A stretch of DNA of 64,000 nucleotides. Origin: a virus (taxonomy: Duplodnaviria; Caudoviricetes). The stretch is from the IMG/VR virus record IMGVR_UViG_3300048996_000065, positions 1,460 to 65,459 of that record; one strand, 5' to 3'. Shown one piece after another: positions 1 through 64,000 of the stretch. The translations under genes were made by a program, and so were the position numbers. Position 1 is the stretch's first letter, and each line of letters begins with the position of its first letter. Below the pieces are notes generated by a model that saw nothing but the letters and a program-made list of their open reading frames with translations, made no database searches and was not told the DNA's origin.

Positions 1-983
1 TGAGAAGCCAGATTAGTACCATCTGCTCCATACCAGATGAAGGATCCGAGTTGATCCCCGCTTTGCACAATGGTGCTACCACCTAAACCGGCACTTCGAG
101 TTTTGCCTAGTTTGACAATGGGGCCTGCATTGGATGCAGAGTCTCTAACAAGAGAATGAGAAGCGGAAGCTGTGTCCGTACCTTCTTGTTGAAAACGAGT
201 GGTAGAAACGTTTCCAACACTTAACGCAGTACCACCCCCATATACAAAGGAAGTCCCATCAAAGATGAAGGTTGATGCACCCCCCAACGCGCCCGCGTTG
301 TTATACTGCATCTGAGTGGTAGATCCACCAGCCCCATTGACGGGGCAACCGGTGCCATCCGCACGACAGATGTTGGAACCATTAACCGTGGCGGTTGTTG
401 CAGTGATCGCAACTGAATCGATAGTAGTACCAGTTCTATCTACCAAGATGGCAGTGGTTGCCGCCGATACCGCGTCATTGACCGCTTCTAATCTCCAGGT
501 TTCGGCTGTTGGACCGATTCTCCATCGCTGATTATTGGCGGCCCCGTCCGTCTCTTGCCAACCCAAAAGTGGGGCAGTTGATGATAGAAGAACCGCTCCG
601 GCCCCCGTTGTATTACTGAAGATATGTTGACCCGACCAAGTGGGAGTAATCGATTGACTCAGCGCGGGTGCGCCATCTGATCGCATGAAGGTAGCCGCTA
701 CACCATTAATAGCAGTCAACCCCAAGCTGGCCGTGGGATTAGCCGGAGATACTGATGTCACGATTTGACAAGAACCGTCACCGCGAAGGAATGTGGTAGG
801 ATCGCAAGTACCACTCCACAGAGTGATTACATCGCTGGATGTGGCTGAAGTGGTTACGAAAGTATTTTCGTCACCCACCATAATGCCATCAGATGGCTGG
901 AATAGGGGAAAAGCCGTTTGGGCATCGGCCGTACCGAAGAACAGCGCCAGTGATAGCGCCAAGGTTTTAAGTAGAGTTTTCAT
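1..983 (-). CDS. Tail fibre-like protein with N-terminal Sec-type signal peptide (runs off window start)
   Basis: Not in the ORF track; translated by hand from ATG 983: MKTLLKTLALSLALFFGTADAQTAF...FLRGDGSC...FMRSDGAPAL...GGSTTQMQYNNAGAFGG. Fibre-type motifs, Gly/Thr/Ser-rich, ATGA overlap with the upstream gene. Confidence 0.75.
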   Translation of the reverse strand, partial: MKTLLKTLALSLALFFGTADAQTAFPLFQPSDGIMVGDENTFVTTSATSSDVITLWSGTCDPTTFLRGDGSCQIVTSVSPANPTASLGLTAINGVAATFMRSDGAPALSQSITPTWSGQHIFSNTTGAGAVLLSSTAPLLGWQETDGAANNQRWRIGPTAETWRLEAVNDAVSAATTAILVDRTGTTIDSVAITATTATVNGSNICRADGTGCPVNGAGGSTTQMQYNNAGALGGASTFIFDGTSFVYGGGTALSVGNVSTTRFQQEGTDTASASHSLVRDSASNAGPIVKLGKTRSAGLGGSTIVQSGDQLGSFIWYGADGTNLAS

Positions 984-1570
984 GAGTAAGGCACCCATTT
1001 CCCGATGGAAGTAGAATATCGAAGCGTGTAACTGGAATTTGTGATCAATCCCACATTAGCTGCCAACCTGAATTGGTTTGCCGCCGCTGAGCCGGTAAGA
1101 GCGCTCAGGGTGAGCAAGTTGGGACCCAGGTTGGTGATAGTAACGATCTGACCATCAAACTGGGCTATCATTCCAGTCAGCTGGGCGATACCGGCAGCGG
1201 TACTGCAATCCAAGAACCCAGGGAACAACGGATCGGGACCCAGGATGAAATCGTGATTAGCTCCAGCCGCCAGAACCGCCGATTGAAGAGCAGTGGAAGC
1301 TCCGACGGCGGAAATCACATTTAATGACAACTCGCCACCAGGACCACCATCAACCAATTGAACGCTTAAGCTGCTAACCAGCTGACGTGATCCAGGAATG
1401 GATCCGCCCATGCCAGAAACCGTAATCAGGGAATCCGTAGGCAATACCAAATCCCGAGTTCGAATCTGACGACTGTTACCCAATTGAACTGATTCCAGCA
1501 GTTCATCACCAGATAATGGTGTCTCGGCTACAGTCAGAGCCGTAATCTTTCGTGTAGGAGCAAGCGACAT
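980..1570 (-). CDS. Tail/fibre-associated structural protein
   Basis: 196 aa, beta-rich with small residues, between adaptor and fibre genes, translationally coupled. Confidence 0.55.
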   Translation of the reverse strand: MSLAPTRKITALTVAETPLSGDELLESVQLGNSRQIRTRDLVLPTDSLITVSGMGGSIPGSRQLVSSLSVQLVDGGPGGELSLNVISAVGASTALQSAVLAAGANHDFILGPDPLFPGFLDCSTAAGIAQLTGMIAQFDGQIVTITNLGPNLLTLSALTGSAAANQFRLAANVGLITNSSYTLRYSTSIGKWVPYS

Positions 1571-1923
1571 TACGGTAACACCTCAGTGATTCTGTAGTCA
1601 TCGTCCACTTCGCCGTCCAAATCATCACCCTGAGTCAAACGATAGAAATCGTCTTGGGTGATTCGAAGGTCACCGTCATATTCTTCCGGATCGGGAGTAA
1701 CGCCAATGTTGACGTCCGGCCGATAGTGAGGCAACGTGATATCCTCCGTTGCACGGGCGGGAAGCCGCCAGGGGTCGAATTCATCGTTGTCCGCTTCACA
1801 AACCAAAAGACCGGGGGTGTTCCGGTCCGGTTGAAGTTCGTTAATAGGAAACTTCTTACGACAACGATCGCATATCCCGATGCCGAGATTTGAGTTTCCG
1901 CGAGTGTCTAGGAAAATAGACAC
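1570..1923 (-). CDS. Conserved virion morphogenesis protein with CxxC motif
   Basis: GICDRC...GLLVC...FDPWRLPAR...RPD pattern, located in the structural operon. Confidence 0.55.
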   Translation of the reverse strand: MSIFLDTRGNSNLGIGICDRCRKKFPINELQPDRNTPGLLVCEADNDEFDPWRLPARATEDITLPHYRPDVNIGVTPDPEEYDGDLRITQDDFYRLTQGDDLDGEVDDDYRITEVLP

Positions 1924-1925
1924 GA

Positions 1926-2981
1926 TTACCTCGTGTATGGCGAGATGTTGATTCGAAGCATCACTGCAGATCCATCGCTCTGACTATCCCAAGCAATCTT
2001 GAGTTGATTGCTAGCCTCCTGCTCCAAGCTCGGCATGACCTCCGCTTTCACCTCAGGGATTGAATACCCCAACTGCCGGGCCAGCTCGCATACAATTGCA
2101 AGGAACCAGTTCTGAGGAACCTGGATTTCTTGGGTCATCGTTCCAACATCTTGGATATAGCGTTGAACGCGAGCAACGATCTGGTAGTAAGTGAACTCCG
2201 GAGCTGGCGCAGGCCAGAGCCCCATCGAAGGCTGAGTGCGTTGCTTGTCAAACCAATATTCGGTTGGGCGACTAGCAAAGGTCTTGTCCGGCTGGCTATC
2301 GTAGTCATCCCGATTGATGAGAGCCAGGGGAATCTCGTTAGGCGTATTAGCCGCAACGAATTCGGCCACGTCCAGAACCGTAGCGGAACCACCGCGAATC
2401 CGGCAGTAGTTGGTGGGATAGATACCGGAGAGATCGAACCAGAACCATTCTTGCTCGATCATCTCTTGCGCTACAGCGGTGTAGACGGTATCCCAAGTCA
2501 CCCCATCTTCGGAAACCTCGATGAAGTAATCCCATTCCTCGGTTACCTCCGGAAGAATACCGAACGTGGTCAACCGGGTTTCCGCTTCGAATTGAATCGT
2601 GATATTGCCCCCAGGGTTGGTCTGAGTGCATGCCGTCATGATGTCACTGTCGAAAGCGTTGTCTGCCGTTCCTTCCGATGATGAATAGGTACCCGTCGGG
2701 CGCATCACGCTACGGATGTTGGCATCGAGCAAATCGATGGTTCCTACCGGTAAGGGGACATCAGGAACGTAACCGTAGATAGGAAGAATCTCACTACCGA
2801 CGGCCCAAAGGGCTACACCCTTGGATGAAATCGTGGAAAGAAACAGGTAAAGAAGATCCTTAGCCGTCTCGATGTTCTCGGACGTGATCTGTTGGGGGCT
2901 CAGTTTACAACGACGAAAGGCATGGTCAATTACCTTTCTCGTGTTAAAAAGAGTCTGCGATACGGTACCCGACGTGGCCAA
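1926..2981 (-). CDS. Head-tail adaptor / tail tubular protein with inserted discoidin-like domain
   Basis: MATSGT N-terminus, RDDY...RPTEYWF...LWPAP adaptor-like C-terminus, central NAFD...EVSEDGVTW discoidin-like segment; TTG start with AGGAG RBS. Confidence 0.6.
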   Translation of the reverse strand: MATSGTVSQTLFNTRKVIDHAFRRCKLSPQQITSENIETAKDLLYLFLSTISSKGVALWAVGSEILPIYGYVPDVPLPVGTIDLLDANIRSVMRPTGTYSSSEGTADNAFDSDIMTACTQTNPGGNITIQFEAETRLTTFGILPEVTEEWDYFIEVSEDGVTWDTVYTAVAQEMIEQEWFWFDLSGIYPTNYCRIRGGSATVLDVAEFVAANTPNEIPLALINRDDYDSQPDKTFASRPTEYWFDKQRTQPSMGLWPAPAPEFTYYQIVARVQRYIQDVGTMTQEIQVPQNWFLAIVCELARQLGYSIPEVKAEVMPSLEQEASNQLKIAWDSQSDGSAVMLRINISPYTR

Positions 2982-3041
2982 AGCTTTCTCCTATCAGAAA
3001 ACAGTTAGCCCGCCGGGTGTAGCAGACTCGATGTTAATGCG

Positions 3042-3075
3042 CCGCCATTATAAGGCGGTGAACTCTAATCGGCTA
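3042..3075 (-). promoter_or_regulatory. Putative sigma70-type promoter with the -10 box inside an inverted repeat
   Basis: Minus strand TAGCCG-17 nt-TATAAT; TATAAT is flanked by CCGCC/GGCGG. Confidence 0.4.
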
Positions 3076-3306
3076 ATCTTCAAATTTTGGGACCTTGCCG
3101 CCTTTGGCAAAATCGGTCCAGCCGATTGAATGGGGGGTGTTGGATGCGAGACCTCCAATGGCTTTCTTCATGACGCGCTTTGGAGCACGACGGGAATAGC
3201 CTGACACCTGTTTCACCCCCCCAGAACTGGGACCGAAGCCAGCCTTTGAAGGAAAAGTGAAGTTTCCGTACTTTGGGCCATTGCCTGTTTTCTTGAAACC
3301 TTTCAT
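3073..3306 (-). CDS. Small basic virion protein with AxGG motifs
   Basis: Likely start MKGFKKTG at 3306, directly after the upstream stop; contains KKAIGGL and FAKGGKV. Confidence 0.65.
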   Translation of the reverse strand: MKGFKKTGNGPKYGNFTFPSKAGFGPSSGGVKQVSGYSRRAPKRVMKKAIGGLASNTPHSIGWTDFAKGGKVPKFED

Positions 3307-3307
3307 A

Positions 3308-3589
3308 TCATGACCCCGCCACGCCGCCTTGCTGCGACACAGAGAATACGTCAGTGGGCGCCATGCCCGTGGCCCTAACCGCTCGCGTACCTTGAGAGAA
3401 GATACCGAACCCAGAGGTAAGGGTGATGGTCCCGAAACGTGGAGTGATCGACAGATCAAACACATTGTCGGCGGTGAATTCAACTGCCCCAGCGCCATCA
3501 AGCCAGACGCCACCGGGGAACCCGGCATAAGTATCAACAGGGACCCATGGTGTGGTCCCCGTGACACCCGTAATTCTTACGGGACGCAT
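3308..3589 (-). CDS. Small virion structural protein
   Basis: 93 aa beta-rich ORF tightly packed in the head operon. Confidence 0.55.
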   Translation of the reverse strand: MRPVRITGVTGTTPWVPVDTYAGFPGGVWLDGAGAVEFTADNVFDLSITPRFGTITLTSGFGIFSQGTRAVRATGMAPTDVFSVSQQGGVAGS

Positions 3590-3590
3590 C

Positions 3591-4310
3591 TTAACGCTCC
3601 TGAGCGAACATCAGGTAGTCGACCGTCGCAGTCTTCGCAACAGCTTCACCGTTCTTCAGGGAGATGATCGGGGCGCACTCCGTATTGGGCAGCAATGCCG
3701 CCGATACGGTGATGTAACCCGTGACCGTGCCATTGACCGAGTAGTAGAGTCGATCGACACCGTCGAAGAAACAAGCAACTTCCATCATCGTCGCTGCCAC
3801 GACTGTAGCAATGGCCCCGGAGTTAACCGAGCCCGTTGTATTGTCCTGACGCGAGTAAAGAGCGATGGTAGCAGCCGCAGTGGCTTTCAGAAAGAAAATA
3901 CCGTCGAGCGCCGTCGCCAGTGCGGTACCGTCGGCGTTAGCCACCTGAATGCCGATAGCGAAAGCTGACAGGGTTGCATCGGAGATAGCGAACCGAGCCT
4001 TCATGAAGAATTTCTTGCCGACGACCGGCAAGTAGGATTCACCAATCTTCTGAACCTGATTGATATCAGCAGCGCCAGCCGAGTTGGTCAGCAACAGAAG
4101 ACCGTTGTTACCATCGAGCAAAGCCTGTGTGGCACCCGCCTGCGTTTCCGTCACGGTCCAGTTGGCAGCCGTGAAGTAATCGAAGTCCTCGAAGAACTCG
4201 TGGAAAGGGGTTGGATCGATGTAGGGCATCGAGCCACCCCAGATCGTCCCGTCGGGGGAGGTATTGATACCACCCTGAAAGCGTGTTACCGCCAATGAAT
4301 TGAGAGGCAT
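3591..4310 (-). CDS. Virion structural protein (possible capsid decoration/fibre)
   Basis: 239 aa, FFEDFDYF...WTVTET lectin-like beta-sandwich pattern, directly after MCP. Confidence 0.6.
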   Translation of the reverse strand: MPLNSLAVTRFQGGINTSPDGTIWGGSMPYIDPTPFHEFFEDFDYFTAANWTVTETQAGATQALLDGNNGLLLLTNSAGAADINQVQKIGESYLPVVGKKFFMKARFAISDATLSAFAIGIQVANADGTALATALDGIFFLKATAAATIALYSRQDNTTGSVNSGAIATVVAATMMEVACFFDGVDRLYYSVNGTVTGYITVSAALLPNTECAPIISLKNGEAVAKTATVDYLMFAQER

Positions 4311-4354
4311 TTGTGCAAGTCTCCTAAAACCAGTTACGTGTGGTAGATACGAGA

Positions 4355-4376
4355 GGGCCCCGTTGCATAGGGGCCC
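4355..4376 (-). terminator. GC hairpin downstream of MCP (weak terminator or mRNA stabiliser)
   Basis: GGGCCCC-8 nt-GGGGCCC; poor U tract. Confidence 0.45.
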
Positions 4377-4401
4377 CCAAGGGAATCAATTCCAAATCCG
4401 G

Positions 4402-5319
4402 TTAGAGTCCCGGAGTTCCGTAAAGGATGCGTGGATCCGTCCAGCCCGGGATATAACGCTCTGTGGCCTTGTAGCGCATGCTATCCGTATTGAAGTCGCC
4501 TTCCATGCTGCGTTCGAGCTTACGGCGCGTCAGGAGCTTCAACCCCTGCGGAGCGTCGGTCTCGATCCACCAAGCCGTTGTCGAAGTGATGCGGCTGATA
4601 TTCGCCTGACCATCCTTCAACATGTTCATCGACTTGATCGGATTGATGTCGTTGTTGCCCGTGCCAGCTCGGAGAATGCTCTTCAGCAGCACTTCCGCCT
4701 GGAAGACGTTCGATGGGCCCGTGACGATACGCATCGGCGTGAGACGGATGCGCTTACCGTTGTTGTCAACGGCATTACGAATCTGAATCAGCATCTGCTC
4801 CAGCGAAGTTTGCGACAGAGCAGCAGCAGTCGTGAGCAGGTTGCTGAAGGTACCACCGATGATCGGATGGTTCGTGGCGTTCAGAGCAACACCGTCACCA
4901 CCCACGAAAGCGCCGCCCGTGAACGAGCGGTTGATGATATTTGCCGTCAACGTTTCTTTCGTCTCGATCATCGACTGAGCGAGATGTTCAGAATACGTCG
5001 TACCGATCTTGATGTGATCACCGTCTTCGACCAGCACCTTCGTGAGAGCGAAAGCGAGACCGAATACCTTGTAGACGTAGCGCTGAATGAACAGCACGCC
5101 GCCAGACTGGTAGGTGACCGGAGCACCATCGGGCAGCTCAGGAGCCGCACCGAAGCCGTAAAGAACCGGCTCTTCGTGGTAGTTGCGAGGCGTACCACGT
5201 TGTTCGCGGAAGACTGGCTTCCACTCGTCGGCACGTTGATCGTAGATACCGTCAAACGTTTCGTTCAAAATCGGTTCGACGATTGAACGAAAGTCTGTAC
5301 TGCGCATTGGCGTAGCCAT
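4402..5319 (-). CDS. Major capsid protein (HK97 fold)
   Basis: 305 aa; GFGAAP..DG, LAQSMIETKE..ANIIN, GGDGVAL...HP, NNDINP, MEGDFNTDSMRYKATERY..GWTDPR. Confidence 0.9.
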   Translation of the reverse strand: MATPMRSTDFRSIVEPILNETFDGIYDQRADEWKPVFREQRGTPRNYHEEPVLYGFGAAPELPDGAPVTYQSGGVLFIQRYVYKVFGLAFALTKVLVEDGDHIKIGTTYSEHLAQSMIETKETLTANIINRSFTGGAFVGGDGVALNATNHPIIGGTFSNLLTTAAALSQTSLEQMLIQIRNAVDNNGKRIRLTPMRIVTGPSNVFQAEVLLKSILRAGTGNNDINPIKSMNMLKDGQANISRITSTTAWWIETDAPQGLKLLTRRKLERSMEGDFNTDSMRYKATERYIPGWTDPRILYGTPGL

Positions 5320-5332
5320 GAATTATTCTCCG

Positions 5333-5911
5333 TTAAGCGAAGGCAGGCCGCGCACCAACGAGCTGGTGACGAGCAATTTGAACCTGTACGATGGTGAACG
5401 CATCACCCCAGTCGTTATCAGGGCCCTTGGTGATACCGACGATCTGCAGCTGATCTTGCGCAGCCAGAATCGTGGCAGTATCGAGCGTAACGGTAGACAG
5501 ACCCGTTCCCGTATCACCCGACTGAGCCGTGAAGCTGCCGATGAGACCGAGAGACGTACGCGCCACCACGCCATTGGCTTGGATCTCGTACGTGATCCAT
5601 GGATCTTGCGTGTAGTACACGACCGTACCCGGGTCGTTCGCCAGCGCAACCGTGCCGGTAGGCCACCAGTTGCTGACAGTACGACGTCCCTGCGCGTTCG
5701 TGTATTCTACGCCTTGCATGACGCCGATGAGTGGATTGGCCGCGCCAGCCGTAGCCGGACGGATATCACCCGTTGCTGAGTCGATGAGAACTGGAGCATT
5801 CATGAACATGTTCACGGCTGCACCAGACGTAATTGTTCCAACCGAGGGGCGGATGTCGCCCGACGGGTGGAAGCTTGGCCGGAGGCCAAACGCTGCACTT
5901 ACTGAAGACAT
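5333..5911 (-). CDS. Capsid cement/decoration protein
   Basis: AFGLRP, GVMQGVEYT, DPWITYEIQ motifs; immediately upstream of MCP. Confidence 0.65.
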   Translation of the reverse strand: MSSVSAAFGLRPSFHPSGDIRPSVGTITSGAAVNMFMNAPVLIDSATGDIRPATAGAANPLIGVMQGVEYTNAQGRRTVSNWWPTGTVALANDPGTVVYYTQDPWITYEIQANGVVARTSLGLIGSFTAQSGDTGTGLSTVTLDTATILAAQDQLQIVGITKGPDNDWGDAFTIVQVQIARHQLVGARPAFA

Positions 5912-5947
5912 TTTGAGAAGATCTCCGCGTTAGCGAAATGTTCCCCG

Positions 5948-6514
5948 TCAGTCTTCCCCAACCAAAGAACCAAAGTTGGGGACCTTACGGGACCTCCCCA
6001 GTTCTGCGTTGCCTTCGTACTCCATGATCTTGGTCTTGCGCGATAGCCCCTGCTCTTCCAGGGACTGATTAGCCATATCAACCGCGACCCGAAGCTTCAA
6101 CTCCTCATCCCTAGGCTGAGTGTAGTGAGCTTCTTTCATATACGCCTGATAAAGCGAGAGCGGCAGCTTGAAAGCCACCATCTCATTGACACCAATACAT
6201 CCCTGGAGTTCGCCGGACGTAACTCTCAGCTGTTCATACCCGGGGACTTCGTGGGACTTGATCGGAGTATATCCAATGCGCATGCGCCCATGGATGGGAT
6301 CGCGCGAATTAGTCGTCGTCAACCAGCAGACGTGATAACCCGGAATCTTGGGAAGGTCAGGCAACGAAGCCTGGAAAAATTGCTTTCTGAACGTTTCAAG
6401 ACGCTTGGAGTCAGACAATCTCCGATTTTTCTTGATCACCCGCTTTTTCGAGTGGCGATCAGCACGGGAATCTTCTGAAGCTCTCTTCAGTCTCGAGTCT
6501 TTTAATTTAGCCAT
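5948..6514 (-). CDS. Conserved head-module protein
   Basis: LPDLPKIPGYHVCWL...R.RIGY.P...IGVNEMVAFKLP pattern; between scaffold and capsid genes. Confidence 0.6.
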   Translation of the reverse strand: MAKLKDSRLKRASEDSRADRHSKKRVIKKNRRLSDSKRLETFRKQFFQASLPDLPKIPGYHVCWLTTTNSRDPIHGRMRIGYTPIKSHEVPGYEQLRVTSGELQGCIGVNEMVAFKLPLSLYQAYMKEAHYTQPRDEELKLRVAVDMANQSLEEQGLSRKTKIMEYEGNAELGRSRKVPNFGSLVGED

Positions 6515-6541
6515 CTAACTAGCTCCTATATAGCCAGCGGT

Positions 6542-7618
6542 TCAGCGGGAACGAGAACTGGGATTCTCTTTATCCCACTTCTGATAATTTTTGAGGTAAC
6601 GGTTCCGAAGCTTGGGATCATCCCAAACACCCAAATCCTTCAGGGCTTGCTTGCGCTCGGAACTGACGTAAACCTCGTTCTTACGAAGTTGACGTTCGCG
6701 ACCTCCCGTAGAGAAGCGAGGACCGGACTGCCGTTTCTTCGGCTCGGGGCGCTCGTCCTCGTCACCGTCGTCATCATCATCGTCGGCATCGCGACGACTA
6801 TTGTAGACGTGAGGCAACTCCTTCTTGCATCTTCGCGTGAATTCATTCCAATACGCGGGAGTACGAGGGTCGTACCCCTCGCGGGTCAATCGTGCGTCGA
6901 TCGCAGTAGCCTTACGCGAATCCCGGTCTCCACCCTGAGGGTCGTACCAGTCGTTGGTGGCCATCCACTGTTGCGCATGATAAACCAAACGAGAATCGAC
7001 TTCTGGATCGCTTTCCTGCTCTTGAGCCTTTCGATTCATCTCGTTTTTGTAACTCGTGAGCTTCGTCTCCTGCTCCCGGAGTTTGTCACGAATCGCCTGG
7101 GCTTCGACGATATCCACGCCATCGCCACTATCATGCGCCTTGGCAAGAACTTGGTCAGCTACCTTCATCTGCGATCGAACGCTGTTGATTCGCTGATCGA
7201 TCGAGTTGGCTTCGTTTTGAACCGTGCGCTGCTCAACGTTGTTTAGACGTTTCTCCAGCGACTCGTTTCGTTGACGGAGGAAGTTAAGTTCCAGCTCGTT
7301 ACGACGTTTCGCTTGGCGCTGACGCTCGCGTCGGTCCTTACGGGACTCACGTTCACGGGGTTTCTTCTCGTCGGATTCCTCGTCTTCTTCCTCTTCTCCA
7401 TGACCAACCCGCTCGTCGTCCTCGTCGGAATCGCCAGGGTCCTCGTCCTTTTTCTTCGCTTTCTTGCGAGGCTTTTCCTCTTCCTCCTCTTCTTCCCCCG
7501 AATCATCGTCCTCTTTGTCTACCGGACGATCATCCTCGTCATCCTCAGGGGTTTCGGCGCCATCGCCAACCATGACGATGTCATCATCCAATTCTTCGGT
7601 CGATTTTTTCTTAGCCAC
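6542..7618 (-). CDS. Capsid scaffolding protein
   Basis: Acidic N-terminus, long coiled coil, W...N.WY and EGYDP...YW motifs, C-terminal helix; GTG start with AGGAG RBS. Confidence 0.7.
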   Translation of the reverse strand: MAKKKSTEELDDDIVMVGDGAETPEDDEDDRPVDKEDDDSGEEEEEEEKPRKKAKKKDEDPGDSDEDDERVGHGEEEEDEESDEKKPRERESRKDRRERQRQAKRRNELELNFLRQRNESLEKRLNNVEQRTVQNEANSIDQRINSVRSQMKVADQVLAKAHDSGDGVDIVEAQAIRDKLREQETKLTSYKNEMNRKAQEQESDPEVDSRLVYHAQQWMATNDWYDPQGGDRDSRKATAIDARLTREGYDPRTPAYWNEFTRRCKKELPHVYNSRRDADDDDDDGDEDERPEPKKRQSGPRFSTGGRERQLRKNEVYVSSERKQALKDLGVWDDPKLRNRYLKNYQKWDKENPSSRSR

Positions 7619-7644
7619 GTTTCAAACTCCTTACAGCTTGAAGA

Positions 7645-8106
7645 TTAGTCGAGATACGCTTTCACTTTGAGCGGATCGCCTCGGTATCTACCCAGCAGAT
7701 CCAGATCACGGAAAACGATGAAGATCGCAAACTCGCGGTCGTTAGTACCCGGAATCGGTAAACGCCACCGATCCCCGCCGTACTTCGTCACGCGCACGAA
7801 CTCTCCCGGTTCACACCAATCTCCTTCTTTCCAAGATTCCAGGGTGTCCTGGTTCTTGAAAGCGGTGTCGCCGAGAGCAAGAACTTTAGCAACCTGCGTG
7901 CTCCACTGATCCGTCTCTTGAGCATCGTCAGGAATGATGATACCGCCGTCAGACATTTTCTTTGACGTGCGGAGCTGAACAAGAACCCGGTCGCCAAACG
8001 GCTCGAACTCCGGGTCTATTGCAGGGAAGGCTGCCGCCAGGGCTGCCGCATACGCGGCACTAACCTCTTGGGCGGGGAGGCTTTTCAATCGGGTTTGGTT
8101 GCTCAT
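7645..8106 (-). CDS. groES: Co-chaperonin GroES-like protein
   Basis: PFGDRVLVQ...GGIIIPD...KVLALG...WCEPGEFV..TKYGG. Confidence 0.85.
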   Translation of the reverse strand: MSNQTRLKSLPAQEVSAAYAAALAAAFPAIDPEFEPFGDRVLVQLRTSKKMSDGGIIIPDDAQETDQWSTQVAKVLALGDTAFKNQDTLESWKEGDWCEPGEFVRVTKYGGDRWRLPIPGTNDREFAIFIVFRDLDLLGRYRGDPLKVKAYLD

Positions 8107-8278
8107 CTTCTTTAATGGACTCGCTTAGTAATTGCTCGGCCAGCGACAGGCCCTCTTGAATGCCTGCCAGCCGACCGAGTTCGTATGAATCTTTCGAGCG
8201 TGGCGCACGTAACCCTTCGACAGCTTGATTGACCTTCTCTTTTTTGAGTCGGCCCAAAAACTTCTCTACAGCGGCCAT
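8060..8278 (-). CDS. Small conserved head-module protein
   Basis: 72 aa helical, YELGRLAGIQEGL..AE pattern upstream of GroES. Confidence 0.55.
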   Translation of the reverse strand: MAAVEKFLGRLKKEKVNQAVEGLRAPRSKDSYELGRLAGIQEGLSLAEQLLSESIKEDEQPNPIEKPPRPRG

Positions 8279-8307
8279 ATACTACCACGCTCTTGTATTT
8301 GTTGCAA
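8279..8307 (-). promoter_or_regulatory. Sigma70-type promoter for the GroES-scaffold-capsid operon
   Basis: Minus strand TTGCAA-17 nt-TAGTAT with TG extension. Confidence 0.6.
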
Positions 8308-8320
8308 AACGCCTACAGGG

Positions 8321-8479
8321 TTAGCACTTACCCTTTCCGCCGCGCATTCCCTTTCCGCTTGCCACTCTTCCGCCTCCCTTGAATTTCTTCGCGCTTCCCG
8401 CGTTGCTCTGACCCGGTCCCTTGGTCTGGCTCTTGCTTCCCGTCGCCAGCTGGTATCTCTGTCGTGTCGCTTCGCTCAT
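8321..8479 (-). CDS. Small basic protein with GG motif, overlapping the acidic ORF
   Basis: MSEATRQRYQLATG...KKFKGGGRV; GAGG RBS upstream of ATG 8479. Confidence 0.55.
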   Translation of the reverse strand: MSEATRQRYQLATGSKSQTKGPGQSNAGSAKKFKGGGRVASGKGMRGGKGKC

Positions 8480-8741
8480 CGGTTTCGTCCTCGGTGGTTT
8501 CGTCGTCATCAGTTTCATCTGTGTCGACATCGGTTTCATCTTCGTCATCATCGTCATCATCCGGCAGAAGATTGGCACCGTCGGGATTCAAACCAGTTGC
8601 TGGGAATCCCGCTACCTTCAAATCCTCGAGCCAAGACTTCCCATCCCAGACCCTTCGCCACACGGGCGAATGTCCGTCGGGTGAAAGCCATTCCATCCCC
8701 TTCGCGGGGTTTGTCGGTTCGATCAAACTTTTCTGACGCAT
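8328..8741 (-). CDS. Acidic hypothetical protein
   Basis: GGGAG RBS; Asp/Glu/Thr tract. Confidence 0.55.
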   Translation of the reverse strand: MRQKSLIEPTNPAKGMEWLSPDGHSPVWRRVWDGKSWLEDLKVAGFPATGLNPDGANLLPDDDDDDEDETDVDTDETDDDETTEDETDERSDTTEIPAGDGKQEPDQGTGSEQRGKREEIQGRRKSGKRKGNARRKG

Positions 8742-8751
8742 CTTGCTCCCC

Positions 8752-8985
8752 TTATCGAGTGATATGCTTCGTGGCCCACATGACCGCTTCTTCTACCTTC
8801 GTCTTAGCGGACGAAAGCTCGCGGGATACACCGAAGCTTTCGATCAACTCGAAAAGCTCCAAGCCCTTATCCTTAACGGCTTGCATCTGAAGTTTCTCTT
8901 CGGGGGACAACACGCGGTAAGCGTGACGCATGACGTTGTTGACAACGCGCTCGTCAGAGGTTGAATTCACGGTTTCGAGAGGCAT
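8752..8985 (-). CDS. Acb2/Tad1-like cyclic-nucleotide sponge (putative anti-CBASS)
   Basis: YRVLSPEEKLQMQAVKDKG and RELSSAKTKVEEAVMWA resemble the Acb2-type helical hairpin family. Confidence 0.65.
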   Translation of the reverse strand: MPLETVNSTSDERVVNNVMRHAYRVLSPEEKLQMQAVKDKGLELFELIESFGVSRELSSAKTKVEEAVMWATKHITR

Positions 8986-8991
8986 GCTTAG

Positions 8992-11562
8992 TTACCTTTG
9001 TGGGTTGGGGTTTACGCCACCGCCGGTTTCTAGACGAGTGTTCCCGTCTTCTTCGATCTCGGCGGAGGCAATCGTCATCGCGGTCAAATTGTCCTGCTGA
9101 TTCATACGCTCGCCCGTTTCGTTATCCTCGGTATTGCGAGCATTCGCATTCTGTTCCTTGAATTGCGCACGAGCGATCTCGCCTTCCTCTTGGCGCTGAT
9201 CGCGTGCCTCGCTGGCTTGCTCCTTAATAGCCGCACGCTGCATGGAGCCTTGCTCCTTCGCCTGGGTGTCCTGCTGGCGACCCGCAATTTTCTTGTCCTC
9301 GATGCGCTCCTGGATCTGCGCAACGGCCAGAGCCGGATCAACCGGGGGCGGCGCATATGCTTTAGCGACTTCCATCGCCTTCGCAACGATTCCAGGGAGC
9401 TTGGCGAATACTTTCGATCCCCGCTGAATCAACCCGGGAGATGCAGCAGCCAGGAATTTGTCGAGGTCCGCTCGAACACCCGGATCGCGTTCCTTCATGA
9501 TTTGATCGAGTTTCATCTTCGATCCAGATTTGATAAGCAAGTCTTCCGTTACTTCAAAGGCTTCGTTCACGTACCAGAGAACGATGTGCTCCCTGAGGTG
9601 GGACAGGATCGTCGGCACGAAGTTAGGAGCGATGACGGCCAGATAACCGAAGTATTCGCTCTGCAAGAAGTCCATATGCGTTTGGATATGCGCCAGATGG
9701 TCTTGCTCAGGGAATGCAGCGATTGGCCTACCCAGGGATGCAGCAACATTCTCGTTGACCGCATTCATTTCCTCCGCTTTCGGTTCAGGGATGAGCAGCT
9801 CTTTCGCATTTGGTATCTTCGTACGCTCGAGGATCAGCTCCTCGACTTTCCGTTGATCGTATAAAGGGTTGCCGGCGGCACGCGCGGCCACCATTTGGAT
9901 CTGAGCGAAGCGTTGTACGTCGCTGAAGATCTGGGGGTCAGAGACGGGGATGACGTCGAGGGGGGCTTGGAAATCCTTTCGCAGAGCCATCACCTCGCCA
10001 GTCTCGTCCTTGATTTCCTCGGTTGTGACATACAGCTTATTGATCCGGTGAAGGATCTTAATAACCATGTCCATCGAGGCGTGCAGCCGCATGTGAATAG
10101 CAGCGAGCACCTTGAGTCCCTGTTCAACCACTGCCATCGTCGTGCCAACCGGCATGTTGGCAACATTGGCATCGCTCAGATTATCCAGTGCAGTCTTCGC
10201 AGCGTCGTCGCCTTCCTTAACCAGCAGACCGAGCAATTCAACCAGAACTGTCGAAGGGGGATTAAACGGAATCGGCATGATCAGCTTACGAATATCATCC
10301 GTAGCGATCCCGCCCTCGATCTCCGTGATCTGAGTAGCGGCTAGAGAGATCGATTGACCCGTGAAGTTCGTTCCTTTCAGCTTCAACAGGGTTGGCAGGT
10401 TGTTGATGTGCGCCGAATCGAGCAATGCGCGCAAAGCCCCGGTGGCTGCCGCACTGATCCAGCCGATCATATGCCCCAGACCGATATGGTACACGCCGCG
10501 CCACGGCACGAACCCGAACTCGGCCATCCAGAACATCATCTCCTTCTTATCGTCGTCCTGTTCCCAATTGCGTATCACGGCCAGCACCTTGTGCGAGTGA
10601 GCGCAAATGCTAATCAGGTAAGGAGCGAACCCAAGGTCATCCTCCAGCTCCGCATACGTCGACACCTCGTAGATATCGCGCAAGCCGTCGATGTTGTAAG
10701 CGCTCGAGGATTTCCCTTCGATTTTCTCGGTGGCCTTTTCCGAGTCGGTTTGTTCCGGCACCTGAGCTGTACTCGGTCCGGTCTCGATCGAGTCGATGTC
10801 GCGATATTGGCCGGAGTCGACGCGATTCTCATACTCGAATTTCGTGATGTGCTCGACATACGTCTGCCGTTCGGCGGAATAGAACGAGCTGGCCGCGAAC
10901 GGTAGATAGACGTCATCGACGGGAACGAAGATGGGGACCGGTCGTTTCTTGCGATGGTCGTAGACGAGCCGCATATACTGTGAGCCGCCTAAGGGGAGCT
11001 GGGTGAGCAACTGCTCTAACTCGGCTCGGAACTCTGGCATCTGTTGCTTGAACTGCCAGTTCATGTACGTTTTCTTGCGTCGGGCCTTTTCGACGCGAGC
11101 CTTCGTTGACTCCCCCGGGATATAATCCTTTACTGGCCCCTCCGGTGGCATCAGCTCGCCGATAGCCCGCGATTCGAATTCCACCGTCGCTTTGGTAAGC
11201 ATAGGATGGACGACGCGGCTTGCTCCCTCAAAGTCCGCGCCTCCGGGTGCGTCGTCGCCGAGGCCAGTGCGACGAATCGCCAACGCCTGCTGTGCATCAC
11301 GTTCCTTGCGAGAGTCCTTGTCGTAATCGATCTTCTGAATCAGCTCGATCGCGATTGCCTCGAGGTCCGTCTCTTCGATATCGTCGGCGATGTTGCGATA
11401 GAAATCTTCTTCGTCTACTGGATCGGGGGTTTCTTCATCGACAGCTACGATAGCCCCCCCATCATCCGTATCTTCAACATCGTCGAGTACGGTTTCTTCC
11501 AAATCGACGACTTCACCGTCTTCTTCATCGTCGTCAGAAAAATCCTTGGGATTAGCTGCCAT
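8992..11562 (-). CDS. Portal protein
   Basis: GASRVVHPML, ELMPPEGPVK, LPLGGS, MPVGTTMA..EQG, AIHMRLH, IPVSDP.IFS, QDHLAHI motifs; start 11562 (GGAG RBS) preferred over 11610. Confidence 0.9.
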   Translation of the reverse strand: MAANPKDFSDDDEEDGEVVDLEETVLDDVEDTDDGGAIVAVDEETPDPVDEEDFYRNIADDIEETDLEAIAIELIQKIDYDKDSRKERDAQQALAIRRTGLGDDAPGGADFEGASRVVHPMLTKATVEFESRAIGELMPPEGPVKDYIPGESTKARVEKARRKKTYMNWQFKQQMPEFRAELEQLLTQLPLGGSQYMRLVYDHRKKRPVPIFVPVDDVYLPFAASSFYSAERQTYVEHITKFEYENRVDSGQYRDIDSIETGPSTAQVPEQTDSEKATEKIEGKSSSAYNIDGLRDIYEVSTYAELEDDLGFAPYLISICAHSHKVLAVIRNWEQDDDKKEMMFWMAEFGFVPWRGVYHIGLGHMIGWISAAATGALRALLDSAHINNLPTLLKLKGTNFTGQSISLAATQITEIEGGIATDDIRKLIMPIPFNPPSTVLVELLGLLVKEGDDAAKTALDNLSDANVANMPVGTTMAVVEQGLKVLAAIHMRLHASMDMVIKILHRINKLYVTTEEIKDETGEVMALRKDFQAPLDVIPVSDPQIFSDVQRFAQIQMVAARAAGNPLYDQRKVEELILERTKIPNAKELLIPEPKAEEMNAVNENVAASLGRPIAAFPEQDHLAHIQTHMDFLQSEYFGYLAVIAPNFVPTILSHLREHIVLWYVNEAFEVTEDLLIKSGSKMKLDQIMKERDPGVRADLDKFLAAASPGLIQRGSKVFAKLPGIVAKAMEVAKAYAPPPVDPALAVAQIQERIEDKKIAGRQQDTQAKEQGSMQRAAIKEQASEARDQRQEEGEIARAQFKEQNANARNTEDNETGERMNQQDNLTAMTIASAEIEEDGNTRLETGGGVNPNPQR

Positions 11563-12052
11563 GACGTTTGATATCTCCGCGAATGAAAGCTTCAGCTTTG
11601 CGGTAGGCATCTTTCATTGTCTTTACGTAAGGGTTGTCCCCGTGAAGATTGAAAGACGCTTCAATACCGCCCATCATCTCAGATCTACTCTCGCCAATGG
11701 GGTCGCCAGTATTTGGCCGCACCTGTACGCATCGGTCATCCCACAGGGTGATCATCTGAGTATCCTTGCAACAAGTGATGGGTAATATAACCCCCAAGTG
11801 CTTTATGCACCATTTTTCAATGGCTACCCGACCGAGCTGTGCATCCCGATATCGATCACCCGCCGGTTCTCCGCTTTCTCCGCAATACACCCGGGCTGTC
11901 ATTATCTTTACTTTTCTTCCTTCTGACAACCACTTTTTTACGCGGTCCCGCATCGCTGGAATCGGGTCTCCGATCTCCGTCACTCCCTTCCACCCGTCGT
12001 ATTGGGCTAAGGTCTGGTCCAAGTCCACTCCGATCCAGCCGTTCTCGCTCAT
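11552..12052 (-). CDS. HAD-superfamily phosphatase
   Basis: IGVDLDQTLA (DxD), IMTAR, K, WDDR motifs. Confidence 0.75.
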   Translation of the reverse strand: MSENGWIGVDLDQTLAQYDGWKGVTEIGDPIPAMRDRVKKWLSEGRKVKIMTARVYCGESGEPAGDRYRDAQLGRVAIEKWCIKHLGVILPITCCKDTQMITLWDDRCVQVRPNTGDPIGESRSEMMGGIEASFNLHGDNPYVKTMKDAYRKAEAFIRGDIKRHGS

Positions 12053-12202
12053 AGCTATTCTCCCGAATGATTTTGGCGCCGCACACCCGGCACTTCTTAA
12101 CGTCTTGAACGGATCCTAATAAACACTTGCCGCAAGTCCAACGCCAGCCATCATCCCTACATACGTAGCGGACGTCTTTGACTTGGGCATAGATATTAGT
12201 GA

Positions 12203-12811
12203 TCACTGCAATGCTTTCAGCTGTTGACGAACGGCATCCTTCATTGCACCTGCGATCTGCCCGAGAAAATCGAACTTGCTCAACGCGCAGACCGGACACC
12301 GGTGAAAGATGACGCCTTCAGTTCCTACCGTGTGAATGGCAAGCTTGATCAGGGCTTCACAGGATTGGAATAGCGGTTCGATACGCTTGGCGCGCAATCG
12401 AGCTACCAGCTTGCTCTCGTCAGTCAGGATCAGCCCGCTGATTCCATGCAGGGTGAGCTTACGCACTAGCTCGTCATGATGCCGATCGCAAAACTCGATC
12501 TTCGCCTGCTCCCCCGGTTGAAGCATCTTCAGGATGTTGTCGGTGGTGATTACCGTCTTGCATCTTTCTTTAACGTCAAGTAGAGGCCACGTTCGCTCAG
12601 CGGGTGCTGGATCGCGCCGCCGAGCGGAAACCTTGACCCCGGCATCAGCCCCACTTGCTTCGCTTTCGTCGTCGTCACCGTGTCCTTTCGCTTCATCAGC
12701 TGGCGCTTTGGCACGGGCTTCTCTAGCAAGCCGTCGAGCCTTGCGCTTTCTTCGCGCGATTTCTTCCGGAGTGCTTTCACTTTCTTTGCGTTCACGCTTC
12801 ACCTTCTTCAT
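12203..12811 (-). CDS. Hypothetical protein (basic N-terminus, possible Zn-binding C-terminus)
   Basis: FCDRHH and CPVC; ATGA overlap with the upstream gene. Confidence 0.55.
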   Translation of the reverse strand: MKKVKRERKESESTPEEIARRKRKARRLAREARAKAPADEAKGHGDDDESEASGADAGVKVSARRRDPAPAERTWPLLDVKERCKTVITTDNILKMLQPGEQAKIEFCDRHHDELVRKLTLHGISGLILTDESKLVARLRAKRIEPLFQSCEALIKLAIHTVGTEGVIFHRCPVCALSKFDFLGQIAGAMKDAVRQQLKALQ

Positions 12812-13317
12812 GTCAGCCTCTTCACTTCGCTTAGTTTATTGAGCAATCGATCCGTTCTCTGCACGTCTTCTAGTTTTTTCGTTCCATCTTTACGTACCCA
12901 ACCGCGCCTCTCCTCGACGCGTTCGTACTCGGGCCACTCACCGAGCGCCGTTAGATCCGGGATGAGATCGAAGTCGTTGTGAGCCCCGTAGCACCAATGA
13001 CCATTCAGGGTTGAATCGTAATCCATCTGGCCGACGACTACTCCGAATCCCCAGTGTTGGAAGATGGGGAATCGCAAGCTTCCATGCTTTTCTTGGTCGA
13101 CGGTTGACAAGAAAAACTTTCCGCGTTTAACTCGTCGAACTTGGGATGGAACATCGGAGTGTGTTCCTGAAGGTGCGTTGGCTTGCTCACCTCCGCCCAA
13201 AGCCTTTGCCAGAAGGTCGGTGCGTTTGAAACCCTGACTGACTGCAACCGCCGTAGACGTCGACGGTCCCGGATCGTTTGGAACAGTTTCATCGGATTCT
13301 CCAGTGTCATTGTGCAT
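12808..13317 (-). CDS. Hypothetical protein
   Basis: 169 aa ORF coupled to the terL stop. Confidence 0.5.
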   Translation of the reverse strand: MHNDTGESDETVPNDPGPSTSTAVAVSQGFKRTDLLAKALGGGEQANAPSGTHSDVPSQVRRVKRGKFFLSTVDQEKHGSLRFPIFQHWGFGVVVGQMDYDSTLNGHWCYGAHNDFDLIPDLTALGEWPEYERVEERRGWVRKDGTKKLEDVQRTDRLLNKLSEVKRLT

Positions 13318-14827
13318 ACGGGTTCCCAGATTTCTTCAATCGAGCTATCGCACGCTGGCGCATGATGTCTTCGATATCCGGTTTGAATTCCAGAGCGCCG
13401 AAGAACTTGTCCATCGCCAGACGCAGAGCTTGGGTCGTCGTATCCAGCAAGTCGTCATGCTCGATACTCCCCTCGCCAACAAAGGAACAGACTTGGGAGA
13501 TCGTTGGATTCGCCCATGTCTTCGGTTGGCCCCTGCGTACATCCGATTCTACGCACCAAACGCGTCCGTGCGCAAATAGCGGACTCACATAGTGAAGTCG
13601 AGTGAGTTTATCTTCCCGTCCAGGATTGTATGCCTCCGTTAAAACATTCTCGATCGCCAGCGCTTGGCGCAACGAGATACCGCTGCCTTTCTCCTCGATG
13701 AGAATGCAATCCGGTTTCCGTCCTGTATGCCCCGACGTGCGCTCGCGACCGTCGATGATCGGTCGTAGCTTCGGCTCGTTATAGTCGCCGTAGGTCAGCA
13801 ACCGCTCTTTCTTTACGCGTTTCATCAACGCGGGGAATCCCAATCGATCTTCCCACGCATCAAGAAGCATGATGTTCAGCTTCTTCTCGTACTCGAACAA
13901 GCCCCACACCGTGCAAGCCGTCGGATCATTCTCCTGCTTCTTCTTGTTAAACGTATCGTCCGTGAACGCCGTGTCCAACGACATGATGATGAACTTAAAC
14001 TTAGGCAGCGGTCTGCCTGCTTTCCATAGCCGCCACTGCGATCGCTTGACGAATCCGGCTTCTTCTGGGTCTAACAGCTCGCCCCATAGCTCCTGGCGTC
14101 CGACGTTCGTGCCTTCGTACTTCGCTACGTTCTGGAAGTAAACGTCGGGAAGGTTAGCGCTATTCTCGTAGGTGCTGCCCGTTATAAGGACCGTACGCGG
14201 GTCCTCGGATAGCATGCGCACGAACGGCTTAGGCTTCGGCGTCGATGTCCAGCACACCTGGGGATTCGTTCCCAAGCGCAAGCCGAACATCAAGTTATCC
14301 CAAGCAAGCTCCGGGTATTTCCAGCTGGCAATCTCGTCGCACCATGCCGCGTGATGCTGAGGTCCGCGCAAGCGCTCCGGGCTATCGCCGGCGAAGCCGC
14401 GAATCATCGCACCGTTTATCAGGGTGATGCTGGGAAGCGAAAGCGACGAGTTAGCTTTATCAATCAGCTCCGGTGGAATCACATTCCATAGTCCGGTCTC
14501 GCCCTCGAAGCACGTGAACCGCACGTCGCCATATGTCGGAGCTACGACAGCGAAGTAACCGTTCGGAGTATTCGCGGCGAGCTGACCAATCCAATTCGCA
14601 GCGGTCAGCGTCTTGCCAAAGCCACGTCCCGATCGGATGCCCCATACGGTCCACAGCCCGGTTGGCTGAAGTTGTTTTGCCCGTGCCTTAGCTCGCCACT
14701 GAAGTCGCCACCGTAGAACGCTGAGTTCGTAAGCCGTGAAGCTTTCGAGCGTTTTTCTAAGAGCGCTTCTTGTTAATTTTGCGAGCTGAAGATTTTTCGG
14801 AGCTTTGACTAGAGCTGTCGTCGCCAT
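13307..14827 (-). CDS. terL: Terminase large subunit
   Basis: Walker A GRGFGKT, Walker B WCDE, TSTP, nuclease SLDTA...IEEKGSG...HDDLLD. Confidence 0.95.
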   Translation of the reverse strand: MATTALVKAPKNLQLAKLTRSALRKTLESFTAYELSVLRWRLQWRAKARAKQLQPTGLWTVWGIRSGRGFGKTLTAANWIGQLAANTPNGYFAVVAPTYGDVRFTCFEGETGLWNVIPPELIDKANSSLSLPSITLINGAMIRGFAGDSPERLRGPQHHAAWCDEIASWKYPELAWDNLMFGLRLGTNPQVCWTSTPKPKPFVRMLSEDPRTVLITGSTYENSANLPDVYFQNVAKYEGTNVGRQELWGELLDPEEAGFVKRSQWRLWKAGRPLPKFKFIIMSLDTAFTDDTFNKKKQENDPTACTVWGLFEYEKKLNIMLLDAWEDRLGFPALMKRVKKERLLTYGDYNEPKLRPIIDGRERTSGHTGRKPDCILIEEKGSGISLRQALAIENVLTEAYNPGREDKLTRLHYVSPLFAHGRVWCVESDVRRGQPKTWANPTISQVCSFVGEGSIEHDDLLDTTTQALRLAMDKFFGALEFKPDIEDIMRQRAIARLKKSGNPYAQ

Positions 14828-15317
14828 CAGGTTTTGGTTTAATCAGGTTGACGATATCGTCGATCAAACCGGCACGACTGGCTTCAATCTGGATAGCTTT
14901 TCCGCCAGGCCCGCTCTGTTCGACAGCTGACCGTTGTTGCCAATGTTCTCTCTTCCGATTGTTCAGCCAGTACTTGGCCGCTTCTACATCGGGAGGGTAG
15001 TGAACGTTGACATCGAGAGTTTCGTAATCGTCCTTGTACTTGATGATCTTCGTTTCCTTGATCTTGAATTTCCCTGTAGCTCGTTTCCATAGCGCAGCTA
15101 CGACTTCCGTGTCGGCGCGCATTCGCCCCTTCTCGAGCGCATCTTTAAACGAGGGATACGTCTTCTTCCATTTCTTGAAGAGATCGTATTGAATGCCGAA
15201 GCACTGTGCTATCTCGCGATCATCGAGCCCACGCATCGCCACCATTTTTACTTCCGTCAAGTAGTCGGGAAGGAAAAGACCGTTGGCAGGTTTGAGCTTG
15301 CGTCGGGGGCGGATCAT
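14757..15317 (-). CDS. terS: Terminase small subunit
   Basis: HTH (GLDDREIAQCFGI...WKK.YPSF), VVAALWKRATG, PPDVEAAKYWLNNR; directly upstream of terL. Confidence 0.85.
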   Translation of the reverse strand: MIRPRRKLKPANGLFLPDYLTEVKMVAMRGLDDREIAQCFGIQYDLFKKWKKTYPSFKDALEKGRMRADTEVVAALWKRATGKFKIKETKIIKYKDDYETLDVNVHYPPDVEAAKYWLNNRKREHWQQRSAVEQSGPGGKAIQIEASRAGLIDDIVNLIKPKPDGDDSSSQSSEKSSARKINKKRS

Positions 15318-15359
15318 CGATACTCCGAGCCTTGTACGCCCTGGATAATATCGATGACG

Positions 15360-15692
15360 CTACGTGCTGGCTAATTCCCTGAGCAACTCCGCATAGCATC
15401 GCGGCTTATAGCTCGACTCGTAAAGATAGAATTGCGGGCAAAGCCTGTACAGAATCCGTTGAAACTCGATGCCATGCCCTCCCTTGCCTCTTAAGCCATG
15501 AGCCAACTCGTGCGCAACATAGTACTCAACGAATCCCGACGGCGGATCTTTGAATATCCAATCGGGCAGGGTGATGCGATTCGTACGAAAACTATAACGA
15601 CCGCGTTTGACCGGCTTGACGATAATCTCGGGAATCTTACTGCGTATCTTCGCACGCTTGTAGATCATCCGAGCTATTTCATCGGGATTCAT
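15360..15692 (-). CDS. Zincin-type metalloprotease-like protein (SprT/YgjP-like)
   Basis: YYVAHELAH (HExxH) followed by GHG.EF; ATGA-coupled start at 15692. Confidence 0.7.
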   Translation of the reverse strand: MNPDEIARMIYKRAKIRSKIPEIIVKPVKRGRYSFRTNRITLPDWIFKDPPSGFVEYYVAHELAHGLRGKGGHGIEFQRILYRLCPQFYLYESSYKPRCYAELLRELAST

Positions 15693-16015
15693 GCAACGTC
15701 GGTAGGATCTTTCGGCTTCATGCCGTCTGTATTCACCGTCCACAAGTTGCCCGCGTTTGCGATGGCCGCTAGCTGACGGGTGGTTTGCGCCAGCAGCGAT
15801 AGACTGGCGTCTATGTTGATATCGCCCCAGCCGTAAATGTTCAATCGCCCCGTCTTCGAATCACGAATGATGCAAACGGCTTGATCGATCGTTACTCCTT
15901 TCACCGGCGGAGTCTCGACCTCGCTCGCCAGCTTACGCATCATCTCAGGGATACGACGTGCGTTCGACTTATACAGCGTCTTAACACTGGCAAGCTTCGG
16001 CTTATCGTCACTCAT
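15689..16015 (-). CDS. Hypothetical protein
   Basis: Coupled ORF starting MSDDKP. Confidence 0.55.
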   Translation of the reverse strand: MSDDKPKLASVKTLYKSNARRIPEMMRKLASEVETPPVKGVTIDQAVCIIRDSKTGRLNIYGWGDINIDASLSLLAQTTRQLAAIANAGNLWTVNTDGMKPKDPTDVA

Positions 16016-16286
16016 CGAATGCATCCTTGAATAAATCTTTGTGATCAAGGTAGATGATATCGAATTGTTCGCGTAACGGATCGTAAAGAATCTTGGCCCA
16101 TTCCGCGTGGGGGTTGTAAAGCCTAGCTGCGATCATCTCCCGCGTCTGTAGCATCGATGCGTATAGCTGGTTAGCCCACGCCTCGCTAGCAGCCACTAGC
16201 TTGGGATCGACGACATCGAGCTTGATCAGTTCGGTAGGCGCGAGCGCAGCGCTAACCGCGAGAGTTACGAAATTTCTTCTGTTCAT
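16008..16286 (-). CDS. Small protein with RRNF Tat-like N-terminus and MCP spine-helix-like segment
   Basis: MNRRNFVTLAVSAALAP; WANQLYASMLQTREMIAARLYN vs MCP YSEHLAQSMIETKETLTANIIN. Confidence 0.6.
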   Translation of the reverse strand: MNRRNFVTLAVSAALAPTELIKLDVVDPKLVAASEAWANQLYASMLQTREMIAARLYNPHAEWAKILYDPLREQFDIIYLDHKDLFKDAFDE

Positions 16287-16450
16287 CGAAGTGTTTTCCA
16301 ACGGTCGCTCTGTCGGTTCTCGATATTGCGTCGAGTCTCATTAATGCCCGCACGCAGCTTCCCGGTGTGCTCGTCCGGAGTGCGATCCTTGATCCAACGA
16401 TGCCACATCGCCACGTCGAAAGGCTTACGACGATTACTCTTGCTCTGCAT
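16283..16450 (-). CDS. Small hypothetical protein
   Basis: MQSKSNRRKPF...; overlaps both neighbours in a coupled array. Confidence 0.45.
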   Translation of the reverse strand: MQSKSNRRKPFDVAMWHRWIKDRTPDEHTGKLRAGINETRRNIENRQSDRWKTLR

Positions 16451-16646
16451 GTTTGCGTTTCTCCATGCGCCGTTCGCGCTTCGCTTGCGCCACCTGTCGC
16501 TTGTCCCGTTGTTCATACGACGAAGGCGCAGCGGTACTGCGAGGAGCGGCATGCGCAGCCTTCATTACCTTATCGATCATGAACTGATTGCCCACGTAAC
16601 GATCGGAGCTACGCGAGTCTTTCGTTGGTTTACGGTGTTTCTTCAC
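16434..16646 (-). CDS. Small basic hypothetical protein
   Basis: GTG start, Lys/Arg-rich, coupled array. Confidence 0.45.
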   Translation of the reverse strand: MKKHRKPTKDSRSSDRYVGNQFMIDKVMKAAHAAPRSTAAPSSYEQRDKRQVAQAKRERRMEKRKHAEQE

Positions 16647-16872
16647 GGCATTCCCCGTTTCGGTGATAGATGCAAATGCCATCGCCATGCGGCGTGTCGC
16701 GTTGGAAGTAGCGGCAATATGCGACGGTCATATCTGCGGGCTCGTGCGGTGTCGTGTGCATCACCCCGCGCATATCCGTCCAGCCGTACGTGTAACGTTC
16801 TTTGAATCTGTAACGGATGTTGCCCGTCTCAAAGTCGCCCGTGCTCAATTCCTTCATCAGCTTATCGGTCAT
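16630..16872 (-). CDS. Small protein containing an MCP C-terminal fragment
   Basis: GDFETGNIRYRFKERYTYGWTDMR vs MCP GDFNTDSMRYKATERYIPGWTDPR (14/24 identical); ATGA-coupled to NADAR; GGAG RBS. Confidence 0.7.
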   Translation of the reverse strand: MTDKLMKELSTGDFETGNIRYRFKERYTYGWTDMRGVMHTTPHEPADMTVAYCRYFQRDTPHGDGICIYHRNGECREETP

Positions 16873-17312
16873 TGCCGTGTCTCCCGCCAAGCGTTGTTGT
16901 CCTGTAGCTCCAAGCGCAGCTTCATCAGCAGTTTGCCCAAGTGGTTCTCGCCGACGCCTTTGCACACGCCCCAATACACGTCGTTCCATACGTTGCCCTC
17001 GACTAGCTCCGCACCCCCCGTGTTGATGAGCGCATCGCGAAAGGGATTGATCGCAAATTTCTTGCGCAGCAAATCCTCCATCACATTCAGCTTAATGCCC
17101 TCCCACTCCGGTCGCATTGGTACACGCTTGCCCAGCTGCTTGGCGTACGCCGACGTTGGAGCGCAGCGTATCTTCTCGCGCTTGCGCAAGTTAGATGTCT
17201 TCGCAGCCTGATACGCGTGCTCAACGCTCGGATACACCCAGCCATCGTACTTGATCGGCACCATCGCGAAGTTGCTAAGAAACGCGTACTTCCCCCGAAA
17301 GCTCGTGATCAC
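16869..17312 (-). CDS. NADAR family (YbiA-like) ADP-ribose/N-glycosidase hydrolase
   Basis: FLSNF, YPSVEHAYQAAK, LVEGN.WND.YWG, GENHLGKLLM. Confidence 0.9.
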   Translation of the reverse strand: MITSFRGKYAFLSNFAMVPIKYDGWVYPSVEHAYQAAKTSNLRKREKIRCAPTSAYAKQLGKRVPMRPEWEGIKLNVMEDLLRKKFAINPFRDALINTGGAELVEGNVWNDVYWGVCKGVGENHLGKLLMKLRLELQDNNAWRETRQ

Positions 17313-17527
17313 GACAGCTTTACCTCACGTGCGGGATTGGCTTTCAGCTTGACGCGCGCTTTTCGTAGCTCTTTGATTAACACTTCGATATCATCCGCGT
17401 TTAACGTAGCTACACACTGCAGCACACTATCCATGAACCAGCCGAGATTAACCCGTTGACCGAGCGTATCGAATCCTACTTCCAGCTGATCAGCGATGAA
17501 TACTTCTAGCTGGTTGGCAATGATCAC
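17309..17527 (-). CDS. Hypothetical protein
   Basis: GTGA-coupled start at 17527. Confidence 0.45.
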   Translation of the reverse strand: MIIANQLEVFIADQLEVGFDTLGQRVNLGWFMDSVLQCVATLNADDIEVLIKELRKARVKLKANPAREVKLS

Positions 17528-17739
17528 GAGAATCTCCGAATGCGTAAGCCGAGAACGCGCCAGTATTCGTGCATTGCCGTCCACTGAGCTTGCAGCAACA
17601 CTTGATCTTCCTTATCCAACGTCGCGAATACTTGCCCTTCGAGGAATGCTGTTAGCTTCGTCAGCTTCTCTTCCAGCTCAGTGTTCTCGTCGACGACGCG
17701 TTGTTGAAACGCTTTGTACGGAACTCTATCTTCGCTCAT
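17524..17739 (-). CDS. crAss001_48-like helical hairpin protein
   Basis: QQRVVDE..EL.EK..KL.AF...F..L...D..LL..Q...M..Y..VL..RI pattern. Confidence 0.7.
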   Translation of the reverse strand: MSEDRVPYKAFQQRVVDENTELEEKLTKLTAFLEGQVFATLDKEDQVLLQAQWTAMHEYWRVLGLRIRRFS

Positions 17740-18068
17740 ATAACCCCCATCGATCCAAAGAATTCACCGTTGGCAGCAACGCACCACTCACCGCGTTTCA
17801 ATCCGGGACGTGGCAACACGTTGACCCAGAACGAACACAAGTTGACGCAATGTTTCGCCACGCTGCGCGCTATCACCACGTCCTCAGGGTTGACGTACAA
17901 GTAGTAGACCGAGGCATCGCCACATTGGGACGCAGCTTCGCACACGCCGACATAGCTCAAATCGCACGTCATGCCGGGTAGCACGGGCTTGTAATGCATC
18001 GGCTGGCACTCGTGCCCATGCTTCGCGTCGTATTGGCGCTGGCAGATATCGCATTTGACCATGCTCAT
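17736..18068 (-). CDS. Zn-knuckle protein with possible MCP A-domain-like segment
   Basis: CDICQ...HEC N-terminus; DLSYVGVCEA...YLYVNPEDVVIARSV...VLPRPGL...EWCV. Confidence 0.5.
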   Translation of the reverse strand: MSMVKCDICQRQYDAKHGHECQPMHYKPVLPGMTCDLSYVGVCEAASQCGDASVYYLYVNPEDVVIARSVAKHCVNLCSFWVNVLPRPGLKRGEWCVAANGEFFGSMGVI

Positions 18069-18262
18069 GCTGGCTCCAGATTCTTGGCGAAGTACTCGGG
18101 AGCGATGTACCACTGGTCCATATGGTCCGTCGGGTTGCGTGCGATCATGCCGCCTTCCTTCGGTACGTCGGTGTTGCTGACCGAGATACCGATCATACTC
18201 TCGCCCGGTACATACGGACGTGCTTCGGTCAAACCCTTGCGCTTGTACTGAGCCCACTTCAT
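18065..18262 (-). CDS. Conserved small phage protein
   Basis: YKRK...EARPYVPGE...PKEGGMIARNP..H.DQWY.A..YF..N pattern. Confidence 0.65.
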   Translation of the reverse strand: MKWAQYKRKGLTEARPYVPGESMIGISVSNTDVPKEGGMIARNPTDHMDQWYIAPEYFAKNLEPA

Positions 18263-18441
18263 GCCGATTCTCCAGTCAGAAAGATGCTTTGGTCGGGGTG
18301 TTCAGGGTTATCCACCTGTGCAAGCGCGCTCTTGAGCATGAGATAACGCGAAATATCGCCGTTCTTCTCGCACAGCTGATCTAACCGTTCGACCTGTTCT
18401 TGCGTTAGCGTGGTGGTGACGCTGATTCGGGGTAAGGGCAT
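18259..18441 (-). CDS. Ribbon-helix-helix DNA-binding protein
   Basis: RISVTTTLTQEQVERLDQLCEK...SRY, CopG-like; AGGAG RBS. Confidence 0.6.
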   Translation of the reverse strand: MPLPRISVTTTLTQEQVERLDQLCEKNGDISRYLMLKSALAQVDNPEHPDQSIFLTGESA

Positions 18442-18450
18442 ATCGTTCTC

Positions 18451-18660
18451 CTAAGGTTCGATGATTAAAGGATTGCTCATCAGCGTTTCCCATTGCGCGA
18501 GAGCTTTGCATCGCTGGCATTGCGCTGTGATCTCCCGCTTCACGGCGCTGTCCGCGTACGGGACGTTGTATTGGCACGTACATGCGGTCGTTACCTTCAG
18601 CACGCGGTACAGCTCGTGAGCCGCTTCTGCGATGCTTACGCCTTGCGCAACGCTGGTCAT
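18451..18660 (-). CDS. Small Cys-containing hypothetical protein
   Basis: CTC...CQRC; ATGA-coupled. Confidence 0.45.
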   Translation of the reverse strand: MTSVAQGVSIAEAAHELYRVLKVTTACTCQYNVPYADSAVKREITAQCQRCKALAQWETLMSNPLIIEP

Positions 18661-19313
18661 GGCATAACCCAACGTCGTACAGGGAGAGCAACCGATCCAA
18701 GGGCCTCGACGTAGACGCGCAACGCATCTTTGACCGGTACGTACGTTGGCGAGTCCCACGTGTTGCGTTCGATCAACCCTGCCTCGCACAGCTCGCGCTG
18801 AATGTTCTCGATAGCGAACGATCCAATTGGGTTGAATCCTGGCTGCCAGTAGTAGCGCATCGCAATCTCGATGAAGAGCGGTGATCGATGCCAGAATCCT
18901 ACATCAAAACGCGATTCAGTTGAGAACACGTAACGCTTCGCCTGCTCAACCATCGAGGGATCTGGATCCATGACCGCTTGTCGAACGCCGCCATCGATCT
19001 CAACCTCTTCGAATGCGCGAGGTGTAGTCATGAACGAGTTAACCTGGACCACGGCTTCCTCGCCGGGTTTGATATCGAGGGCCGGCATGTTCGACTCTGG
19101 TCCAAGATGACCGTCGAATACGTCGTGGATATTCCGTTCAGGGATGCGTGCTTCATCTACCATCGTAACCGCACCAGCGCCGCTCAATGCGGCAGCGTAA
19201 CCGCTAGCGACGTCCACTCGATCTCGCCATAGTCGATCACGCTCCTTCTCTTTCAGCTGATCGACGGCGCGTTCTGCGCAACGAGAACATGGGTTGGTTT
19301 TATCGTCGGCCAT
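18657..19313 (-). CDS. Hypothetical protein
   Basis: Start MADDK at 19313 with GGAG RBS. Confidence 0.55.
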   Translation of the reverse strand: MADDKTNPCSRCAERAVDQLKEKERDRLWRDRVDVASGYAAALSGAGAVTMVDEARIPERNIHDVFDGHLGPESNMPALDIKPGEEAVVQVNSFMTTPRAFEEVEIDGGVRQAVMDPDPSMVEQAKRYVFSTESRFDVGFWHRSPLFIEIAMRYYWQPGFNPIGSFAIENIQRELCEAGLIERNTWDSPTYVPVKDALRVYVEALGSVALPVRRWVMP

Positions 19314-19369
19314 ACCGCATCTCCGAGTAGTAATTCTAGTTGGGAGTCTGCGAGCGATCGCGACATCCA

Positions 19370-19535
19370 CTCGTTGAGCATCGCAACGAGAAATGGTAGG
19401 ATGCGCGAGCGCCGCATTAGAAAGCGCTTGACATGCCGTTGCTATTGCAAGGGTGTTCGTAGCGGTCGATGATCGAAGCGCTTTCTGATGCAGCCGGTAG
19501 AACGCTCGCCCCTGCGATGAACGAGCGTCCTATAT
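19370..19535 (-). ncRNA. Structured intergenic element
   Basis: Hairpin 19498-19532; 11-bp inverted repeat 19419-19429/19476-19486; hairpin near 19370-19391. Confidence 0.35.
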
Positions 19536-19677
19536 CATCTATGGAAAGTCCGTCTTTGTGGTTATGCGTGCTAGAGCATTGGGATCACCTCCAAACGTTT
19601 AGGTGAGTTGCTTTAAGCCGATCGAATCGTCAGGGCGGGGCATATCGTCGCGCTACACGAACGTGCGCGCAACTTTT

Positions 19678-19899
19678 CTATTCACCGGCTCGAATAGCGT
19701 CGATCTGTTCGCGTGTCACGGTGCGCTTGCAATCCATGCAGCGCGGAACATTGCAGCGAATCAGCCGTAAGAATTCGTTATCCTCGTCGTGACCGCTCCA
19801 CGTCTCTGAGTGTAGCTCTTCGATGCGCCACTTGTACTCGACGCCATTGACGCCACCGCAATACGGGCAGACTAATTGCTTTTGTTTCTTGGCGGGCAT
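19678..19899 (-). CDS. Zn-ribbon protein
   Basis: CPYCG...CMDC. Confidence 0.55.
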   Translation of the reverse strand: MPAKKQKQLVCPYCGGVNGVEYKWRIEELHSETWSGHDEDNEFLRLIRCNVPRCMDCKRTVTREQIDAIRAGE

Positions 19900-20075
19900 T
19901 TGCGAGCGATTCTCAGGGTGGTGTGCTCGTCCAGCGGTATCTCGATGATCGATGCGCCGCCCGAATGTTCGAGCACGGCCAGGGCTGCACGCTTTAGCCC
20001 GTCCATCAAGGCTTCGTTCTTATCAGCCCACACCGGATCATCGAAGTCCGGTATTACCGTCGGCGGCATGTGCAT
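19872..20075 (-). CDS. Hypothetical protein
   Basis: GGAGG RBS; first substantial gene of the leftward unit. Confidence 0.5.
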   Translation of the reverse strand: MHMPPTVIPDFDDPVWADKNEALMDGLKRAALAVLEHSGGASIIEIPLDEHTTLRIARKCPPRNKSN

Positions 20076-20142
20076 GTCCTCCAGCCGTACGCAGGTCGAG
20101 TACAGATGCAGCGCTTGCGTGTTCGCATCGGGATTTCCTCAG

Positions 20143-20388
20143 GTTAGGAGCAAAGGCGCCAGGAGCGGGTCTGTCGTTGTACTGGCTCGCGTAAACCAGT
20201 CGTCACGATCGTATGCGTTGAGCCGCGTTGCAACTTGGCCCGCATTTTAAAGACCCGCTCCTAACTGCACGGTTGAATTTGGAAGGACGTTTGGAGGTTC
20301 GCTCAGGTTGCAACCCGATTGAATCGCGTGCGGTGTTCCAGGCGGCCGCTAGAACTGGAACCGAAATGCACTTGCACCAAACGCCCAG
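20143..20388 (-). ncRNA. Putative structured non-coding RNA / long 5' leader
   Basis: Two multi-stem domains (20285-20386, 20161-20265); wobbles favour the minus strand; extended -10 TGnTAATAT just upstream. Confidence 0.45.
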
Positions 20389-20559
20389 AGCAGCATATTA
20401 GCACGAGCTAATCTTGGTGGTTAAAATCTACTCAACAGAGAATTGGTTAAGATTTGATCAGCGCTATGAGAATAGAAGATAACGATCATGTATAGTTCCG
20501 GAAAGTATGTGAGGTTGAGTACGTGACCACACGTCCGCAAGATGATCGTAAAGAAGATG

Positions 20560-20945
20560 ACAAATAACCCCTAAAACCTCTCTTATGCATAGTTTTATAT
20601 GCACAAATTATACATAGTCCAAGCAAATGTAAGATTTAAGTTATTAATTAATATAGCATTCCATATATATAAGCATCGAATAGGATACGGATTTAGCGTT
20701 TTAAGAATCGTGCGTTATATAGCTATCTTATTCTTTCGTCTATTTTCTTTCGCGCGTGTGCGCGTCCGCGCGAGCACGTATGCACACATGAGCAAATGCC
20801 GTAAAACGTAGCACTTAAATCTATTTGTCCACACAATTGTGCATAGGTTGTACGTACCAATGTACGCATAAAGAATAAATATTTCCTCACTTAGCGCTCG
20901 TTCTTATAGCATGCATACGATTTATTGCGCATATGAGGAATAGAA
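20560..20945. promoter_or_regulatory. AT-rich divergent control region (possible origin or genome terminus)
   Basis: Visibly AT-rich non-coding stretch between the leftward and rightward units, with a CGCGCGTGTGCGCG island near 20751. Confidence 0.5.
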
Positions 20946-21335
20946 ATGGCTGAACGAAAAATACTACGCTACCTTCCGAGCGGTGAGCCCGTCTACGAAC
21001 GCAAGCCGCAGAAGAAGGATGACGCTTGGTATGCCGAGCAGGAGCGCATACGCAAAACCGAGATAACCGCAGAGCGTGCGGCTCGTGCGCGTCCGCGCTA
21101 CTCGATAAGCGTGCCCAGCTCCACGATGCAACAAGCGCGCGAGATAGGTAACGGCAATGCCAGTAGGGGAATAGAAATCGCATGCGTCTCCTATCTATCC
21201 ACTGGCGTGAAACCCAAATCGATTGCACGCGCGCGGCTATTAGAAGCGCTCGCTCGCATGGATGCGCCGCGCAGGCATGTCGCACGCAGGAATTGGAATC
21301 GCAAACACAAGGGAGGCCGTCGTGTCAAAAAATAA
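20946..21335 (+). CDS. Putative DNA-binding protein (RHH-like)
   Basis: YSISVP...AREIGNGNASRGI; GAGG RBS; first rightward gene. Confidence 0.55.
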   Translation: MAERKILRYLPSGEPVYERKPQKKDDAWYAEQERIRKTEITAERAARARPRYSISVPSSTMQQAREIGNGNASRGIEIACVSYLSTGVKPKSIARARLLEALARMDAPRRHVARRNWNRKHKGGRRVKK

Positions 21336-21576
21336 ACGACCGCTGCAGGTGAAAGGGGATAAACAACGACCGGGTGGGCTTCTGCTCGTTCAGGGAATAC
21401 GCATCGTGGCAGACGTGCGCATCGTGCCGGTACCCGCGCGCGGTCGCAAGACCAGGGACGAGTGGTCGATTCATTGCCGCGAACGATACTGCACGTATGC
21501 GGGCCAATCCTCGCCGGCTCTTGCTCACGCTCTATACGTTGCTCATTACGGGGAAGAACATGACCACCACAAATAA
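21322..21576 (+). CDS. Hypothetical early protein
   Basis: GTG start with GGAGG RBS. Confidence 0.45.
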   Translation: MSKNKRPLQVKGDKQRPGGLLLVQGIRIVADVRIVPVPARGRKTRDEWSIHCRERYCTYAGQSSPALAHALYVAHYGEEHDHHK

Positions 21577-22495
21577 GGCTGAGATTCTACGATCCGCTGC
21601 GAACATCCTACGATCGTTCCTTGACGATTTCGAGCTGATGAGTACGTTCGCGAACGAGATACGCATGGAGCGCACAATCACGCTATTGAACGAGATTGCG
21701 GATACGCTAGCAAACCCTGCACGCATGAAGCGCCGTCCACCCGTGCGTCGCTTGATCACGCCGCAGATGCTAGCGATGGGTGAATCCATGAGCCTATCGA
21801 TCGCACCCGACAAATCGTTGTGCTTACGCGTGACCGGAGACGGTGCGCTGAACGTTCAGGGTTCGCATGTTCTGACCATATACCCGTTGCACTCCAACTC
21901 GTTTGACGTGCGCTTCCCACGCAAGCATATGCAGCCGTACGCGCTCGAATCGATGCCACCGCTAGGGACCGAGAGCCCGCAGGCAATACTCGAATCTGCG
22001 ATCATCAAACCGTTGACGCAACGCGACAGTCCGGGCGTCCGCATTGCCAAATCCCTGGGCATACCCGAGATTACCCGAGAGATACGGTCCCCAAAGAGTG
22101 AAGCGGCATTTATCGAGCGCGAGCTAGAAGCGGCTGGCGTAGCACGTACATTGCAACCGGGCTGGAAACGCATGGACGGCATAGCCGAGGACGACGAATG
22201 CTCCTACGTGCATCGAGGATCCCAGCAGCAGTGTCTCTTGCCGTTGGGGCATAGCGAGCGGCATTCGACCGTACGACCGTCGGACGTTCCTATAAAGCCC
22301 GCACGCACGTGCTTATGCGAGCCCGACGGCCAGGGCATCGCTTCGAATTGCCCGGTTCATCCGATGCGTGCGCGCAAACCCAAGCCCGGTACAAAGGATT
22401 GGCAACGTCAACAAGTCTCCGAGATTCGCAAGTGGGCACGTAAGCCCGCAAAGAAAATAAGCGTGGCGCAACGCGCCGCACGGAGGAAGAAATGA
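21560..22495 (+). CDS. Hypothetical early protein with Cys/His knuckles
   Basis: Start MTTTNK; C...C.LP.GH...H and CLC...NCPVH. Confidence 0.55.
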   Translation: MTTTNKAEILRSAANILRSFLDDFELMSTFANEIRMERTITLLNEIADTLANPARMKRRPPVRRLITPQMLAMGESMSLSIAPDKSLCLRVTGDGALNVQGSHVLTIYPLHSNSFDVRFPRKHMQPYALESMPPLGTESPQAILESAIIKPLTQRDSPGVRIAKSLGIPEITREIRSPKSEAAFIERELEAAGVARTLQPGWKRMDGIAEDDECSYVHRGSQQQCLLPLGHSERHSTVRPSDVPIKPARTCLCEPDGQGIASNCPVHPMRARKPKPGTKDWQRQQVSEIRKWARKPAKKISVAQRAARRKK

Positions 22496-22692
22496 ACGCA
22501 TTCATAGACTCGGAAGGGACGCTGTATATCACGGCGAATGCCATCGGTACCAGCGAAGGCTTCGCTCTGAGCTGTTGGCACGAACGGTGGTTGGCAGGAA
22601 CGTCCAAGCTCGTGATCACGCCGACGTTCGATAAAACGATCACCCACCACTCGATTCGTCCCGACCCGCATCCAGAGGAGCGCAAGCGATGA
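22492..22692 (+). CDS. Hypothetical early protein
   Basis: ATGA-coupled, GGAGG RBS. Confidence 0.5.
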   Translation: MNAFIDSEGTLYITANAIGTSEGFALSCWHERWLAGTSKLVITPTFDKTITHHSIRPDPHPEERKR

Positions 22693-22889
22693 GAAACCGT
22701 CCGCCACCGGGTTCGTTGGTTTGGTGGAGATTTATATCCGCCGATTCGAAGGCGTACCGCTTCGGCTATTGCACCTATGAGCACGGTCACAACCTCGTGC
22801 GCATGGGCAACTACAACGGCGATACGACCGGAGGGCAGGTTGTGGATGCGGACGATATCGAATGGAAACCGTGGAGCAGCCAGGCATGA
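22689..22889 (+). CDS. Hypothetical early protein (SH3-like)
   Basis: ATGA-coupled, GAGGAG RBS. Confidence 0.5.
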   Translation: MRNRPPPGSLVWWRFISADSKAYRFGYCTYEHGHNLVRMGNYNGDTTGGQVVDADDIEWKPWSSQA

Positions 22890-23140
22890 GCAACCCGCCG
22901 ACCTTAGTTGAATTGACCGATATGTTGCGCGATGTGATTGGGCTGACCAAGAGCGCGATTGCCGAGATGAGCGAGCGCATCACGGCGTTGGAGGAAACCG
23001 CGCGCAAGTACAACGAGCTGGTGCAACGCATCGAGGGAGCTATCGCATATCACGACACCCAACAATCGTTCGCGGATGCGATGGGAATAAAGACCGCGCA
23101 CGTAACGGTTCGCAAGCAACTAGAGGAGCTGCTGAAGTGA
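22886..23140 (+). CDS. Hypothetical coiled-coil protein
   Basis: ATGA-coupled. Confidence 0.5.
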   Translation: MSNPPTLVELTDMLRDVIGLTKSAIAEMSERITALEETARKYNELVQRIEGAIAYHDTQQSFADAMGIKTAHVTVRKQLEELLK

Positions 23141-23451
23141 GCAAGGATTTCAAGTTGATTGCGAAGCCATGTCCGTGCGGTTGCTCGAAGTTTATTGTGG
23201 GTCCGCTCTTCGGCTGCCAATGCTCCTCCCTGCACAAAGAGGATGCGGACGAGTTGGTCAAGCGCTGGAACGAGCACGAGGTGATATGCGGGCGGGTCAA
23301 AACGCGCGTCGCATTTCACAAGCAGCGCATTGCAGACTGGAGCAATCCGAAGATGGCCGTGGTTCCCGCTACTCGTTCGGTTCGCAAGGGTGCAATCGAA
23401 TTCCATGAGAGTATGATACGAGAATTGGAGAGTTTATGCGATTCGTTCTAA
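23137..23451 (+). CDS. Hypothetical protein with Lar-like Cys motif
   Basis: KPCPCGC...C.C...A...WN. Confidence 0.5.
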   Translation: MSKDFKLIAKPCPCGCSKFIVGPLFGCQCSSLHKEDADELVKRWNEHEVICGRVKTRVAFHKQRIADWSNPKMAVVPATRSVRKGAIEFHESMIRELESLCDSF

Positions 23452-23624
23452 TCGTTTGGGTCTATGCTAATGGAACGCTTGTGCCGCACGTGCGCCCGGG
23501 CATATACCCAGACGAGACGACGTGCATGACCGTGGCGAAGATTGAATTCGATAAAGCTGGAAAGCGTTACCGTACACCATCGCCCACCACTTGTGAACCG
23601 TTAAGCAACGACAGGGAGAGCTGA
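23436..23624 (+). CDS. Small protein with hydrophobic N-terminus and two Cys
   Basis: MRFVLIVWVY...TC...TCEP; GGAG RBS. Confidence 0.5.
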   Translation: MRFVLIVWVYANGTLVPHVRPGIYPDETTCMTVAKIEFDKAGKRYRTPSPTTCEPLSNDRES

Positions 23625-23625
23625 G

Positions 23626-23772
23626 ATGATCAAGGTTTTAATTGCGTTACTTATTCTCGCGGTAGAAGCGCCGCTCGTCTATTGGCTAGCGAAAACTCAG
23701 AAAAGCTTATACCTGGTTCTATTGGTATCGGTGATCTGCGGCTTGCTGCTAGGAGCGCTGGCATGGGTATGA
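23626..23772 (+). CDS. Small two-helix membrane protein
   Basis: MIKVLIALLILAVEAPLVYWLAKTQKSLYLVLLVSVICGLLLGALAWV; GGGAG RBS; below the ORF-track cutoff. Confidence 0.5.
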   Translation: MIKVLIALLILAVEAPLVYWLAKTQKSLYLVLLVSVICGLLLGALAWV

Positions 23773-23969
23773 ATTCGCATCGCGTCACACTGCTGGTAAC
23801 GCTCGATGTAGAAACCGTTCGATCAGCGGGGGGTGTAGGTTACGCGTTACGAAACTCCAAACCGTTGCGCGAATCGGTGGAGAATTTCGTAGCGCTCGAA
23901 ATGACGCTCCCTAGCGCGCGAGTGTTCGGAAAGGCCAAGATGAAAAAGCTGAAGGTGACCGTATCATGA
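23763..23969 (+). CDS. Hypothetical protein
   Basis: AGGAG RBS before ATG 23763. Confidence 0.45.
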   Translation: MGMNSHRVTLLVTLDVETVRSAGGVGYALRNSKPLRESVENFVALEMTLPSARVFGKAKMKKLKVTVS

Positions 23970-24268
23970 AATTCAAGGGCTGGCGTACGAAAGGCAAGCT
24001 GCACACCTACGACGTGCGGATCAACTGCGATTGGATGGGAGATGCCGTTGCTCGCGTCTACGTCGTAGCTCCGCGTCGGTGGTTTCCAGGGTTACACTGG
24101 AAGCACGTTTATACGTCGTACGACGGTCGCGGCTGTCCACGCGACCCAGCGGGATTCAAGCGCGTTGCAGAAGCCGCTGTCTTTAACTATGAGCATTGGA
24201 AGCTGGCATGGGAAAAGCACGAGAACGAACAAACCTGGAATGAAACCGTAGAGAGAAACATTAAATGA
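23966..24268 (+). CDS. Hypothetical protein
   Basis: ATGA-coupled 100 aa ORF. Confidence 0.5.
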   Translation: MKFKGWRTKGKLHTYDVRINCDWMGDAVARVYVVAPRRWFPGLHWKHVYTSYDGRGCPRDPAGFKRVAEAAVFNYEHWKLAWEKHENEQTWNETVERNIK

Positions 24269-24672
24269 AGAACGTACACTTGACCTTAGAATACCCGCGT
24301 CTGCGCACGCTGCGACGATTGCTGGATTACGCTTTCGAAAACGCGCCACGCGAATGGTATGCGGATAACGCGGAATTCATCGAAGCCACGAAACTAACGC
24401 TTCAGGTGGACGAGCTGGCGAAGGTTGGAAACGAGCCCGCCCCAGGTGCGGAGGAGCTGACCGACGAAGAGCCCGCATCCCACCACAGTCTGAGCCCTCG
24501 CGAGTTCGGCGTGATGACGCGCATTGCTCACGGGGTCAGCCCGGCCACGATCGCCAGGGAGCTGGGGCTATCAGTCAAAACGGTTAGCACCTATCGCGCT
24601 CGTACGCTTACAAAGATGCGCATGCGCTCGAATGCGGAGCTGGCGATTTATTGCGAGCGTCACAACATATAA
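24265..24672 (+). CDS. LuxR/NarL-type HTH protein without receiver domain
   Basis: LSPREFGVM..IAHG....IARELGLSVKTVSTYRAR...KM.M.SNAELA.Y. Confidence 0.85.
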   Translation: MKNVHLTLEYPRLRTLRRLLDYAFENAPREWYADNAEFIEATKLTLQVDELAKVGNEPAPGAEELTDEEPASHHSLSPREFGVMTRIAHGVSPATIARELGLSVKTVSTYRARTLTKMRMRSNAELAIYCERHNI

Positions 24673-24684
24673 GGAGAGATTCGA

Positions 24685-24990
24685 ATGTCCCGACGAACCT
24701 TTATGAGCTGGCGCGTGTATAAGGACGAGGACGGCGATACCAGCCAGGATGCATGCTTGCAATCGGTTGCGTTGATCCGAAGTAACGTCCAAACGAAAGA
24801 GCAGCCGATATTCACACGACGCTGGGTAACCGTCGCACGCGGTGACCCGGAATCGATGCTGGAGATTGCACGTGCGCTGAACGCCGCGCGCTTTTCGATG
24901 TTCGATTTGAATCCGCCGTCGATGCCAGGGAGCAAGGATGAAACCGTTCTACCTACAAAATCGCGCAGGAAAAGCGCACGCAAAACTTAG
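24685..24990 (+). CDS. Hypothetical protein
   Basis: AAGGAG RBS. Confidence 0.5.
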   Translation: MSRRTFMSWRVYKDEDGDTSQDACLQSVALIRSNVQTKEQPIFTRRWVTVARGDPESMLEIARALNAARFSMFDLNPPSMPGSKDETVLPTKSRRKSARKT

Positions 24991-25019
24991 AGCAATAGCC
25001 CAACAGCTGGAGAAAGAGC

Positions 25020-25586
25020 ATGCCGTCATACATCGATCTGACTCGTCGAGCCCAACGGTTTCTAGCCGACAACCCGGAGATCAAGTCCATTACGATGCAG
25101 CGACCGGGGGAGAAGCCGGTCAAGTACTGTAATCCGAATCAGGAAAGCTTTCAGCGCATGCCTGAGTCGTGTCCGACCGTTCAGGAAATTCTCAATCAAC
25201 ATTTACCCGGCGATGATAAAGAGATTCTACGTAAAGAAATTTTCGCGGACCTTCACGACCGGGTCACCGATAAGTTTCGCGATGCATTGAACGAAGCGAT
25301 TCAATCGAAACATTATCTGCTACGCGTTGTAGAGAGTGTGATAGACGATTTGAAACGCGGAGAACGCGAGGCCCGATTGGCGATGGAAATGACCGAAGCG
25401 AGGAGAGACAATGAACGATCCAGAGAAGAACGAGCAAACCCCGTTCTCATCATCGAGCCCGCCCAAGCCGATGAGAGCGAAGACGGAGAAGAAGACGACA
25501 CCGTCGAGGAGATCGAGGACACCGCAGTCGAGGGGCTCGATTTCGTCCGAGCGCCCCAACGCGCGGCCTCGCGGCGCAGAAGATAA
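25020..25586 (+). CDS. Hypothetical protein with acidic C-terminus
   Basis: GGAG RBS, 188 aa. Confidence 0.55.
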   Translation: MPSYIDLTRRAQRFLADNPEIKSITMQRPGEKPVKYCNPNQESFQRMPESCPTVQEILNQHLPGDDKEILRKEIFADLHDRVTDKFRDALNEAIQSKHYLLRVVESVIDDLKRGEREARLAMEMTEARRDNERSREERANPVLIIEPAQADESEDGEEDDTVEEIEDTAVEGLDFVRAPQRAASRRRR

Positions 25587-25779
25587 ACGATTCTTGCGAG
25601 CGTTGCAGGTCGCATACGGTCAACAGGCTGAACGCTTGAAGAAGATCGGTTACATGATCGAAGCTATCGAGAATCGAGCGATGGCTGTCGACGGTCCCGT
25701 AGATCCGACGTACAAGCACGTGACCGACGACGATCTACGATACATTTACACATTGGCAACGGGGAGAAAAATTCGATGA
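25411..25779 (+). CDS. Hypothetical protein (start uncertain, overlaps upstream gene)
   Basis: AGGAG RBS before ATG 25411; IENRAMAVDGPV.PT. Confidence 0.45.
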   Translation: MNDPEKNEQTPFSSSSPPKPMRAKTEKKTTPSRRSRTPQSRGSISSERPNARPRGAEDKRFLRALQVAYGQQAERLKKIGYMIEAIENRAMAVDGPVDPTYKHVTDDDLRYIYTLATGRKIR

Positions 25780-25964
25780 ACGTTTGCGAGTGCTGTGGGG
25801 GAGAGGCAGCTGGTACGACATGTACTTCTTGCCGCTCATCCCGCTACTATTGGAAAAGCCGAACGCCGCGTCAGCGCATCAAGCGACGCGAACGTCTGGA
25901 GCTTTTCCGATCCCGATTCGATCATTTTTTCGCTGGCGATGTTAAGAAGGAGAAATCGAAATGA
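25776..25964 (+). CDS. Small Zn-finger protein
   Basis: CECCG...CTSC; ATGA-coupled. Confidence 0.5.
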   Translation: MNVCECCGGEAAGTTCTSCRSSRYYWKSRTPRQRIKRRERLELFRSRFDHFFAGDVKKEKSK

Positions 25965-26254
25965 GTCATCCGTTAAAAGGCCGCAAGCTTACTAAGAAGC
26001 AGCTTGCTCAACGAGCTGCTACGCGTGCCGCAAATAAGGCAGCACCCCCTGAACCGAAACGCAAGGCCAAGGAAGGCGCTAGAACGGTCGAGCAAGTGCT
26101 GGCCGATATGAAGGAGGCGCATTACTACGTGGACAAGGCCGTCGGATACGTGCGCCGCGAAATTCGTGCGGGTCAGCGCAAGCTGAACGAAGTAACAGAC
26201 TTCGAGGTTTGCATGTATATGGCGAAGCGGTACTTGGAAGGAGGCATGCGATGA
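25961..26254 (+). CDS. Basic hypothetical protein
   Basis: AAGGAG RBS. Confidence 0.5.
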   Translation: MSHPLKGRKLTKKQLAQRAATRAANKAAPPEPKRKAKEGARTVEQVLADMKEAHYYVDKAVGYVRREIRAGQRKLNEVTDFEVCMYMAKRYLEGGMR

Positions 26255-26568
26255 TTACGCTAGATAGATACGGCAGAACCGGAGCGCTGCTGATTACGTT
26301 CGCGCTTGCGTTCGCATTCACAACGCTATTGCAGGGATGCAAGGTATCCACGAACGAGCCGTCGACGCAACCCGAGACCGGCAATGATCCGAAGATGCTT
26401 TGGGAAGTTGGCGATACGGCGGCGTGGGAGTTCAGGGATTCGATGGCGCGCGTATGCGTATACGTGGAAGCGAACGGGATCAAGGAACGATCGGGAGCGC
26501 TCGATTGCGGCTATCCTCCGGATTGGGGCAAGCCACCAACCACGTATGAGAGTTTGAAACCAGAGTAA
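26251..26568 (+). CDS. Putative lipoprotein
   Basis: Hydrophobic stretch followed by lipobox LLQGC; GGAGG RBS. Confidence 0.6.
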   Translation: MITLDRYGRTGALLITFALAFAFTTLLQGCKVSTNEPSTQPETGNDPKMLWEVGDTAAWEFRDSMARVCVYVEANGIKERSGALDCGYPPDWGKPPTTYESLKPE

Positions 26569-26833
26569 AGCGCTATTTCACATAATATGCGGGTTTCTTA
26601 TCGGTAATGCACGGGCGGGGCGTCGGGTTCCGTCCGTCAGAATAAATCGGCTCGCAGCAGAAAAAAGCATTGGATTTTTTGCAATTATGTGAAAACGGAC
26701 CCTACAAAGACTAAAAATCTTTTAGGATAGCTCCACGGTAAGCGGTAACGCGGACCGGACGGGAAGCGGGGATAGCTCGCAGCCCGTAGCCCGAAAAACC
26801 GAAACGATCCTTTTCTACCACTGGAGTTTTACG

Positions 26834-27136
26834 ATGGAAACGAATACCGAAACGACCTCATCCACCCCTGCCAAGGTTCCGCGCAAGGTTTCTGCGAAGC
26901 CTCCGAAGAAGGTGGCGAAGAAAGGCGCGAAGCTCGTCAAGAAAGTCGCGAAGTCCGTGAAGCCCGACGCAGACGGCAAGGTCGCGCTCAAGACGATCTG
27001 CGCCAAGCTCGACATCGAGCCGCGTTTGGCACGTCGCAAGCTTCGCAACGCGGAACTCAGCTTTCACGACAAGCGCGACCGCTGGAATTTCACGACCGCG
27101 CAGGCCGCGAAGGTGCAGGAAATCCTGAGCGCCTAA
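26834..27136 (+). CDS. Lys-rich (histone H1-like) protein with C-terminal HTH-like domain
   Basis: PAKVPRKVSAKPPKKVAKK...; LKTICAKLDIEPRLARRKLRNA...RWNF. Confidence 0.7.
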   Translation: METNTETTSSTPAKVPRKVSAKPPKKVAKKGAKLVKKVAKSVKPDADGKVALKTICAKLDIEPRLARRKLRNAELSFHDKRDRWNFTTAQAAKVQEILSA

Positions 27137-27137
27137 C

Positions 27138-27202
27138 AAGCCGAAACGCGCCCCCGTTCACGGGGGTTGCGTCCGACCGTATCGCGGTCGCTGATGAGGC
27201 TT
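27138..27202 (+). ncRNA. Type II hammerhead ribozyme
   Basis: Stem II AAGCC/GGCTT; GAAA 27143-46; stem III (A)CGC-GCCCCCG-TTCA-CGGGGGT-T-GCG(T); GTC cleavage triplet 27171-73; stem I CGACCG/CGGTCG; CTGATGA 27191-97. Confidence 0.9.
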
Positions 27203-27206
27203 TAGT

Positions 27207-27491
27207 ATGCGACTCCCCGACGGAAACCCGCCCGAGACTGTGGCCGCTTATTTCGAGCGCGTGCTGGGAGCGAAGCTCGAACCGGGCAAGCCGCATTGCC
27301 CCCCGGAGCACGCTGCAAGCCCGTCGCACCCGAGTTTCACAATCGATACGGCGTGCGGTGAAGAATGTGTCGCCGCTATCGATGCCGCTGCGCCCCTTCA
27401 AGGGCATGCTCGGTTGGCTTTCGGTGAGCGTTACGACGCTCAGTTAATTGATATCACGCGTCACATCGTGCTTTGCTATATCTACGGGTGA
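27207..27491 (+). CDS. Hypothetical protein
   Basis: The GAGG RBS lies inside the ribozyme core. Confidence 0.5.
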   Translation: MRLPDGNPPETVAAYFERVLGAKLEPGKPHCPPEHAASPSHPSFTIDTACGEECVAAIDAAAPLQGHARLAFGERYDAQLIDITRHIVLCYIYG

Positions 27492-27495
27492 AGTG

Positions 27496-27756
27496 ATGAG
27501 TGTTCGTAATTCGCGAACTATTAAACCCTCGGACGTGGTGATTACCGCCGAGAAATTTTTTCAGCTGGAGAAAGAGAACGCTGCTGATCGACCGTCGGCG
27601 TTCTTGCACTACTGTTCCTTAATGCGGATCCGTTGCACGCGGGAGCTGTCTTTGCGCGAGCTGGAAGAAAGTGAGATGGATTTCTTGGAGAAATTTTTCC
27701 GGAAACTTGATTCTTCGATTCCCCCCGCACTGATTAGTAACGATTGGGATACATGA
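27496..27756 (+). CDS. Hypothetical protein
   Basis: Coupled ORF. Confidence 0.45.
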   Translation: MSVRNSRTIKPSDVVITAEKFFQLEKENAADRPSAFLHYCSLMRIRCTRELSLRELEESEMDFLEKFFRKLDSSIPPALISNDWDT

Positions 27757-28283
27757 TGAGTGACGCGCATCGAATCTCAGACCCGGCATTCGTCCGCGAG
27801 TTTATGCTGGCGGGCAACGCGGTCTTCACGCTGCGATCGAAGCGTACCGGCACGCGGTTCACGTATCGCATACGCAAGCCCGACGAGGGCAAGCCGCATT
27901 TCGTCGGGGTTCTAACCGGAGTGGATAACCACAGCTCCTACACGTTTCTGGGTTCGATCTTTCGCGAGACCGAATACCGGCTTGGGCAACGCTCCAAGAT
28001 CGCATTCGATGCACCGTCTGCACGTGCGTTCAGTTGGTTTTGGAAAGCGCTTTCGCGCAACGTGCTCCACCCCAAGCTTGAAGTGTGGCACGAAGGCACG
28101 TGTGGCCGATGCGGGCGCAAGCTAACCGTACCTGAGTCTATCGCGTCCGGGCTCGGTCCCGAGTGCGCGCGTCGTCGCAAGCATAAGCGCGAGCCGTTAC
28201 CCGCCCAGGAACGTGAGTTAGATTACGAACACGAAAAAGAACTTGATCAGTTGTACGAACTTGACGGCTGGGGAAATTCATGA
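27753..28283 (+). CDS. DUF6011-type Zn-finger protein
   Basis: AGNAVFTLRS..TGTRFTY, WHEG.CGRCGRKLTVPESI..G.GPEC. Confidence 0.75.
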   Translation: MMSDAHRISDPAFVREFMLAGNAVFTLRSKRTGTRFTYRIRKPDEGKPHFVGVLTGVDNHSSYTFLGSIFRETEYRLGQRSKIAFDAPSARAFSWFWKALSRNVLHPKLEVWHEGTCGRCGRKLTVPESIASGLGPECARRRKHKREPLPAQERELDYEHEKELDQLYELDGWGNS

Positions 28284-28432
28284 TTCACTTTCTTCTTTTC
28301 ACCATCGCCTGCATCATGCTCTTTGGAGTCGAGCCCGTGCGAACCGTCTTCTGGTTCTTCGTGAAATGCACGTTCTACCTGACGCTTGCAGGGATTGCCG
28401 GGGTTACCTGGCTGACGATGCGCGGTGGCTAA
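28280..28432 (+). CDS. Small membrane protein
   Basis: MIHFLLFTIACIMLFG...YLTLAGIAGVTWL; ATGA-coupled. Confidence 0.45.
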   Translation: MIHFLLFTIACIMLFGVEPVRTVFWFFVKCTFYLTLAGIAGVTWLTMRGG

Positions 28433-28540
28433 AGCGTTCGACTCCCGGAACGATCGAGCGTAATATAATTCCCGACGCGCGACGATAACGCGCGCCCCAG
28501 CGGCTTTCTCTCTCGATGATTTCTAATTTGAGGAGGTTGT

Positions 28541-29275
28541 TTGAAAAAAGCGAAGAAACCGGTGAAACGTAGCGCGCCCCTAAAAGCTACGAAGCCCGCG
28601 ACGGTTAAAGTCAACCGCGCGGAAATCAAAAAGCAGAACGACCGAACCCACGAAGCGATTGCGCGAGCTGCTAAAGCGACCGCACCCCCTGAACCCCCGA
28701 AGCCAGAGATCACCGTTCGTACGATCTACTACGACGATCAACACCTACCGGCCCTATGCATTCGCCCGATTGACGGGCTGTATACCCAAGCCATTATAGG
28801 AGACCGCGTTAACGGCATCCGAGTCGTTAAGGTTTCCGTCCGCAATCACGACCGCTCAGAGCTTACGATGCACGGGGCGGGAACGTTTCGCGAGCCGTAC
28901 CCGGTCGCACTATTCGCGAAGCATATGCATACGCTTGCGCATAACGGCGTTACGATCGAGCCCGAGGCGCGAGCGTTGCTCGCCCCGCTCGTTCCGTCCG
29001 CGCTCCCCGCAATCGCTCCCCCGCCCGCTAATACGCTTCTGACCGAGCCCGAACGCATGCAACGCGATACCGAAGCCGCGCGCAGCATTACGACGGCGAT
29101 GCGCAAAGCCGCAACGGGACCGAGCCGTACGGGCGGGAAGGAGCTTATACGAACGCTCGCCGAGGAATACGGGCTCCCGCCCGAAAAGGTCCGAGCGAAG
29201 CTCCGAGGAGCCGGGCTTAAAGCCCCCTACACTTCTGAGACCGAATGTCGCAAGGCAATGGGAGGAAAGAAATGA
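28541..29275 (+). CDS. Hypothetical protein with C-terminal HTH-like domain
   Basis: TTG start with GAGGAGG RBS; IRTLAEEYGLPPEKVRAKLRGAG. Confidence 0.6.
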   Translation: MKKAKKPVKRSAPLKATKPATVKVNRAEIKKQNDRTHEAIARAAKATAPPEPPKPEITVRTIYYDDQHLPALCIRPIDGLYTQAIIGDRVNGIRVVKVSVRNHDRSELTMHGAGTFREPYPVALFAKHMHTLAHNGVTIEPEARALLAPLVPSALPAIAPPPANTLLTEPERMQRDTEAARSITTAMRKAATGPSRTGGKELIRTLAEEYGLPPEKVRAKLRGAGLKAPYTSETECRKAMGGKK

Positions 29276-29396
29276 TCTGGGAGATTGTTCAATATGGTTT
29301 AGCGCAAGCCCTAACTGCCACTCAAGCTTTCACCGTGGGGGTGTGCGTGGGTTTGGTGTTCGGCTTGGTAGAATGGAAACGATTAGGAGATGACTT

Positions 29397-29582
29397 TTGA
29401 AAGCTCCACCGCCACTCGACCGAAGGCCTTGTCCAGGGACGGGCAAGCCAGCGATGAAATCGGAGGAATGGGGCGGTCCTCCGATGTGTCCGCATTGCAC
29501 TCGTTACGTTAGTGTTGAAATAGGAAAGCCTACCCCCGCTCATCAAACCGTTTACGACAATCAACATCCGAGCGTGTCATGA
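29397..29582 (+). CDS. Small Cys/His protein
   Basis: CPGTG...CPHC...H; AGGAG RBS. Confidence 0.4.
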   Translation: MKAPPPLDRRPCPGTGKPAMKSEEWGGPPMCPHCTRYVSVEIGKPTPAHQTVYDNQHPSVS

Positions 29583-30070
29583 AAACTACACCACACACCA
29601 TATTCATTTACTCTTGGGGAAATTTTCTTCGCATCGTTCGCGGAGAACACACCGTACCGGAAGCGCAGACGAAGCCGCGCGTATACCCGGACCTTGAAAG
29701 CGCGATTCAGGGTGAACGCAAACGTCCTAAGATCGTCGCACGTCTTAACTTGTTTCCATCCGACAAGCACCTGAACAAACGGTTGAAAGCTATCAAAGCT
29801 CCCGTGAAGGTGGCGCAGCATCGAACCTTGGCCGATGCGATCCGTAGCAGCCTATTCCTGTATGCCCAGGCGGGCTACGATTCCGAGCACAAGGAAATCG
29901 CTTACATCTACCATCGCAGCCCAGCTAACCATACCGGATTGGTGATGGCAAAGAGCGGACCGATCAAAGCCGCTCGACAGCTTTTGAAAAAGTATAAGAA
30001 GCCGCCGATGCGTGATTTCAATTACCGTGATCCTACCAAACGCAAATTCACCCTGGGAGAAGTAGCATGA
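29579..30070 (+). CDS. Hypothetical protein
   Basis: ATGA-coupled 163 aa ORF. Confidence 0.5.
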   Translation: MKTTPHTIFIYSWGNFLRIVRGEHTVPEAQTKPRVYPDLESAIQGERKRPKIVARLNLFPSDKHLNKRLKAIKAPVKVAQHRTLADAIRSSLFLYAQAGYDSEHKEIAYIYHRSPANHTGLVMAKSGPIKAARQLLKKYKKPPMRDFNYRDPTKRKFTLGEVA

Positions 30071-30846
30071 AGAATGTAATTCGAGAGACCAGCGAAACCG
30101 AGGCCCATTTCAAGAAGGGCGATCGTGTGAAAGTACGAAATTTAGTCCATCCTTACGAGGTCGTATTCATCACCCACAATCTGGGAAAGAAATTGGCACA
30201 TCGCTACTACCTGAAATGTACCGTGGACGGAGTGCTCCAGGATTTAGCGGAGGCGTACGCGGCCGATATGGAGCTTGCTCCGGTCGTATCCGAGCCCGCA
30301 CAGGAGCTTACGTTGGTGCTCGAACCGGATGCCCCGAACGAAGCTCCTAGCGCTCCTAGCGACGGCGTAGCTATGCACCACGCGCATGTTCCCGGACGCT
30401 TGGACCCGGACGAGCGCATGCCCGCAGGGAGCTTCGGGGGTGATACCGACGAATACTCGGCCGCTGGCCGCTCCGAACCCGACTTGATTTTCGGCGATAT
30501 GGTAGAAGTCTTAAAGCCGAAGGAACGTCGGTACTTTCCTCAACGCACGTCGATGAATCCGCAGAGCGTTGTGTATCGATCCTACTTTAAGGGAATGGAG
30601 AACGTGAAAGCTCCCGAAGACGATGAAATGGTCCCCAGGGAGGTAGTGGTAACGAAAGAAACCAATGGATACGCGGTGTGGATAGAAATCGCTGGATTCG
30701 AATGTTACGAGGTAGTTTTAGAAGAATTCTACCCGGCCGCACTCAAGTCCAGAGAAGGTGCGATCGAACATGGGGTTCTGCTAGCATTGCGAAAGATTTC
30801 CCCGCAGAATGAAGACATTGCTATTGAGTTGTCCCGATATATCTAA
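30067..30846 (+). CDS. Hypothetical protein (N-terminal SH3/KOW-like)
   Basis: FKKGDRVKV; GGAG RBS. Confidence 0.55.
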   Translation: MKNVIRETSETEAHFKKGDRVKVRNLVHPYEVVFITHNLGKKLAHRYYLKCTVDGVLQDLAEAYAADMELAPVVSEPAQELTLVLEPDAPNEAPSAPSDGVAMHHAHVPGRLDPDERMPAGSFGGDTDEYSAAGRSEPDLIFGDMVEVLKPKERRYFPQRTSMNPQSVVYRSYFKGMENVKAPEDDEMVPREVVVTKETNGYAVWIEIAGFECYEVVLEEFYPAALKSREGAIEHGVLLALRKISPQNEDIAIELSRYI

Positions 30847-30871
30847 AGCCGACTTAACCTAGGAGACCTTC

Positions 30872-31201
30872 ATGGAAAAGAAACCAGATTACACCCGTCT
30901 GCGCGATACGTTGATTGATGCAAACGGAGCGCGTGAAAAGTTCCCGTCAATCGGCGCAGCCAAACGTCGATCGCGGTTCTTACAACAACAAGGAAAGATT
31001 GTTGTCGTCGATCGCAGCGAAGACCCCGTGGCCAAACCGCTGAACTTCGGCCGCAAGCATCGCTCCGTGTCGTTCGCCGAGGAACGCCGCATTCAGCGCT
31101 ACAACGAACGAGAAGAACGCATGCGTCAGCGACAAGCGGATGATCCGTTGAACAGCCGCAAGGTTGCGATTCTGAGTCGTCGCATGAAGGTGGCCCCATG
31201 A
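30872..31201 (+). CDS. Basic hypothetical protein
   Basis: AGGAG RBS. Confidence 0.5.
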   Translation: MEKKPDYTRLRDTLIDANGAREKFPSIGAAKRRSRFLQQQGKIVVVDRSEDPVAKPLNFGRKHRSVSFAEERRIQRYNEREERMRQRQADDPLNSRKVAILSRRMKVAP

Positions 31202-31386
31202 AATATCTCATCGTGATTCTATCGTGTTTGAACATCGACCCGTCGAAGTGCACGGACGAGTATGTTCAGCACGTAGAGCAAACCCTGACCGAGTGTCAGG
31301 AGCTGATCAGCACCGTCAATTGGAATGTTACGAAGCATCCCCAGGGAACGCATGTACGGCCGATCTGCCGCAAGGTAACCCCGTGA
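31198..31386 (+). CDS. Small Cys-containing protein with hydrophobic N-terminus
   Basis: MKYLIVILSC...C...EC...C. Confidence 0.45.
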   Translation: MKYLIVILSCLNIDPSKCTDEYVQHVEQTLTECQELISTVNWNVTKHPQGTHVRPICRKVTP

Positions 31387-31484
31387 GATTCGAATATAAG
31401 TGCAAGCATTGCCATAAAATCTATCGGGTCAATTACAACCGTTGCCCATGGTGCGGTGGACCCCTAGAGGAGAATGTATCATGA
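31383..31484 (+). CDS. Tiny Zn-ribbon protein
   Basis: GTG start, FEYKCKHC...RCPWCG; coupled at both ends. Confidence 0.45.
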   Translation: MRFEYKCKHCHKIYRVNYNRCPWCGGPLEENVS

Positions 31485-32125
31485 TCGGTCGTCGATTCTA
31501 TGATCTGCTGGAAATCAGCGAGGATGCCACGCAGAAGGATATCAAGGACGCATATCGTCGGCTGTCTTCCCGGTACCACCCTGATAAGCAACACGGTAAG
31601 TCGCAGGATGAGGCGGAAGAAAATGCCAAGCGCTTCGTGGATGTGAAAACCGCTTACGAGTGTTTGAATGATCCCGAGAAGCGGGTCATCTACGACGAGA
31701 GTGGCGATGACTCGTCCGGCCCTAAAGCCGATCCCGTAGAAGACTTGTTCATGACCATGTTGAACGAGCTGATCGAAGATTCGGATAGCATCGCGGAGCT
31801 ACTAGCTAAATGCCGGCATGCTACCGAAGCCTTGATCAGCGACGTGGATGTTCGTAAAGCCGAACAGAACAAACTTATTTGGCGGCTCGAGCGGATCATG
31901 AAGAAAGTCAAATACAAAGGTAAAGGAGCTAACCTAATCGAAGGGGTGTACGCGGATAAGATAAAGAATGCAAAAGCCGGGTTGGAGGACTTGGTAGACG
32001 CTGGCAATGCCGCTAACGGCCTCTTAACCTTGCTGAAGGATTATGAGCCGTTGGATCGATACGACGGGAAGCGGGATTCCATAATCGATCCCGCCCAGCT
32101 TCTTCGTGACTTTACTAGGATTTAA
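31481..32125 (+). CDS. J-domain (DnaJ-like) protein
   Basis: FYDLLEI...IKDAYRRL...YHPDK...AYECL.DPEKR..YD; GAGGAG RBS. Confidence 0.9.
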   Translation: MIGRRFYDLLEISEDATQKDIKDAYRRLSSRYHPDKQHGKSQDEAEENAKRFVDVKTAYECLNDPEKRVIYDESGDDSSGPKADPVEDLFMTMLNELIEDSDSIAELLAKCRHATEALISDVDVRKAEQNKLIWRLERIMKKVKYKGKGANLIEGVYADKIKNAKAGLEDLVDAGNAANGLLTLLKDYEPLDRYDGKRDSIIDPAQLLRDFTRI

Positions 32126-34262
32126 CCCAGAAGACTTCGGTGTCTTTTGATTCACCGCATGCGACGATGTCAGCTACTGTGAGCTGAGCTATAACGTCCT
32201 CCAAATCCCTCGCGGTCAGATGCCGGCACAGACGAGTAAGGACACTTCGCGGCATCATCCCCGTAGTCATCAGTTCGATGGCTTTCTTATCATTCTTCGC
32301 ACGACTGACGAATTCTCGACAGTGCCGGATATAGCGCTCCACCGTTTTGGAGCGTTGCTCGACGATCGTACGCGATGAACTCTCCTCGACCCGTACGCGC
32401 CAGCGCTCTGTGCTCCAGCGGATGAATTTAAGCGACCACTCGGCGATCGATTCCGTAATGCGGGGCTGCTTAGGATTCACCCCCACCGCCACGATGCCCG
32501 CAAGGATGATAGCATTCTGGTTAGCTCGACCCCAAACACCCGCACTATCATTTTGAAATGCATTGGTGCGAGACTCGTAGTCGAAATCTCGGAACATGTT
32601 ATAGACGTCGGTCGTATCGAATCGTATACGTCGGAACGGTCCGTCCCCGTTAGTAGGGGTAGACATCCCCTTTATGACTTTATAGAAATCGTCGAACTTG
32701 GAAGGGAAAACGGTTTGGCGATTTAAGTTGGCTTGTGGTACGCGGTCGCCAGAGTCGAATAGAACGAACCGATTAACGAACCCCTGAGCGATATCCGAAT
32801 CCGTCAGGGCTTCGAGCATCTGAGCGGGTTGGGACGCCGCCATGCATAGGAAGAAGGGGTTTTCGATTGCGCTAATAGCGTTCTTGCGAGCCGGAATCCC
32901 TGGCGAGCTGCCGTTAGCCCGTCCGTATAGCGAAAGCAGCCAGGTAAGAATCGAGAAGTCCTGCCCGCCTTGCGAGCGGTTAGCGGAACGCATCTTACGA
33001 GCGGCCTCATCCCAGAGCCAACAGGCTACGTTGGGAGCTGACGATAATCGATCGAGCATCGCGTGGTAGGATTGAAACCCCTGGAAAGCGTAATCACCCA
33101 GGCCAAGCTTGCGAGCGAATTGATAAACCGATTCGAGCGCGGATTCTTTACCGCCGGCTGTTGGCGCCAATAGCATGAAGTAGGGTTGCAGTGGTGTATC
33201 CCATCCCTCTACAACATATCGATTCATGGTCATCAGGGATGCGGACATCAATCCAACGGACAAATCGAAGGTGGGTTGTGTTAGAAATGATCGTCGCGCG
33301 GACCATGCAGCAATCTCGCCTACGATGCCAGGAACTTTACACAGGGATTCGATATCTTCCTGTTCTTTTAATCGGATCTTGGGCTTGAATCCTTTCTGTA
33401 CCACCTCGTAGTTCTTACTAAGGCTTAACCAGGATTTGATGAGCCGCATATCCTCACCATGCATCCATTGCGATAACGTGCGCCAGCCGGCAATGCGATT
33501 TCCCTCGCGAAAATGCGTGATCGTATTCTCAATGGTGCGCTCGCGTTGCGGCCGATCGTTTTCCTTGTTATATACCGCGTCCAGAATCGCACGTCCGAAC
33601 GAACGCACCTTATCTTCTTCCCAACCCTCCCAGAGCAGTGCGCCCGCAATCGCATGAATGTAGTCGTGACGACCGCCCTTCTCAGGGTAATAGCGTGCGA
33701 AGAGTGCAGCGGCTGATACTTGATTTACCAGCAGTTCGAGATTTTTCTTCGTGATCGTCCGGATTTCGATATCGTGATTGATCTCGTACCGTTCCTTATC
33801 TGGGTGCATCGATGGCGGCAATACGGATTGGGCACCAGAGGCACGAACTTCCGAAATGACGGAACGTTTCGCAGAATCCCCCGCACCGCTGTCATAACGT
33901 TTATATCCTGCAGCTCCCTCCACCCGATACAAGTAGTGCGTGCTGGGGCGACTTCTTCGACCGTACACAAAGGTTTCGGGAAGGATACGGGGGGCAGCTC
34001 TGGAAGCCTCGTCCCAATCAAGATCAACGTCGATGATCCCGTTAGACGGAGAACCCCATAATCCACCAACATTATCACCTCGTTGAAAGAATCGTGGGAT
34101 TGTGTCATGGGTCACCTTTAATTTGTTCCAGCCCTTGCCATCCTTCGGCTTCTTCGATCGAGGGGCTATAGGAACAGGCATGATGCCGCGTTCGAGCCAA
34201 GACCGGGCGATTGAAACACTGTCAATTTTACGCGAAGGGATTTTTCCCTTAAGCTTAGGCAT
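32115..34262 (-). CDS. Primase-polymerase fused to P-loop helicase domain
   Basis: N-terminal Prim-Pol (DVDLD, HYLY, QSVLPPSMHP); Walker A APTAGGKE; Walker B WDE; GFVNRF. Confidence 0.85.
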   Translation of the reverse strand: MPKLKGKIPSRKIDSVSIARSWLERGIMPVPIAPRSKKPKDGKGWNKLKVTHDTIPRFFQRGDNVGGLWGSPSNGIIDVDLDWDEASRAAPRILPETFVYGRRSRPSTHYLYRVEGAAGYKRYDSGAGDSAKRSVISEVRASGAQSVLPPSMHPDKERYEINHDIEIRTITKKNLELLVNQVSAAALFARYYPEKGGRHDYIHAIAGALLWEGWEEDKVRSFGRAILDAVYNKENDRPQRERTIENTITHFREGNRIAGWRTLSQWMHGEDMRLIKSWLSLSKNYEVVQKGFKPKIRLKEQEDIESLCKVPGIVGEIAAWSARRSFLTQPTFDLSVGLMSASLMTMNRYVVEGWDTPLQPYFMLLAPTAGGKESALESVYQFARKLGLGDYAFQGFQSYHAMLDRLSSAPNVACWLWDEAARKMRSANRSQGGQDFSILTWLLSLYGRANGSSPGIPARKNAISAIENPFFLCMAASQPAQMLEALTDSDIAQGFVNRFVLFDSGDRVPQANLNRQTVFPSKFDDFYKVIKGMSTPTNGDGPFRRIRFDTTDVYNMFRDFDYESRTNAFQNDSAGVWGRANQNAIILAGIVAVGVNPKQPRITESIAEWSLKFIRWSTERWRVRVEESSSRTIVEQRSKTVERYIRHCREFVSRAKNDKKAIELMTTGMMPRSVLTRLCRHLTARDLEDVIAQLTVADIVACGESKDTEVFWVKS

Positions 34263-34316
34263 GTCCGATTTACTCCAGTGGGTTGGACTATTAGGCGGGT
34301 TAAGACTTAGGGTGTC

Positions 34317-34508
34317 TTAGCTCGCCTTTTTCTTTCGTCCACGTTTCACTGCGTTGATTTTGAGAGCGCGTTTCACACGCGAATAAGAATTAGCTTCGAT
34401 TAGGACCGCGTACCCGTGACGGGAAACGGGAATCTCTAACGCTTTCAAGTAGCGGCTCAATCGCTGAATCGAAACCCCCAGGCTACGCGAGGCCGTGCTT
34501 AGATTCAT
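34317..34508 (-). CDS. Small HTH DNA-binding protein
   Basis: MNLSTASRSLGVSIQRLSRYL...KRGRKKK. Confidence 0.55.
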   Translation of the reverse strand: MNLSTASRSLGVSIQRLSRYLKALEIPVSRHGYAVLIEANSYSRVKRALKINAVKRGRKKKAS

Positions 34509-34675
34509 AGGAAAGCGTGCGCGCGTGCGTTCGTTATATGCGGCATCCGCCGATATAGTGCTCATCGTTGAATTTACCTGTACGTTGTAAAGCCCGCTGG
34601 GCTATTATGTTGAGCGATCACGATAGCCCGAAAATCCCTAAATTAAAAATAGTCTTTTCATCTGGAGCACACTGC

Positions 34676-35191
34676 ATGAGCATAGTATGCGTGGAAGGTT
34701 GTGATGGTAGCGGCAAAACAACTCTCATCGAAAAAGCGCGCGGGTCTCAGAAGGATCGTTACTTCCTTACTGTTCGAGCGTCACGTTATCCCCCCGACGT
34801 GTCCACGGCCGTTCGTTATCTGAACTTTGTTACGAGAACACACAGTCGACTTGATGTGGTTCTCGATCGAATTCATTTCATCTCCGATCGCATCTACGGA
34901 CCCGTTCTCCGTAATGCCGACATCTTCAAAGACTTTTCGATCGTCTACGGTTTATCCGAAGTCGACATAGTCGTATATGCGCGACCCCCGCGTGAAGTGA
35001 TTCTGGAAAACGTTCGCAAGGGAATGCAGCTGGGTGGCGTAATCGAAAACGCAGAAGCCATCATCGATCGTTACGATGAACACATGGCCAAGTTGCGTAA
35101 CGAGGGAGTAACTGTGATGGTTTACGATTACACCTCGGACGATCCGGTGGTGTTCTGGAATCACGTCTGGCAAAAAGCCCAAGGGGAATAA
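34676..35191 (+). CDS. Deoxynucleoside monophosphate kinase (TMK-like)
   Basis: VEGCDGSGKTT P-loop; LDR...SDRIYG; GGAG RBS. Confidence 0.85.
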   Translation: MSIVCVEGCDGSGKTTLIEKARGSQKDRYFLTVRASRYPPDVSTAVRYLNFVTRTHSRLDVVLDRIHFISDRIYGPVLRNADIFKDFSIVYGLSEVDIVVYARPPREVILENVRKGMQLGGVIENAEAIIDRYDEHMAKLRNEGVTVMVYDYTSDDPVVFWNHVWQKAQGE

Positions 35192-35192
35192 C

Positions 35193-35783
35193 ATGAGCGA
35201 ACCTTTCAAAAGAATCATGCGCCATCAGGCAATACTAATGGCCAACTTCCGGGAGATCGAATTCGGGAACGGGTTCAACTTCCCAGGATGGCCGGTCGAC
35301 CCGGCAAGCATGCAGGGACAGCACGAGATCCGTCGACTCGCGTGGTGCATTCAGGAGGAGCTGTGCGAGGCCGATGAAGCATCGGACATCGAATCCCACC
35401 TGGAGTCCAGACATAAGCTCCTGACGCACAAAGAGATGATCGATGCGTTGCACTTCATTGCCGAGCTGATGCTAACGCTCGGTTACTGGCCCGAGGATCT
35501 GCCGCCGCAACCCGCCATCTTCATGACAGAGATATACACGCTTCCAGCTCATCTGTATATCACCATGACGGATTTGGGGAAAACGATCAATCTCTGCAAA
35601 TCAAAACCCTGGAAGCAGTCGTTGAAAACGTTCGATGAGGATCAGTTCAAACAAAAGCTTTCTCGCTTCATCTGTTCGTTCTTCCGCACGTGCTACGCCC
35701 TGGGCCTGAATGACGAGGTCATTGAAATGGTGTATATGGGCAAAGCTTACGAGAATCAAGAACGAATCGACGCAGGGGTATGA
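35193..35783 (+). CDS. All-alpha dimeric dUTPase/dCTPase-like pyrophosphatase
   Basis: EELCEA, EMIDALHF, KPWK, Y.GK..EN..R...G motifs. Confidence 0.75.
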   Translation: MSEPFKRIMRHQAILMANFREIEFGNGFNFPGWPVDPASMQGQHEIRRLAWCIQEELCEADEASDIESHLESRHKLLTHKEMIDALHFIAELMLTLGYWPEDLPPQPAIFMTEIYTLPAHLYITMTDLGKTINLCKSKPWKQSLKTFDEDQFKQKLSRFICSFFRTCYALGLNDEVIEMVYMGKAYENQERIDAGV

Positions 35784-35784
35784 C

Positions 35785-36594
35785 ATGTCCTTCTATGCCC
35801 GAGACTTTATCGTCGATCTGATCAAACGTGAAGCCTTTCTATATGCGGGAGTGCGCAAGATTGTTCAGGGTGTTTCGTGGACGGCTCCGAACCCGTTTCC
35901 AACCCTGAAATTCGATGAGCTTGGATATGGAAGTAATAAATTCAAGCAACTCCAGAGAAATTACTTCGATCAGGAAGAAGTAAACCGCGTAAAATCGCAG
36001 CTAACAAAAAGGAAGCGCGCGGCGTTCACGGCCGTAGCGATGAACATGAAAGCGGGTAAGAAAGACTCTCGGAGCATGGGACACTGCATGCAAACGTTGG
36101 TGATCAATCGTACACCGAAGGTGACTACGGTTGAGTTGCAATATCGATCCACCGAAGCGATCCTAAAGTTCGGTGGCGATATTTGTTATCTTCCGTGGGT
36201 GTTCAACCAGCTGGAAATCGAGCCGTCAACGGTGCGATTCCATTTCGCTAATGCTTTTATAAGCGGCGTGTATTTCCCTACGCTATTTACGACGTGGAAC
36301 CCGATCAGCTACCTGGAGCTGCTATGGGCTCACGATCGTAAGCTCTTCGCCGGCGGTACGCGCTTCCTGTTGCGGAGCGCGTATAAGCGGGACCAGCATT
36401 TCCCGTATAGCCCGGAAAACCTGCAACATCGATTTTTGTGGGAACGAGTCGGACCTCCGACGATCAAGCGAATCAAAGATTACTTGGAAGAAAAACATAA
36501 GCTCTTCGGTAAGCCGCTCCCGAAGTTGCATCACAAAAAGGACGGTTCTTATATTCCTCGCGGTAAACGAAAACACACTGGAGACGACGAATGA
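35785..36594 (+). CDS. Divergent thymidylate-synthase-fold protein 1
   Basis: GHCMQ Cys 20 residues before YRSTEAILKFGGD (TS RSxD...N motif, here RSxE...D). Confidence 0.6.
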   Translation: MSFYARDFIVDLIKREAFLYAGVRKIVQGVSWTAPNPFPTLKFDELGYGSNKFKQLQRNYFDQEEVNRVKSQLTKRKRAAFTAVAMNMKAGKKDSRSMGHCMQTLVINRTPKVTTVELQYRSTEAILKFGGDICYLPWVFNQLEIEPSTVRFHFANAFISGVYFPTLFTTWNPISYLELLWAHDRKLFAGGTRFLLRSAYKRDQHFPYSPENLQHRFLWERVGPPTIKRIKDYLEEKHKLFGKPLPKLHHKKDGSYIPRGKRKHTGDDE

Positions 36595-37064
36595 AAGTTG
36601 CATTGTGCGGATCTACTCGGTACATGGACCAATTCAACGCTGCTAACGTAGCGCTCACGCTTGCGGGCCATGTGGTTTATTCGGTTGCTACGTCCACGAA
36701 AGGGGACTTCATACCGACGGATGACCAGAAGCTTCTACTCGACATGGTTCACTTGCGTAAAATTCACGAAAGTGACATGATCGTGGTCGTCGGTCGTCAA
36801 GAAGACGGTTCGTTCTATATCGGCGATTCCACACGACGCGAAATGATGTACGCGGCCGTGTTTGATAAGGAAATCGTTTTCTACGAACCGAATGGCCACG
36901 CTCATGGAGCCAATTGCGAATTCGAGAAAAGAATCAAACGAGCGAAACAAACGGATGCAGAGCGTGAGTTGTTGGAAAAGGAACGCGAAGTTCGGATGTC
37001 CCAGATGATGGGCACATTCGGTTTGGAGGTTTCCCCAGACGCTGAGAATCCAATCACGAACTAA
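36591..37064 (+). CDS. Nucleoside 2-deoxyribosyltransferase-like protein
   Basis: LCGSTR, LTLAGHVV, H.RKI..SD.I.VV, YIGDST..E..YA. Confidence 0.7.
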   Translation: MKVALCGSTRYMDQFNAANVALTLAGHVVYSVATSTKGDFIPTDDQKLLLDMVHLRKIHESDMIVVVGRQEDGSFYIGDSTRREMMYAAVFDKEIVFYEPNGHAHGANCEFEKRIKRAKQTDAERELLEKEREVRMSQMMGTFGLEVSPDAENPITN

Positions 37065-37140
37065 GATTGTCTGGCCCCCCTCCAACTCGCTAGCTAGCCT
37101 CAGGGTTTGCTCGGTTGGAGGACGGGGCTGGGCTTAGGAG
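37061..37140 (+). promoter_or_regulatory. Long imperfect hairpin overlapping the thyX RBS
   Basis: CTAAG/CTTAG, GTCTGGCCCC/GGGGCTGGGC and CTCCAAC/GTTGGAG nested stems. Confidence 0.5.
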
Positions 37141-37146
37141 CTGTGT

Positions 37147-37863
37147 ATGAAAGTTGACGTATTGGACCACGGCTACGTGGAGTTCATCGAAGCCTGGGGT
37201 ACTGGAAGAGACGGGCATGGTAGCGAAGTCGATATGGAACCCCGCGACTACGAAGTTGGAATCATCGAAGCCGCACGCCAATCGACGCAGGGGTCTTTCA
37301 GAGGGTGGGAGGAGGATTGGAAGCTTCTGACATTTCTTTATAACAATACCCCACCGCACGCGGGGCCATTCGAGTTCGCCGGCATGACCATCGAAGTACA
37401 GGCGCCAATCTTCGTCTTCCGCGAATGGCATCGACACCGAACGCAGAGCTACAACGAGATGAGCGCTCGATATACCCCGCTCCCCGACTTGTATTACTAT
37501 CCTACCGTCGAGCGGATTTTGCGGGATGGTGGAAAGAATAAGCAGGCTCAGGGAATTGTCCCGTTAGAACGGGGAGACGCCGAAGGAGCAATCCATGCGA
37601 TTGCCGAAGCTTACGCAGATGCCGAGAGAATCTATCAACACCTATTGAAGAAAGGTGTTCCAAAAGAAGTTGCTCGTGTCGTGATGCCCGTTGGGCATTA
37701 TTCCCGGATGCGTGCGACGGGCAACCTACGAAATTGGCTAGCGTTTCTGACTCTGCGCTGCGATCCCAACGCTCAATGGGAGATTCAACAATACGCCAAC
37801 ATCGTCGCATCAATCATCGCGAAGAATTTTCCTCGCACGTATTCTCAGTGGGTGAAAAAATGA
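37147..37863 (+). CDS. thyX: Flavin-dependent thymidylate synthase
   Basis: H.GPFEF, APIFVFREWHRHRTQSYNEMSARY, KEVAR, NLRNW, AQWEI. Confidence 0.95.
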   Translation: MKVDVLDHGYVEFIEAWGTGRDGHGSEVDMEPRDYEVGIIEAARQSTQGSFRGWEEDWKLLTFLYNNTPPHAGPFEFAGMTIEVQAPIFVFREWHRHRTQSYNEMSARYTPLPDLYYYPTVERILRDGGKNKQAQGIVPLERGDAEGAIHAIAEAYADAERIYQHLLKKGVPKEVARVVMPVGHYSRMRATGNLRNWLAFLTLRCDPNAQWEIQQYANIVASIIAKNFPRTYSQWVKK

Positions 37864-38690
37864 CTATATATCCATCTTTCGAAGCGGCAGTCAATGCTGC
37901 ACGTCAACGGCTAATCACCGTTGGCCAGTGGGTGAAGGGCGATCAGTGGCAAAGCATGGATGTGTCTGACAAGCCCGAAATGGTAACGAGAGAGGTTTTA
38001 AATTTCTCGTTCCAAGTCCCCGTTCAGGGTGAATCGCTTAAAGCACTGCGAGCTGACATTAAACCGAATCTGCCGTGGGCCGATGACCATTTCTCGGAAC
38101 GTGTTAGCGGCCAACCCGCAAACCCCGGTGAGCAGTGGGCGAAGTGGCCATGGGGAAATAGCGCCGATAAGTTCAGGGTTGAGCAAGGCGGGCAATTTTC
38201 GCATACGTATATGGAGCGCTTCTGGCCGAAGTTTGCGAATGTAGCTGGCGACGGTCCGAACGGCGAGCCGCTGGAGCACCAGATAAAGCGGGGCATTCGC
38301 TATCGGTACGGGGATCTTCGAGACGTCGTCAAGCATCTTCGTAATCACCCGCTGTCCCGTCAGGCTTATCTTCCGATCTGGTTCCCTGAGGATACCGGAA
38401 CCGTGCACAAGGAAAGAGTCCCATGCACCCTGGGTTATCACTTCATTCAGCGGAGCGGGTTTCTTCACACCAATTACTACATTCGATCCTGCGACGTTGT
38501 CCGGCATTTCCAGGACGATATCTATCTGGCCGTTCGATTGAAGCTTTGGCTGCTGGACGAGCTGCGCAAGATCGATCCAATGTGGAAAAAAGTTAGTCCA
38601 GGGTTCTTCACAATGCATATCACGTCGTTGCATTGCTTTAAGAATGATATCACCAAATACGTGAAGGACGGCAAATGGTGTGTTGAATAA
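37860..38690 (+). CDS. ThyA-fold pyrimidine C5-modifying enzyme (dCMP hydroxymethylase-like)
   Basis: SRQA..PIW, RVPCTLGYHF, IRSCDVVRHFQDD (Asp at the E. coli TS Asn177 position), HITSLH. Confidence 0.85.
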   Translation: MTIYPSFEAAVNAARQRLITVGQWVKGDQWQSMDVSDKPEMVTREVLNFSFQVPVQGESLKALRADIKPNLPWADDHFSERVSGQPANPGEQWAKWPWGNSADKFRVEQGGQFSHTYMERFWPKFANVAGDGPNGEPLEHQIKRGIRYRYGDLRDVVKHLRNHPLSRQAYLPIWFPEDTGTVHKERVPCTLGYHFIQRSGFLHTNYYIRSCDVVRHFQDDIYLAVRLKLWLLDELRKIDPMWKKVSPGFFTMHITSLHCFKNDITKYVKDGKWCVE

Positions 38691-39360
38691 ATTCAATCAA
38701 GACGTGCATCTCTGGGAACACGAAAGTATCGCCGATTTTTGGAGAACCCATGTCCCTACCTACAAATCCAAAAGCATTAGACCCTTCTTTGCTCGATTCC
38801 CTTTCGAAGGATTGGAAGGATATGCCAAAGCGATTCGAGCCGTCTCTGCGAAGAGATCAGATAACCGCATCCGAAACTATGTTGACTCATCGGAGATGTT
38901 ACGGGTGCGGCAACGTCTTCATGGTGGATCCTCGCAGTTCTCAAAAGGAGTGCGGTCCGGGATGTCAGTACGAGACGGTGAGATTAAATCAAAAAAGAGA
39001 AATGGAGCTAAAGACGTTTCAATCCGTTTCGGAGTCAGTAAGACAGGACATGGTTATTCGGGTGAACGAGGCGATTTCTGCCTCGTTTCGGCAGTTTACA
39101 GCGGAAACACCCTCGCCTTCTTTTACCGTTCCATCGAGCTTATCGGCGGATTCGCTTTTGACACGGTTCTCGTCGACCACGTCTGCAAGGAACTCGGGAT
39201 CAAACCGAAATTCATCGAGATCTGGGCCACCAAAGCTTTTGTGTTCGCCCTCAAAGGCAACAGCAACGAAAAACTTTACCCCAAACTCAAAAGGATCTTT
39301 CGAACAAAGGAAGGACCAAAAGCAAAACCCCTAACTTTTGATGGCAACTACGATGGCTAA
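38680..39360 (+). CDS. Divergent thymidylate-synthase-fold protein 2
   Basis: GDFCLV Cys followed by FYRSIELIGGFAFD; RNY segment shared with paralogue 1. Confidence 0.55.
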   Translation: MLNKFNQDVHLWEHESIADFWRTHVPTYKSKSIRPFFARFPFEGLEGYAKAIRAVSAKRSDNRIRNYVDSSEMLRVRQRLHGGSSQFSKGVRSGMSVRDGEIKSKKRNGAKDVSIRFGVSKTGHGYSGERGDFCLVSAVYSGNTLAFFYRSIELIGGFAFDTVLVDHVCKELGIKPKFIEIWATKAFVFALKGNSNEKLYPKLKRIFRTKEGPKAKPLTFDGNYDG

Positions 39361-39823
39361 GGTTGTAAGTTCGCTGAAATTTAACCTGATCTTCGAAGCC
39401 GCCAACTACGACGGTTCGATAGTCAGGGAATGGCAGTGCGTGAAGTACCCGTCACTGTATTGCCGAACTTTGGCAAAATCCAAATTGCCTTTGATCCGAG
39501 CCTATTACGTGAAGAAGCCCGATAATCACATAAAAGACTTCGGAACGCTGGAAGGCGCTTTACCGATGGCTAGAAAAACTACTGGAGAATTGCATGAAAC
39601 GGTTAATGTTCGACATCGAAACTCTGTCAACGTTCCCAAACGCGGCTCTGCTGGCCGTAGCGATCGTAGTGATGGACGACAAAAAACCAAAACAGCAGGA
39701 CTGGATGGCGCGCGGGTGGTTCATCGATCCCAACCTGACGATCGGCCACGTAAATCCCGAGACGATGGATTTTTGGAACGATCAACCAAACCAAGTAAAA
39801 AGCCTGGTCTTCGCCGGAAATGA
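39353..39823 (+). CDS. Hypothetical protein (3' part overlaps exonuclease gene)
   Basis: MAKVVSSL start fills the gap between neighbours. Confidence 0.4.
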   Translation: MAKVVSSLKFNLIFEAANYDGSIVREWQCVKYPSLYCRTLAKSKLPLIRAYYVKKPDNHIKDFGTLEGALPMARKTTGELHETVNVRHRNSVNVPKRGSAGRSDRSDGRQKTKTAGLDGARVVHRSQPDDRPRKSRDDGFLERSTKPSKKPGLRRK

Positions 39824-40160
39824 TACGCCGCGTGAAGTGCTGCAATCGATCAACGGATTTCTAGGGTCCGCTATCGACGATGTGGAGAACGGCGATTATC
39901 TCTGCTACGCTGATCCTGCCGCCTTCGACTTCCCCATCCTAATCTATCAGTATCAGCAGTGCGGAATGATTCCAGGCTGGCATTGGCGTAAGCAACGCTG
40001 CATGGGCGCAATGCGTAAAGCGCTGGAAGAAGAGGCGGAGTGGGAGATCGATCGAGTTGAAGCTGAGCTCAAGCATCACCCGGTTCACGACGCGCTGGCC
40101 CAGATGCACGAGCTGAAGAACGTGCTGAAGGCTTACCATTCAATCAAGGTGCTGAAATGA
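39594..40160 (+). CDS. DnaQ-like 3'-5' exonuclease
   Basis: MFDIETL, FDFPIL, HHPVHDA (DEDDh). Confidence 0.85.
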   Translation: MKRLMFDIETLSTFPNAALLAVAIVVMDDKKPKQQDWMARGWFIDPNLTIGHVNPETMDFWNDQPNQVKSLVFAGNDTPREVLQSINGFLGSAIDDVENGDYLCYADPAAFDFPILIYQYQQCGMIPGWHWRKQRCMGAMRKALEEEAEWEIDRVEAELKHHPVHDALAQMHELKNVLKAYHSIKVLK

Positions 40161-40600
40161 AAACCAAACGCATTAGCCGTGAGCAAGCGCTAATGGAGAT
40201 GGCGATTTCCGCTTCAAGACGCTCAACCTGTCAACGACGCGATGTAGGGGCGTTGATTGCAATCGACGGGCGTCCCGTGGTGACCGGGTATTCGGGAGCA
40301 CCCTCTAAGATGATCGATTGTTTAAAAGGCGGATGCATCCTCGGACCCGACGGTGGTTGTATCAGAACCGTGCATGCCGAAGCAAACGCTATCGTGTTCG
40401 CAGCTCGCAAGGGAATTGCGTGCGAGGGAGGAACGCTATACACCACCCTTAGTCCTTGCCCCGATTGCGCTAACATGATCATCAATGCGGGCATCACTCG
40501 AGTGTGGTATCTGGAACCCTACCGTATAGTAGATGGTATAACCATCCTCCGTGAGATGGGGATTGGTTGCGATCACCTGTTGTTCGATTTCGATCTATGA
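40157..40600 (+). CDS. dcd: dCMP deaminase
   Basis: RSTC.RR.VGA, TGY.G, HAEANAI, PCPDC. Confidence 0.9.
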   Translation: MKTKRISREQALMEMAISASRRSTCQRRDVGALIAIDGRPVVTGYSGAPSKMIDCLKGGCILGPDGGCIRTVHAEANAIVFAARKGIACEGGTLYTTLSPCPDCANMIINAGITRVWYLEPYRIVDGITILREMGIGCDHLLFDFDL

Positions 40601-43137
40601 ATCGCAATCCTAAGTGCACGGATTGCAAATTTCACGAAACGGCTAAAACCGTGTGTCTTCCGGGGGAAGGACCGAAGAACGCACGAGTGATGATTATCGG
40701 AGAGTCCCCCGGCTTCGATGATGACCATACTGGAAGACCCTTTCAGGGTAAAGGCGGACGCTTGCTCAAGGAGGAGCTGGTCCGAGCTGGAATTGCACCG
40801 GAAGAGTGCTATATAACGCACACCGTTAAATGCGCTCCGCCCGGTGACTCGGAACCGAAGGCGCCAGAACTCAAAGCATGCCGCAAATACCTGGAATCCG
40901 AGCTGGCCGAGGTGAAACCCGAATACGTGATAGCGCTCGGCCGCATTGCATCGAAAGCGGTTCTAAAGGAAACGAAGATAACCGAGGTACACGGACAGAT
41001 CAAGGAATTTAAAGATCTCCTGGGATCTTTCAAGGGCATGGCAGCATTCAGCCCCAACTTTTGTTTACGTGATCCGTCGAAGCTCCCGATTCTCCGTAAA
41101 GATCTGGGGCGAGTCATCGGAGAAGTGCTCGGTAAGAAAAAAGAAGTACGTGCGCCGTTTAAATGGCGTGAGGTCAACGACGAAAATATCCATGAATTCT
41201 ATCGAGCGTTGATCAATTGCGAGTGGTTCTCATTCGACTTAGAAACGTCTGGGCTCGACTGGTTCAATCCCAAGGGTTGGATTACATGCTTGAACATGTC
41301 GTTCGATCGGGACGGTGGAACCTGGGTTCTGCCGATGACTATGCCATTCTCGCCATATGCATTTTTCGATAGACAGAAATTCATCATTCGCAAAATTGCG
41401 AGACTGCTTAAGGACGGTAAGAAGAAAGGATGCGCACATAACGGCAAGTTCGATAATCACTGGCTCTGGCGTATCTTCGGGGTCCTATTTCCGCTTCACT
41501 TCGATACCATGCTGGCGTCGCATTGCATCGATGAGAATCGAGCTCACGCCCTGGACTCGCTTGCTACGTCCTACCTCGATGCCCCGTACTACGATATCCC
41601 GCTGCATTGGAAGCAGGGGCAATGGAAACCCGGCGAAGGAACGCGCGCAAACGTGCGTACGGTTTACCGTTACGGCGCTAAAGACGCCTATTACACGCTT
41701 ACGATGCGTCCGATCATGGAGAAGGAGCTTCGTACCGATCCGCAGGTGTTCAGACTTTTCCGACGTTTGGTGATGCGCGCCGCCCGTGCTTTCCATCGTA
41801 TCGAAGACAACGGATTGTATGTGATCCGCAAACGCTTCGTGGATACCCGGAAGCAGGTGGTGATCGATCGAGATGCGGCATTGGTTGATTTAAATTGCAT
41901 GGCCGGCAAGGTTGATGTCCGATCCGGGGTGAAGCGCAAGATCAATTGGAATTCACCGCAACAGGTAGCAAAGCTTTTATTTGAGAAGCTAAAGCTGCCC
42001 GTGATCGAACGTACGGAAACCGGAGCACCCTCCACCGGCGAGAACACGCTGATTGCATTGAAGAATAAGCACCCGGTTGCGAATGCGTTGGTAAAATATC
42101 GGGAGTTAGATAAATTTCTGGGAACCTACCTGGATGGTTGGAAATCGCTGATGCATAAGGATCGAGTGTACTTCAGTTATAAGTTGCACGGAACCGTAAC
42201 AGGGAGATATTCGTCTAGGTTGCATCAGACACCACGAGATAAGCGCATCCGTACAACGGTGTCCGCTCCGGACGGGTGGACATTCGTTCAGGGTGACTTC
42301 TCGCAAGCTGAGTTGCGCATCGCTGCAATTCTATCCGGCGACCTAGAAATGTTACGATGCTTCGCCGAAGGTATCGACATCCATTGGAAAACCCTGATGT
42401 ATGTCATTCAATCCGGGGGCGTAGGGGAGTATGTCAAGCATGTCAAAAAGACCGCTCGTGTACTTGCGGGCAAGAAAGTCGGGTTTAACGATGCTATTGA
42501 GCTTGTGCTCCAAGCCGGACATAAGCGTTGCATTGAGATCTGGGACGGATGGAAGGAAGCTCGTAAAAAAGCGAAAGGCATCAACTTCGGCTTCGTGTAC
42601 GGCATGCGAGAAAATAAGTTCATCGAGTACGCAAAGGCTAATTACGACTTCGAGCCCACTCAGGAAGAAGCTCGATTGATTCGACGTGCCTACTTCCAGC
42701 TGTATCGCGGATTGGAGCCGTGGCATGAGAAAATGCGCAAGCTTGTACGGCTCGACGGCTCGGTTAGGAGCTTAAGCGGGCGACTGCGACGATTGCCCGG
42801 GGTTAGCTCCTCGGACCGTTCGCTACGCTCCGAATGCGAACGGCAAGCGATAAATAGCCCCGTACAGGGGTATATCGGCGACCATAAAGCGATGGCGCTA
42901 GTAGAGTTGGCCGATAAGCTGGATTGGAATCGTTCGCGTCTGGTCGGTGAGGTACACGATTCCCTGCTGTTCTGGGTACGTACCGAGCTGCTAGCCGAGG
43001 AGCTGCCGAAGATCGCCGCAATCATGCGAGACCCCGAATTGCTCAAAGAATTCAAAATCGATCTCCCCGTGAAAATCGAGCCGGAACTGGAAGTAGGTGA
43101 CTGGGGTGCGGGTAAGGAGTGGAAAATGGCAGCGTGA
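40597..43137 (+). CDS. polA: Family A DNA polymerase with N-terminal family-4 UDG-like domain
   Basis: UDG: CTDC, GESPG, GRPF.G.GG, VKC.PP, KAC; exonuclease: FDLETSG, HNGKFD, YGAKDA; polymerase: DFSQAELR, KAKGINFG..YG, VHDS. Confidence 0.95.
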   Translation: MNRNPKCTDCKFHETAKTVCLPGEGPKNARVMIIGESPGFDDDHTGRPFQGKGGRLLKEELVRAGIAPEECYITHTVKCAPPGDSEPKAPELKACRKYLESELAEVKPEYVIALGRIASKAVLKETKITEVHGQIKEFKDLLGSFKGMAAFSPNFCLRDPSKLPILRKDLGRVIGEVLGKKKEVRAPFKWREVNDENIHEFYRALINCEWFSFDLETSGLDWFNPKGWITCLNMSFDRDGGTWVLPMTMPFSPYAFFDRQKFIIRKIARLLKDGKKKGCAHNGKFDNHWLWRIFGVLFPLHFDTMLASHCIDENRAHALDSLATSYLDAPYYDIPLHWKQGQWKPGEGTRANVRTVYRYGAKDAYYTLTMRPIMEKELRTDPQVFRLFRRLVMRAARAFHRIEDNGLYVIRKRFVDTRKQVVIDRDAALVDLNCMAGKVDVRSGVKRKINWNSPQQVAKLLFEKLKLPVIERTETGAPSTGENTLIALKNKHPVANALVKYRELDKFLGTYLDGWKSLMHKDRVYFSYKLHGTVTGRYSSRLHQTPRDKRIRTTVSAPDGWTFVQGDFSQAELRIAAILSGDLEMLRCFAEGIDIHWKTLMYVIQSGGVGEYVKHVKKTARVLAGKKVGFNDAIELVLQAGHKRCIEIWDGWKEARKKAKGINFGFVYGMRENKFIEYAKANYDFEPTQEEARLIRRAYFQLYRGLEPWHEKMRKLVRLDGSVRSLSGRLRRLPGVSSSDRSLRSECERQAINSPVQGYIGDHKAMALVELADKLDWNRSRLVGEVHDSLLFWVRTELLAEELPKIAAIMRDPELLKEFKIDLPVKIEPELEVGDWGAGKEWKMAA

Positions 43138-43146
43138 AAATAGATG

Positions 43147-43174
43147 TTGCTAGTTGAATCGATTGCTTTAGAAT
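43147..43174 (+). promoter_or_regulatory. Sigma70-type promoter
   Basis: TTGCTA-16 nt-TAGAAT, upstream of AGGAG RBS. Confidence 0.45.
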
Positions 43175-43198
43175 AATCAGCCCAATTAGGAGTTTGCC

Positions 43199-44173
43199 AT
43201 GCCTTCGGTAAGCTTTAGCAGAATCAAGACCTGGCGGCGCTGTCACTATCAGCACCATCTGAAATACAACGAACGTCTCGCACGTAAACGGCGAGCCATC
43301 CCCTTGCTACGGGGACAAATTCTTGGTGAGATGCTCGATGCGCGAGCCATGCCCATTCTGAAACAGGACCCTTACAAGATTCTCAAAAAATATGAAAAGG
43401 AGTATTCGCGTCTGTTCGAGGAGGAGCGCGAGAAGTGGGGGGACGTTCCCGGAGATACGCGTAAGCTTTTCGAAGGCTATATGCGCAAGTATGCGAACGA
43501 GGGATTACAATACCTGACCCACGAGGAATTCATCGCTCTGGACTTAGTGAAGGACATCCGCTTTATCGGGTATATCGACAAGCGCGTTACGAACGAGCGC
43601 AACCTGATGTTCTTGATGGATCACAAATCCAACCGTATGATCCCGAACGAGGATCAACGATTCTCGGATCTGCAAAAGGTTTTCTACGTCTGGGCTTTCA
43701 ACAGTCAGAACGCTACGAAGCAGGTAGCGGGGTTTATCTGGGACTACATTCGAACAAAAGCGCCGACGATCCCTCAGCTACTAAAAAGCGGCGAGCTGTC
43801 CCAGGCGAAGAACATCGATACGGACTATTGGACGTATTTGCTTGAAATCAAAAAGCATCGTCTGAACGTCAAGGACTACACGGAAACGTTGGCGCGCTTG
43901 AAAAAGCAGGAAGACCGCACGTATATCAGGATCACGAATGCGGCCCCGTCGAAAGCGATGATCAACAATCTCGTGCAGGATTTGAAGGATACGGCGAAGG
44001 AAATCCACACGTCGAAGGCCCGCGATCGTAACATGACACGCATGTGCCCTAGCGATTGCGATTTCTACAACCTATGCCGTGCGGAAGTTTGCGGACTCGA
44101 TTCCGCATTCGTACGTAAGGCCGAATATGAGGAGCGCGAACCAAGTGAGCGTGAAGAAGCTGAAGAAGATTAA
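43199..44173 (+). CDS. PD-(D/E)XK Cas4/RecB-like exonuclease
   Basis: SFSRI..W.RC, GYID...DHKS, C..DCDFY.LC. Confidence 0.85.
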   Translation: MPSVSFSRIKTWRRCHYQHHLKYNERLARKRRAIPLLRGQILGEMLDARAMPILKQDPYKILKKYEKEYSRLFEEEREKWGDVPGDTRKLFEGYMRKYANEGLQYLTHEEFIALDLVKDIRFIGYIDKRVTNERNLMFLMDHKSNRMIPNEDQRFSDLQKVFYVWAFNSQNATKQVAGFIWDYIRTKAPTIPQLLKSGELSQAKNIDTDYWTYLLEIKKHRLNVKDYTETLARLKKQEDRTYIRITNAAPSKAMINNLVQDLKDTAKEIHTSKARDRNMTRMCPSDCDFYNLCRAEVCGLDSAFVRKAEYEEREPSEREEAEED

Positions 44174-44987
44174 ATCGGTGGGGAAGAAGCATGCAGATAT
44201 TAGCGATGAGATCATGCCTCTTTCTGAGATGCCAGACTATTCGTCCATACTGCTCTACGGAGAAGCGGGAACGGGTAAGACGGCACTCTCCGGTACATTC
44301 CCGAAGTCAATGCTTGTGCTGGACATCAAGGAGAAAGGCACCAAAACGATTCGCAAGACTCCTGGCATTCAGGGAATCTTGATCAAGGAATGGGAGAAGC
44401 TTGAGGACGTGTATTGGTACCTTAAGGAAGGCAAGGGCAACGGTCGATTCAAAACGGTCAGCTTGGACCAAATCACGGCTCTTCAGGATTTGGCGATCGA
44501 CAAGGTACGTCGCGACCGGAATATGAAGGAGCATGAACCGATGTCGCAACGACTCTGGGGTCAGGCATCAGGGTTGCTAAAGACCTGGCTGGGTAATTTC
44601 CGGGATCTGCAAGACGATAACATGTATATGTTGTTCATTGCTCACCAGCGCACCTTTGGCGGAGGGGACGAAGAAGACGACAATCGGATCGACCCCACGA
44701 TTGGCGCACGGCTGATGCCTTCCGTTACGTCCTACCTGAACGGTGCGGTTTCCACGATCGGGCACACGTTCATCCGGGAACGTTTCGTCGGTAAGGGGAA
44801 AGATAGAATCAGGAAAGTCGAATATTGCTTGAGAGTCGGGCCTCATGCGATGTATCATTCGAAAATTCGGAGACCGGTGGAAGCCGGGTTATTGCCGGAT
44901 GTCATTGTGAACCCGACCTTCGAGAAAATCGAAAGGGTTTCTCGGGGAGAGGAATTGTCAACTAAACCCAAGATGAGGAAGAAGTAA
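44145..44987 (+). CDS. AAA-family ATPase (Sak4-like recombination protein)
   Basis: LLYGEAGTGKT, LDIKEKG, SLDQIT, IAHQ; GTG start after GAGGAG. Confidence 0.8.
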   Translation: MSVKKLKKIKSVGKKHADISDEIMPLSEMPDYSSILLYGEAGTGKTALSGTFPKSMLVLDIKEKGTKTIRKTPGIQGILIKEWEKLEDVYWYLKEGKGNGRFKTVSLDQITALQDLAIDKVRRDRNMKEHEPMSQRLWGQASGLLKTWLGNFRDLQDDNMYMLFIAHQRTFGGGDEEDDNRIDPTIGARLMPSVTSYLNGAVSTIGHTFIRERFVGKGKDRIRKVEYCLRVGPHAMYHSKIRRPVEAGLLPDVIVNPTFEKIERVSRGEELSTKPKMRKK

Positions 44988-45829
44988 TGGCACGTTCAAC
45001 CCGTAGCAAGAAAAAGAAGACGGTATCGGTGGATTTAACTGGCGTGGAAGCCGGCGGTAGAAGTTGCCCGGATGGTACGTATCGGTTCTCGGTTACGGAG
45101 GCTGAGAAGACCGAATCCAACGAAGGCAACGATATGTTCAAAGTCAAGCTGAAGGGCTTGACCGGCAAAGCGAAGGGTGTCACCATTTACGACAACCTGT
45201 CGTTGCTGCCCCAGGCGCTCTGGAAGCTGAAGGGATTCCTGCTCTCGCTTGGAGCTGATGCTGAGGGCGAGGTCGACATCGATTGCTCGGACTGGATCGA
45301 TGAGGAACTTACCGCCGTCATCGTGAACGAAACGTATGAAGGCAAGCCTCGGCCGAAGGTGGTCGAGTATTCCCTGTCGGATGCGAGTGACGATAGCGGT
45401 GAGGAAGAGGAAGAAGAAGAAGAAGAAGAAGAAGAGGAAGAGACTCCAAAGAAACGCGGTAAGCGTTCCGCGAAGAAGGACGAGGAGGAAGAAGAGGAAG
45501 AAGAAGACGAGGACGAAGAGGAAGAGGAAGAAGAGGAAGAAGAAGAGGAAGAGGAAGAGGAAGAAGACGAGGAATCCGACGACGACTCCGAAGAAGAGGA
45601 GGAAGAAGAGGAGGAAGAAGAGGAAGAGGAAGAAGAAGAGGCCCCAAAGAAACGCGGTAAGCGTGGCAAGAAGCCGAAGTTCGATATCGGTGCGAAAGTG
45701 AAGTTCAAGGACGAGAAGGGAAAGAACGTTGCCGGAGTCGTCATGGCCGTCGACGGTGATTCACTGACCATCGAAGACAAGAAAGGTCAGGAATGGGAAG
45801 TCGAAGCGGACGAGGTTGCGGCAGCGTAA
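44987..45829 (+). CDS. DUF669-type ssDNA-binding protein with poly-Glu linker and C-terminal SH3-like domain
   Basis: PDGTY...E.TES..GN.M, ALWKLKGFL, ETYEGK; acidic tracts; FDIGAKVKF...W.V. Confidence 0.75.
   Translation: MARSTRSKKKKTVSVDLTGVEAGGRSCPDGTYRFSVTEAEKTESNEGNDMFKVKLKGLTGKAKGVTIYDNLSLLPQALWKLKGFLLSLGADAEGEVDIDCSDWIDEELTAVIVNETYEGKPRPKVVEYSLSDASDDSGEEEEEEEEEEEEEETPKKRGKRSAKKDEEEEEEEEDEDEEEEEEEEEEEEEEEEEDEESDDDSEEEEEEEEEEEEEEEEEAPKKRGKRGKKPKFDIGAKVKFKDEKGKNVAGVVMAVDGDSLTIEDKKGQEWEVEADEVAAA
45401..45664 (+). repeat. GAA/GAG low-complexity tracts plus duplicated CCAAAGAAACGCGGTAAGCGT
   Basis: Poly-Glu coding runs; PKKRGKR encoded twice (about 45446 and 45644). Confidence 0.85.
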
Positions 45830-45842
45830 CTAAGCGATTCTT

Positions 45843-47303
45843 ATGCTGATAAAGAAACTACGAGTCTCGCAGGAAGAAGCCGTCAGCCGTGCTATGGAGC
45901 ACGATGGCTTCTTTCTTTTCATGGAACAACGTACCGGCAAGACACTAACGGCTTTGGCCATAGCGGAGAAACGTAAGCCGGCGGTGATTTTCATTATCAC
46001 CATTCTGAAGGGAATTCGAGTCTGGAAGGAAGAAATAAAGCAATCCTTGAAAATCGATTGGCCGTGCCAAGTCGTGATAACTCACTATCAGGGGTTGTAC
46101 AAGCATCGGAAGACTTGGCGTGCTAAATTTCGCGAGTGGAAAAAAGCGAGTAAGGATGCAATCATTATTTGCGACGAATCCCACTTCATCAAGAAACGCG
46201 GATCCAAAATCGGTCGCGTCGTTCGCTCCATCGGTAAGCTCGCACGGTATCGGCTAGCGCTTACAGGAACGCCGCTATCCCCCCGCTCATCCGTAAAGCG
46301 TCGCAAGCGGACGGCTCCTAAGCTCACCGTATTGAGCGGCATGCAGGATGCTTGGGCCCAGTTCGATTTCATTAACCCCGCCGTATTCGGGAAGTACGAG
46401 AAATTCCAAAAGAAATATTTGTTGTTAGGCGGATTCCGAGGTTTCCAGGTTATTGGATATCGGAACCAGAAACACTTCAACAAAATTCTTCATCAATACT
46501 CTTATCGAAAGCTGTTGAAGGAAATACAAGAAAAGCAAACGAAGATCCGACGAATCAAGGTATCGTTCAAGTTGGATAAGCGAACCCGGAAAGCGTATGA
46601 CCTGATGGATCGCAAGATGTACACGATCGTTAACGGTCGTCGCATTGCAATCCCGCTACTGGTATCCCGTACGATCAAGCTCCAGCAAATCGCGGGAGGC
46701 TTCATTAAAGACACCGAGGAGAACGAGATCCTGGACATCGGCCTATCGAAGCTCGAACGGCTCGAACGGCTCCTTGAGAGAATAGTTTCAAAAGACCATG
46801 GAGAAAAGGTTGTGATCTGTGCTAAGTTCATCCACGAGCTAGATCTGATCGAAAGATTGTGCTCATCGATGGGTTTAACCCACCAAACGATCAAAGGCGG
46901 AGTCGAGTTCGATGGCGAGTTCAATGTTCAGGTTATGCTGATTCAGATTCAGTCGGGGGTTGCCATTGACCTGGCTAAAGCGAATAGCTTCATCTTCTAT
47001 TCCCTGAGCCATAAGCATATCGACTATGAACAAGCCAAATTCAGGATTCTGTCTTATTCGAAGCAGCGGGCGACTTACTACTACCTGCTGGCTAAAGACA
47101 CCATAGACGAGTTGGTGTACGAGGCATGCACAAAGAAGAAGGATCTCATAACGTTAATACTTGACCACTATCGGAGAAATCAGAATGAACAGTTTGCTCG
47201 CACTCGCGGCAGCCGCCGCATACAGCCTCTCTCTCAGCGCGGCGACCGACGACGAAGACGAAGAGGACCAGGACAACGACGATGGCAGCGAGTCGGCCAG
47301 TGA
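45843..47303 (+). CDS. SNF2-like superfamily 2 helicase
   Basis: MEQRTGKT, DESH, LTGTP, KLQQIAGGF, YEQA..RI. Confidence 0.85.
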   Translation: MLIKKLRVSQEEAVSRAMEHDGFFLFMEQRTGKTLTALAIAEKRKPAVIFIITILKGIRVWKEEIKQSLKIDWPCQVVITHYQGLYKHRKTWRAKFREWKKASKDAIIICDESHFIKKRGSKIGRVVRSIGKLARYRLALTGTPLSPRSSVKRRKRTAPKLTVLSGMQDAWAQFDFINPAVFGKYEKFQKKYLLLGGFRGFQVIGYRNQKHFNKILHQYSYRKLLKEIQEKQTKIRRIKVSFKLDKRTRKAYDLMDRKMYTIVNGRRIAIPLLVSRTIKLQQIAGGFIKDTEENEILDIGLSKLERLERLLERIVSKDHGEKVVICAKFIHELDLIERLCSSMGLTHQTIKGGVEFDGEFNVQVMLIQIQSGVAIDLAKANSFIFYSLSHKHIDYEQAKFRILSYSKQRATYYYLLAKDTIDELVYEACTKKKDLITLILDHYRRNQNEQFARTRGSRRIQPLSQRGDRRRRRRGPGQRRWQRVGQ

Positions 47304-47586
47304 GACCGCTGAGAAGCCCGCGAAGTCCAAGAAAAGCAAGAAAGTGAAGAAAGTAAAGAAAGGCGGAAAGAAGACGGTAGCTGCGAAGCCCGCCAAGAAA
47401 GAGGCGAAAGCCGACAAGAACGTGGTCCGTTTGAAGGACTTGGCCAAGCAGGCGAAGATCGGCGAAGCGTCCGCCCGTAAGAAGCTCCGCGACGCCAATG
47501 TCGAACGTGGCGAAGGCCGCTGGAGCTGGGATCTCGGCTCGAAGGGTCTGAAGCAGGCCCGCAAAGCTCTCGGCCTCGCTGGCTAA
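47185..47586 (+). CDS. Acidic/Lys-rich protein with C-terminal HTH-like domain
   Basis: GGAG RBS; LKDLAKQAKIGEASARKKLRDA...RWSW. Confidence 0.7.
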   Translation: MNSLLALAAAAAYSLSLSAATDDEDEEDQDNDDGSESASETAEKPAKSKKSKKVKKVKKGGKKTVAAKPAKKEAKADKNVVRLKDLAKQAKIGEASARKKLRDANVERGEGRWSWDLGSKGLKQARKALGLAG

Positions 47587-47587
47587 A

Positions 47588-48157
47588 GTGTCCCGAGAAT
47601 CGAGCTTTTGGAAGTGGCTCCGAGGTGTCATGCCTCGGGGCCATTTTTCTAGGATAGAGTCCGAAACCTCGCCAGGGATACCCGATGTCTATTACGCGCT
47701 CGATGCTGTCGACCGTCGTACTGATGGCTGGATCGAGCTGAAATCCTTAGCCGCTCCAAAGCGAGCTAACACCCGACCATTGAAACGTCGCGGTCTTCGC
47801 GATGAACAAATTTTTTGGATCAACTCCCACTACCTATGCGATGTGAAGGTTTGGATTTTCGTTAAGCTGGGTTCTCAGGTTTATTGTTTTACCGGGGCCC
47901 ACGCACTTGTGCTGAATTCATATACCTTCCGGGATATCCAAGACAAGGCAGAACATACGATCCCCCTGAGGAGGAATAAAGCATGGACCCGATTACAATT
48001 CCTGAACGTGTTGACCCGTTACCAGTTGGAAAATCCGTATTCATCCCGTTCGACAGCATTAATCTTCGAACGATTAAAGGAGAATGCCACTTCGACAAAA
48101 AACTTGCAACGGACCTGCCGCCCGCTGAAACGATTGAAGCGGCTAAGCTCTACATGA
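47588..48157 (+). CDS. VRR-NUC / Holliday-junction-resolvase-like nuclease
   Basis: ESSFW, RIE...PGIPDV, WIELK, LR.EQ..W. Confidence 0.8.
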   Translation: MSRESSFWKWLRGVMPRGHFSRIESETSPGIPDVYYALDAVDRRTDGWIELKSLAAPKRANTRPLKRRGLRDEQIFWINSHYLCDVKVWIFVKLGSQVYCFTGAHALVLNSYTFRDIQDKAEHTIPLRRNKAWTRLQFLNVLTRYQLENPYSSRSTALIFERLKENATSTKNLQRTCRPLKRLKRLSST

Positions 48158-48282
48158 TGAATCATCGCGAGCTGGGGAGCCGCCCACTAACCTGGGAGGA
48201 GTATTCGTATTTCGAGGTTTCTCAAAACAAGGTTATCCTAGAATACCTGAGGAGACACAATGAACGAGTTCAAGGCGTCTGA
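47983..48282 (+). CDS. Hypothetical protein
   Basis: GAGGAGG RBS; overlaps the nuclease 3' end. Confidence 0.5.
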   Translation: MDPITIPERVDPLPVGKSVFIPFDSINLRTIKGECHFDKKLATDLPPAETIEAAKLYMMNHRELGSRPLTWEEYSYFEVSQNKVILEYLRRHNERVQGV

Positions 48283-48688
48283 AATCATCGAATGGCATCA
48301 GAGTCAAGGCGGAGCGGGAATCAATCCCGCCGGCCACGCCTGCCGGTTACTCAGGGAGGTAGTCGAGCTATGCGTGGCTTCTGGAGCTTCGACGCAGCAG
48401 ATTCAAACGGCGGTGGAAGCCGAGATCATGAAAGCGATCATGCGTGAGGAACTAGGGAAGAAGAACGAGGATGATATGCACGAGGAGTTTGTCGACGTGT
48501 ATATACTGATGTCTGTATTCCAATCCTACTTCCTGAATTGGTACAAGACCATCGATTGGCTGGATTCGAAGATCCAAGCATGTAAAGCCCGGTTATGGGA
48601 GGCCGACGCGGACGGTGTGCTATGGCGCCCAGGCACGTCAGGAGCACCGACAGCGGGGGTAACGACGGGTGATGGCGAAAGCTCCTAA
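48260..48688 (+). CDS. MazG-like NTP pyrophosphohydrolase
   Basis: LLREVVEL...EEFVDV (ExxE...ExxD), K......R.W. Confidence 0.65.
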   Translation: MNEFKASEIIEWHQSQGGAGINPAGHACRLLREVVELCVASGASTQQIQTAVEAEIMKAIMREELGKKNEDDMHEEFVDVYILMSVFQSYFLNWYKTIDWLDSKIQACKARLWEADADGVLWRPGTSGAPTAGVTTGDGESS

Positions 48689-48713
48689 AACCGTGCGAGC
48701 TTTCTTAGAATGA

Positions 48714-48748
48714 GCGCTCCCGATACCGTCCGTGGCGTCGGGTAGCGC
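48714..48748. terminator. Hairpin between convergent transcription units
   Basis: GCGCT-CCCGA...TCGGG-T-AGCGC imperfect stem. Confidence 0.5.
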
Positions 48749-48756
48749 CAAGCTCG

Positions 48757-49362
48757 TTATTCGACGGTTAGGTTGGTAACCGCGTTCGGACGCGGGTTCA
48801 CCGTGATTCCCACCGTTCTTGAAGTATTCGATGCGGCCTTCGTAGTTTTCTGAACCGTCGGACTCGCCGCCGACTCCACGTCGAACGAATTCACCGCCCA
48901 CACCTGGAAGAAATAGGTGGTGTTTGGGTTCAATGCATTCACGACGTAGCTCGTGGGGGTAGGCAACGGCGGGGGCAGCACATCAGTCGTTTGAGTGAGC
49001 TGAGCAGCCGATAGACCGTAACGAATCCGAATGGCTTTGGCATTCGAGTAATCGGATCCATCCGTGTTCTTGGTTGGGTTACTCCAGCTTAGAGTTGCTT
49101 TCAAATCACTGGCCCAGCTGCAAACCATCACGAAAGTCTTGGTGGCAGAGATAGCCGGAAGCGTTTCGCTACCGCTAGCCGTCTTCGTACCTGTCCACCC
49201 GTCGGATGCAACGCAAGCCGTGGCCACGGGATTCGTGCTCCACGTAAGCTTAGGTACAACCGATTCCACCCCGGTTACGGTCTCGGCCGTAAACGTCAAT
49301 GTCTGAGCTGACAGCAGCGGAGCCGCCAGCAGCAACAATACAGCAATCGCAATTCTTTTCAT
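48757..49362 (-). CDS. Exported Ig-like/fibronectin type III protein
   Basis: Signal peptide MKRIAIAVLLLLAAPLLSA; LSWSNPTKNTDGS...L.PNTTYFFQVWAVN...ES. Confidence 0.8.
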   Translation of the reverse strand: MKRIAIAVLLLLAAPLLSAQTLTFTAETVTGVESVVPKLTWSTNPVATACVASDGWTGTKTASGSETLPAISATKTFVMVCSWASDLKATLSWSNPTKNTDGSDYSNAKAIRIRYGLSAAQLTQTTDVLPPPLPTPTSYVVNALNPNTTYFFQVWAVNSFDVESAASPTVQKTTKAASNTSRTVGITVNPRPNAVTNLTVE

Positions 49363-49373
49363 CTTAGTCACCT

Positions 49374-50030
49374 CTAGGATCCTTCGTCATCGTTGATAAC
49401 ATCATCAGGGTCAACACCTTTGGATTTAATTTGTTCTCTAATCTTTTCTTGTCGATCGATTAAAGCATCGATCTCCGCGTTGGTCATTTTCTCATTTTTA
49501 TGTCCGGGAGTACCCGCATGATCTAACTCATTTTGCAACTTTTTCATTTTTCGAACCAGCGCGATAACTCCCGTTACTTTACCCCCTTTGGCGAAGGTAG
49601 CAACTTTCTCTTCGGCGACTTCCAGCTCAGCCGCATTATCATCCGTCTGTGAGCTGCCACGTTTCATCAATTCCATTTGACGCTTCAAACGTTTCGCCAA
49701 GGCGTTGTCACCGGAAGCTAACGCTTCTTCCACTTTCTTGGCAAGAGCTTTCAAAGCCATCATGCCGGTTTCGACCTTTCCGCCTTCCTTGTACCCCTTA
49801 CGGATCTTACCGCCCTTAGACGCTAGGCGCGTACGACTTCCGATACGGCCAATGGTACGACGCAACCCGTCACCGGTATTCGCCAAGGTTTGATCGGCTT
49901 CACCCAGGGGGTTTACGATCGGCCGCTTCATGGGACCAGCTGGACGCACCGAACGGGCTTTGGCGATCGGCGCTGGAGCAGCGCGACGAACCGCATTGGC
50001 AATAGCGCCAGATACTCGGGATTTAAACAT
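49374..50030 (-). CDS. Putative internal virion protein with three xxGGK(I/V) motifs
   Basis: ASKGGKI, YKEGGKV, FAKGGKV separate short helical segments. Confidence 0.6.
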   Translation of the reverse strand: MFKSRVSGAIANAVRRAAPAPIAKARSVRPAGPMKRPIVNPLGEADQTLANTGDGLRRTIGRIGSRTRLASKGGKIRKGYKEGGKVETGMMALKALAKKVEEALASGDNALAKRLKRQMELMKRGSSQTDDNAAELEVAEEKVATFAKGGKVTGVIALVRKMKKLQNELDHAGTPGHKNEKMTNAEIDALIDRQEKIREQIKSKGVDPDDVINDDEGS

Positions 50031-50031
50031 C

Positions 50032-52212
50032 TTACTTTCCTCTTGCCTTGTCGGTGATAGCTTTCTGAATCTTAGCCGGGTCGTCGCTTTCGTCTAGTCC
50101 CATGTCGTTCAGCAAGTCTTGAACTTCTATCTCGCCTTCGATCATGTCCTCGTAAGCTTCTTTAGCTTCCTCGAGGTTTAAGGTACCGTCGTCATTCCAA
50201 AGATCGGACCAATCTTTGTGAGTGATATCGATATCATGAGATTTGAAAAGCTCGACTAACCTTTGCGTAATCCCAGATACCTTACCGCCCTTCGCTTTCT
50301 TCGTGCCCTTCATAAGCATTTCCTGAAACTCTTCGTTGGACATCAACCCGTGTCCGTTGACCGGGGCGCGATAGTTCCTAGTGTTCGTTTCCTGGAAAAC
50401 GTTCTGGTTCACTACGCCCTGGTCCACGACCGGGGTTATTTTACGCGCATCCTCGGGAGTAGGAAATAACTTCTGATGCAATCGAAGAAGAGCATCGGCA
50501 ATTAAACTCTCGTCGTCGCTCAAAACCTGTTGACGAATATTATTGGCTTCCTCGGGTGCCAGAACGCCAGCTCGCTGAGCCTCGTTCGTCGAGTATAGCA
50601 CTTCCTCCAGTTCTTCGCCGATTTGGTGATTCTTCTGTTTCAGGGTGGAATCGGGGTTGATAGAGATCATCTTGAGCAATCCCTTCAACCCGGATACCTT
50701 ACCGCCCTCGGCATAGTCCCCGTAACCGGGCTTCATGTCAGTATCCGGACCCACCGCGTAAACATCCGATCGATAAGAATACCGCATATCAGGATCTAAC
50801 TCTCGAGATGCGCGAGGACCAGCATCATAAGCATTACGAGCTACCAACAATTGTCCGCGCTTTAACTGATGAGCTTTCTTATCAAACTCAAATTTATCAA
50901 AGGTTCCGTCTTCCTTTACAGGAAATTCGATCACTTCGGATGGATAAACGTGAAATGGGGCGATAGCTCCCACTTGATTGGATTCTAGATCGGGGTTTCC
51001 GTAACTAGCGGCAACATCCGGAGAATTCGACATGAAGGTAGAATACCCATCGCGAGATTTTCCCATCAAGGATTCTTCCGAGATCCCGGATTTAGAATCT
51101 CCAATCAAACCTCGAAACAGCCTTAAAGCCCCTTTGACTTTTCCTCCTTCGGCTAAATCATCACCATAAAGCCAGTCATCATAATCCGAAGGGTGAATTG
51201 GAGTGTCCGACATCTCTTTCCATAAATTCTCACGTTTCATACCGAGTTTCTTAAGAACCCAGTCATGAACTCCTTCTCGCGCATCCCAGACATAGCTATT
51301 TCCTTGCTTATCTACCATCATCCTTAAACTTGGAATCTCATCCCCCGCGAACCGAAGAACCTCGGATTGATCTGGATTTTTCAACACGGTAATGGGAACT
51401 GGTTTTCCATCCTTGCGGACATTCATGTTGAAATCTAAAATCTCAGATCCTTTGTCGATTTGCGAAGCTACTAGATTTTTCATCTCCTCAGGATCAATTT
51501 TTAATGCTGACCGGATAGCCTTGACTTTCCCGCCCTCACCCCAACCTCCATACTCGGGCTCGTCGCTGAGCATGCCCAGAGCGCCACCGGCGAGTGTCCC
51601 CATCCCGTAGTTGGAGAACGATGGCTCAACCGTTGGTAAGAAAAATTCAGCCGGGCTTGCTACTGCCTTCTTCATGTAATGCTTGGCAAGATTCAATGCA
51701 CCTTTGCCCGCGTCGACTTTGGCTTTCCCAGGGATTGGAAGCTGTGCCAGCATTTGCCCGCCGGCATTCGCGGCGTTCTGACGAAAGCCCCGGGGTGGGG
51801 CGAGATCCATTGCCTCATTTACCCCCTCATGCGTAGCGTCGGCCACGATCTGCATTTTCTCTGACCAAGCCGGACCGTTCCCCATGATATTAGGAAGCGA
51901 CAACGTGTCGGTGACCAACCCAGGATACACGGTATTAGGGTTCGGCTTACCCTGACGACGGTTTTCTTCGAGATTCCAGGCTCGAGTTAGATTGGCAAGA
52001 ATGGGATTGACCACTTCTCCGTCATCGTCGATACCCATGTATTGGGAAGCAAAGCCACTACCCAGCCGAGACAGCGTATCGTCGATAGTGTCATAATTCT
52101 CTTCATCGAGCCCCGGCACTGCATGCGACAGGGATTTAACTGCTGCGCGCAACAACTGCAGCGACTTATTCTTCCGTCGCTTCTTCCGAGGCTTTTCGTC
52201 AGAGTCGGCCAT
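50032..52212 (-). CDS. Modular (polyvalent-type) internal virion protein with ART-like cassette
   Basis: WGEGGKV, LAEGGKV, YAEGGKV, KAKGGKV separate four domains; LFRG...FMSNSPDVAASY in the second. Confidence 0.65.
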   Translation of the reverse strand: MADSDEKPRKKRRKNKSLQLLRAAVKSLSHAVPGLDEENYDTIDDTLSRLGSGFASQYMGIDDDGEVVNPILANLTRAWNLEENRRQGKPNPNTVYPGLVTDTLSLPNIMGNGPAWSEKMQIVADATHEGVNEAMDLAPPRGFRQNAANAGGQMLAQLPIPGKAKVDAGKGALNLAKHYMKKAVASPAEFFLPTVEPSFSNYGMGTLAGGALGMLSDEPEYGGWGEGGKVKAIRSALKIDPEEMKNLVASQIDKGSEILDFNMNVRKDGKPVPITVLKNPDQSEVLRFAGDEIPSLRMMVDKQGNSYVWDAREGVHDWVLKKLGMKRENLWKEMSDTPIHPSDYDDWLYGDDLAEGGKVKGALRLFRGLIGDSKSGISEESLMGKSRDGYSTFMSNSPDVAASYGNPDLESNQVGAIAPFHVYPSEVIEFPVKEDGTFDKFEFDKKAHQLKRGQLLVARNAYDAGPRASRELDPDMRYSYRSDVYAVGPDTDMKPGYGDYAEGGKVSGLKGLLKMISINPDSTLKQKNHQIGEELEEVLYSTNEAQRAGVLAPEEANNIRQQVLSDDESLIADALLRLHQKLFPTPEDARKITPVVDQGVVNQNVFQETNTRNYRAPVNGHGLMSNEEFQEMLMKGTKKAKGGKVSGITQRLVELFKSHDIDITHKDWSDLWNDDGTLNLEEAKEAYEDMIEGEIEVQDLLNDMGLDESDDPAKIQKAITDKARGK

Positions 52213-52215
52213 ATC

Positions 52216-55200
52216 TCACCCTAACCGTGCTTGGAGGGATGATAGAGCGTCGTCGCTACCGAAGAGAGTGCTATCGATCACGCTCTCCGCGATACGACGC
52301 CAACCGGGGGTACGCACCAATCCGCCGCGTGCCTTCTTCACCGGCTCCTCGTCGTCTTTCATATAGTCCTTGATGAACGGGAATGCCGCCCCAGCCACCC
52401 CGCCTAGGATTGCCGCTTTACCCGCCCGCTTCTTGCGAGCCGCGACACGACCGAATTTGGAAGTCAAATTTGCTTCGATCTTTTTGATTTCCTTCGGATC
52501 GGACGTTTTCAGGATACGCAGAATTTCAGCGGCTTCCTTCGGCTTGATCGGTTCTTGACGACGCAGCCAGCTGACTGCCCAAGACGTTGGGCTCCAGATG
52601 TTGAATGGAACCCGCTTGGCCGTTCGGCGCATCACGTTGTCCTGAGCGTCCCGTGTGCTCATCAGCTTTGTACGCCCTCGGGAGATCGTAGACTTCGAGT
52701 CCTCGTAGATGCGTTGCTCCAAATCGAGCGCAGCTTTGAAGATTTCGAACTCCTTAGGTTTATCGAATAGAAGCTGAAGACGTTTCACGTTGTCGGGAGT
52801 ATCGACGATCTTAGCCGCCGAGTTCTGCCGACTACCCGTCTTGCCGATTTGCTCGAATAGGTTTTGAGCAACACCCGTACGCAGCGCATCCTTCTCGCTG
52901 AAATTCATATCCTTGATATGCTCCGAGATCTCCTTCGGATCGAGTTTCATGAAATCCTCGCGACCGAAGCGCAAAGCGTCACGTAGCTCCAGACCGCCCG
53001 AATGTGTATCCCGTGCAGTCTTGTAAGCCGAGACCCCCGACTTATCCGTGGTCAATGCATCCATCTCGTCACGGAGAGCGTTTCGAATCGAACGCATGCG
53101 TCGACCCTTACCGGTAGGCTTATAAGCGCCACCCTGGGTTTCCTCGGCATTGATCAAATCATCCAAGTCTTGCTTAACCTGATCGAGAAATTCCAGGGAT
53201 GGGCGCGTAACCATGCCCGTGGCATCCGCCTTGCCGATCGTAGAACCCGGCTTATCTCGAATGGACTTAGTAGCAGATTTAACTGCTTTAGCCCCGCTGG
53301 GAGTATTCATCAGCTGCATGAGCTGTTCAGATCTCAGGTTGGGAAATTGCTTGTACAGCTCCCTGTAAGCATCCCCAGAACCCTCACGCATTTGCTCGAG
53401 TAATTTCTTCTCGGTGTCGAAGTAATCATCAGGCTTGAGTCCCTTATTGACCTGGTCGACTACTCGATCACGCGAACCTCGCTGACGTTCGACGGTTTCA
53501 CGATACAGCTGGCGGGTCTCGGGGTTCTCAGGGTTCATTGCCTGCTCGCCTAATGCGCGCATCTCGATTCCACCCATATCCAACCCATTGACGGGAACAC
53601 CCATGCGTTGAGCTTGAGTAACGAGCTTTGCCCATTCCGTAGGGTTCAGACCCTCGTTTTCGAGCGCTCGCAATACCCGGCTTTCCGCTTTCGTCGATTT
53701 ATGACCAGGTACGCGGTCCGCTAGGAAGTGCGATAGCTTCGCCCCGTAACGACCGCCACCGGCTCCTGCGGCCCCGTATCCGAGCGCTGCAAGCATCCCC
53801 GGGTCACTTCCGGCGACATCGACAACGTCGGCAGCCGGCATGTTAATGGCCGGTTCTTCCTGCGGAGAAGGCTCTTGCGGAATTTCCTGTGGAGCTTCCT
53901 GTGGAGCTTGCAAAGGTGATCCAGCCTTTTCCATCGCCATCGAATAGCGACTTAGCACCTTCTCGTAAGGAACACCGGGCTTGGCGTATACCACCTGACC
54001 GTCGGGCATCGTGAACGGCGTGCGTCCAGAAGAATCGATTTCTTCGTCAGCCCCAACCATACCGCCTTCGGCAAATCCCTCTTCCTCTTCGCCAGCAGGA
54101 ACCAAATCCTCGTAATACAGGGGTGGCTTGCTAGGATCCGGCTTGTACTGTTGCGGATCCTGCTTCGGCGCAGCAGACTTAGCAAGAAGCGGATCACCCT
54201 TCAATCCAGTTCCGTACTTATCGTCGTCACGAGTCCAGATGTCGTCTACGTTGAATCGGATTTGGCCATCGAAGCCTTCCAGGGTTCCATGTTCGCGGAA
54301 GTAATCAGCCGCTCCAACCTTAGCCTCGTAAGCACGGGTCATCTGTTCGATCAAATGTCGCAGACGATTCGCATTGGTCCTTTCGTCCAACGCGGGATTG
54401 TACACGCGGCTGATCAAACGTTCGCCTTCGTCTTTCGTAAACTGGGAACCGAGGATGGGGCGTAACGACCGTTGAACCGTATACTCCACCATTTCTTGGG
54501 TATCGGCTGATTCGGGCATAGTCACGTCTTGGACGGTTTTACCGATCCAAGGAATACGACTGATAATGCCCACCAGCGGTCCGGTCAGATTATCAGGTCT
54601 TGGTGCCTTAGGATCAGCCGGATCCAAGCGTTCTACCGCCGTGTGCAAATCCTGGAGCCCCTTCGCAGCATCCGATGCACCCGTCTGGATGAACTCTACA
54701 TAATCCTTCGAGTATTCTCGATCGACCGCTTGGGTGGCAGCATCGCGCTTCTTCTGTTGCGGTGAAGGCTGTCCAACCCGACGACCCAAGGTCTTCATAG
54801 CCTCGACGGAGAGTTTCGTGTCCTGCTCCTGACGCATTTTCATCAGCTGTAGCTGAGCGGCCAAGTACTCATCGTCGACGTTACTCAGAGCCAAATCAAG
54901 GTCCAGAACCCCTTTATCTCGGCCCTCGTTCCATTCCCGTTGACGACGACGAGGCTCGATAAGGGCTCCGGGAACCCGGCCCAGAGCTTCTCCAAAGTGA
55001 CCCGTGCGTGTAGGAGCCCCGAGTGCCGCTGATGCCGCCAGCCACTGCTCGGAGTTACCGTACTTAGCTGCCGCGAGATGCTTGCGAGCATTGCGCAACG
55101 CCATACGCGCTGAGTCAGCATTGGATTTGACTTTGTTCAGGTATGCATCGGTTCCGGCACTCGACGGATTGTCGACCGTGCGCCCCAGGATTTTCCTGGC

Positions 55201-55302
55201 GTATGCCAAAGCCTCCGGAGTCGTGTATTGTTCTTGCATCCCAACTAAAGCGAGCGGAGAACGTCCGCCGCTGTAGTCGTCATCATCGTATTCATCGGCC
55301 AT
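52216..55302 (-). CDS. Large internal virion / DNA ejection protein
   Basis: 1028 aa, helical, ILGSQFTKDEGERL segment; FAEGGMV and KARGGLV motifs. Confidence 0.65.
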   Translation of the reverse strand: MADEYDDDDYSGGRSPLALVGMQEQYTTPEALAYARKILGRTVDNPSSAGTDAYLNKVKSNADSARMALRNARKHLAAAKYGNSEQWLAASAALGAPTRTGHFGEALGRVPGALIEPRRRQREWNEGRDKGVLDLDLALSNVDDEYLAAQLQLMKMRQEQDTKLSVEAMKTLGRRVGQPSPQQKKRDAATQAVDREYSKDYVEFIQTGASDAAKGLQDLHTAVERLDPADPKAPRPDNLTGPLVGIISRIPWIGKTVQDVTMPESADTQEMVEYTVQRSLRPILGSQFTKDEGERLISRVYNPALDERTNANRLRHLIEQMTRAYEAKVGAADYFREHGTLEGFDGQIRFNVDDIWTRDDDKYGTGLKGDPLLAKSAAPKQDPQQYKPDPSKPPLYYEDLVPAGEEEEGFAEGGMVGADEEIDSSGRTPFTMPDGQVVYAKPGVPYEKVLSRYSMAMEKAGSPLQAPQEAPQEIPQEPSPQEEPAINMPAADVVDVAGSDPGMLAALGYGAAGAGGGRYGAKLSHFLADRVPGHKSTKAESRVLRALENEGLNPTEWAKLVTQAQRMGVPVNGLDMGGIEMRALGEQAMNPENPETRQLYRETVERQRGSRDRVVDQVNKGLKPDDYFDTEKKLLEQMREGSGDAYRELYKQFPNLRSEQLMQLMNTPSGAKAVKSATKSIRDKPGSTIGKADATGMVTRPSLEFLDQVKQDLDDLINAEETQGGAYKPTGKGRRMRSIRNALRDEMDALTTDKSGVSAYKTARDTHSGGLELRDALRFGREDFMKLDPKEISEHIKDMNFSEKDALRTGVAQNLFEQIGKTGSRQNSAAKIVDTPDNVKRLQLLFDKPKEFEIFKAALDLEQRIYEDSKSTISRGRTKLMSTRDAQDNVMRRTAKRVPFNIWSPTSWAVSWLRRQEPIKPKEAAEILRILKTSDPKEIKKIEANLTSKFGRVAARKKRAGKAAILGGVAGAAFPFIKDYMKDDEEPVKKARGGLVRTPGWRRIAESVIDSTLFGSDDALSSLQARLG

Positions 55303-56365
55303 TTCTTGTACTCCGATAGATTTCCAACGCGCCTCTTCGAGGTGCGGGCAATCGCTTTATACTTCCGCCTCGAGCTTTTCCTTGACCCTGGATTCCTTGC
55401 CACAGGGAGAAGATAGATCCGAGTTGCTCCAATCCGCTAGGACCGTAAACCTCCGCTGGCCCCGTATCCGTGGTCTGAGTAGACGACGAGTAAGGGATGC
55501 CACGAATAATCGAGGATAGCCAGTCGGTGGTGTTTCGATCGAAATTCGTTTGATTCTGGAAGTCACCATAGGCAAGATCCAGATTTCGTTGATTCTGGTT
55601 CTGTTGATCCTTGCCCGCCGTTGCTAGTTGCGTGATATCGCCCGCGTTCATTCGTTGCTGAGCCTCGGCGAGCGCGCCAAGCCCCTGACCGGCTTGCAAA
55701 CGATTGCCGGCATCACTCGCGGCCAGGTTACCGACAGTCTGCCCCGCTTGGAGCTGACGACTCATATCCTGGTTGTAAATGTTGGCACCGGATTCGTATG
55801 CACCAGCCAGAGCCGCATTGGCTTGGCTCTGAACGCCTTCCGTGATATCCCTCAGCCCTCGACCTACCGCGCGCTGTTGACCGGCAGACCCGTATGTACC
55901 CGCTTTGATGAAATTGCTGTTGATCGCCGGCATCAGCTTTTCTTGCAAAGCTCGTTGAGCCAAATCCGTCGATCGATCAATCACGTTTTTCGTATACGGG
56001 TTCATGTACTGTTCGACTGAATCCGTATATGACCCACCCGCTTTATTCAGGAATGGTTGAGCTTGCTGAAGCGCTCCCGGACCCGAGGCGACACTATTGA
56101 ACGCACCCTGAGCGGCATTCATCCCGGGTTTCCATGCTCCCGCAGTACTGCCCGCCTGATTCTGCGCCGCTTGTTGCAGGGGTGTGAATCCCGCAATACG
56201 TGGACCCCCATACTGCTGGTAGGGTTCGGCAGCCACGGTATTAGCGCGAGCAACCAACCCCTGCGTGTAGTCGTTCAGCCAGGACGGGACGTTGGTTGTG
56301 CTAGAGCCATACGTCGTGACGCTGGCTGGCGGACGTCCTTCAAATAAGAAATCTGTGATACTCAC
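55292..56365 (-). CDS. Internal virion / DNA pilot protein
   Basis: PYQQYGGPRIAGFTPLQQ, YMNPYT..V, Gln/Ala-rich; KARGGSI. Confidence 0.7.
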   Translation of the reverse strand: MSITDFLFEGRPPASVTTYGSSTTNVPSWLNDYTQGLVARANTVAAEPYQQYGGPRIAGFTPLQQAAQNQAGSTAGAWKPGMNAAQGAFNSVASGPGALQQAQPFLNKAGGSYTDSVEQYMNPYTKNVIDRSTDLAQRALQEKLMPAINSNFIKAGTYGSAGQQRAVGRGLRDITEGVQSQANAALAGAYESGANIYNQDMSRQLQAGQTVGNLAASDAGNRLQAGQGLGALAEAQQRMNAGDITQLATAGKDQQNQNQRNLDLAYGDFQNQTNFDRNTTDWLSSIIRGIPYSSSTQTTDTGPAEVYGPSGLEQLGSIFSLWQGIQGQGKARGGSIKRLPAPRRGALEIYRSTRNGR

Positions 56366-57852
56366 AGGTATTCCTCCGGATTCTTTGCACTAGAACTGAA
56401 CTTTCCCTTGGATAAAGCTTTTCCCTTATGCATACGTAATTTCTTACGTAACGCATCTAAGCGACGAGCCCCCTCATCGGTACTTCCGTCGCCTAGCAAT
56501 GCCACGGTCTCGGCATCGAAGACATATTCACCGTCAGAAAGGCGGGCAGGAATATCATCACTCCTGCCCGTGCCTGGACCCCGGACGAGACGACTAAGCG
56601 CGCCTCCTCCTTGACCATAGCCAAGATCGATGCCTCCGCCTCTCGCAGCGCCGACAGGACGGGGCTCTCGGTCATAGAACTGAAACTCAGGACCCGCTCC
56701 ATACGAGTAGTAATCAGAAATGTCTCCGGTTCTGGATCGACCCAAATAATCGACCGGAGCCATCGAATTGGTTCCTTGGTTGAAACCATCGGGAGGAGCG
56801 GGAGGACCACCGCCACCAGCACCACCTCCACCCATAAGAGTTCCGATAGCACCTACGCCACCCGCAATATCTTTCCAATTGCCCATATCGGAACCGTAGG
56901 CAAGAGTTCGATCCCACAGACTCGGCTCCGGCGGCAAGGACGGCTCAGGGATTCCCAGCTCCTCCGCCGTGGGAGCGTTCGGATCTTTATACGTATCTCG
57001 GTACTCCTTCACCTCGTTCGGGTTCTGGTAGCTGTCTACCCCATGAGCAACTTGACCCAAGGCTCCTAAACCAGCGGCAGCATCGGCGGCTGATAGACCG
57101 CTTCCAAGACCAGAAGCGGTAACGGTGACTCCCTCAATTCCTGCGGGTATTGCCGAACCCGCTCCACCCGCGACGTTAGCAACGGTGTTAAGAGCCCCAC
57201 CAGCCTCTCCGGCGGTTCCTAAAGCTCCGCCGGCATCTGCCGCATTACCAGCAGCCCCAGCAGCCCCTAAACCGGCCGTGGCAATGGCCATCAACGGGAT
57301 CTTGTTCTCTTTCACCGCATCCTGGATGTAATGGTGATTGTCTTTGTAAGTATTCTTTAAGTGTTCTTTCGAGAACAGCTTTTCACCGTTCCTCAGACGA
57401 TCCACTCGATCTTTGATATGGTAAGTGGGCGATAACGCTTTGTGAGCGGAATAGCCAGCCGAGAGACCATGTAAGGGTGTGCCGACTCCAGCAATACCCT
57501 CCCCATGCTTGATATCCTCGATGTCCTGTTTATTGATCGTCCAGGGTGTTGCACTTTTCACGATGGACTTACCAATGCTTTTCACGGCCTTCTTCAGCTT
57601 CGACATGAAGCCGTACTCGGGAAGACCCGTATGAGGGTTGTACGAAGGCTCTCCCCAGATTTTCTGGAGTTGCTGGAATTCTTCCGGGTTGATATGAATC
57701 AACACGTCGTCTCCCATCCGGCCACGACCGCGTACGGCTTCGGCCGCACGAGCGAGCCCGCCTTCCGCGAATCGAGCCACCGGACGGGGCTCATACACGC
57801 GAACGGTGATTACCTCACCATCTCCAAGATTCGCGCTGCGAATGCTCTTCAT
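56362..57852 (-). CDS. Internal virion protein with two conserved domains following AxGG motifs
   Basis: FAEGGL...GRMGDDVLIHINPEE...NPHTGLPEY and GPGTGRSDDIPARLSDGEYVF. Confidence 0.7.
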   Translation of the reverse strand: MKSIRSANLGDGEVITVRVYEPRPVARFAEGGLARAAEAVRGRGRMGDDVLIHINPEEFQQLQKIWGEPSYNPHTGLPEYGFMSKLKKAVKSIGKSIVKSATPWTINKQDIEDIKHGEGIAGVGTPLHGLSAGYSAHKALSPTYHIKDRVDRLRNGEKLFSKEHLKNTYKDNHHYIQDAVKENKIPLMAIATAGLGAAGAAGNAADAGGALGTAGEAGGALNTVANVAGGAGSAIPAGIEGVTVTASGLGSGLSAADAAAGLGALGQVAHGVDSYQNPNEVKEYRDTYKDPNAPTAEELGIPEPSLPPEPSLWDRTLAYGSDMGNWKDIAGGVGAIGTLMGGGGAGGGGPPAPPDGFNQGTNSMAPVDYLGRSRTGDISDYYSYGAGPEFQFYDREPRPVGAARGGGIDLGYGQGGGALSRLVRGPGTGRSDDIPARLSDGEYVFDAETVALLGDGSTDEGARRLDALRKKLRMHKGKALSKGKFSSSAKNPEEYL

Positions 57853-57854
57853 CG

Positions 57855-58109
57855 TTAATCTCCCGCAAAGACCGCATCATTAAAATCTATTGCCCAATCC
57901 TCGAATTCTTCCTCTTCATACTGATCCGGGTTGGGGGGATCAAAGATCGAAAGTTCAGAAAGCTGAATCACGCCGCGAGCCCAGTCTTTCCAAGACATCC
58001 CCGGTACTAGGATAGGGATAGTGCCGAAGGAGTCCAGTTCGAGCACCATTCTATCACACCAGTCCTCCGGTGTCGTGCGACGTGGATCAATGAGCTGGAT
58101 AGTGCTCAT
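57855..58109 (-). CDS. Small conserved tail-module protein
   Basis: DPR.....W...W..WA......P.P.Y..F.DWA..F. Confidence 0.55.
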   Translation of the reverse strand: MSTIQLIDPRRTTPEDWCDRMVLELDSFGTIPILVPGMSWKDWARGVIQLSELSIFDPPNPDQYEEEEFEDWAIDFNDAVFAGD

Positions 58110-59641
58110 TGGGTAAGACGTCCATCGTTTTCACCCAGATGAGCCATGACTTTACCCATCTCGTAATTACCGCCCGTAGTATTCGACTCGAACCTAAATC
58201 GTAGAATACGTCGGACTGCATCCTTTAGATCAACCAGCTGAAACTCAGCTGTAGCCGGGCCGGGCGCAAACGTCTTAGTGGCCGCATCAATCGTGGCGGA
58301 TCGAGTATTCGCTTCTCCTACTACCGTCAAGTTCAAATTCCCAACCTGAACGAAGTCCGGTTCTACCCGAGACACTCTCAGGGAATTTGAAGACGGTTTA
58401 TCCGAATCCATCAGGGAGATATCCCCAGTTTCGAAGTAGGACCGAATCGGTTGAACCGAGCTGGCTACGATCTCGTCCGTACCAATTTCATGCTGCCACA
58501 AGCGGTAGGCGGGAGCGGCTGTTGGGGTAAGCCCGGTCATGAACGGACGATTATAAGTCTTCGCATAGATGCCGTCGGTGCGACCAGAATTGGGTAACGG
58601 AGTGTCATACCAATAGTTTTCTCGGTAGTTATAGATCACCGCATGATTGCACTCGGTAGCATTACCCGATGGAAAGCACCACCATATCTCAGCAAACCGA
58701 GGAACCTTGTAAGCGAAGACTTTCTGACGCTGATTGAAATTCAGGTTGTCTAGGAAGAAATTCACGTTCATGGTATTTGGGATTTCTCGAACCACGCCGT
58801 TGAACATGTAAAAGGTATCTACTCCCGCCCAGTAGTAGATACCCGCATGGGAGATGATCGAACGTGACGACATCACCGAGATAGAGTCATCGATGGTATC
58901 GAAGGCAAAAATACCGTCAGCGGGGTCCGCGCTATTGAACGTGGCCCGAATCAGGGAATCCAACGACCAGAGCAATCCAGCTGGACCACCGCCGCCACCG
59001 CGTAGCGATAGCCCGCGAATAAGTTTAGAGCCCGTGACAAAAGCACTATCCACCGGAGGCACCGATAGATCTTCCAGATCCGAGATATCAACGCGTCCCG
59101 CATTACTGAAAGCCAACAGGTAGGGGTATAGAACGAGGATACCACCACTGACAGGATCCATCGCCGTAGCGGTCAGGACTCCCGTTGCCGTCATATCGCC
59201 AACGAAAATGTCGGTTTCAACCGCATTGTCGATGTCGGAGAGATTTTGACCCGGATGTGCAATCAATCGAGCGTTACCGCCAGTGGGGTCTGCCAGAGTA
59301 TCGAATTGCCAGAGATTGGTGGCATTCGGCGCAAAGGTACCCGCAGGAGTGCGATCTGATAACCCTAGAAAGTTACCGGTGAAATTCGATCTAACCTGAT
59401 TCAACTCGGTAGCTGATCCTAGATGTTGAAAGATAGTGCCGCTTTGCGAAAACGACGTCATGCCATAAACCAGCTCAGGGAGGGTTTCGGTCAACGCTTG
59501 ATAGCCCGCCATCTTGCGAGGTAGTCCGCGTTGAAATCGGCACCACAACCCATCGGAATAGGCATCACTTGCAAACCGGGTTCCATCCCGTTGGATACCC
59601 GGAGCTGATCGAATTGGTGTAGGAGCTGTTTTGCTAGTCAT
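58106..59641 (-). CDS. Tail nozzle / head-stabilisation protein (P22 gp10-like role)
   Basis: PGIQRDGT, W.RFQRGLPRKM.GY, YWAGVD.FY.FNG.V, EIWWCFP...ECNHAVIYN. Confidence 0.75.
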   Translation of the reverse strand: MTSKTAPTPIRSAPGIQRDGTRFASDAYSDGLWCRFQRGLPRKMAGYQALTETLPELVYGMTSFSQSGTIFQHLGSATELNQVRSNFTGNFLGLSDRTPAGTFAPNATNLWQFDTLADPTGGNARLIAHPGQNLSDIDNAVETDIFVGDMTATGVLTATAMDPVSGGILVLYPYLLAFSNAGRVDISDLEDLSVPPVDSAFVTGSKLIRGLSLRGGGGGPAGLLWSLDSLIRATFNSADPADGIFAFDTIDDSISVMSSRSIISHAGIYYWAGVDTFYMFNGVVREIPNTMNVNFFLDNLNFNQRQKVFAYKVPRFAEIWWCFPSGNATECNHAVIYNYRENYWYDTPLPNSGRTDGIYAKTYNRPFMTGLTPTAAPAYRLWQHEIGTDEIVASSVQPIRSYFETGDISLMDSDKPSSNSLRVSRVEPDFVQVGNLNLTVVGEANTRSATIDAATKTFAPGPATAEFQLVDLKDAVRRILRFRFESNTTGGNYEMGKVMAHLGENDGRLTQ

Positions 59642-59643
59642 GT

Positions 59644-60042
59644 TTAATAGAACTCAACTCGACGATCCAAACCGATCGCAGTGTTCCAAACGGGGTTAGA
59701 TCCGGTTCCGAATGACCAAGAGCTGGTGCCAGCACCAGAGTACGTTGCATCTTTGCTGAAATATCGACGCATAGTATTCGAGTCATCCCAGATTCTCAAC
59801 TCAGTCCAAAATCCCTGGGTTCGGTCCGAGTTGGTAAACCAAATCTGCAAGTCGATCGAGCCGGGAAGACAGAGAATACGCCTAATCGGTGCCCCCCAAG
59901 CGGGGTTTCCGATCAACTGTGTATAAGAACCGGTAGGGCCAATTGGAAAGGCGGCAGCAAATCCACGCGCCCCGGAGCTTGAACCAATGTTTATGGTAGC
60001 TGCGTTTTTCAACCCACCCATTGATGCGGCCATGATTAGCAT
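59644..60042 (-). CDS. Tail fibre accessory protein
   Basis: Coupled to the upstream fibre gene. Confidence 0.45.
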   Translation of the reverse strand: MLIMAASMGGLKNAATINIGSSSGARGFAAAFPIGPTGSYTQLIGNPAWGAPIRRILCLPGSIDLQIWFTNSDRTQGFWTELRIWDDSNTMRRYFSKDATYSGAGTSSWSFGTGSNPVWNTAIGLDRRVEFY

Positions 60043-61655
60043 TATGCGACTCCTGGTCCGCCAATCACCCAGGTTGTTGATGCTCCCTTTACAAGAGTAG
60101 CGATACCGTTTTGACTCAACGTTCTAGTACCCGTCAGTGTCGAACCCGCGAGATACATCGTATCTGTTGTGATCCCGATGCTAAGAGACGCCGCATCGAG
60201 ATTAACGATAAGAATGATAGTACCGATGGGGAACGCTACCGACGCGTTTGAGGGGATCGTATACGTATCACCAAAGCCCGCGCCATTCGCATGCAAAATC
60301 ATCAAACCTCGGTCGGTGATGATGATTCCATAGTTTCCAGCCTGAATATTCGGCGGAGCATCAAGATATCCGACTTGACTGCCGTCCGTACCCGTCCTAT
60401 CAACGGTCAGGGTTCTGTCGGCAGAAAGATCTCCACCTCCAAGTAATCCGGTAGACGTGGATACCAGTCGAGCTGTACTTACCGCCGCGATAGCTGCACG
60501 AGCTGCCGCCGCATCCACGGCCGTAAACAGAGCCGCACCCGTGACCGTAGCCCCCAGGTTCGTTCGGGCTGACGCCGCATTAATAGCACCAGTACCGCCT
60601 TGATTCACTGCCACAGGAAATGAAATCGTAGCGGTTTCTGCCGCCACGGCGTTGGTGCCATCGCAATAAAGGATGTTGCGGGCGGTTTGTTGAACCTCGA
60701 CTCCCGGAACCTGAGCGATGGTTTTGACGAACAGACTGAAGGCTCCACTTGTCTGATTGTCAACCCAGTACTCATCGGTGGTATTAGGAACAATGATGTT
60801 TCTAGTTCCTACCAGCGCTCCCGTAAAGCGGTACCCGATTTGTCCCAGTTCTGCACCCGTCAGAGTATAGTCGCCGCTGCCGGCCACGTTGATGGTGATG
60901 AAACCAAATCCGGTTCCGCCCCCCCCGCTGCTATTACCGAAACCGATCGTGAAGTAGTCGATACCATCGCAGACAACGAATCCCGAGTCACCCGGAGCAA
61001 ATGTGACAGAAGCCGCTCCATTGATAGTACCAGATGGTGGCGCTACTGTTAGATCACCACTACCGGAATTTCGGATGATCGTGTACCAATCAGCACCGAC
61101 ACCCGCCGCAGAGGGTAGATCGAAAGCGCCGACACCGCTAGTCCAGACTAGAGCTAGGGCTCGATCCGCGTCTACGATCGAGTAATTGACTGACTTGGGT
61201 GAGACAGCAATTCTGGCATTCAGGGTTGTCGTAATGGCCTTTAAACCTGCCCCAGCCAGGGCGGCAGCATTCGATACGGATACTGATGCGCCAAACTGGA
61301 AGGTTCGCCAAAGTCCTGCCGCTGTCGAATTATCTCTCAGGTAAATCATCCAGGTTGATCCGGATACCAGAGAAATGATGGTGGCTCCGGTCGAATCTCG
61401 GATAGTCACAGTGTCGGAGCCAACGTTATTGAACAGTACATTGGTACCCGGGGATACCAAAGTGGCATCCGGCATATCAACATTCAAGCCGGGATTGCCG
61501 GCATTCAAGTCAATGATGTCCGCTACCACATTGGCCCCACCGAAGGACTGCTCTAATGGCCAGGTTAGAACCGCATCGGCGGAAATCGTCAGCGCCAAGT
61601 ATGATAGCTGCGACGGCGAAACCGGTTGACCACCAAATACTTCATCGAAAGGCAT
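60042..61655 (-). CDS. Tail fibre / tail appendage protein
   Basis: Conserved N-terminus FGG..V.PS..SY, VNQGGTGA...SARTNLG, GLLGGGDLSADRTL, TIPSNASVAFPIGT. Confidence 0.75.
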   Translation of the reverse strand: MPFDEVFGGQPVSPSQLSYLALTISADAVLTWPLEQSFGGANVVADIIDLNAGNPGLNVDMPDATLVSPGTNVLFNNVGSDTVTIRDSTGATIISLVSGSTWMIYLRDNSTAAGLWRTFQFGASVSVSNAAALAGAGLKAITTTLNARIAVSPKSVNYSIVDADRALALVWTSGVGAFDLPSAAGVGADWYTIIRNSGSGDLTVAPPSGTINGAASVTFAPGDSGFVVCDGIDYFTIGFGNSSGGGGTGFGFITINVAGSGDYTLTGAELGQIGYRFTGALVGTRNIIVPNTTDEYWVDNQTSGAFSLFVKTIAQVPGVEVQQTARNILYCDGTNAVAAETATISFPVAVNQGGTGAINAASARTNLGATVTGAALFTAVDAAAARAAIAAVSTARLVSTSTGLLGGGDLSADRTLTVDRTGTDGSQVGYLDAPPNIQAGNYGIIITDRGLMILHANGAGFGDTYTIPSNASVAFPIGTIILIVNLDAASLSIGITTDTMYLAGSTLTGTRTLSQNGIATLVKGASTTWVIGGPGVA

Positions 61656-61658
61656 AAG

Positions 61659-62321
61659 TTAATCCTTCGTCCGTACGACTGAACGATCGATAATTCTTTG
61701 GATATCCTCTCCATCAAGAAGAGACATCGCCGTGGTGAACAGATTACCCCAAGTGGTCATGCGCTCGTCGTTCTTTAGGAACGGTTCGCATTCCAACAGG
61801 GTTCGATAGAGTAACGCGTCGGGCGCAAGCTCAGTGAGCCAGTTAGTCTGATTTGATAGGTCCAAGAAAGCTGGCTGCTGATAATACAGGATTTCCCAGG
61901 GATAGGTCAGCACCGGAGTGGGTACAACCAGCCAATGGTAGTAATCGTAGTCGCAGTAAAACTCAGGAACATCTCGCTCATCCGAGTCCGGCCAATAAGC
62001 TCGGCAGTATTCATATGAGCGAGGGAAAAGAAATTTTCGACTGTTTTGGGTCAATCCCGTTCCGAAGTTCATGCTGACCGTATTGCGCCATCGATCGGGC
62101 TTCTGATAAACGGATGTACCCGCAACCAACCCACCCGTCGGGGGAACGCTTTGAACCACATTCTGAGTTCCTAGAACTTTCAATCCACGAGCAATGTTAC
62201 GCTCAGCCAGATTGATCAGGGAAGGGAGCTGAGCGTATACTTCCGTATCCGTCACTCCCCCCCGTTCGAGGTATCTCTTAAGGTCAACCAAAAGAGAATT
62301 GAAAGTCATTGCCGTAGCCAT
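61659..62321 (-). CDS. Head-tail adaptor / tail tubular protein
   Basis: MTFNSL...YLER, INLAE..I, PTP..Y..EILYY, NWLT..APD.LLY..L.E..PFLKNDER. Confidence 0.75.
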   Translation of the reverse strand: MATAMTFNSLLVDLKRYLERGGVTDTEVYAQLPSLINLAERNIARGLKVLGTQNVVQSVPPTGGLVAGTSVYQKPDRWRNTVSMNFGTGLTQNSRKFLFPRSYEYCRAYWPDSDERDVPEFYCDYDYYHWLVVPTPVLTYPWEILYYQQPAFLDLSNQTNWLTELAPDALLYRTLLECEPFLKNDERMTTWGNLFTTAMSLLDGEDIQRIIDRSVVRTKD

Positions 62322-62339
62322 CAGAGATACCTCAGCCGA

Positions 62340-62654
62340 TTACTCAGAGTCCGTTGGAACTTCCGGAGCCGGCGGATTGAACAACATCTCGGCCGCATCC
62401 GCTCGCGCTTTGAAATCGTGCCAGACTTCTCGCGGGGGGTCTTCACCAACTGCCAGGGATTGGATGAGATCGTGAAGCTCCTTGAACTCGTTCCGAGCTT
62501 CGACCCCACGCTCCACGGCCGTGGCTGCAAAATTCAAACTGGCGTTGATGGCCGCTCCCCGATAGCCCAGGGATGGGTCTTTCGCAATCACTGCGAGTGC
62601 CCGAATGAAAGCAGGCAACAGGGATACGACGGGGTTGGGTGTTGGAGTATCCAT
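62340..62654 (-). CDS. Lysis-module hypothetical protein
   Basis: Coupled to the upstream membrane/lipoprotein gene. Confidence 0.5.
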   Translation of the reverse strand: MDTPTPNPVVSLLPAFIRALAVIAKDPSLGYRGAAINASLNFAATAVERGVEARNEFKELHDLIQSLAVGEDPPREVWHDFKARADAAEMLFNPPAPEVPTDSE

Positions 62655-63301
62655 TATTTCACCTTATCGATTTCGGTTTGAAGATCGTCGAGTAACGGTT
62701 TGGCCGTCAGATACCAGTTGAGAAGATTCGCCGTAGCGATCTGAAGTTTCTCTTCGGTGGTCTTCCCGGCATCGAGTAAGTCTTTGACATCCAGGTATGC
62801 CATGTAAGCGTCGTACAGGGAATTCATCGGCTTCGTGGTAGCGTCGTTGGCTTTCTTCAATGCCGCCTTCACTTCCTCGGGAGTCGCCGAATCAACGTAG
62901 ATTTTGGCCGCTTGGTCCTTGACGATCGCATACGACCCGAAAGCCGCTAGGGCCGCTTGGGGCGGGCTCTGAGCTGCTTCGAAGGGGTTCGTTGCGGCAC
63001 AGCCCGGTAATACGATCGCAGCCGGGATAGCGAGCGCTAATAGGAGCGCAAGCATGGCCGGACGAGCGAACCCACCCTGGGGACTACCTGAGCTACCTGG
63101 ACCGTTCGTAAAACCCCGCTTCACAATCAAGGCACCTAAGAAGGCATTGGCGAATAGCCAATACTTCATATCATCCGCTGGAATCAGCCCCTCGATACTC
63201 AAGGCCGTTGCAACGAACAGAGAAATCGTTCCCGTGATCGAACCCAGAATTTTAGTTCCGTGTCCAACCCAGAAAGCGTATAGCTCTTTTAACACGTTCA
63301 T
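62654..63301 (-). CDS. Holin-like membrane protein fused to a lipoprotein segment
   Basis: Two N-terminal hydrophobic helices, then QGGFARPAMLALLLALAIPAAIVLPGC lipobox; adjacent to endolysin. Confidence 0.55.
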   Translation of the reverse strand: MNVLKELYAFWVGHGTKILGSITGTISLFVATALSIEGLIPADDMKYWLFANAFLGALIVKRGFTNGPGSSGSPQGGFARPAMLALLLALAIPAAIVLPGCAATNPFEAAQSPPQAALAAFGSYAIVKDQAAKIYVDSATPEEVKAALKKANDATTKPMNSLYDAYMAYLDVKDLLDAGKTTEEKLQIATANLLNWYLTAKPLLDDLQTEIDKVK

Positions 63302-63720
63302 TATTTCACTCCTTCATGCTCGATAGAGATATGATTGCCGTCATTCCACCTTCCACCCCAGCGGCAAAGAGGGTGCAAGCTTTCCCAGTATTCTCCCAGC
63401 TCATTCCAATCCTCGCTTTTGGTCAGATAGATTCCATTCTTGAAAGCGTTCATATCGATCGCTAGTTGATTACCGTGAGCGGTGTTACGGATGCCGTTCG
63501 CCGGTCCGTTATTTCGAATCTTGGCGGCGAGCCCGGGAAATATCTTTTCAACCATTCTTGCAACGTTTTCTCTGCCACCTTGACCGATGGCATTGATCTC
63601 AGCTTGTTCATCGGATCGCTTGGCTTCACCGAAAGAGAATTCATAGCCTCTCTCAAGAGCCCATTGCAACCAATGACTGAAGAGTCGAACGAATAGCTTT
63701 TGTTTTTGACCGAGAGTCAT
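63301..63720 (-). CDS. Endolysin, peptidase M15 family
   Basis: GEAKRS.EQ, TAH...LAID, RWGGRW.DGNH.S. Confidence 0.85.
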   Translation of the reverse strand: MTLGQKQKLFVRLFSHWLQWALERGYEFSFGEAKRSDEQAEINAIGQGGRENVARMVEKIFPGLAAKIRNNGPANGIRNTAHGNQLAIDMNAFKNGIYLTKSEDWNELGEYWESLHPLCRWGGRWNDGNHISIEHEGVK

Positions 63721-64000
63721 ACGTCAATCCCCAGTTCTTGGCAAGTCGGAACTTGAAGCAAAACACCTTTCATAGCTATCGCGTATTCTCGATGCATTTT
63801 GTTCACTTGGTTGATGTAGAATTGCAAGGCAACATAATTTTGACTCTTTTGAGACTCGCAGCGAAGCTTCTGGGCTTCGTAGATACGTTGTTCCAAAAGA
63901 TCCACCTTGATGTCTTTCACTTCCTGAGATAGAGACTTGAAATCGGCCGCTGTAGCAAATCCTTCACCAAAACCGAATCTGGCTAACCACCCGCAAGCAT
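63717..64000 (-). CDS. Partial membrane-anchored protein upstream of endolysin (5' truncated)
   Basis: Frame is open to the window edge: ...ACGWLARFGFGEGFATAADFKSLSQEVKDIKVDLL... Confidence 0.5.
   Translation of the reverse strand, partial: ACGWLARFGFGEGFATAADFKSLSQEVKDIKVDLLEQRIYEAQKLRCESQKSQNYVALQFYINQVNKMHREYAIAMKGVLLQVPTCQELGIDV

Follow-up and report, generated by a model that had tools for sequence, protein, structure and literature searches.

A short A-x-G-G-x-V motif at the module ends of probable podophage ejection proteins, a candidate processing or hand-off signal

In a 64,000-nt stretch of the viral record IMGVR_UViG_3300048996_000065 (the whole stretch is referred to here as the window), a seven-residue motif with the consensus [YFK]-A-[EKR]-G-G-x-[VI] recurs in six proteins. 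It is enriched in these proteins, under selection as a peptide, kept at orthologous positions, located at module junctions and biased to C-termini. The six proteins are probably virion-borne and carried in the head of a podophage, as judged from family matches and gene order; the gene set, which includes SU10_adaptor, a tail fibre and a match to an ejection-protein PHROG, looks like that of a podophage. We tentatively favour, with somewhat less than even confidence, reading it as a short linear signal for processing or hand-off at the module ends of ejected proteins, for which we infer cleavage. Literature searches found no published description of the motif.

The motif copies listed in a preliminary description of this DNA were checked by translating their ORFs, which reproduced all of their coordinates (Table 1). 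Fourteen of the 15 copies lie in credible genes, encoding the six proteins, and the copies in the window spell [F/Y/K/L/W/A]-[A/G/K]-[E/K/R]-G-G-x-[V/I/A]. The remaining copy, FKGGGRV, is present only in ORF 8321-8578, which overlaps the longer ORF 8328-8741 in a different frame. Over most of the overlap, a codon-usage score prefers the frame without FKGGGRV (it is ambiguous in the last ~100 nt), and no relatives able to settle between the two ORFs were found. Since this frame is doubtful, the "seven virion genes" first described become six credible ones, with "virion" a probable assignment.

Table 1. Motif copies and genes discussed in the text (window coordinates).
Feature	Position	Strand	Location or remark
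KAIGGLA	3145-3165	-	77-aa protein (3073-3306)
FAKGGKV	3091-3111	-	77-aa protein (3073-3306)
FKGGGRV	8363-8383	-	doubtful copy, present only in ORF 8321-8578
ASKGGKI	49803-49823	-	218-aa protein (49374-50030)
YKEGGKV	49773-49793	-	218-aa protein (49374-50030)
FAKGGKV	49575-49595	-	218-aa protein (49374-50030)
WGEGGKV	51523-51543	-	726-aa protein, residue 224
LAEGGKV	51136-51156	-	726-aa protein, residue 353
YAEGGKV	50695-50715	-	726-aa protein, residue 500
KAKGGKV	50278-50298	-	726-aa protein, residue 639
FAEGGMV	54055-54075	-	1028-aa protein, residue 410
KARGGLV	52315-52335	-	1028-aa protein, residue 990
KARGGSI	55358-55378	-	357-aa protein, 28 residues from C-terminus
FAEGGLA	57751-57771	-	496-aa protein, residues 28-34
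AARGGGI	56629-56649	-	496-aa protein, residues 402-408
77-aa protein	3073..3306	-	basic, glycine-rich, downstream of capsid gene
Major capsid protein, 305 aa	4402..5319	-	HK97/Mu gpT-like; no motif
358-aa highly charged protein	6542..7618	-	coiled-coil scaffold-like; no motif
218-aa protein	49374..50030	-	three motif copies
726-aa mosaic cargo protein	50032..52212	-	order: N module, motif, A, motif, B, motif, C, motif, D
1028-aa protein	52216..55302	-	phrog_5880, function unknown
357-aa protein	55292..56365	-	'DNA ejection protein' family (phrog_4287, E 6e-14)
496-aa protein	56362..57852	-	C-terminal block GPGTGRSDDIPARLSDGEYVFDAETV resembles tape-measure proteins

Enrichment was measured with the pattern [EKR]GG.[VI] across the window proteome (96 ORFs); the pattern was picked after the copies had been seen, and the P-values are therefore optimistic, though the margin is still large. 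It finds 13 matches: 12 lie within the six proteins, which total 2,902 aa, and one lies in the 16,830 aa of the other 90 ORFs (binomial P = 1.2e-9). The sole match outside them is LKGGCIL in ORF 40157-40600, and open frames outside genes hold 1 match in 38,729 aa. The capsid protein, the portal-sized protein and the replication genes, in which no copy had been noticed earlier, hold none in this search, nor does the terminase. Gly- and Lys-rich proteins might yield such a pattern by composition, without function, and the six proteins do hold 40 of the 130 GG dipeptides of the proteome in 15% of its residues. However, composition-keeping shuffles (2,000 per protein) give 0.59 matches in the six proteins, with a maximum of 4, against the 12 observed (whole proteome, 2.2 +/- 1.5, maximum 9), and the rate per GG dipeptide is 12/40 in the six proteins versus 1/90 in the rest (Fisher P = 2e-6). 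The regular-expression comparison that the preliminary description had proposed thus yields a clear enrichment and, together with the conservation of the motif in orthologues and its excess in the ejection block of related loci, leads us to reject chance as practically without probability. Synonymous codons vary among the 14 copies at nearly every position, which places selection on the peptide and not on the DNA.

In orthologues at about 50% identity, the motif occupies the same alignment columns, and the neighbouring linker carries indels and tandem duplications, the tandem motif copies having a period of 8-9 residues. Across 79 related loci, 40 strict copies occur in the 154,049 aa of the ejection block versus 5 in the 204,122 aa elsewhere, an 11-fold excess (P = 1.8e-10). 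Enrichment, orthologue positions, junction placement and this excess together support the earlier suggestion that late virion-type proteins share a single functional signal. A homologue of the window capsid protein is encoded in 33 of the first 80 YAEGGKV loci listed (IMG/VR).

The placement of the motif is clearest in the 726-aa mosaic protein and its relatives. In the AlphaFold model of this protein, all four motifs lie in coil of pLDDT below 50, and the end of each copy is followed after 0-4 residues by a helix (first residues 228, 359, 507 and 643). The five modules are reordered and recombined in 10 relatives, with the motif between modules, and also vary across 156 proteins. These 156 mosaic relatives contain 145 strict copies, of which 40 lie just past a module end (8.3 expected), 3 within modules and 102 in protein parts outside the defined modules; none falls in the first 30 residues and 18 fall in the last 30. 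In several relatives the motif forms the very end of the protein, as in gp066c of Caulobacter phage RLK (...DGGRV-stop) and in others with ...EGGAVE-stop and ...RGGLV-stop. In 139 distinct contexts from the relatives, Ala, Val and Lys occupy their motif positions in 128, 123 and 84 cases, respectively, and the residue preceding the Ala is mostly Y (35), K (30), F (27) or R (14). The proposed location at domain boundaries and termini is thus upheld, the motif following module ends in the mosaic relatives and being conserved inside variable linkers. Counting against a strict junction rule, the motif is missing at the D/A junction of one relative (P0003) and the C/A junction of another (P0004), and it follows no more than 22 of the 74 ends of N modules and 14 of the 71 ends of B modules.

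Module B of the 726-aa protein (residues ~360-497) may be related to ART-PolyVal. The window's own module B has no Pfam match at E<=0.1; a relative with 49% identity to it (P0041, E 1.6e-25) scores 32.1 bits on PF18760 (cut-off 31.2), another protein (P0025) scores 28.3 bits, under that cut-off, and a third (P0047) contains seven ART-PolyVal stretches and LPD23. Module B is also found in large polyvalent proteins without an adjoining motif. Like the polyvalent proteins of Iyer et al. 2017 (PMC5512222), which unite several unrelated effector or LPD domains in one chain and differ in architecture among relatives, the 726-aa protein is composed of exchangeable modules, one of them perhaps ART-PolyVal-like, and is encoded beside virion genes. 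The passages of that paper on the processing of polyvalent proteins invoke embedded metallopeptidase domains, whereas no such domain was found here; a term search of the paper finds neither 'linker' nor 'glycine', and no fixed junction motif is described there.

Relatives of the 496-aa protein are encoded in 390 of 391 IMG/VR stretches, and both of its motif sites are retained in orthologues. Its residues 411-455 match tape-measure PHROGs, and the motif stands ~27 aa upstream of the GPGTGRSDDIPARLSDGEYVFDAETV block in 19 of 25 distinct C-terminal segments (counted by eye). The 357-aa protein has orthologues in two related loci (L098 and L099) with 2-3 copies each near the corresponding C-terminus, and the same loci keep both motif sites of the 1028-aa protein despite indels in the flanking linkers, the mid site being tandemly doubled in orthologues. 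The 218-aa protein has no family match in PHROGs or Pfam; its YKEGGKV and FAKGGKV are each followed by a stretch resembling an amphipathic helix. For the 77-aa ORF, the coding score is positive in its frame from about 3340 downwards, and FAKGGKV lies 5 residues from the C-terminus. The protein is weakly similar (E 0.007) to a 301-aa multi-motif protein from a locus (L167) whose capsid protein is 81% identical to that of the window; there, its gene lies ~2.5 kb downstream of the one for the capsid protein. Self-cleavage of the LexA/S24 type, in which an Ala-Gly site is followed by a domain of ~130 aa with a Ser-Lys dyad, was considered and rejected: only ~45 residues follow the SDDIPARLSDGEYV block, modelled as a low-confidence helix and lacking a Pfam match.

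The 358-aa charged protein, judged only by its composition and position, looks like a scaffold. No peptidase is present among the best 25 of the 37 Pfam families matched (89 ORFs), and six-frame searches gave no S78, Prok-JAB, C39 or ClpP; two unknown head ORFs have no family in ESM Atlas. The scaffold-like protein, the short capsid protein and the lack of a detected protease together suggest head assembly and maturation without a prohead protease.

Three characterized phage proteins bear on cleavage at such a motif. The T5 tape measure pb2 (pb2* and pb2C) was found by mass spectrometry to be cut after R1127 (PMC10038345). Residues 1128-1133, directly behind the cut, are AEGGMM, and of the 5 GG sites of pb2 this is the sole A[EKR]GG. 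R1127 followed by AEGGMM matches the register of the window motif ([basic/aromatic], then A-[EKR]-G-G-x-h), and pb2 exits the virion before the DNA, as the window proteins presumably do. A cut directly before AEGGMM makes proteolytic release of modules plausible for the window proteins as well. Unlike T5, a long-tailed phage with a single site, the window podophage has 14 copies in six proteins. None of the window proteins matches a tape-measure, tail tube or sheath family over its full length, the match of the 496-aa protein to tape-measure PHROGs being confined to 35-45 residues. The likeness to T5 spans six residues only.

Lambda gpH is processed to gpH* and gpHC, at a cleavage site stated as unknown (PMC12617516). 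It contains F-ATGGFT at 734 and Y-ATGGYV at 779, and both [F/Y]-A-T-G-G-[F/Y] copies lie within the glycine-rich C-terminal region reported to be cleaved off (PMC12617516), but the variable position is Thr instead of the E/K/R of the window motif. Cleavage at 734 would release a fragment of 12.5 kDa, whereas the size quoted is ~14 kDa. The earlier statement that FAxGG motifs occur near processed C-termini, with gpH as the example, is therefore right as to the motif-like copies and lacks a mapped site as to the processing; T5 pb2 is the better precedent. In P22, a 20-aa leader of gp7 is removed by the host oligopeptidase A (OpdA), according to the GenBank note, the cut falling between SYPE and KGGKGG. 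This is a podophage ejection protein trimmed by a host enzyme beside K-G-G-K, although the cut is one residue from GG, not two, and the site is N-terminal. The case of gp7 shows that ejection proteins can be processed even when the phage encodes no protease itself.

According to the processing or hand-off reading, the motif would close each module of head-packed proteins ejected with the DNA, namely the ejection-protein set, the mosaic polyvalent-type cargo protein and the small basic protein. It sits in a flexible linker, in most cases ahead of an amphipathic or basic stretch, each unit consisting of module, motif and short tail; when such units are fused, each junction and the C-terminus would carry a motif, and the N-terminus none. 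Its most likely action is an endoproteolytic cut or hand-off immediately before the motif Ala, as in T5 pb2, by which the modules would come apart and the C-terminal tails be trimmed; the enzyme would be a host or cryptic protease, not recognisably phage-encoded. Several findings count against this reading: the searches above detected no peptidase family, the scaffold-like protein and the short capsid protein suggest a protease-free head, some junctions and many module ends lack the motif, and the T5 likeness is short and the P22 cut offset by one position. In proteins that end at the motif, moreover, a cut would free few residues, so that a terminal docking tag fits these better. Such a tag, remaining uncut, would bind with its tail to a site on the procapsid or core (capsid inner face, scaffold or portal), each head-bound module carrying one copy, in a logic akin to T4 capsid-targeting and encapsulin peptides. 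The C-terminal bias, the proteins terminating exactly at the motif and the lack of a detected protease all suit this alternative; so do the tandem copies in orthologues, which could provide avidity, and the small motif protein adjoining the head genes, together with the capsid homologues at the YAEGGKV loci. Its binding partner is only hypothetical, however, one copy would suffice for targeting whereas the 726-aa protein has four, the encapsulin consensus differs, and the only motif-bearing site with experimental data, that of T5 pb2, is a cleavage site. We regard the docking tag as credible but doubtful.

The motif might also be a passive joint, read by nothing, in which a Gly-Gly hinge and a helix cap help modules to thread through the portal and tail channel. 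Copies at module boundaries in low-confidence coil, with a helix beginning immediately after, are consistent with this, as is the presence of this element in tape-measure proteins, which likewise pass along the tail. A hinge, however, needs no seven defined positions of the kind seen for Ala, Val and Lys, and the motif forms a conserved island within freely varying linkers, which makes a mere joint unlikely. Less probable by far is a recombination linker, i.e. a DNA-level homology patch promoting module exchange, or its leftover. Modules are indeed shuffled among relatives with the motif at the seams, but the synonymous codons differ across the 14 copies, their DNA within the window shows no similarity beyond that required by the peptide, and the motif also occurs at C-termini with nothing behind it.

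A broader form of the processing or hand-off reading, that A-x-G-G-x-V is a general cut or hand-over code of tape measures and of podophage ejection and cargo proteins, read by a conserved host or unrecognised phage endopeptidase, seems to us rather improbable. If true, injected polyproteins would be assembled from interchangeable modules that are each released individually, the code would direct the maturation of lambda gpH and T5 pb2, whose determinant has long been sought, and it would span long-tailed phages and a very large group of uncultivated podophages.

Other short signal peptides share some features of the motif. The T4 capsid-targeting sequence is cleaved by gp21 (L/I-x-E), and phiKZ and SPN3US use the code S/A/G-x-E. 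In these systems, a short common peptide labels head-bound proteins and serves as a protease site, as may the window motif, but these codes are N-terminal and read by a phage prohead protease, for which no gene was found in the window. N-terminal targeting of the T4 type is rejected for the window motif, given the lack of strict copies in the first 30 residues of the mosaic relatives; the earliest window copy is FAEGGLA of the 496-aa protein. The encapsulin cargo-loading peptide, a short C-terminal stretch that docks on the inside of a shell protein with the HK97 fold, resembles the window motif in its C-terminal position (18/145 copies in the last 30 residues). Polymorphic toxins have demarcation motifs (VENN and similar) that are likewise short conserved peptides at the seam of exchangeable modules. 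Each such protein has a single one, ahead of its C-terminal toxin, whereas the window motif is present several times per protein and also in terminal copies.

The motif [YFK]-A-[EKR]-G-G-x-[VI] is a protein-level signal, conserved in position, at the junctions and termini of cargo or ejected proteins, and is shared by a very large group of phages known from uncultivated sources. In the window it is carried by six credible proteins (496, 357, 1028, 726, 218 and 77 aa), all encoded on the minus strand. All 15 copies listed in the preliminary description are present, but its seven virion genes are reduced to six, which hold 14 copies, the 15th (FKGGGRV, 8363-8383) being in a doubtful frame. This copy belongs to ORF 8321-8578; overlapping it in a different frame is ORF 8328-8741, which codon usage favours over the overlap, with ambiguity in the last ~100 nt only, and a search for relatives of ORF 8328-8741 to settle the frame found none. 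Within this minus-strand region (8321-8741), ORF 8328-8741 has a very acidic middle part and ORF 8321-8578 ends in a basic tail carrying FKGGGRV. Near the 3' end the codon-usage score shifts from the frame of the former towards that of the latter, which may point to a frameshift, whether programmed or erroneous, or may have no significance.

The pattern [EKR]GG.[VI] matches 13 times in 96 ORFs, with 12 of the 13 matches in the six proteins, and all 11 matches of the tighter pattern [AKG][EKR]GG.[VI] fall there. Shuffling each of the six proteins 2,000 times gave an expectation of 0.59 matches and a maximum of 4, versus 12 observed. The concentration is seen both per residue (12 in 2,902 aa versus 1 in 16,830 aa of the other proteins, P = 1.2e-9) and per GG dipeptide (12/40 versus 1/90 elsewhere, P = 2e-6), these P-values being generous because the pattern was defined after the data had been seen; open non-gene frames contain one match in 38,729 aa. 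Enrichment in virion-type over other ORFs of the window is far outside chance, and the shared signal proposed for late virion-type proteins is real, and more than could be seen in the preliminary description. Synonymous codons differ between copies for Ala, Glu/Lys, both Gly, Lys and Val, so the copies are neither recent DNA duplicates nor a patch of DNA-level homology, and selection is on the peptide level.

The source record (65,459 bp, of which the window comprises bases 1460-65459) has direct terminal repeats. At the DNA level, region 49374-57852 had no match among GenBank phages, and no close relative emerged there. One window ORF contains the adaptor domain of the podophage SU10, and the phage looks like a podophage. 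Its structural genes are collected in the table; tail-fibre-like genes are also on the minus strand, and neither the 496-aa nor the 872-aa protein had a relevant match in PDB sequence searches. Family matches and gene order suggest that the six motif proteins are probably part of the virion. Of 8,000 candidates scored against the capsid protein, 7,322 are relatives at E<=1e-5, the best 120 being 81-92% identical, while the best relatives of the 726-aa protein reach 36-56% identity, over parts only; judged from these comparisons, the head is very conserved and the ejected proteins are fast-evolving. Another 77-aa ORF (8752-8985, minus strand), flanked by the portal-sized gene on one side and head genes on the other, matches the Acb2/Tad1 hairpin domain (PF24729, E 1.6e-17). 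Members of this family are nucleotide sponges that act against CBASS and Thoeris; here the ORF is found within the structural module.

Coordinates of motif-carrying proteins, structural genes and compared loci (window coordinates unless a locus is named)
Feature	Coordinates	Strand	Remarks
496-aa motif protein	56362-57852	minus	
357-aa motif protein	55292-56365	minus	
1028-aa motif protein	52216-55302	minus	
726-aa motif protein	50032-52212	minus	
218-aa motif protein	49374-50030	minus	
77-aa motif protein	3073-3306	minus	
Large terminase	13307-14827	minus	
Portal-sized protein, 872 aa	8992-11610	minus	no family match; 'portal' named from size and position only
Cpn10/GroES-like protein	7645-8106	minus	PF00166, E 2.5e-9; inside head gene cluster
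Scaffold-like protein	6542-7618	minus	highly charged
Capsid protein, 305 aa	4402-5319	minus	HK97/Mu-gpT-like
Second block	63998-48757	minus	'virion structural protein' families, tail-fibre-like protein, five adjacent motif genes
Example of 80-130-aa motif protein family	L118:1554-1826	+	IMG/VR loci L107-L226
301-aa protein of a close relative	L167:4159-5061	+	position of the window's 77-aa ORF

Gene order is shared with the metagenome contigs L098, L099 and L104, at roughly 50% identity. When orthologues of the 1028-, 357- and 496-aa proteins are aligned, the motif columns are constant and indels lie in the neighbouring linker; tandem doubling of the motif, with a period of 8-9 residues, is seen at several sites. 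A search of IMG/VR with the 1028-aa protein gave no relatives, and one of GenBank phages (tblastn) gave only short, weak matches. Distant relatives of the 496-aa protein were confirmed in 390 of 391 candidate IMG/VR stretches, and a homologous ORF is present in 79 of the 80 loci kept. In these, the homologue and the next three ORFs contain 40 strict motifs per 154,049 aa versus 5 per 204,122 aa in the rest, an eleven-fold contrast (P = 1.8e-10, with exact duplicates removed and the loci phylogenetically non-independent), at a density far below the 4.1 per 1,000 aa of the window's lineage. Of 25 distinct C-terminal segments from the 496-aa homologues, 19 (counted by eye) carry the motif ~27 residues upstream of a near-invariant block, G-x-G-D-G-Q-S-D-D-I-P-A-M-L-A-D-G-E-Y-V-F. 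PHROG tape-measure families match this block in the window's 496-aa protein, and the pairing of motif and block also occurs in tape-measure proteins of Arthrobacter phages. The nearest cultured relatives of the 496-aa protein are those of the Caulobacter phages RLK, RW, KcrB and GB2A, where the last 74 residues are 63.5% identical; in RLK gp066c (L012, 12498-14240), ARGGYA immediately precedes GPGTGRSD and the C-terminus is DGGRV. Other cultured phages with the motif are the Pelagibacter phages HTVC103P, 104P and 115P. An AlphaFold model of the C-terminal domain of the window's 496-aa protein (26 sequences) was uninformative (mean pLDDT 49.5).

The position of the motif is clearest in the family of the 726-aa protein. 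Ten relatives from a collection of 5.8 billion proteins align as exchangeable modules (N, A, B, C, D and a large extra module) whose order and combination vary from protein to protein, and most seams carry the motif; the two seams without it are D|A of relative P0003 and C|A of relative P0004. A HMMER scan of 1.84 billion representatives extended the family to 277 relatives. The 156 proteins with module matches contain 145 strict copies (1.07 per 1,000 aa), with at least one copy in 78 of them. Only 3 of the 145 copies lie inside a module, 40 lie within 25 residues after a module end versus 8.3 expected from random placement, and 102 lie in regions not defined as modules. The motif follows the N module in only 22 of 74 cases and module B in only 14 of 71. 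Some very large polyvalent proteins contain module B but not the motif, which makes the motif a feature of the lineage or system and not of the module. No copy lies in the first 30 residues and 18 of 145 lie in the last 30, a terminal bias that fits units of module, motif and short tail fused head to tail. The placement at domain boundaries and termini described from the window alone is therefore borne out in the wider family. Across 139 distinct contexts the consensus reads (G/K)-(Y/K/F)-A-(E/K)-G-G-K-V, and the leucines that come after it have the spacing of an amphipathic helix. In an AlphaFold model of the 726-aa protein, of poor quality (mean pLDDT 50) and used for the pattern of order and disorder only, not for fold search, all four copies are in coil with pLDDT <50, and a helix begins 0-4 residues past the end of each.

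The 726-aa protein appears to belong to the polyvalent proteins of Iyer et al. 2017, a grouping based on ART-PolyVal in relatives of module B. Module B is 49% identical to relative P0041, which is above the Pfam ART-PolyVal threshold (32.1 versus 31.2 bits); the window's own module B segment has no Pfam match. A 4,035-aa relative contains seven ART-PolyVal stretches and an LPD23 domain, and in another a classical ADP-ribosyltransferase domain adjoins module B. A term search of Iyer et al. 2017 found neither 'linker' nor 'glycine' nor a junction motif.

An IMG/VR scan for DNA encoding YAEGGKV found at least 120 stretches. Among the 121 matches listed, 101 come from a single family of proteins of roughly 80-130 aa, in which YAEGGKV links a basic N-terminal part ending in RRDDTDFTQ to a C-terminal module of either of two kinds (phrog_17747 or phrog_16028); of the remaining 20, one is chance-like. 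The PHROG families for these C-terminal modules start directly after the motif, and the PHROGs that hold related modules bear the names 'minor head protein and DNA pilot' and 'virion structural protein'. A homologue of the window's capsid protein is encoded on 33 of the first 80 loci listed, some of which also encode the 80-130-aa protein. In a close relative (L167, capsid protein 81% identical), the position of the window's 77-aa ORF is taken by a 301-aa protein with at least five motif-like copies and a DUF6496 module, weakly similar to the window's 77-aa protein (E 0.007).

Sequence comparison indicates that the motif is common to the maturation site of the T5 tape-measure protein. The cleavage site of T5 pb2 is placed 'after R1127' by mass spectrometry in Linares et al. 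2023 (PMC10038345). The translation of gene D18-19 contains five GG sites in 1,219 residues, with A[EKR]GG only at A1128-E-G-G-M-M, preceded by F-V-P-R1127, so that the cut is exactly at the N-terminal edge of the motif. In the literature covered by our search, this is the sole residue-level cleavage map of a tape-measure protein, and it coincides with the motif. For lambda gpH, the suggestion that FAxGG motifs occur near processed C-termini stands in part: two copies (F-ATGGFT at 734, Y-ATGGYV at 779) lie within the cleaved-off region (roughly 690-817), but the 2025 Ur-lambda paper (PMC12617516) states that neither the site nor the catalyst is known. A cut at 734 would release a 12.5 kDa fragment versus the ~14 kDa quoted. 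The first 20 residues of the P22 ejection protein gp7 are removed by host OpdA, per its GenBank record, and this cut (S-Y-P-E|K-G-G-K-G-G) is one position off the T5 register. A literature search on phage motif strings found no description of the motif among the titles and abstract openings listed, nor do the passages searched in an ejection-protein review (PMC8954989) and the phiRIO-1 paper mention it.

What the motif does can be read in several ways. A cleavage or hand-off signal is the leading reading because of the precedents in T5, lambda and P22, which are short matches, all from other phages; we hold it tentatively, at rather less than an even chance. A 1973 paper by Zweig and Cummings reportedly concerns 'host involvement' in T5 tail protein cleavage, and is not counted here as evidence for a host protease. 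Points against cleavage make a non-cleaved docking tag a serious rival, possible if still doubtful. No peptidase family is found among the best 25 of the 37 Pfam families found for 89 ORFs, and six-frame searches of the window gave no match to an HK97-type prohead protease, Prok-JAB, C39 or ClpP, with controls firing, although remote or novel proteases could escape such searches. The two ORFs between the scaffold and capsid genes matched only hypothetical viral proteins, one with a weak cement-protein lead. The short capsid protein and separate scaffold suggest assembly without a prohead protease, and in several relatives the motif is the very C-terminus, so that cleavage there would take off next to nothing. 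A predicted complex of the capsid protein with the 77-aa motif protein, run without controls, scored 0.00 and is uninformative either way. That the motif is a passive joint we consider unlikely, and the remainder falls to minor readings or something else not considered.

Other candidates were rejected. Mimicry of the GroES mobile loop (SDGGIII in the phage's own Cpn10-like protein) fails in register, and the motif has no hydrophobic triplet after GG. S24/LexA-like self-cleavage of the SDDIPA...GEYV block is disfavoured by the only about 45 residues that follow it. For GlyGly-CTERM/rhombosortase and double-glycine leader (C39) processing, the tails are too short or not hydrophobic, C39 was not found, and T5 is cut before Ala, not after GG.

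The selection, organisation and release of injected proteins are poorly understood in short-tailed phages that lack a prohead protease. If each module ended in a fixed signal of seven residues, this would allow cargo to be predicted from sequence and modules to be delimited, and would let mutation test both the loading and the freeing of cargo. The question of the lambda gpH cleavage site and protease dates from the 1970s; with the motif at the T5 cut and within the cleaved region of gpH, tape-measure maturation becomes directly testable in laboratory phages. The motif is also a possible designed junction for packaging foreign proteins in phage heads.

Elsewhere, the window encodes a DnaJ-domain protein and a rich nucleotide-metabolism and conflict set (ThyX, dCMP deaminase, UDG, dUTPase, NADAR, a MafB19-like deaminase, an SNF2-type helicase, a PD-(D/E)XK nuclease and LuxR/sigma-70 region 4 regulators).

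Follow-up and report, generated by a model that had tools for sequence, protein, structure and literature searches.

The window considered here, meaning the whole 64,000-nucleotide stretch of DNA that was analysed, represents the complete 65-kb genome of a soil phage; its relevant features are listed in Table 1. Of central interest is the small gene P0003, which sits directly behind a NADAR-domain gene in what is, in this one genome, a hypervariable accessory island. The TGA stop of the NADAR gene overlaps the P0003 ATG (ATGA). Further neighbours in the island are a SprT/YgjP-like peptidase, crAss001_48 and an RHH protein, and none of the island genes is present in relatives whose TerL is 80-82% identical and whose major capsid protein (MCP) is 92% identical to those of this phage. 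Phage NADARs are described, in the available part of the source, as anti-DarTG1 counter-defence proteins (PMC11257639). Pfam and PHROG searches gave P0003 no match of its own; here the adjacent NADAR alone falls in a family with a known counter-defence role. The first-pass annotation had pointed to three minus-strand ORFs here, P0002, P0003 and P0004, each with a start ATG sharing bases with the stop codon of the preceding ORF (ATGA), and had read them as separate pieces of the MCP; the ORFs and their overlapping starts are present as described.

Table 1. Window coordinates of P0003, its neighbours and the capsid protein used for comparison.
Feature	Coordinates	Strand	Remarks
MCP (resident; reference for comparison)	4402..5319	-	305 aa, HK97 fold
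P0002, 92-aa orphan ORF with twin-arginine-like N-terminus	16008..16286	-	borderline resemblance to MCP spine helix
P0003, 80-aa small gene, chimera of MCP C-terminal element and Cys/His module	16630..16872	-	ORF and translation, homologues, alignment
P0003 tail half, aa 43-80 plus stop	16630..16746	-	conserved Cys/His module of about 30 residues
P0003 MCP-like half, aa 1-42	16747..16872	-	corresponds to MCP 263-303, P-domain beta-hairpin and last strand
NADAR-domain gene	16869..17312	-	Pfam NADAR E 6e-22, PHROG 1017 E 1.2e-42
Shine-Dalgarno-like GGGAG, 8 nt upstream of P0003 ATG, within 3' end of NADAR gene	16881..16885	-	read from sequence
P0004, 110-aa Cys-rich ORF, not MCP-like, outside the feature	17736..18068	-	comparisons with MCP

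The resident capsid protein and its counterpart in P0003

The resident MCP matches PHROG major head proteins (E 1.7e-10 and 1.7e-7) and the Pfam Mu-like gpT family (E 1.6e-4). Its AF2 model (pLDDT 83) has the HK97 fold, with strands near the C-terminus at 261-273, 282-292 and 299-302, and with this model Foldseek matched encapsulins and phage capsids at E values of about 1e-10 to 1e-8. A PDB sequence search gave no significant match for either the MCP or P0003. The invariant positions of the MCP family include E287, R288, Y289 and D295 in the resident numbering.

The resemblance of P0003 to the C-terminal strands of the MCP, as originally proposed, was borne out. Over P0003 1-42 and MCP 263-303, 17 of 42 positions are identical (blastp against the resident MCP, E 2e-9), and the P0003 score was reached by none of 2000 shuffles. 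P0003 was the sole significant non-self match when the whole window was searched in six frames with the MCP (tblastn, E 1.5e-5), and in an all-against-all blastp of the 1226 window ORFs P0003 and the MCP were the only pair joining two real genes. Against the same 1226 ORFs, an HMM built from 79 family MCPs found P0003 with E 6.8e-12 (hmm 261-299 of about 301), and a family-to-family comparison by hhalign, MCPs against P0003 and its relatives, gave 98% (E 2.3e-13). A tblastn search of 50,697 phage records with P0003 returned MCP C-termini only, the best of them 62.5% identical over 32 aa (E 9e-7), and the protein atlas led only, at 0.82, to short capsid-protein pieces. From the P-domain hairpin the piece takes the second strand, followed by the GW.D.R loop and the final strand; P0003 has the first strand and the turn of the hairpin as well. 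P0003 has homology to HK97-fold MCPs over this segment and, at 80 aa, lacks the complete fold of ~300 residues; by sequence it is MCP-derived, and not an MCP.

The source of this first half lies among MCPs of the CRP-901 / HTVC023P / DSL-LC04 type, with which P0003 shares the motif GDFETGN.RY...ERY..GW.D.R; P0003, unlike them, has no N-arm, E-loop, spine helix or A-domain. It shares up to 23 of 42 residues with the consensus of a different MCP clade, to which it is nearer, and 17 of 42 with the MCP of its own phage. It is not a specific imitation of the capsid of its own phage, and this counts against mimicry. At 75 of 75 evaluable sites in viral contigs the motif is preceded by 268-293 codons of a full-length gene, as compared with 11 codons from the start in P0003. 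Such fragments did not recur in related phages, with none of those 75 sites outside a full-length MCP and no fragment at 53 TerL-related loci.

The two other ORFs had been assigned to the spine helix (P0002) and the A-domain (P0004) of the MCP, and neither has a profile match to it beyond chance. P0002 is identical to the spine helix at 11 of 39 positions, with an E of 8e-4 that holds for a single blastp comparison. It ranks third of the 1226 ORFs against the MCP HMM, at E 0.071, and its hhalign probability against the MCP family is 6.7% (E 0.0054); its score was reached by none of 2000 residue shuffles, a null that is lenient for helices. It has no tblastn match in phage records and none at E <= 0.1 among the MCPs of the fetched loci, the word-index search returned the query only, and the protein atlas gave nothing usable. 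There was no Pfam TAT_signal match for its N-terminus at E <= 5. A metagenomic protein, P0010, joins a twin-arginine-like N-terminus (TAT_signal E 0.0045, 17.3 bits, under the 22.7-bit cut-off) to an MCP C-terminal motif 74% identical to that of this phage. We consider P0002 a borderline candidate for an MCP-derived fragment. For P0004, comparison with the A-domain gave a blastp E of 2, no match to the MCP HMM at E <= 100 and nothing by hhalign, and 232 of 2000 shuffles equalled its score.

The description of intact, diverged, MCP-derived ORFs fused to unrelated tags accordingly holds for P0003, and the proposed three-part system, in which spine helix, C-terminal strands and A-domain genes jointly act as decoys, has one piece that is borderline and one with no similarity. 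Such a system appears extremely unlikely. P0002 does lie 344 bp downstream of P0003, its rank against the HMM and its shuffle result speak in its favour, and P0010 pairs an N-terminus like that of P0002 with the MCP C-terminal motif; set against this are the low hhalign probability of P0002, its want of matches to other MCPs and of homologues for a profile, the failure of every method to link P0004 to the MCP, and relatives that carry no fragments.

A small family with a conserved Cys/His tail

A phmmer search of 1,835,955,588 representative proteins with P0003 gave 25 matches at E <= 0.001. Three of these are short, at 80, 82 and 68 aa, and align with both halves of P0003, over query residues 14-76, 18-75 and 19-78; these homologues, P0005, P0006 and P0007, had E values from 2e-19 to 1e-12 in the 1.84 billion proteins. 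The repeat proteins P0008, P0009, P0011 and P0026, also among the matches, were set aside as convergent or repeat-boosted. A word-index homologue search with P0003 returned the query only at near length and drew a blank with longer proteins; since it overlooked the three relatives found by phmmer, such blanks carry little weight. Viral contigs searched with P0003, and then with the family alignment, yielded no relative. The family-alignment search also brought up two loci in metagenome contigs, which were spurious frames inside bacterial genes, and one in a genome contig, spurious as well and within a membrane-protein gene. When the phage records were searched by tblastn with P0005 and P0007, only MCP C-termini were found, for example that of the unannotated MCP of Caulobacter phage RW.

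The family has four members of 68-82 aa, each a singleton cluster. Their alignment (A3) has 24 invariant columns, and all four, P0003, P0005, P0006 and P0007, conform to the pattern ERY..[GA]W.D.R followed by MT..(Y/H)C...QR.TPH..G.C.YH..GEC. The M-T/S N-termini align across the family, which supports the ATG at 16872 as the start of P0003. In the MCP-like half the invariant residues are E25, R26, Y27, W31, D33 and R35, of which the E, R, Y and D coincide with the MCP-family invariant positions E287, R288, Y289 and D295. Similarity to MCPs in P0005, P0006 and P0007 is confined to about 20-25 residues. Within a 24-aa segment the members are identical to one another at 8-10 of 24 positions and to MCPs at 10-13 of 24; that they are no nearer to each other than to the MCPs suggests that all are held to the same motif.

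The tail half is invariant at M48, T49, C53, Q57, R58, T60, P61, H62, G65, C67, Y69, H70, G73, E74 and C75, and presumably binds metal. No Pfam family, zinc finger or zinc ribbon included, matched any of the four members at E <= 5. In the AF2 model of P0003 the pLDDT is 61-78 over about aa 45-75 and below 50 at aa 18-42, the latter fitting a peptide that would fold only on a partner.

The substitution pattern in P0003 speaks against a neutral relic. Third codon positions are saturated, at 29% identity, and first and second positions are 58-59% identical. Over the segment P0003 has a profile score of 56.2 bits; the functional MCP of the same phage scores 56.1 and neutral simulants of equal divergence 22.5 +/- 8.0, with none of 400 reaching P0003; with the ten motif columns removed P0003 scores 24.2 and the simulants 1.5 +/- 4.2, and again none of 400 reached it. 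This neutral-decay test, made with and without the motif columns, used a motif-selected MCP set, because the unbiased, TerL-selected loci held only 4 MCPs. Comparisons of this kind indicate that the divergence of P0003 from the MCPs is selection-filtered, not neutral. In codon usage the MCP-like half resembles the MCP gene (score +0.38 per codon, GC3 0.76), and the tail half is neutral (-0.03 per codon over 39 codons). The simulation result would be no different for a gene copied recently from a divergent MCP outside the sample.

It is very probable that P0003 belongs to a genuine MCP-derived gene family. The first-pass annotation had argued that 16630-16872 is no decayed second capsid gene, and this stands, because three other small proteins share the chimeric architecture, with invariant residues in both halves. 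The same three relatives already largely refute the reading of P0003 as an inert recombination scar, in which recombination at a mosaic junction next to the NADAR gene, on its downstream side, left 120 nt of a foreign MCP gene that form an open frame by chance. The homology does start exactly at the end of the NADAR gene, in a mosaic island unique to this phage; the tail has no codon-usage signal, and by our estimate an ATG over the TGA stop with 38 more open codons is not very improbable by chance. Nonetheless, the frame is intact although third positions are saturated, the divergence has passed through selection, and the MCP C-termini from 80 motif loci include no donor nearer than 23/42, so that we regard a scar as very unlikely.

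Possible roles of P0003

P0003 is a real, selected small gene in which an exapted piece of an HK97-fold MCP is joined to a conserved Cys/His module. Its capsid-like half, probably unstructured when alone, may be a molecular mimic of the most conserved element of the MCP. P0003 would then take the place of that element on its usual binding partner, and the Cys/His module would serve as a stable handle or as a blocking group. In view of the accessory island and the many host defences known to sense capsids, the likeliest target would be a capsid-sensing defence protein, which P0003 would bind but not trigger. We give mimicry an even chance as the mode of action; its anti-defence version, specifically, is possible and rather doubtful; and mimicry as the best explanation overall, once weighted by the uncertainty, is offered tentatively, at somewhat short of an even chance. 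A predicted complex of the MCP with P0003 scored 0.01, which was counted neither for nor against binding. Among capsid-sensing defences the available text of one source names CapRel, Thoeris and CBASS (PMC13728456), and that of another names Avs7, Avs8, Avs10 and Dsr1 and reports that Avs sensors recognise whole conserved core folds (PMC13581612); the epitope offered by 25-40 residues may be too small.

The mimicry could instead be directed at capsids themselves. P0003 would in that case be a modulator of assembly, or a weapon, its strand pairing with capsid proteins, with assembly intermediates or with the E-loop of an adjacent subunit; co-infecting phages with the same MCP family would be poisoned in their assembly or maturation, and the resident MCP, which is diverged in the segment, would be spared. 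Conservation in the small family of the very residues that are invariant in MCPs is expected if the contacts match those in the capsid, and P0003 is closer to the consensus clade than to its own MCP. The boldest form has P0003 offering a cross-link acceptor Asn and a catalytic Glu to the E-loop Lys of chainmail capsids. The consensus clade has Lys at the tip of the E-loop in 25 of 25 sequences examined, and its hairpin has an Asn followed seven residues on by a Glu, the spacing of the HK97 cross-link residues N356 and E363 as given in the available parts of PMC5701804 and bioRxiv 10.1101/2022.09.09.507160. P0003 retains N18 and E25, and the clade of the window phage is without both Lys and Asn in 5 of 5 sequences. 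However, the search pattern itself required the Asn in those 25 sequences, so that Lys alone is a free observation; the covariation of Lys and Asn amounts to a single clade split; and Asn is found in only two of the four family members. HK97 cross-linking, moreover, requires a pocket made by three subunits, according to the available portion of bioRxiv 10.1101/2022.09.09.507160, which an isolated peptide is unlikely to provide. We think an action of P0003 on capsid assembly improbable. Judging by the distribution of these residues, covalent chainmail of the HK97 type may be widespread in a large aquatic phage family and may have been lost in the soil clade of this phage.

It is also conceivable that the MCP descent of P0003 is irrelevant to its target. 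The capsid strand would be an exapted structural element, merely part of a fold or oligomer interface in a small metal-binding protein such as a regulator or an inhibitor of a host enzyme. Accessory regions of phages often encode small Cys/His proteins, and P0004, in the same island, is another small Cys-containing protein. Conservation and model confidence are both highest in the tail of P0003, and the short reach of the MCP similarity in P0005, P0006 and P0007 points the same way. That all six invariant residues of the capsid-like half fall at MCP-conserved positions argues against this, as does the fact that members are no nearer to one another than to MCPs, which is unexpected if the segment had been free to adapt to a new fold. 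We allow such a role only a small likelihood; if P0003 were indeed an unrelated metal-binding protein, the finding would shrink to an evolutionary curiosity.

Under the mimicry reading, the nearest known systems each share one aspect of P0003. In the case of the T4 Gol peptide and the Lit protease of e14, a short stretch of the major capsid protein suffices for recognition by a host defence; Gol is an internal part of gp23 and activates the defence, whereas P0003 is a stand-alone gene with a Cys/His module. Ccm of SaPIbov5 is a satellite capsid homologue that lies outside the structural module and redirects capsid assembly of the helper; such satellite homologues are full HK97 folds that co-assemble, whereas P0003 has at most 42 residues of the fold. 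CapRel SJ46 is triggered both by the MCP and by the small protein Gp54 of Bas11, in the available text of PMC13728456; together with Avs7/Avs8/Avs10, Dsr1 and staphylococcal Thoeris (PMC13728456, PMC13581612) it establishes the MCP as a frequent immune trigger, and small phage proteins as able to engage the same sensor. The orphan antitoxin-like NADAR that T4-like phages deploy against DarTG1, as described in the available part of PMC11257639, is likewise a stand-alone borrowed protein part used as a counter-measure; there, however, an enzyme was copied from a host defence, whereas P0003 derives from a structural gene of a phage and is not an enzyme. In the open-access literature no precedent was found for capsid-fragment decoys or dominant-negative P-domain fragments, nor any natural capsid-fragment antagonist of capsid-sensing defences.

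Capsid proteins are among the commonest triggers of bacterial immunity, and the known way for phages to escape capsid sensing is to mutate the capsid gene; a separate, selected gene for the most conserved capsid element alone would, if the reading is true, answer such defences in another way. It would add to the few documented exaptations of a structural-gene fragment into a new small protein. The four-member family might then represent a new class of counter-measure, a capsid mimic with a metal-binding handle that blinds a capsid-sensing defence or sabotages the capsids of competitors, a prospect that we put forward as possible, though less likely than not.

Gene order and the resident capsid protein

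The window covers nearly all of a virus record of 65,459 bp that has direct terminal repeats and is rated complete; its sequence was found in a single sequencing run, a soil metagenome. From about position 20,100 down to 1 the genes lie on the minus strand, and the succession of GroES-like gene, three unknowns and major capsid protein (MCP) is shared with Roseobacter phage CRP-901, phage DSL-LC04 and Caulobacter phage RW. In the AF2 model of the resident MCP (pLDDT 83), residues 102-130 form the spine helix, 261-273 together with 282-292 make a long P-domain hairpin, and 299-302 are the last strand; in Foldseek the model resembles encapsulins and phage capsids. The phage also encodes a DnaJ-domain protein, a family A DNA polymerase with an N-terminal uracil-DNA-glycosylase-superfamily domain, ThyX, Prim-Pol, a PD-(D/E)XK nuclease and an SNF2 helicase.

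Positions of the genes and ORFs discussed, with strand and place in the gene order
Feature	Position	Strand	Place
Island of small genes	20,075-15,360	-	first in minus-strand gene series
P0004 (small ORF)	17736-18068	-	
P0003 (small ORF, 80 aa)	16630-16872	-	
P0002 (small ORF)	16008-16286	-	
terS	14757-15317	-	after island
terL	13307-14827	-	after terS
872-aa protein		-	between terL and GroES-like gene
GroES-like co-chaperonin gene	7645-8106	-	adjoins head genes
Three conserved unknowns		-	between GroES-like gene and MCP
MCP, 305 aa	4402-5319	-	after three unknowns
Tail genes		-	after MCP
DnaJ-domain protein	31442-32125	+	
Family A DNA polymerase	40567-43137	+	

Resemblance of the small ORFs to the capsid protein

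P0002, P0003 and P0004 are all present, with starts in ATGA overlaps. The first-pass annotation had read them as up to three stand-alone pieces of the MCP (spine helix, C-terminal strands and, more weakly, A-domain, respectively); of these, the C-terminal piece holds up strongly, the spine-helix piece is borderline and the A-domain piece shows no MCP resemblance by any comparison made, and a three-part fragment system is not supported.

P0003 matches MCP residues 263-303 in every test (blastp E 2e-9). A six-frame search of the window with the MCP has one significant match besides the MCP itself, namely P0003 (E 1.5e-5), and when all 1226 window ORFs are compared with one another, these are the only two real genes that pair. 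An HMM of 79 family MCPs scores P0003 at E 6.8e-12, profile-profile comparison with the family gives a probability of 98%, and none of 2000 shuffles matches its score. Among 50,697 phage records P0003 matches capsid genes only, at their C-terminal ends, with up to 62.5% identity. The same HMM gives E 0.071 for P0002 and no match for P0004. For P0002, hhalign returns a probability of 6.7% (single-comparison E 0.0054), and 0 of 2000 shuffles reach its score, the residue-shuffle null being lenient for amphipathic helices; it has no match to any MCP beyond this genome, and no homologues were found from which to build a profile. Its resemblance to the MCP is borderline.

The P0003 family and its origin

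Three small relatives of P0003 came out of an exhaustive phmmer search of 1.84 billion representative proteins, namely P0005 (80 aa, E 2e-19), P0006 (82 aa, E 6e-14) and P0007 (68 aa, E 1e-12), all of which align to both of its halves; the other 21 matches are MCPs, truncated or full, at their C-termini, four repeat proteins, all set aside, and P0010, a 165-aa metagenomic protein. Word-index searches had suggested an orphan, matching the query alone; P0005, which has an exact 9-residue stretch in common with P0003, is in the same collection, and such blanks are no proof of orphan status. The four-way alignment has 24 invariant columns, including E25, R26, Y27, W31, D33 and R35 in the capsid-like half of P0003 and M48, T49, C53, Q57, R58, T60, P61, H62, G65, C67, Y69, H70, G73, E74 and C75 in its tail. 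Such invariance across four proteins makes the tail a conserved module rather than read-through. Of the invariant residues in the capsid-like half, E, R, Y and D also occupy positions that do not vary among MCPs, and over a 24-residue core the family members have 8-10 identities to each other vs. 10-13 to MCPs. The AF2 model of P0003 is confident for the tail only (pLDDT 61-78, vs. <50 for the capsid-like part).

The tail matches no Pfam family and, with its five Cys/His residues, may bind metal. A metal-binding protein with no relation to capsid biology ranks third among the four readings that we consider.

The repeat proteins P0008 and P0009 (849-1124 aa) were rejected as kin and judged convergent, their score being summed over repeats. 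They look secreted, and their many copies of a Cys-containing unit, C.E.GN.EYW.C..CG..WLD, come close enough to the capsid hairpin motif to give E 2e-9 when summed. In P0010 a Tat-like leader (E 0.0045 against Pfam TAT_signal, below cut-off) is followed by MCP-like parts whose order is permuted: residues 44-74 are 74% identical to resident MCP 273-303 (E 1e-12), and residues 94-165 are weakly like MCP 182-254 (E 0.002); the protein may be cut by a contig end. An N-terminal module consisting of twin-arginine-like MNRRGFLK, a hydrophobic stretch and FLPPRGGW is common to unrelated small phage proteins, carried by P0010, L181:5995-6315(+) and L185 around 6001-6114(+), whose C-terminal parts differ. 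P0002 begins MNRRNFV and lacks the second box.

The reading of P0003 as an inert scar ranks last. Compared with sampled MCPs, its segment is 29% identical at third codon positions, which is chance level, and 58-59% at first and second positions; among the MCP C-termini read from 80 motif loci no donor is closer than 23/42 residues. When real MCP segments were decayed neutrally to the first- and second-position divergence of P0003, the segment profile gave them 22.5 +/- 8.0 bits, vs. 56.2 for P0003 and 56.1 for the functional resident MCP, and 0/400 simulants reached P0003. Because the reference MCPs had been picked via a P0003-derived motif, the ten motif columns were left out in a second run: the score was then 24.2 for P0003 and 1.5 +/- 4.2 for the simulants, none of 400 reaching P0003, and 38.9 for the resident MCP, so that next to a working capsid end P0003 is the more degenerate. 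These results fit either purifying selection or recent copying from a lineage that was not sampled, and the existence of the family favours selection. GGGAG lies 8 nt upstream of the P0003 ATG, and by codon usage the capsid-like half is as gene-like as the MCP, the tail half being neutral over 39 codons. The earlier interpretation is partly supported, in that P0003 is no decayed second capsid gene but a selected chimera. For a gene of this kind, in which a conserved fragment of the capsid end stands alone and is fused to a Cys/His module, no described counterpart was found in the literature.

Distribution and possible role

The motif GDFETGN[IV]RY occurs in at least 120 stretches of viral contigs, of which 80 were read. 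Five are cut by contig ends; in all 75 evaluable sites 268-293 codons of open frame precede the motif and the stop comes 24-33 codons after it, a position which marks them as full-length MCPs. Across 53 loci (589 kb, 9773 ORFs) gathered for their similarity in TerL, the MCP HMM picked up four full MCPs and 0 fragments, and the P0003-family HMM no member; recurring fragments in related phages were thus absent from both the 53 loci and the 75 sites. The two closest relatives (TerL 80-82% identical, MCP 92%) lack the whole island between terS and the divergent region and carry other DNA in its place. With relatives lacking both fragments and island genes, the P0003 gene is rare and the island hypervariable.

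In HK97, Asn356 is the cross-link acceptor and Glu363 the catalyst (PMC5701804; bioRxiv 10.1101/2022.09.09.507160). All 25 MCPs picked from 74 by a <85%-identity filter to represent the aquatic 'consensus' clade have the same seven-residue spacing, with a hairpin-turn Asn, imposed by the search pattern, and then Glu (about residues 272-292), and all 25 have a Lys at the E-loop tip (resident MCP residues about 55-72) which, unlike the Asn, the pattern did not impose. The 5/5 MCPs of the window phage's own soil clade have Leu for the Lys and Ser for the Asn. The residues suggest an HK97-type covalent chainmail in the aquatic clade, lost in the soil clade. This adds some colour to the reading ranked second, that P0003 interferes with the capsids of related phages, and P0003 does keep the Asn and Glu; however, only 2/4 family members have the Asn, and the Lys/Asn covariation reflects a single clade split.

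Directly upstream of P0003 is a NADAR-domain gene (Pfam E 6e-22) whose stop overlaps the P0003 start and which matches Xylella phages Sano and Bacata at 73-76% nucleotide identity along about 90 nt; the island also encodes a SprT/YgjP-like peptidase, a crAss001_48 protein and an RHH protein. Phage NADARs are described as orphan antitoxin-like counter-defences against DarTG1 (PMC11257639), and CapRel, Thoeris and CBASS (PMC13728456) and Avs7, Avs8, Avs10 and Dsr1 (PMC13581612) have been reported as triggered by capsid protein. Beyond the homology, architecture, recurrence and position of P0003, which we take as established, its capsid-like half would be an unfolded peptide taking a strand conformation on a putative partner, for which it would thereby compete with the real capsid protein. 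Because of the island, the reading ranked first is that P0003 would be a mimic aimed at a capsid-sensing defence.

Follow-up and report, generated by a model that had tools for sequence, protein, structure and literature searches.

Organisation of the gene cluster

The genes analysed here adjoin the DNA polymerase gene of a complete 65-kb uncultured phage, and were studied in a stretch of 64,000 nucleotides (the window) of IMG/VR record IMGVR_UViG_3300048996_000065. Between positions 34676 and 43137 of the window they follow one another on the + strand. Their order, from a kinase to a UDG-PolA gene, had been given in a first-pass annotation made from the DNA letters, and is borne out by the ORF coordinates and by Pfam and PHROG matches:

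34676..35191, + strand: P-loop dNMP kinase, thymidylate-kinase-like (phrog_761 'thymidylate kinase', 2.8e-18)
35193..35783, + strand: all-alpha NTP pyrophosphatase, dUTPase_2 / MazG-like (PF08761, 3.9e-8, 34.2 bits, cut-off 22.9)
35785..36594, + strand: P3, from an unannotated family with a predicted thymidylate synthase (TS) fold (AF2 model with Foldseek and VIA structure matches)
36591..37064, + strand: P4, small conserved protein (nucleoside 2-deoxyribosyltransferase (NDT) / DUF4406 superfamily as a lead only)
37147..37863, + strand: ThyX, flavin-dependent thymidylate synthase (PF02511, 6.2e-40; TIGR02170, 146.4 bits, cut-off 87.9)
37860..38690, + strand: P6, divergent ThyA-family enzyme (PF00303, 27.4 bits, cut-off 24.3; phrog_160, 1.3e-29)
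38680..39360, + strand: P7, second member of the P3 family (AF2 model, and hhalign to the P3 family)
39594..40160, + strand: 3'-5' exonuclease, Rv2179c-like (PF16473, 2.5e-20; phrog_255, 7.6e-28)
40157..40600, + strand: zinc deaminase of the dCMP deaminase family (PF00383, 5.6e-22; phrog_174, 1.5e-46)
40567..43137, + strand: DNA polymerase I with N-terminal UDG-superfamily and 3'-5' exonuclease domains (PF00476, 1e-67; PF03167, 8.6e-28; PF01612, 1.5e-19; phrog_17, 4.6e-121)

The Pfam and NCBIfam matches of the kinase are to the P-loop only, both under their cut-offs; its open frame begins at 34568. The pyrophosphatase, which also matches phrog_12184 and phrog_173 (nucleotide pyrophosphohydrolase), is a candidate dCTPase/dUTPase, and the zinc deaminase could, by its family, take either dCMP or a C5-modified dC nucleotide as substrate. 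P6 and the deaminase gene (dcd) are 1.5 kb apart within one operon, and adjoin each other in relatives. The window showed no DHFR, and neither arabinose nor glycosyl genes. As previously reported for this DNA, no glycosyltransferase was recognised there either, most other ORFs of the window being without any family match. No further conserved tailoring gene was seen in the window or among P3 loci, which fits a chemistry that is finished at the nucleotide level.

P6: a divergent ThyA homologue carrying Asp177

Of the three TS-fold proteins, P6 alone passes the PF00303 gathering threshold. Alignments by HMMER to L. casei TS (the best match being the N229D mutant) and by hhalign to E. coli ThyA agree on its register, in which Arg186 corresponds to position 143, Cys189 to 146, Thr190 to 147 and Asp220 to 177. 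The Arg-Ser-Cys-Asp motif occupies positions 166-169, with Arg209-Ser210 as Arg166-Ser167; Asp169, the folate pterin contact, is kept, and Tyr117 aligns with Tyr94. Cys146, Arg143 and Asp177 are retained in 84 of 85 P6 homologues. The Asn177 that gives canonical ThyA its uracil specificity is replaced by Asp in P6, P3 and P7, and Asp at this position corresponds to dCMP specificity in PMC8670742, bioRxiv 2024.12.05.627091 and PMC13326640 (sections 24 and 28).

According to PMC13326640, a bulky hydrophobic residue at position 143 follows a methyl pattern and an acidic residue a hydroxymethyl pattern. The acidic residue expected of a T4 gp42-type dCMP hydroxymethylase (section 24) is absent from P6, Arg being present in 84 of the 85 homologues. 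Arg143 fits neither pattern. The Xp12 methylase itself has Asn at this position, so that the acidic-143 rule is not fully predictive. With P6 off the pattern and Asn143 in Xp12, the product of P6 is not readable from its sequence.

P3 and P7 belong to a separate family of predicted TS fold

The motifs that the first-pass annotation had pointed out are exact. A Cys lies 20 (P6), 20 (P3) or 16 (P7) residues before the Arg of the Arg-Ser motif, and the residue at R+11, corresponding to position 177, is Asp in all three. At R+3, corresponding to 169, P6 has Asp but P3 and P7 have Glu, in line with the claimed replacement in two of the three proteins. The full signatures are Cys101, Tyr120-Arg121-Ser122, Glu124 and Asp132 in P3, and Cys134, Tyr149-Arg150-Ser151, Glu153 and Asp161 in P7. 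That of P3 is unchanged in 66 diverse relatives, and the Cys, Tyr-Arg, Glu and Asp of P3/P7 do not vary in sets of 39, 40 and 66 sequences that reach as low as 20% identity, which argues for a live active site.

P3 and P7 are paralogues by hhalign (97% probability, E 6.6e-11 and 2e-11). Neither has a Pfam match at E <= 0.1 or an NCBIfam match, and P7 is also without a PHROG match; none of the 66 P3 relatives matches PF00303 at E <= 0.01, and profile searches of the PDB with P3 and P7 gave no TS match. Comparisons with the P6 family by hhalign stay below significance (E 0.04-0.05 for P3, in register; E 0.44 for P7), and it is these weak alignments only that place the Cys...Arg-Ser...Asp spacing of P3 in register with P6. 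The link to TS comes instead from predicted structures, which agree with the TS fold proposed for the two divergent ORFs. Template-free AF2 models had pLDDT values of 92.4 for P3 and 83.8 for P7, the latter with a low-confidence insert at residues ~82-111. The best Foldseek match of P3 was T4 dCMP hydroxymethylase (E 6e-5) and those of P7 were TS and AfhB (E 4e-5), with TM-scores of just 0.40-0.45 for these models. VIA gave P3 Z-scores of 12.4 to AfhB 9iqu (166 residues aligned, rmsd 3.3), 11.7 to MilA and 10.6 to TS and the T4 enzyme, and gave P7 scores of 11.5 to 9iqu (167 residues, rmsd 4.3), 11.2 to MilA and 9.6 to TS. Among the matches listed, those of P3 were TS-family chains only (Z >= 8 in 396 of 1000 chains), and those of P7 were all TS-family except the designed protein 4f2v (Z >= 8 in 322 of 894 chains). 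On these models, P3 and P7 share the TS fold and are two copies of a separate, unannotated, new and unstudied TS-fold family, of at least 369 clusters. Secondary-structure mapping of the models to E. coli numbering suggests that both lack most of the part of ThyA in which Glu58 and Trp80 lie.

P4 as a possible NDT-superfamily protein

P4 has no Pfam, PHROG, NCBIfam or PDB sequence match. Its nearest Atlas clusters (scores 0.86-0.90) include ones, at 0.86-0.87, with PF05014 in 29% of members and DUF4406 in 56%; one of nine P4 homologues matches DUF4406, weakly (E 0.032), and one GenBank homologue is annotated 'deoxyribosyltransferase'. P4 may possibly belong to the nucleoside 2-deoxyribosyltransferase / DUF4406 superfamily, as a lead. 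The label 'NDT-like' given to it in the first-pass annotation agrees with these neighbours but was firmer than a protein that itself lacks a family match allows.

Conservation of the cluster in related phages

Upstream of P6, a P3 homologue is present in each of the four annotated phage loci examined (L001-L004) and in 15 of the 80 IMG/VR loci, with weaker matches or the motif directly upstream of P6 in six further loci. The same order is found in the cultured phages PMBT14 and Serbin, and with a diverged form in Muddy. Among cultured carriers, PMBT14, Almagne, Lebethron and STP12 have the trio of TS-fold genes, and Serbin, Polewnik and Muddy the pair. The two genes are adjacent in most loci, their start and stop codons overlapping by 4 nt in several, and are up to ~2 kb apart with intervening genes in the window and in L006, L007 and L094. 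Kinase and pyrophosphatase are conserved alongside the pair, kinase homologues occupying the equivalent place in 11 of 20 P3 loci. Seven of ten P7 loci have the order P3, P6, P7, dcd, with PolA following in six and the pyrophosphatase ahead of P3 in six. In six of these seven, P4 stands between P3 and P6, its position in L006 and L088-L093; it travels with P3, P6 and P7 in the closest lineage. P7, P4 and ThyX are lacking in many of the relatives in which P3 and P6 are retained. ThyX was found in just two of the loci carrying P3 and/or P7, L002 and L090, and most phages with P3 and P6 have none within the flanks examined. P6-type genes also occur without a nearby partner, in a clade of 45 tree rows of which 44 have no recognised neighbour.

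A proposed cytosine-replacement pathway and its precedents

In this phage the gene set probably serves to substitute a modified cytosine for cytosine. We infer the DNA modification itself, and each step below, from family membership and gene order, and on balance favour a pre-replicative module of a lytic phage that replaces cytosine at the nucleotide level. The dUTPase_2-type pyrophosphatase would turn dCTP (and dUTP) to the monophosphate, and P6 would put a one-carbon group, methyl or hydroxymethyl, on C5 of dCMP. P3 and P7 would be catalytically competent and bind a cytosine 5'-mononucleotide, the invariant Cys attacking C6. They may act on dCMP with a cofactor outside the usual folate arrangement, Glu standing in for Asp169, or on the P6 product, yielding an additional or altered C5 substituent. 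The kinase would then phosphorylate the modified dCMP and PolA incorporate the modified nucleotide, while dTMP would be supplied by dCMP deaminase and ThyX. P4, if of the NDT family, could remove the canonical base from dNMPs or exchange it.

In T4, the hydroxymethylcytosine pathway consists of the gp56 dCTPase/dUTPase, the gp42 dCMP hydroxymethylase, the gp1 kinase and the cd deaminase. The enzyme roles predicted here are the same, and the T4 hydroxymethylase ranks among the best structural matches for P3. Unlike T4, however, this phage has three TS-fold genes rather than one, and no recognised glycosyltransferase.

The module also resembles those of Xp12 and of metagenomic contigs in having an Asp177 ThyA homologue beside a dCMP-deaminase-family gene, a pyrophosphatase and PolA, with the same predicted logic of modification at the nucleotide level. 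In bioRxiv 2024.12.05.627091 and PMC8670742, Asp177 TS homologues of 'modified' metagenomic contigs co-localise with dCMP deaminase, pyrophosphohydrolase and PolA. The first-pass annotation had proposed an undescribed route to a C5-modified dCMP, possibly of novel chemistry, by TS-fold enzymes that would act as a heterodimer or one after another. Three Asp177 TS-fold proteins in an operon with kinase, pyrophosphatase, deaminase and PolA do fit nucleotide-level modification, but the operon logic is already described for T4, Xp12 and the metagenomic contigs in those same sources. Xp12 nevertheless differs in several respects. Its TS shares just 27% identity with P6, across 56% of the length; it has DHFR and a HAD hydrolase beside TS, where this phage has ThyX added; and no homologues of P3, P7 (both by tblastn) or P4 were found in it.

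The best structural matches of P3 and P7 are the flavin-dependent 5-hydroxy-dCMP synthases (HY126 AfhB 9iqu/9iqc, RB69 gp48, DLP3 gp80). These AfhB-type enzymes are likewise small TS-fold proteins with Asp177 that act on dCMP, at 6-10% identity to P3/P7. The diagnostic change of AfhB and RB69 gp48 given in section 28 of PMC13326640, Asp169 to Asn, was not found, P6 having Asp there and both P3 and P7 Glu. Second among the structural matches of P3 and P7 comes MilA, the CMP hydroxymethylase of mildiomycin biosynthesis. Its partner MilB is an NDT-superfamily N-glycosidase (PMC12884076). P3 similarly adjoins the possibly NDT-like P4, although in a phage replication operon rather than an antibiotic cluster. 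DmtZ of 2-aminoadenine (Z) phages belongs to the NDT family and is encoded in an operon for base replacement; it hydrolyses a canonical dNMP and moves deoxyribose 5-phosphate onto the new base, according to PMC12884076. P4 is likened to DmtZ by putative family and operon type, DmtZ itself acting on purines.

Alternative explanations

A simpler scheme, which we consider unlikely but worth serious weight, is a replacement of the Xp12 kind in which P6 alone makes 5-methyl- (or 5-hydroxymethyl-) dCMP, and P3 and P7 are partner or regulatory TS-fold subunits that form dimers with P6 or between themselves and lend phosphate-binding residues or tune specificity. ThyA-type synthases are obligate dimers with arginines shared across the interface. 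Of the Arg126/Arg127 pair, P6 retains a single Arg (Arg167-Gln168, invariant), and the adjacency of P3 and P6, with its frequent short overlap, would suit equal amounts of the two products. Production of 5mdCMP by five of the seven Asp177 TS homologues tested from metagenomic modules, in bioRxiv 2024.12.05.627091, is consistent with P6 acting by itself. However, the invariance of Cys, Arg166, Glu169 and Asp177 in P3 relatives to 20% identity would be unexpected for a scaffold, and tblastn shows no P3 or P7 homologue in Xp12.

It is improbable that the DNA contains no modified base and that the TS-fold enzymes and deaminase do no more than adjust nucleotide pools, for instance by taking dCMP through 5mdCMP to dTMP in addition to ThyX. 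Methylation followed by deamination has a precedent in Xp12-type modules, in which 5-methyl-dC nucleotides are deaminated to thymidine nucleotides (bioRxiv 2024.12.05.627091), and the majority of P3+P6 phages, in whose flanks ThyX was not seen, need some dTMP route. In contrast, this phage has a full ThyX, the conserved kinase and pyrophosphatase are dedicated as in dC-excluding systems, and Asp177 TS homologues are enriched in cytosine-modified contigs in PMC8670742. That P3 and P7 have no relationship to thymidylate synthase, their fold match and motif being coincidence or modelling artefact, is very improbable: significant sequence links are lacking and TM-scores are low, but confident template-free models match almost only TS-family structures over ~160 residues at Z 11-12, the motif is in register in the weak hhalign alignments, and one Atlas neighbour cluster has PF00303 in 10% of its members (a lead only).

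The P3/P7 family and cytosine chemistry

What is new in the favoured replacement module is the P3/P7 family, the operon type being known from T4, Xp12 and cytosine-modified metagenome contigs. With its signature of Cys, Tyr-Arg, Glu169 and Asp177 and a truncated folate region, this family could, as a tentative suggestion, carry out a putative pyrimidine C5 chemistry that is not yet described. Such chemistry might be, for example, the capture or exchange of a substituent at C5 of dCMP or of the P6 product, and phages that carry the family would then contain a cytosine derivative still to be characterised chemically. The cultured members PMBT14 and Serbin, and the diverged Muddy, open this question to testing.

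Organisation of the operon

The 65,459-bp IMG/VR record, which carries direct terminal repeats and has a completeness rating of 100%, includes the window as its bases 1460-65459, and no near-identical relative was found in the phage collection by megablast of the operon. The operon lies in a run of + strand genes and adjoins a divergently transcribed primase-polymerase gene, and many of its members abut or share a few overlapping bases. A scan of 34000-43500 for promoters and terminators gave counts at or below shuffled expectation. Genes were called from Pfam, PHROG and NCBIfam family scans as follows.

Genes of the operon: window coordinates, strand and assignment
34676-35191, +, P-loop kinase (phrog_761 'thymidylate kinase', 2.8e-18)
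35193-35783, +, all-alpha NTP pyrophosphatase (PF08761 dUTPase_2, 34.2 bits)
35785-36594, +, P3 (no Pfam or NCBIfam match; phrog_34294, function unknown, 8.8e-6)
36591-37064, +, P4, a small protein (no family)
37147-37863, +, ThyX (PF02511, 6e-40; TIGR02170, 146 bits)
37860-38690, +, P6, ThyA homologue (PF00303, 27.4 bits, cut-off 24.3; phrog_160, 1e-29)
38680-39360, +, P7 (no family)
39594-40160, +, Rv2179c-like exonuclease (PF16473, 2.5e-20)
40157-40600, +, dCMP deaminase (PF00383, 5.6e-22)
40567-43137, +, UDG / 3'-5' exonuclease / PolA (PF03167, PF01612, PF00476)

Downstream of the UDG-PolA gene are a PD-(D/E)XK nuclease, a Sak4-like ATPase and a helicase. The first-pass annotation had recognised no glycosyltransferase in the window, and we likewise recognised no glycosyltransferase, DHFR or other known tailoring enzyme among 59 other ORFs, most of which have no family match.

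P6 is a divergent cytosine-type ThyA homologue

Residues 152-220 of P6 align by HMMER to Lactobacillus casei thymidylate synthase (TS), the top PDB match being its N229D mutant (E 1.7e-5), with further matches to MilA (6.5e-4) and AfhB (0.02); by hhalign the P6 family matches E. coli ThyA at 95% probability (E 5e-9). The two methods agree on the active site, placing Cys189 at Cys146, Arg209-Ser210-Cys211-Asp212 at 166-169 and Asp220 at Asn177 (E. coli ThyA numbering), and P6 has Arg at 143 and Thr at 147. Among 85 homologues from 84 related loci, Cys146, Arg143 and Asp177 are kept in 84 and Asp169 in all 85, the sole exception being a second, long-branch copy in one locus (L016). Because of these active-site alignments and this conservation, P6 is, as judged from sequence, a real but divergent ThyA-family enzyme of the cytosine type. 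Asp177 is reported to give dCMP specificity and to be enriched in cytosine-modified metagenomic contigs (PMC8670742).

P3 and P7 form one family with a predicted TS fold

A word-indexed search (E <= 1e-3) returned 135 relatives of P3 and 184 of P7, with no Pfam domain in any of the 120 relatives listed for each. When 1.84 billion cluster representatives were searched by profile, 369 clusters fell in the P3 family at E <= 1e-3, of which 228 also passed E <= 1e-10. In comparisons of the P3 and P7 families, hhalign gave 97% probability, with E-values of 6.6e-11 and 2e-11, and at the level of sequence profiles the two are clearly homologous and belong to one family. Besides the start Met, eight residues are invariant in 66 diverse P3-family representatives of 20-45% identity, namely Lys52, Tyr60, Lys93, Cys101, Tyr120, Arg121, Glu124 and Asp132. 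A search for P7 fused into longer proteins gave no case, which is weak evidence.

The proposal that P3 and P7 are TS-fold proteins is supported by confident AlphaFold models, built from 39 sequences for P3 (pLDDT 92.4, pTM 0.87) and 40 for P7 (pLDDT 83.8, pTM 0.79). The matches that Foldseek listed for the two models in the PDB all belong to the TS family (TS, T4 dCMP hydroxymethylase and AfhB), with best E-values of 6e-5 for P3 and 4e-5 for P7 and TM scores of 0.40-0.45. Structure alignment with VIA-align placed the P3 model closest to AfhB 9iqu (Z 12.4 over 166 residues, rmsd 3.3), followed by MilA (11.7) and by TS and T4 dCMP hydroxymethylase (10.6); the P7 model gave Z of 11.5 to AfhB, 11.2 to MilA and 9.6 to TS, with one designed protein also among its listed matches.

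At the level of sequence, the link of P3 and P7 to TS was not significant in PDB profile searches, hhalign or a PF00303 scan. Two of the PDB profile searches (A1 and A4) gave no matches, PF00303 matched none of 66 P3 relatives, and hhalign against the P6 family gave E-values of 0.04 and 0.052 for the P3 family and 0.44 for P7. In the weak P3-family alignment to the P6 family (E 0.04-0.05), the Cys, Arg-Ser and Asp are in register. The motifs quoted for P6, P3 and P7 in the first-pass annotation proved correct, as did the spacings from Cys to the RS motif (20, 20 and 16 residues in the three proteins) and the replacement of Asp169 by Glu in P3 and P7. A profile of the N-terminal region of P7 (residues about 17-76) weakly matched 27 PDB sequences of ribosomal protein eS17, eukaryotic and archaeal (best E 0.014), a resemblance that is probably due to chance.

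Synteny of P3, P6 and P7

Relatives of P6 were found by tblastn (E <= 1e-5) in 151 phage records, of P3 in 18 and of P7 in 7, and all 18 P3 records fall among the closest P6 matches. P3 is immediately upstream of P6 in all four annotated loci inspected, and a clear P3 homologue is upstream of P6 in 15 of the 80 IMG/VR loci fetched with P6; six further loci (L044, L045, L050, L057, L061 and L076) have an upstream ORF with a weaker HMM match or a Cys...Arg...Asp motif. When all ORFs of 19 P3 loci and the window were clustered, the only recurrent partners were P6, PolA, the PD-(D/E)XK nuclease, kinase, deaminase and pyrophosphatase. The order P3, P6, P7, dCMP deaminase gene, PolA occurs in seven of ten IMG/VR P7 loci (PolA in six), with the pyrophosphatase before P3 in six; of these seven, six have P4 between P3 and P6 and one has ThyX. 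L006, the closest IMG/VR relative, has in the slot between P4 and P6 (5160-6642) not ThyX but a second small P-loop protein and a 307-aa ORF, the latter with DHH/GGGH-like motifs by eye.

In a quick P6 tree rooted at the midpoint, 45 rows form one supported clade (SH-aLRT 98). No neighbour was recognised for 44 of these, and the remaining one, L060, has a dCMP deaminase gene close by; P6-type genes linked to the polymerase module are placed outside the clade. Among IMG/VR loci L018-L084, many on contigs of 100-430 kb, P6-type Asp177 TS genes that stand alone form a tight clade, with neither a P3-like partner nor a kinase, deaminase or PolA gene within 7 kb.

Homologues of P3, P6 and P7 are contiguous in Pseudomonas phage PMBT14 (L004, NC_048687.1), where an unannotated 182-aa P7 homologue (8598-9146) overlaps gp46 (8608-9567), lying in another frame over the first ~540 nt of the annotated gene. 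As frame analysis shows the P7 homologue to be a separate ORF, a P7-deaminase fusion was rejected for gp46 (319 aa, 'dCMP deaminase'), the annotation of which appears to start too far upstream. The same layout of kinase, dUTPase, gp47, TS gp46, deaminase gp45 and PolA is seen in Mycobacterium phage Muddy. Its gp47 (L098, 4033-4926), a hypothetical protein in the P3 position, matches the P3 profile weakly (11.9 bits) and has Cys...Ser-Arg...Asp with Tyr for Glu at position 169. L050 and L057 share the Tyr variant and L061 has His instead, and the P3-type partner family therefore has sub-types. Literature searches found no paper that deals with the P3/P7 family, nor any on modified DNA in PMBT14, Serbin or Muddy, though supplementary lists of TS and deaminases might include P6- or P3-type genes.

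A candidate cytosine-replacement module

The operon is best read as a pre-replicative cytosine-replacement module, in which P6 would be a dCMP C5 one-carbon transferase and P3 and P7 would be catalytically active members of a new, minimal branch of the TS fold. What the window adds is a second paralogue (P7) that flanks P6 opposite P3, the union of P3 and P7 in one family, the conservation of P4 within the block in this lineage, and a ThyX in the operon. The main rival is that P3 and P7 serve P6 as partner subunits in an Xp12-like system for 5mC (or 5hmC). In cytosine-modified contigs, dCMP deaminases are reported to co-localise with TS, pyrophosphohydrolase and PolA and can show a preference for 5-methyl-dC nucleotides, as those of Xp12 and PaMx74 do, and five of seven linked TS homologues made 5mdCMP (bioRxiv 2024.12.05.627091). 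Neither P3 nor P7 has a homologue in the Xp12 cluster, which includes a DHFR; in the window no DHFR was recognised.

The product is not readable from published active-site residue rules. A 2026 report describes unexpected flavin-dependent hydroxylation chemistry in the TS superfamily, in which homologues with Asp169 replaced by Asn are 5-hydroxy-dCMP synthases, and gives a position-143 rule for hydroxymethylases (PMC13326640). In contrast to those synthases, P3, P6 and P7 all lack Asn169; since P6 has Arg at 143 where the Xp12 methylase has Asn, we rejected position 143 as a guide to a methyl or hydroxymethyl product.

P4 matched no family or PDB sequence. As leads to an NDT-like function, its Atlas neighbours (scores 0.86-0.87) have PF05014 in 29% of members or DUF4406 in 56%, one of nine homologues matches DUF4406 (E 0.032), and a single GenBank homologue bears the name 'deoxyribosyltransferase'. 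Should P4 belong to the NDT family, its precedent would be DmtZ of Z-genome phages, which is reported to hydrolyse canonical dAMP and move deoxyribose 5-phosphate onto the replacement base (PMC12884076).

P3 and P7 would constitute a further branch of the TS superfamily that Pfam does not detect and whose active-site signature is both distinct and invariant. Its genes accompany that of a cytosine-type ThyA homologue and occur in phages that can be cultured: Pseudomonas phages PMBT14, Almagne, Lebethron and STP12 carry P3, P6 and P7 together, and Serratia phage Serbin, Brevundimonas phage Polewnik and, in diverged form, Mycobacterium smegmatis phage Muddy carry the P3-P6 pair. The identity of their product would show whether nature holds another modified cytosine, and the family could be a source of new enzymes with which modified DNA is made or read. 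A further implication concerns the way in which the carrier phages, one of which is used in therapy, escape restriction and other nucleic-acid defences.

Other genes of the window

The 234-nt gap between P7 and the exonuclease gene is filled by an ORF (39338-39823, +) that continues, in a different frame, past the start of the exonuclease. Judged by eye, its first ~85 residues are similar to an ORF located between P6 and the dCMP deaminase gene in L006 (7824-8183), and it may represent a conserved small gene. A protein of 280 aa (phrog_3724, function unknown, 4e-26) with very long poly-Glu/Asp tracts is encoded at 44987-45829 (+), between the genes for the Sak4-like ATPase and the helicase. 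The window also encodes a GroES-like co-chaperonin at 7645-8106 (-; PF00166, 2.5e-9) and a DnaJ-domain protein at 31442-32125 (+; PF00226, 1.4e-20).
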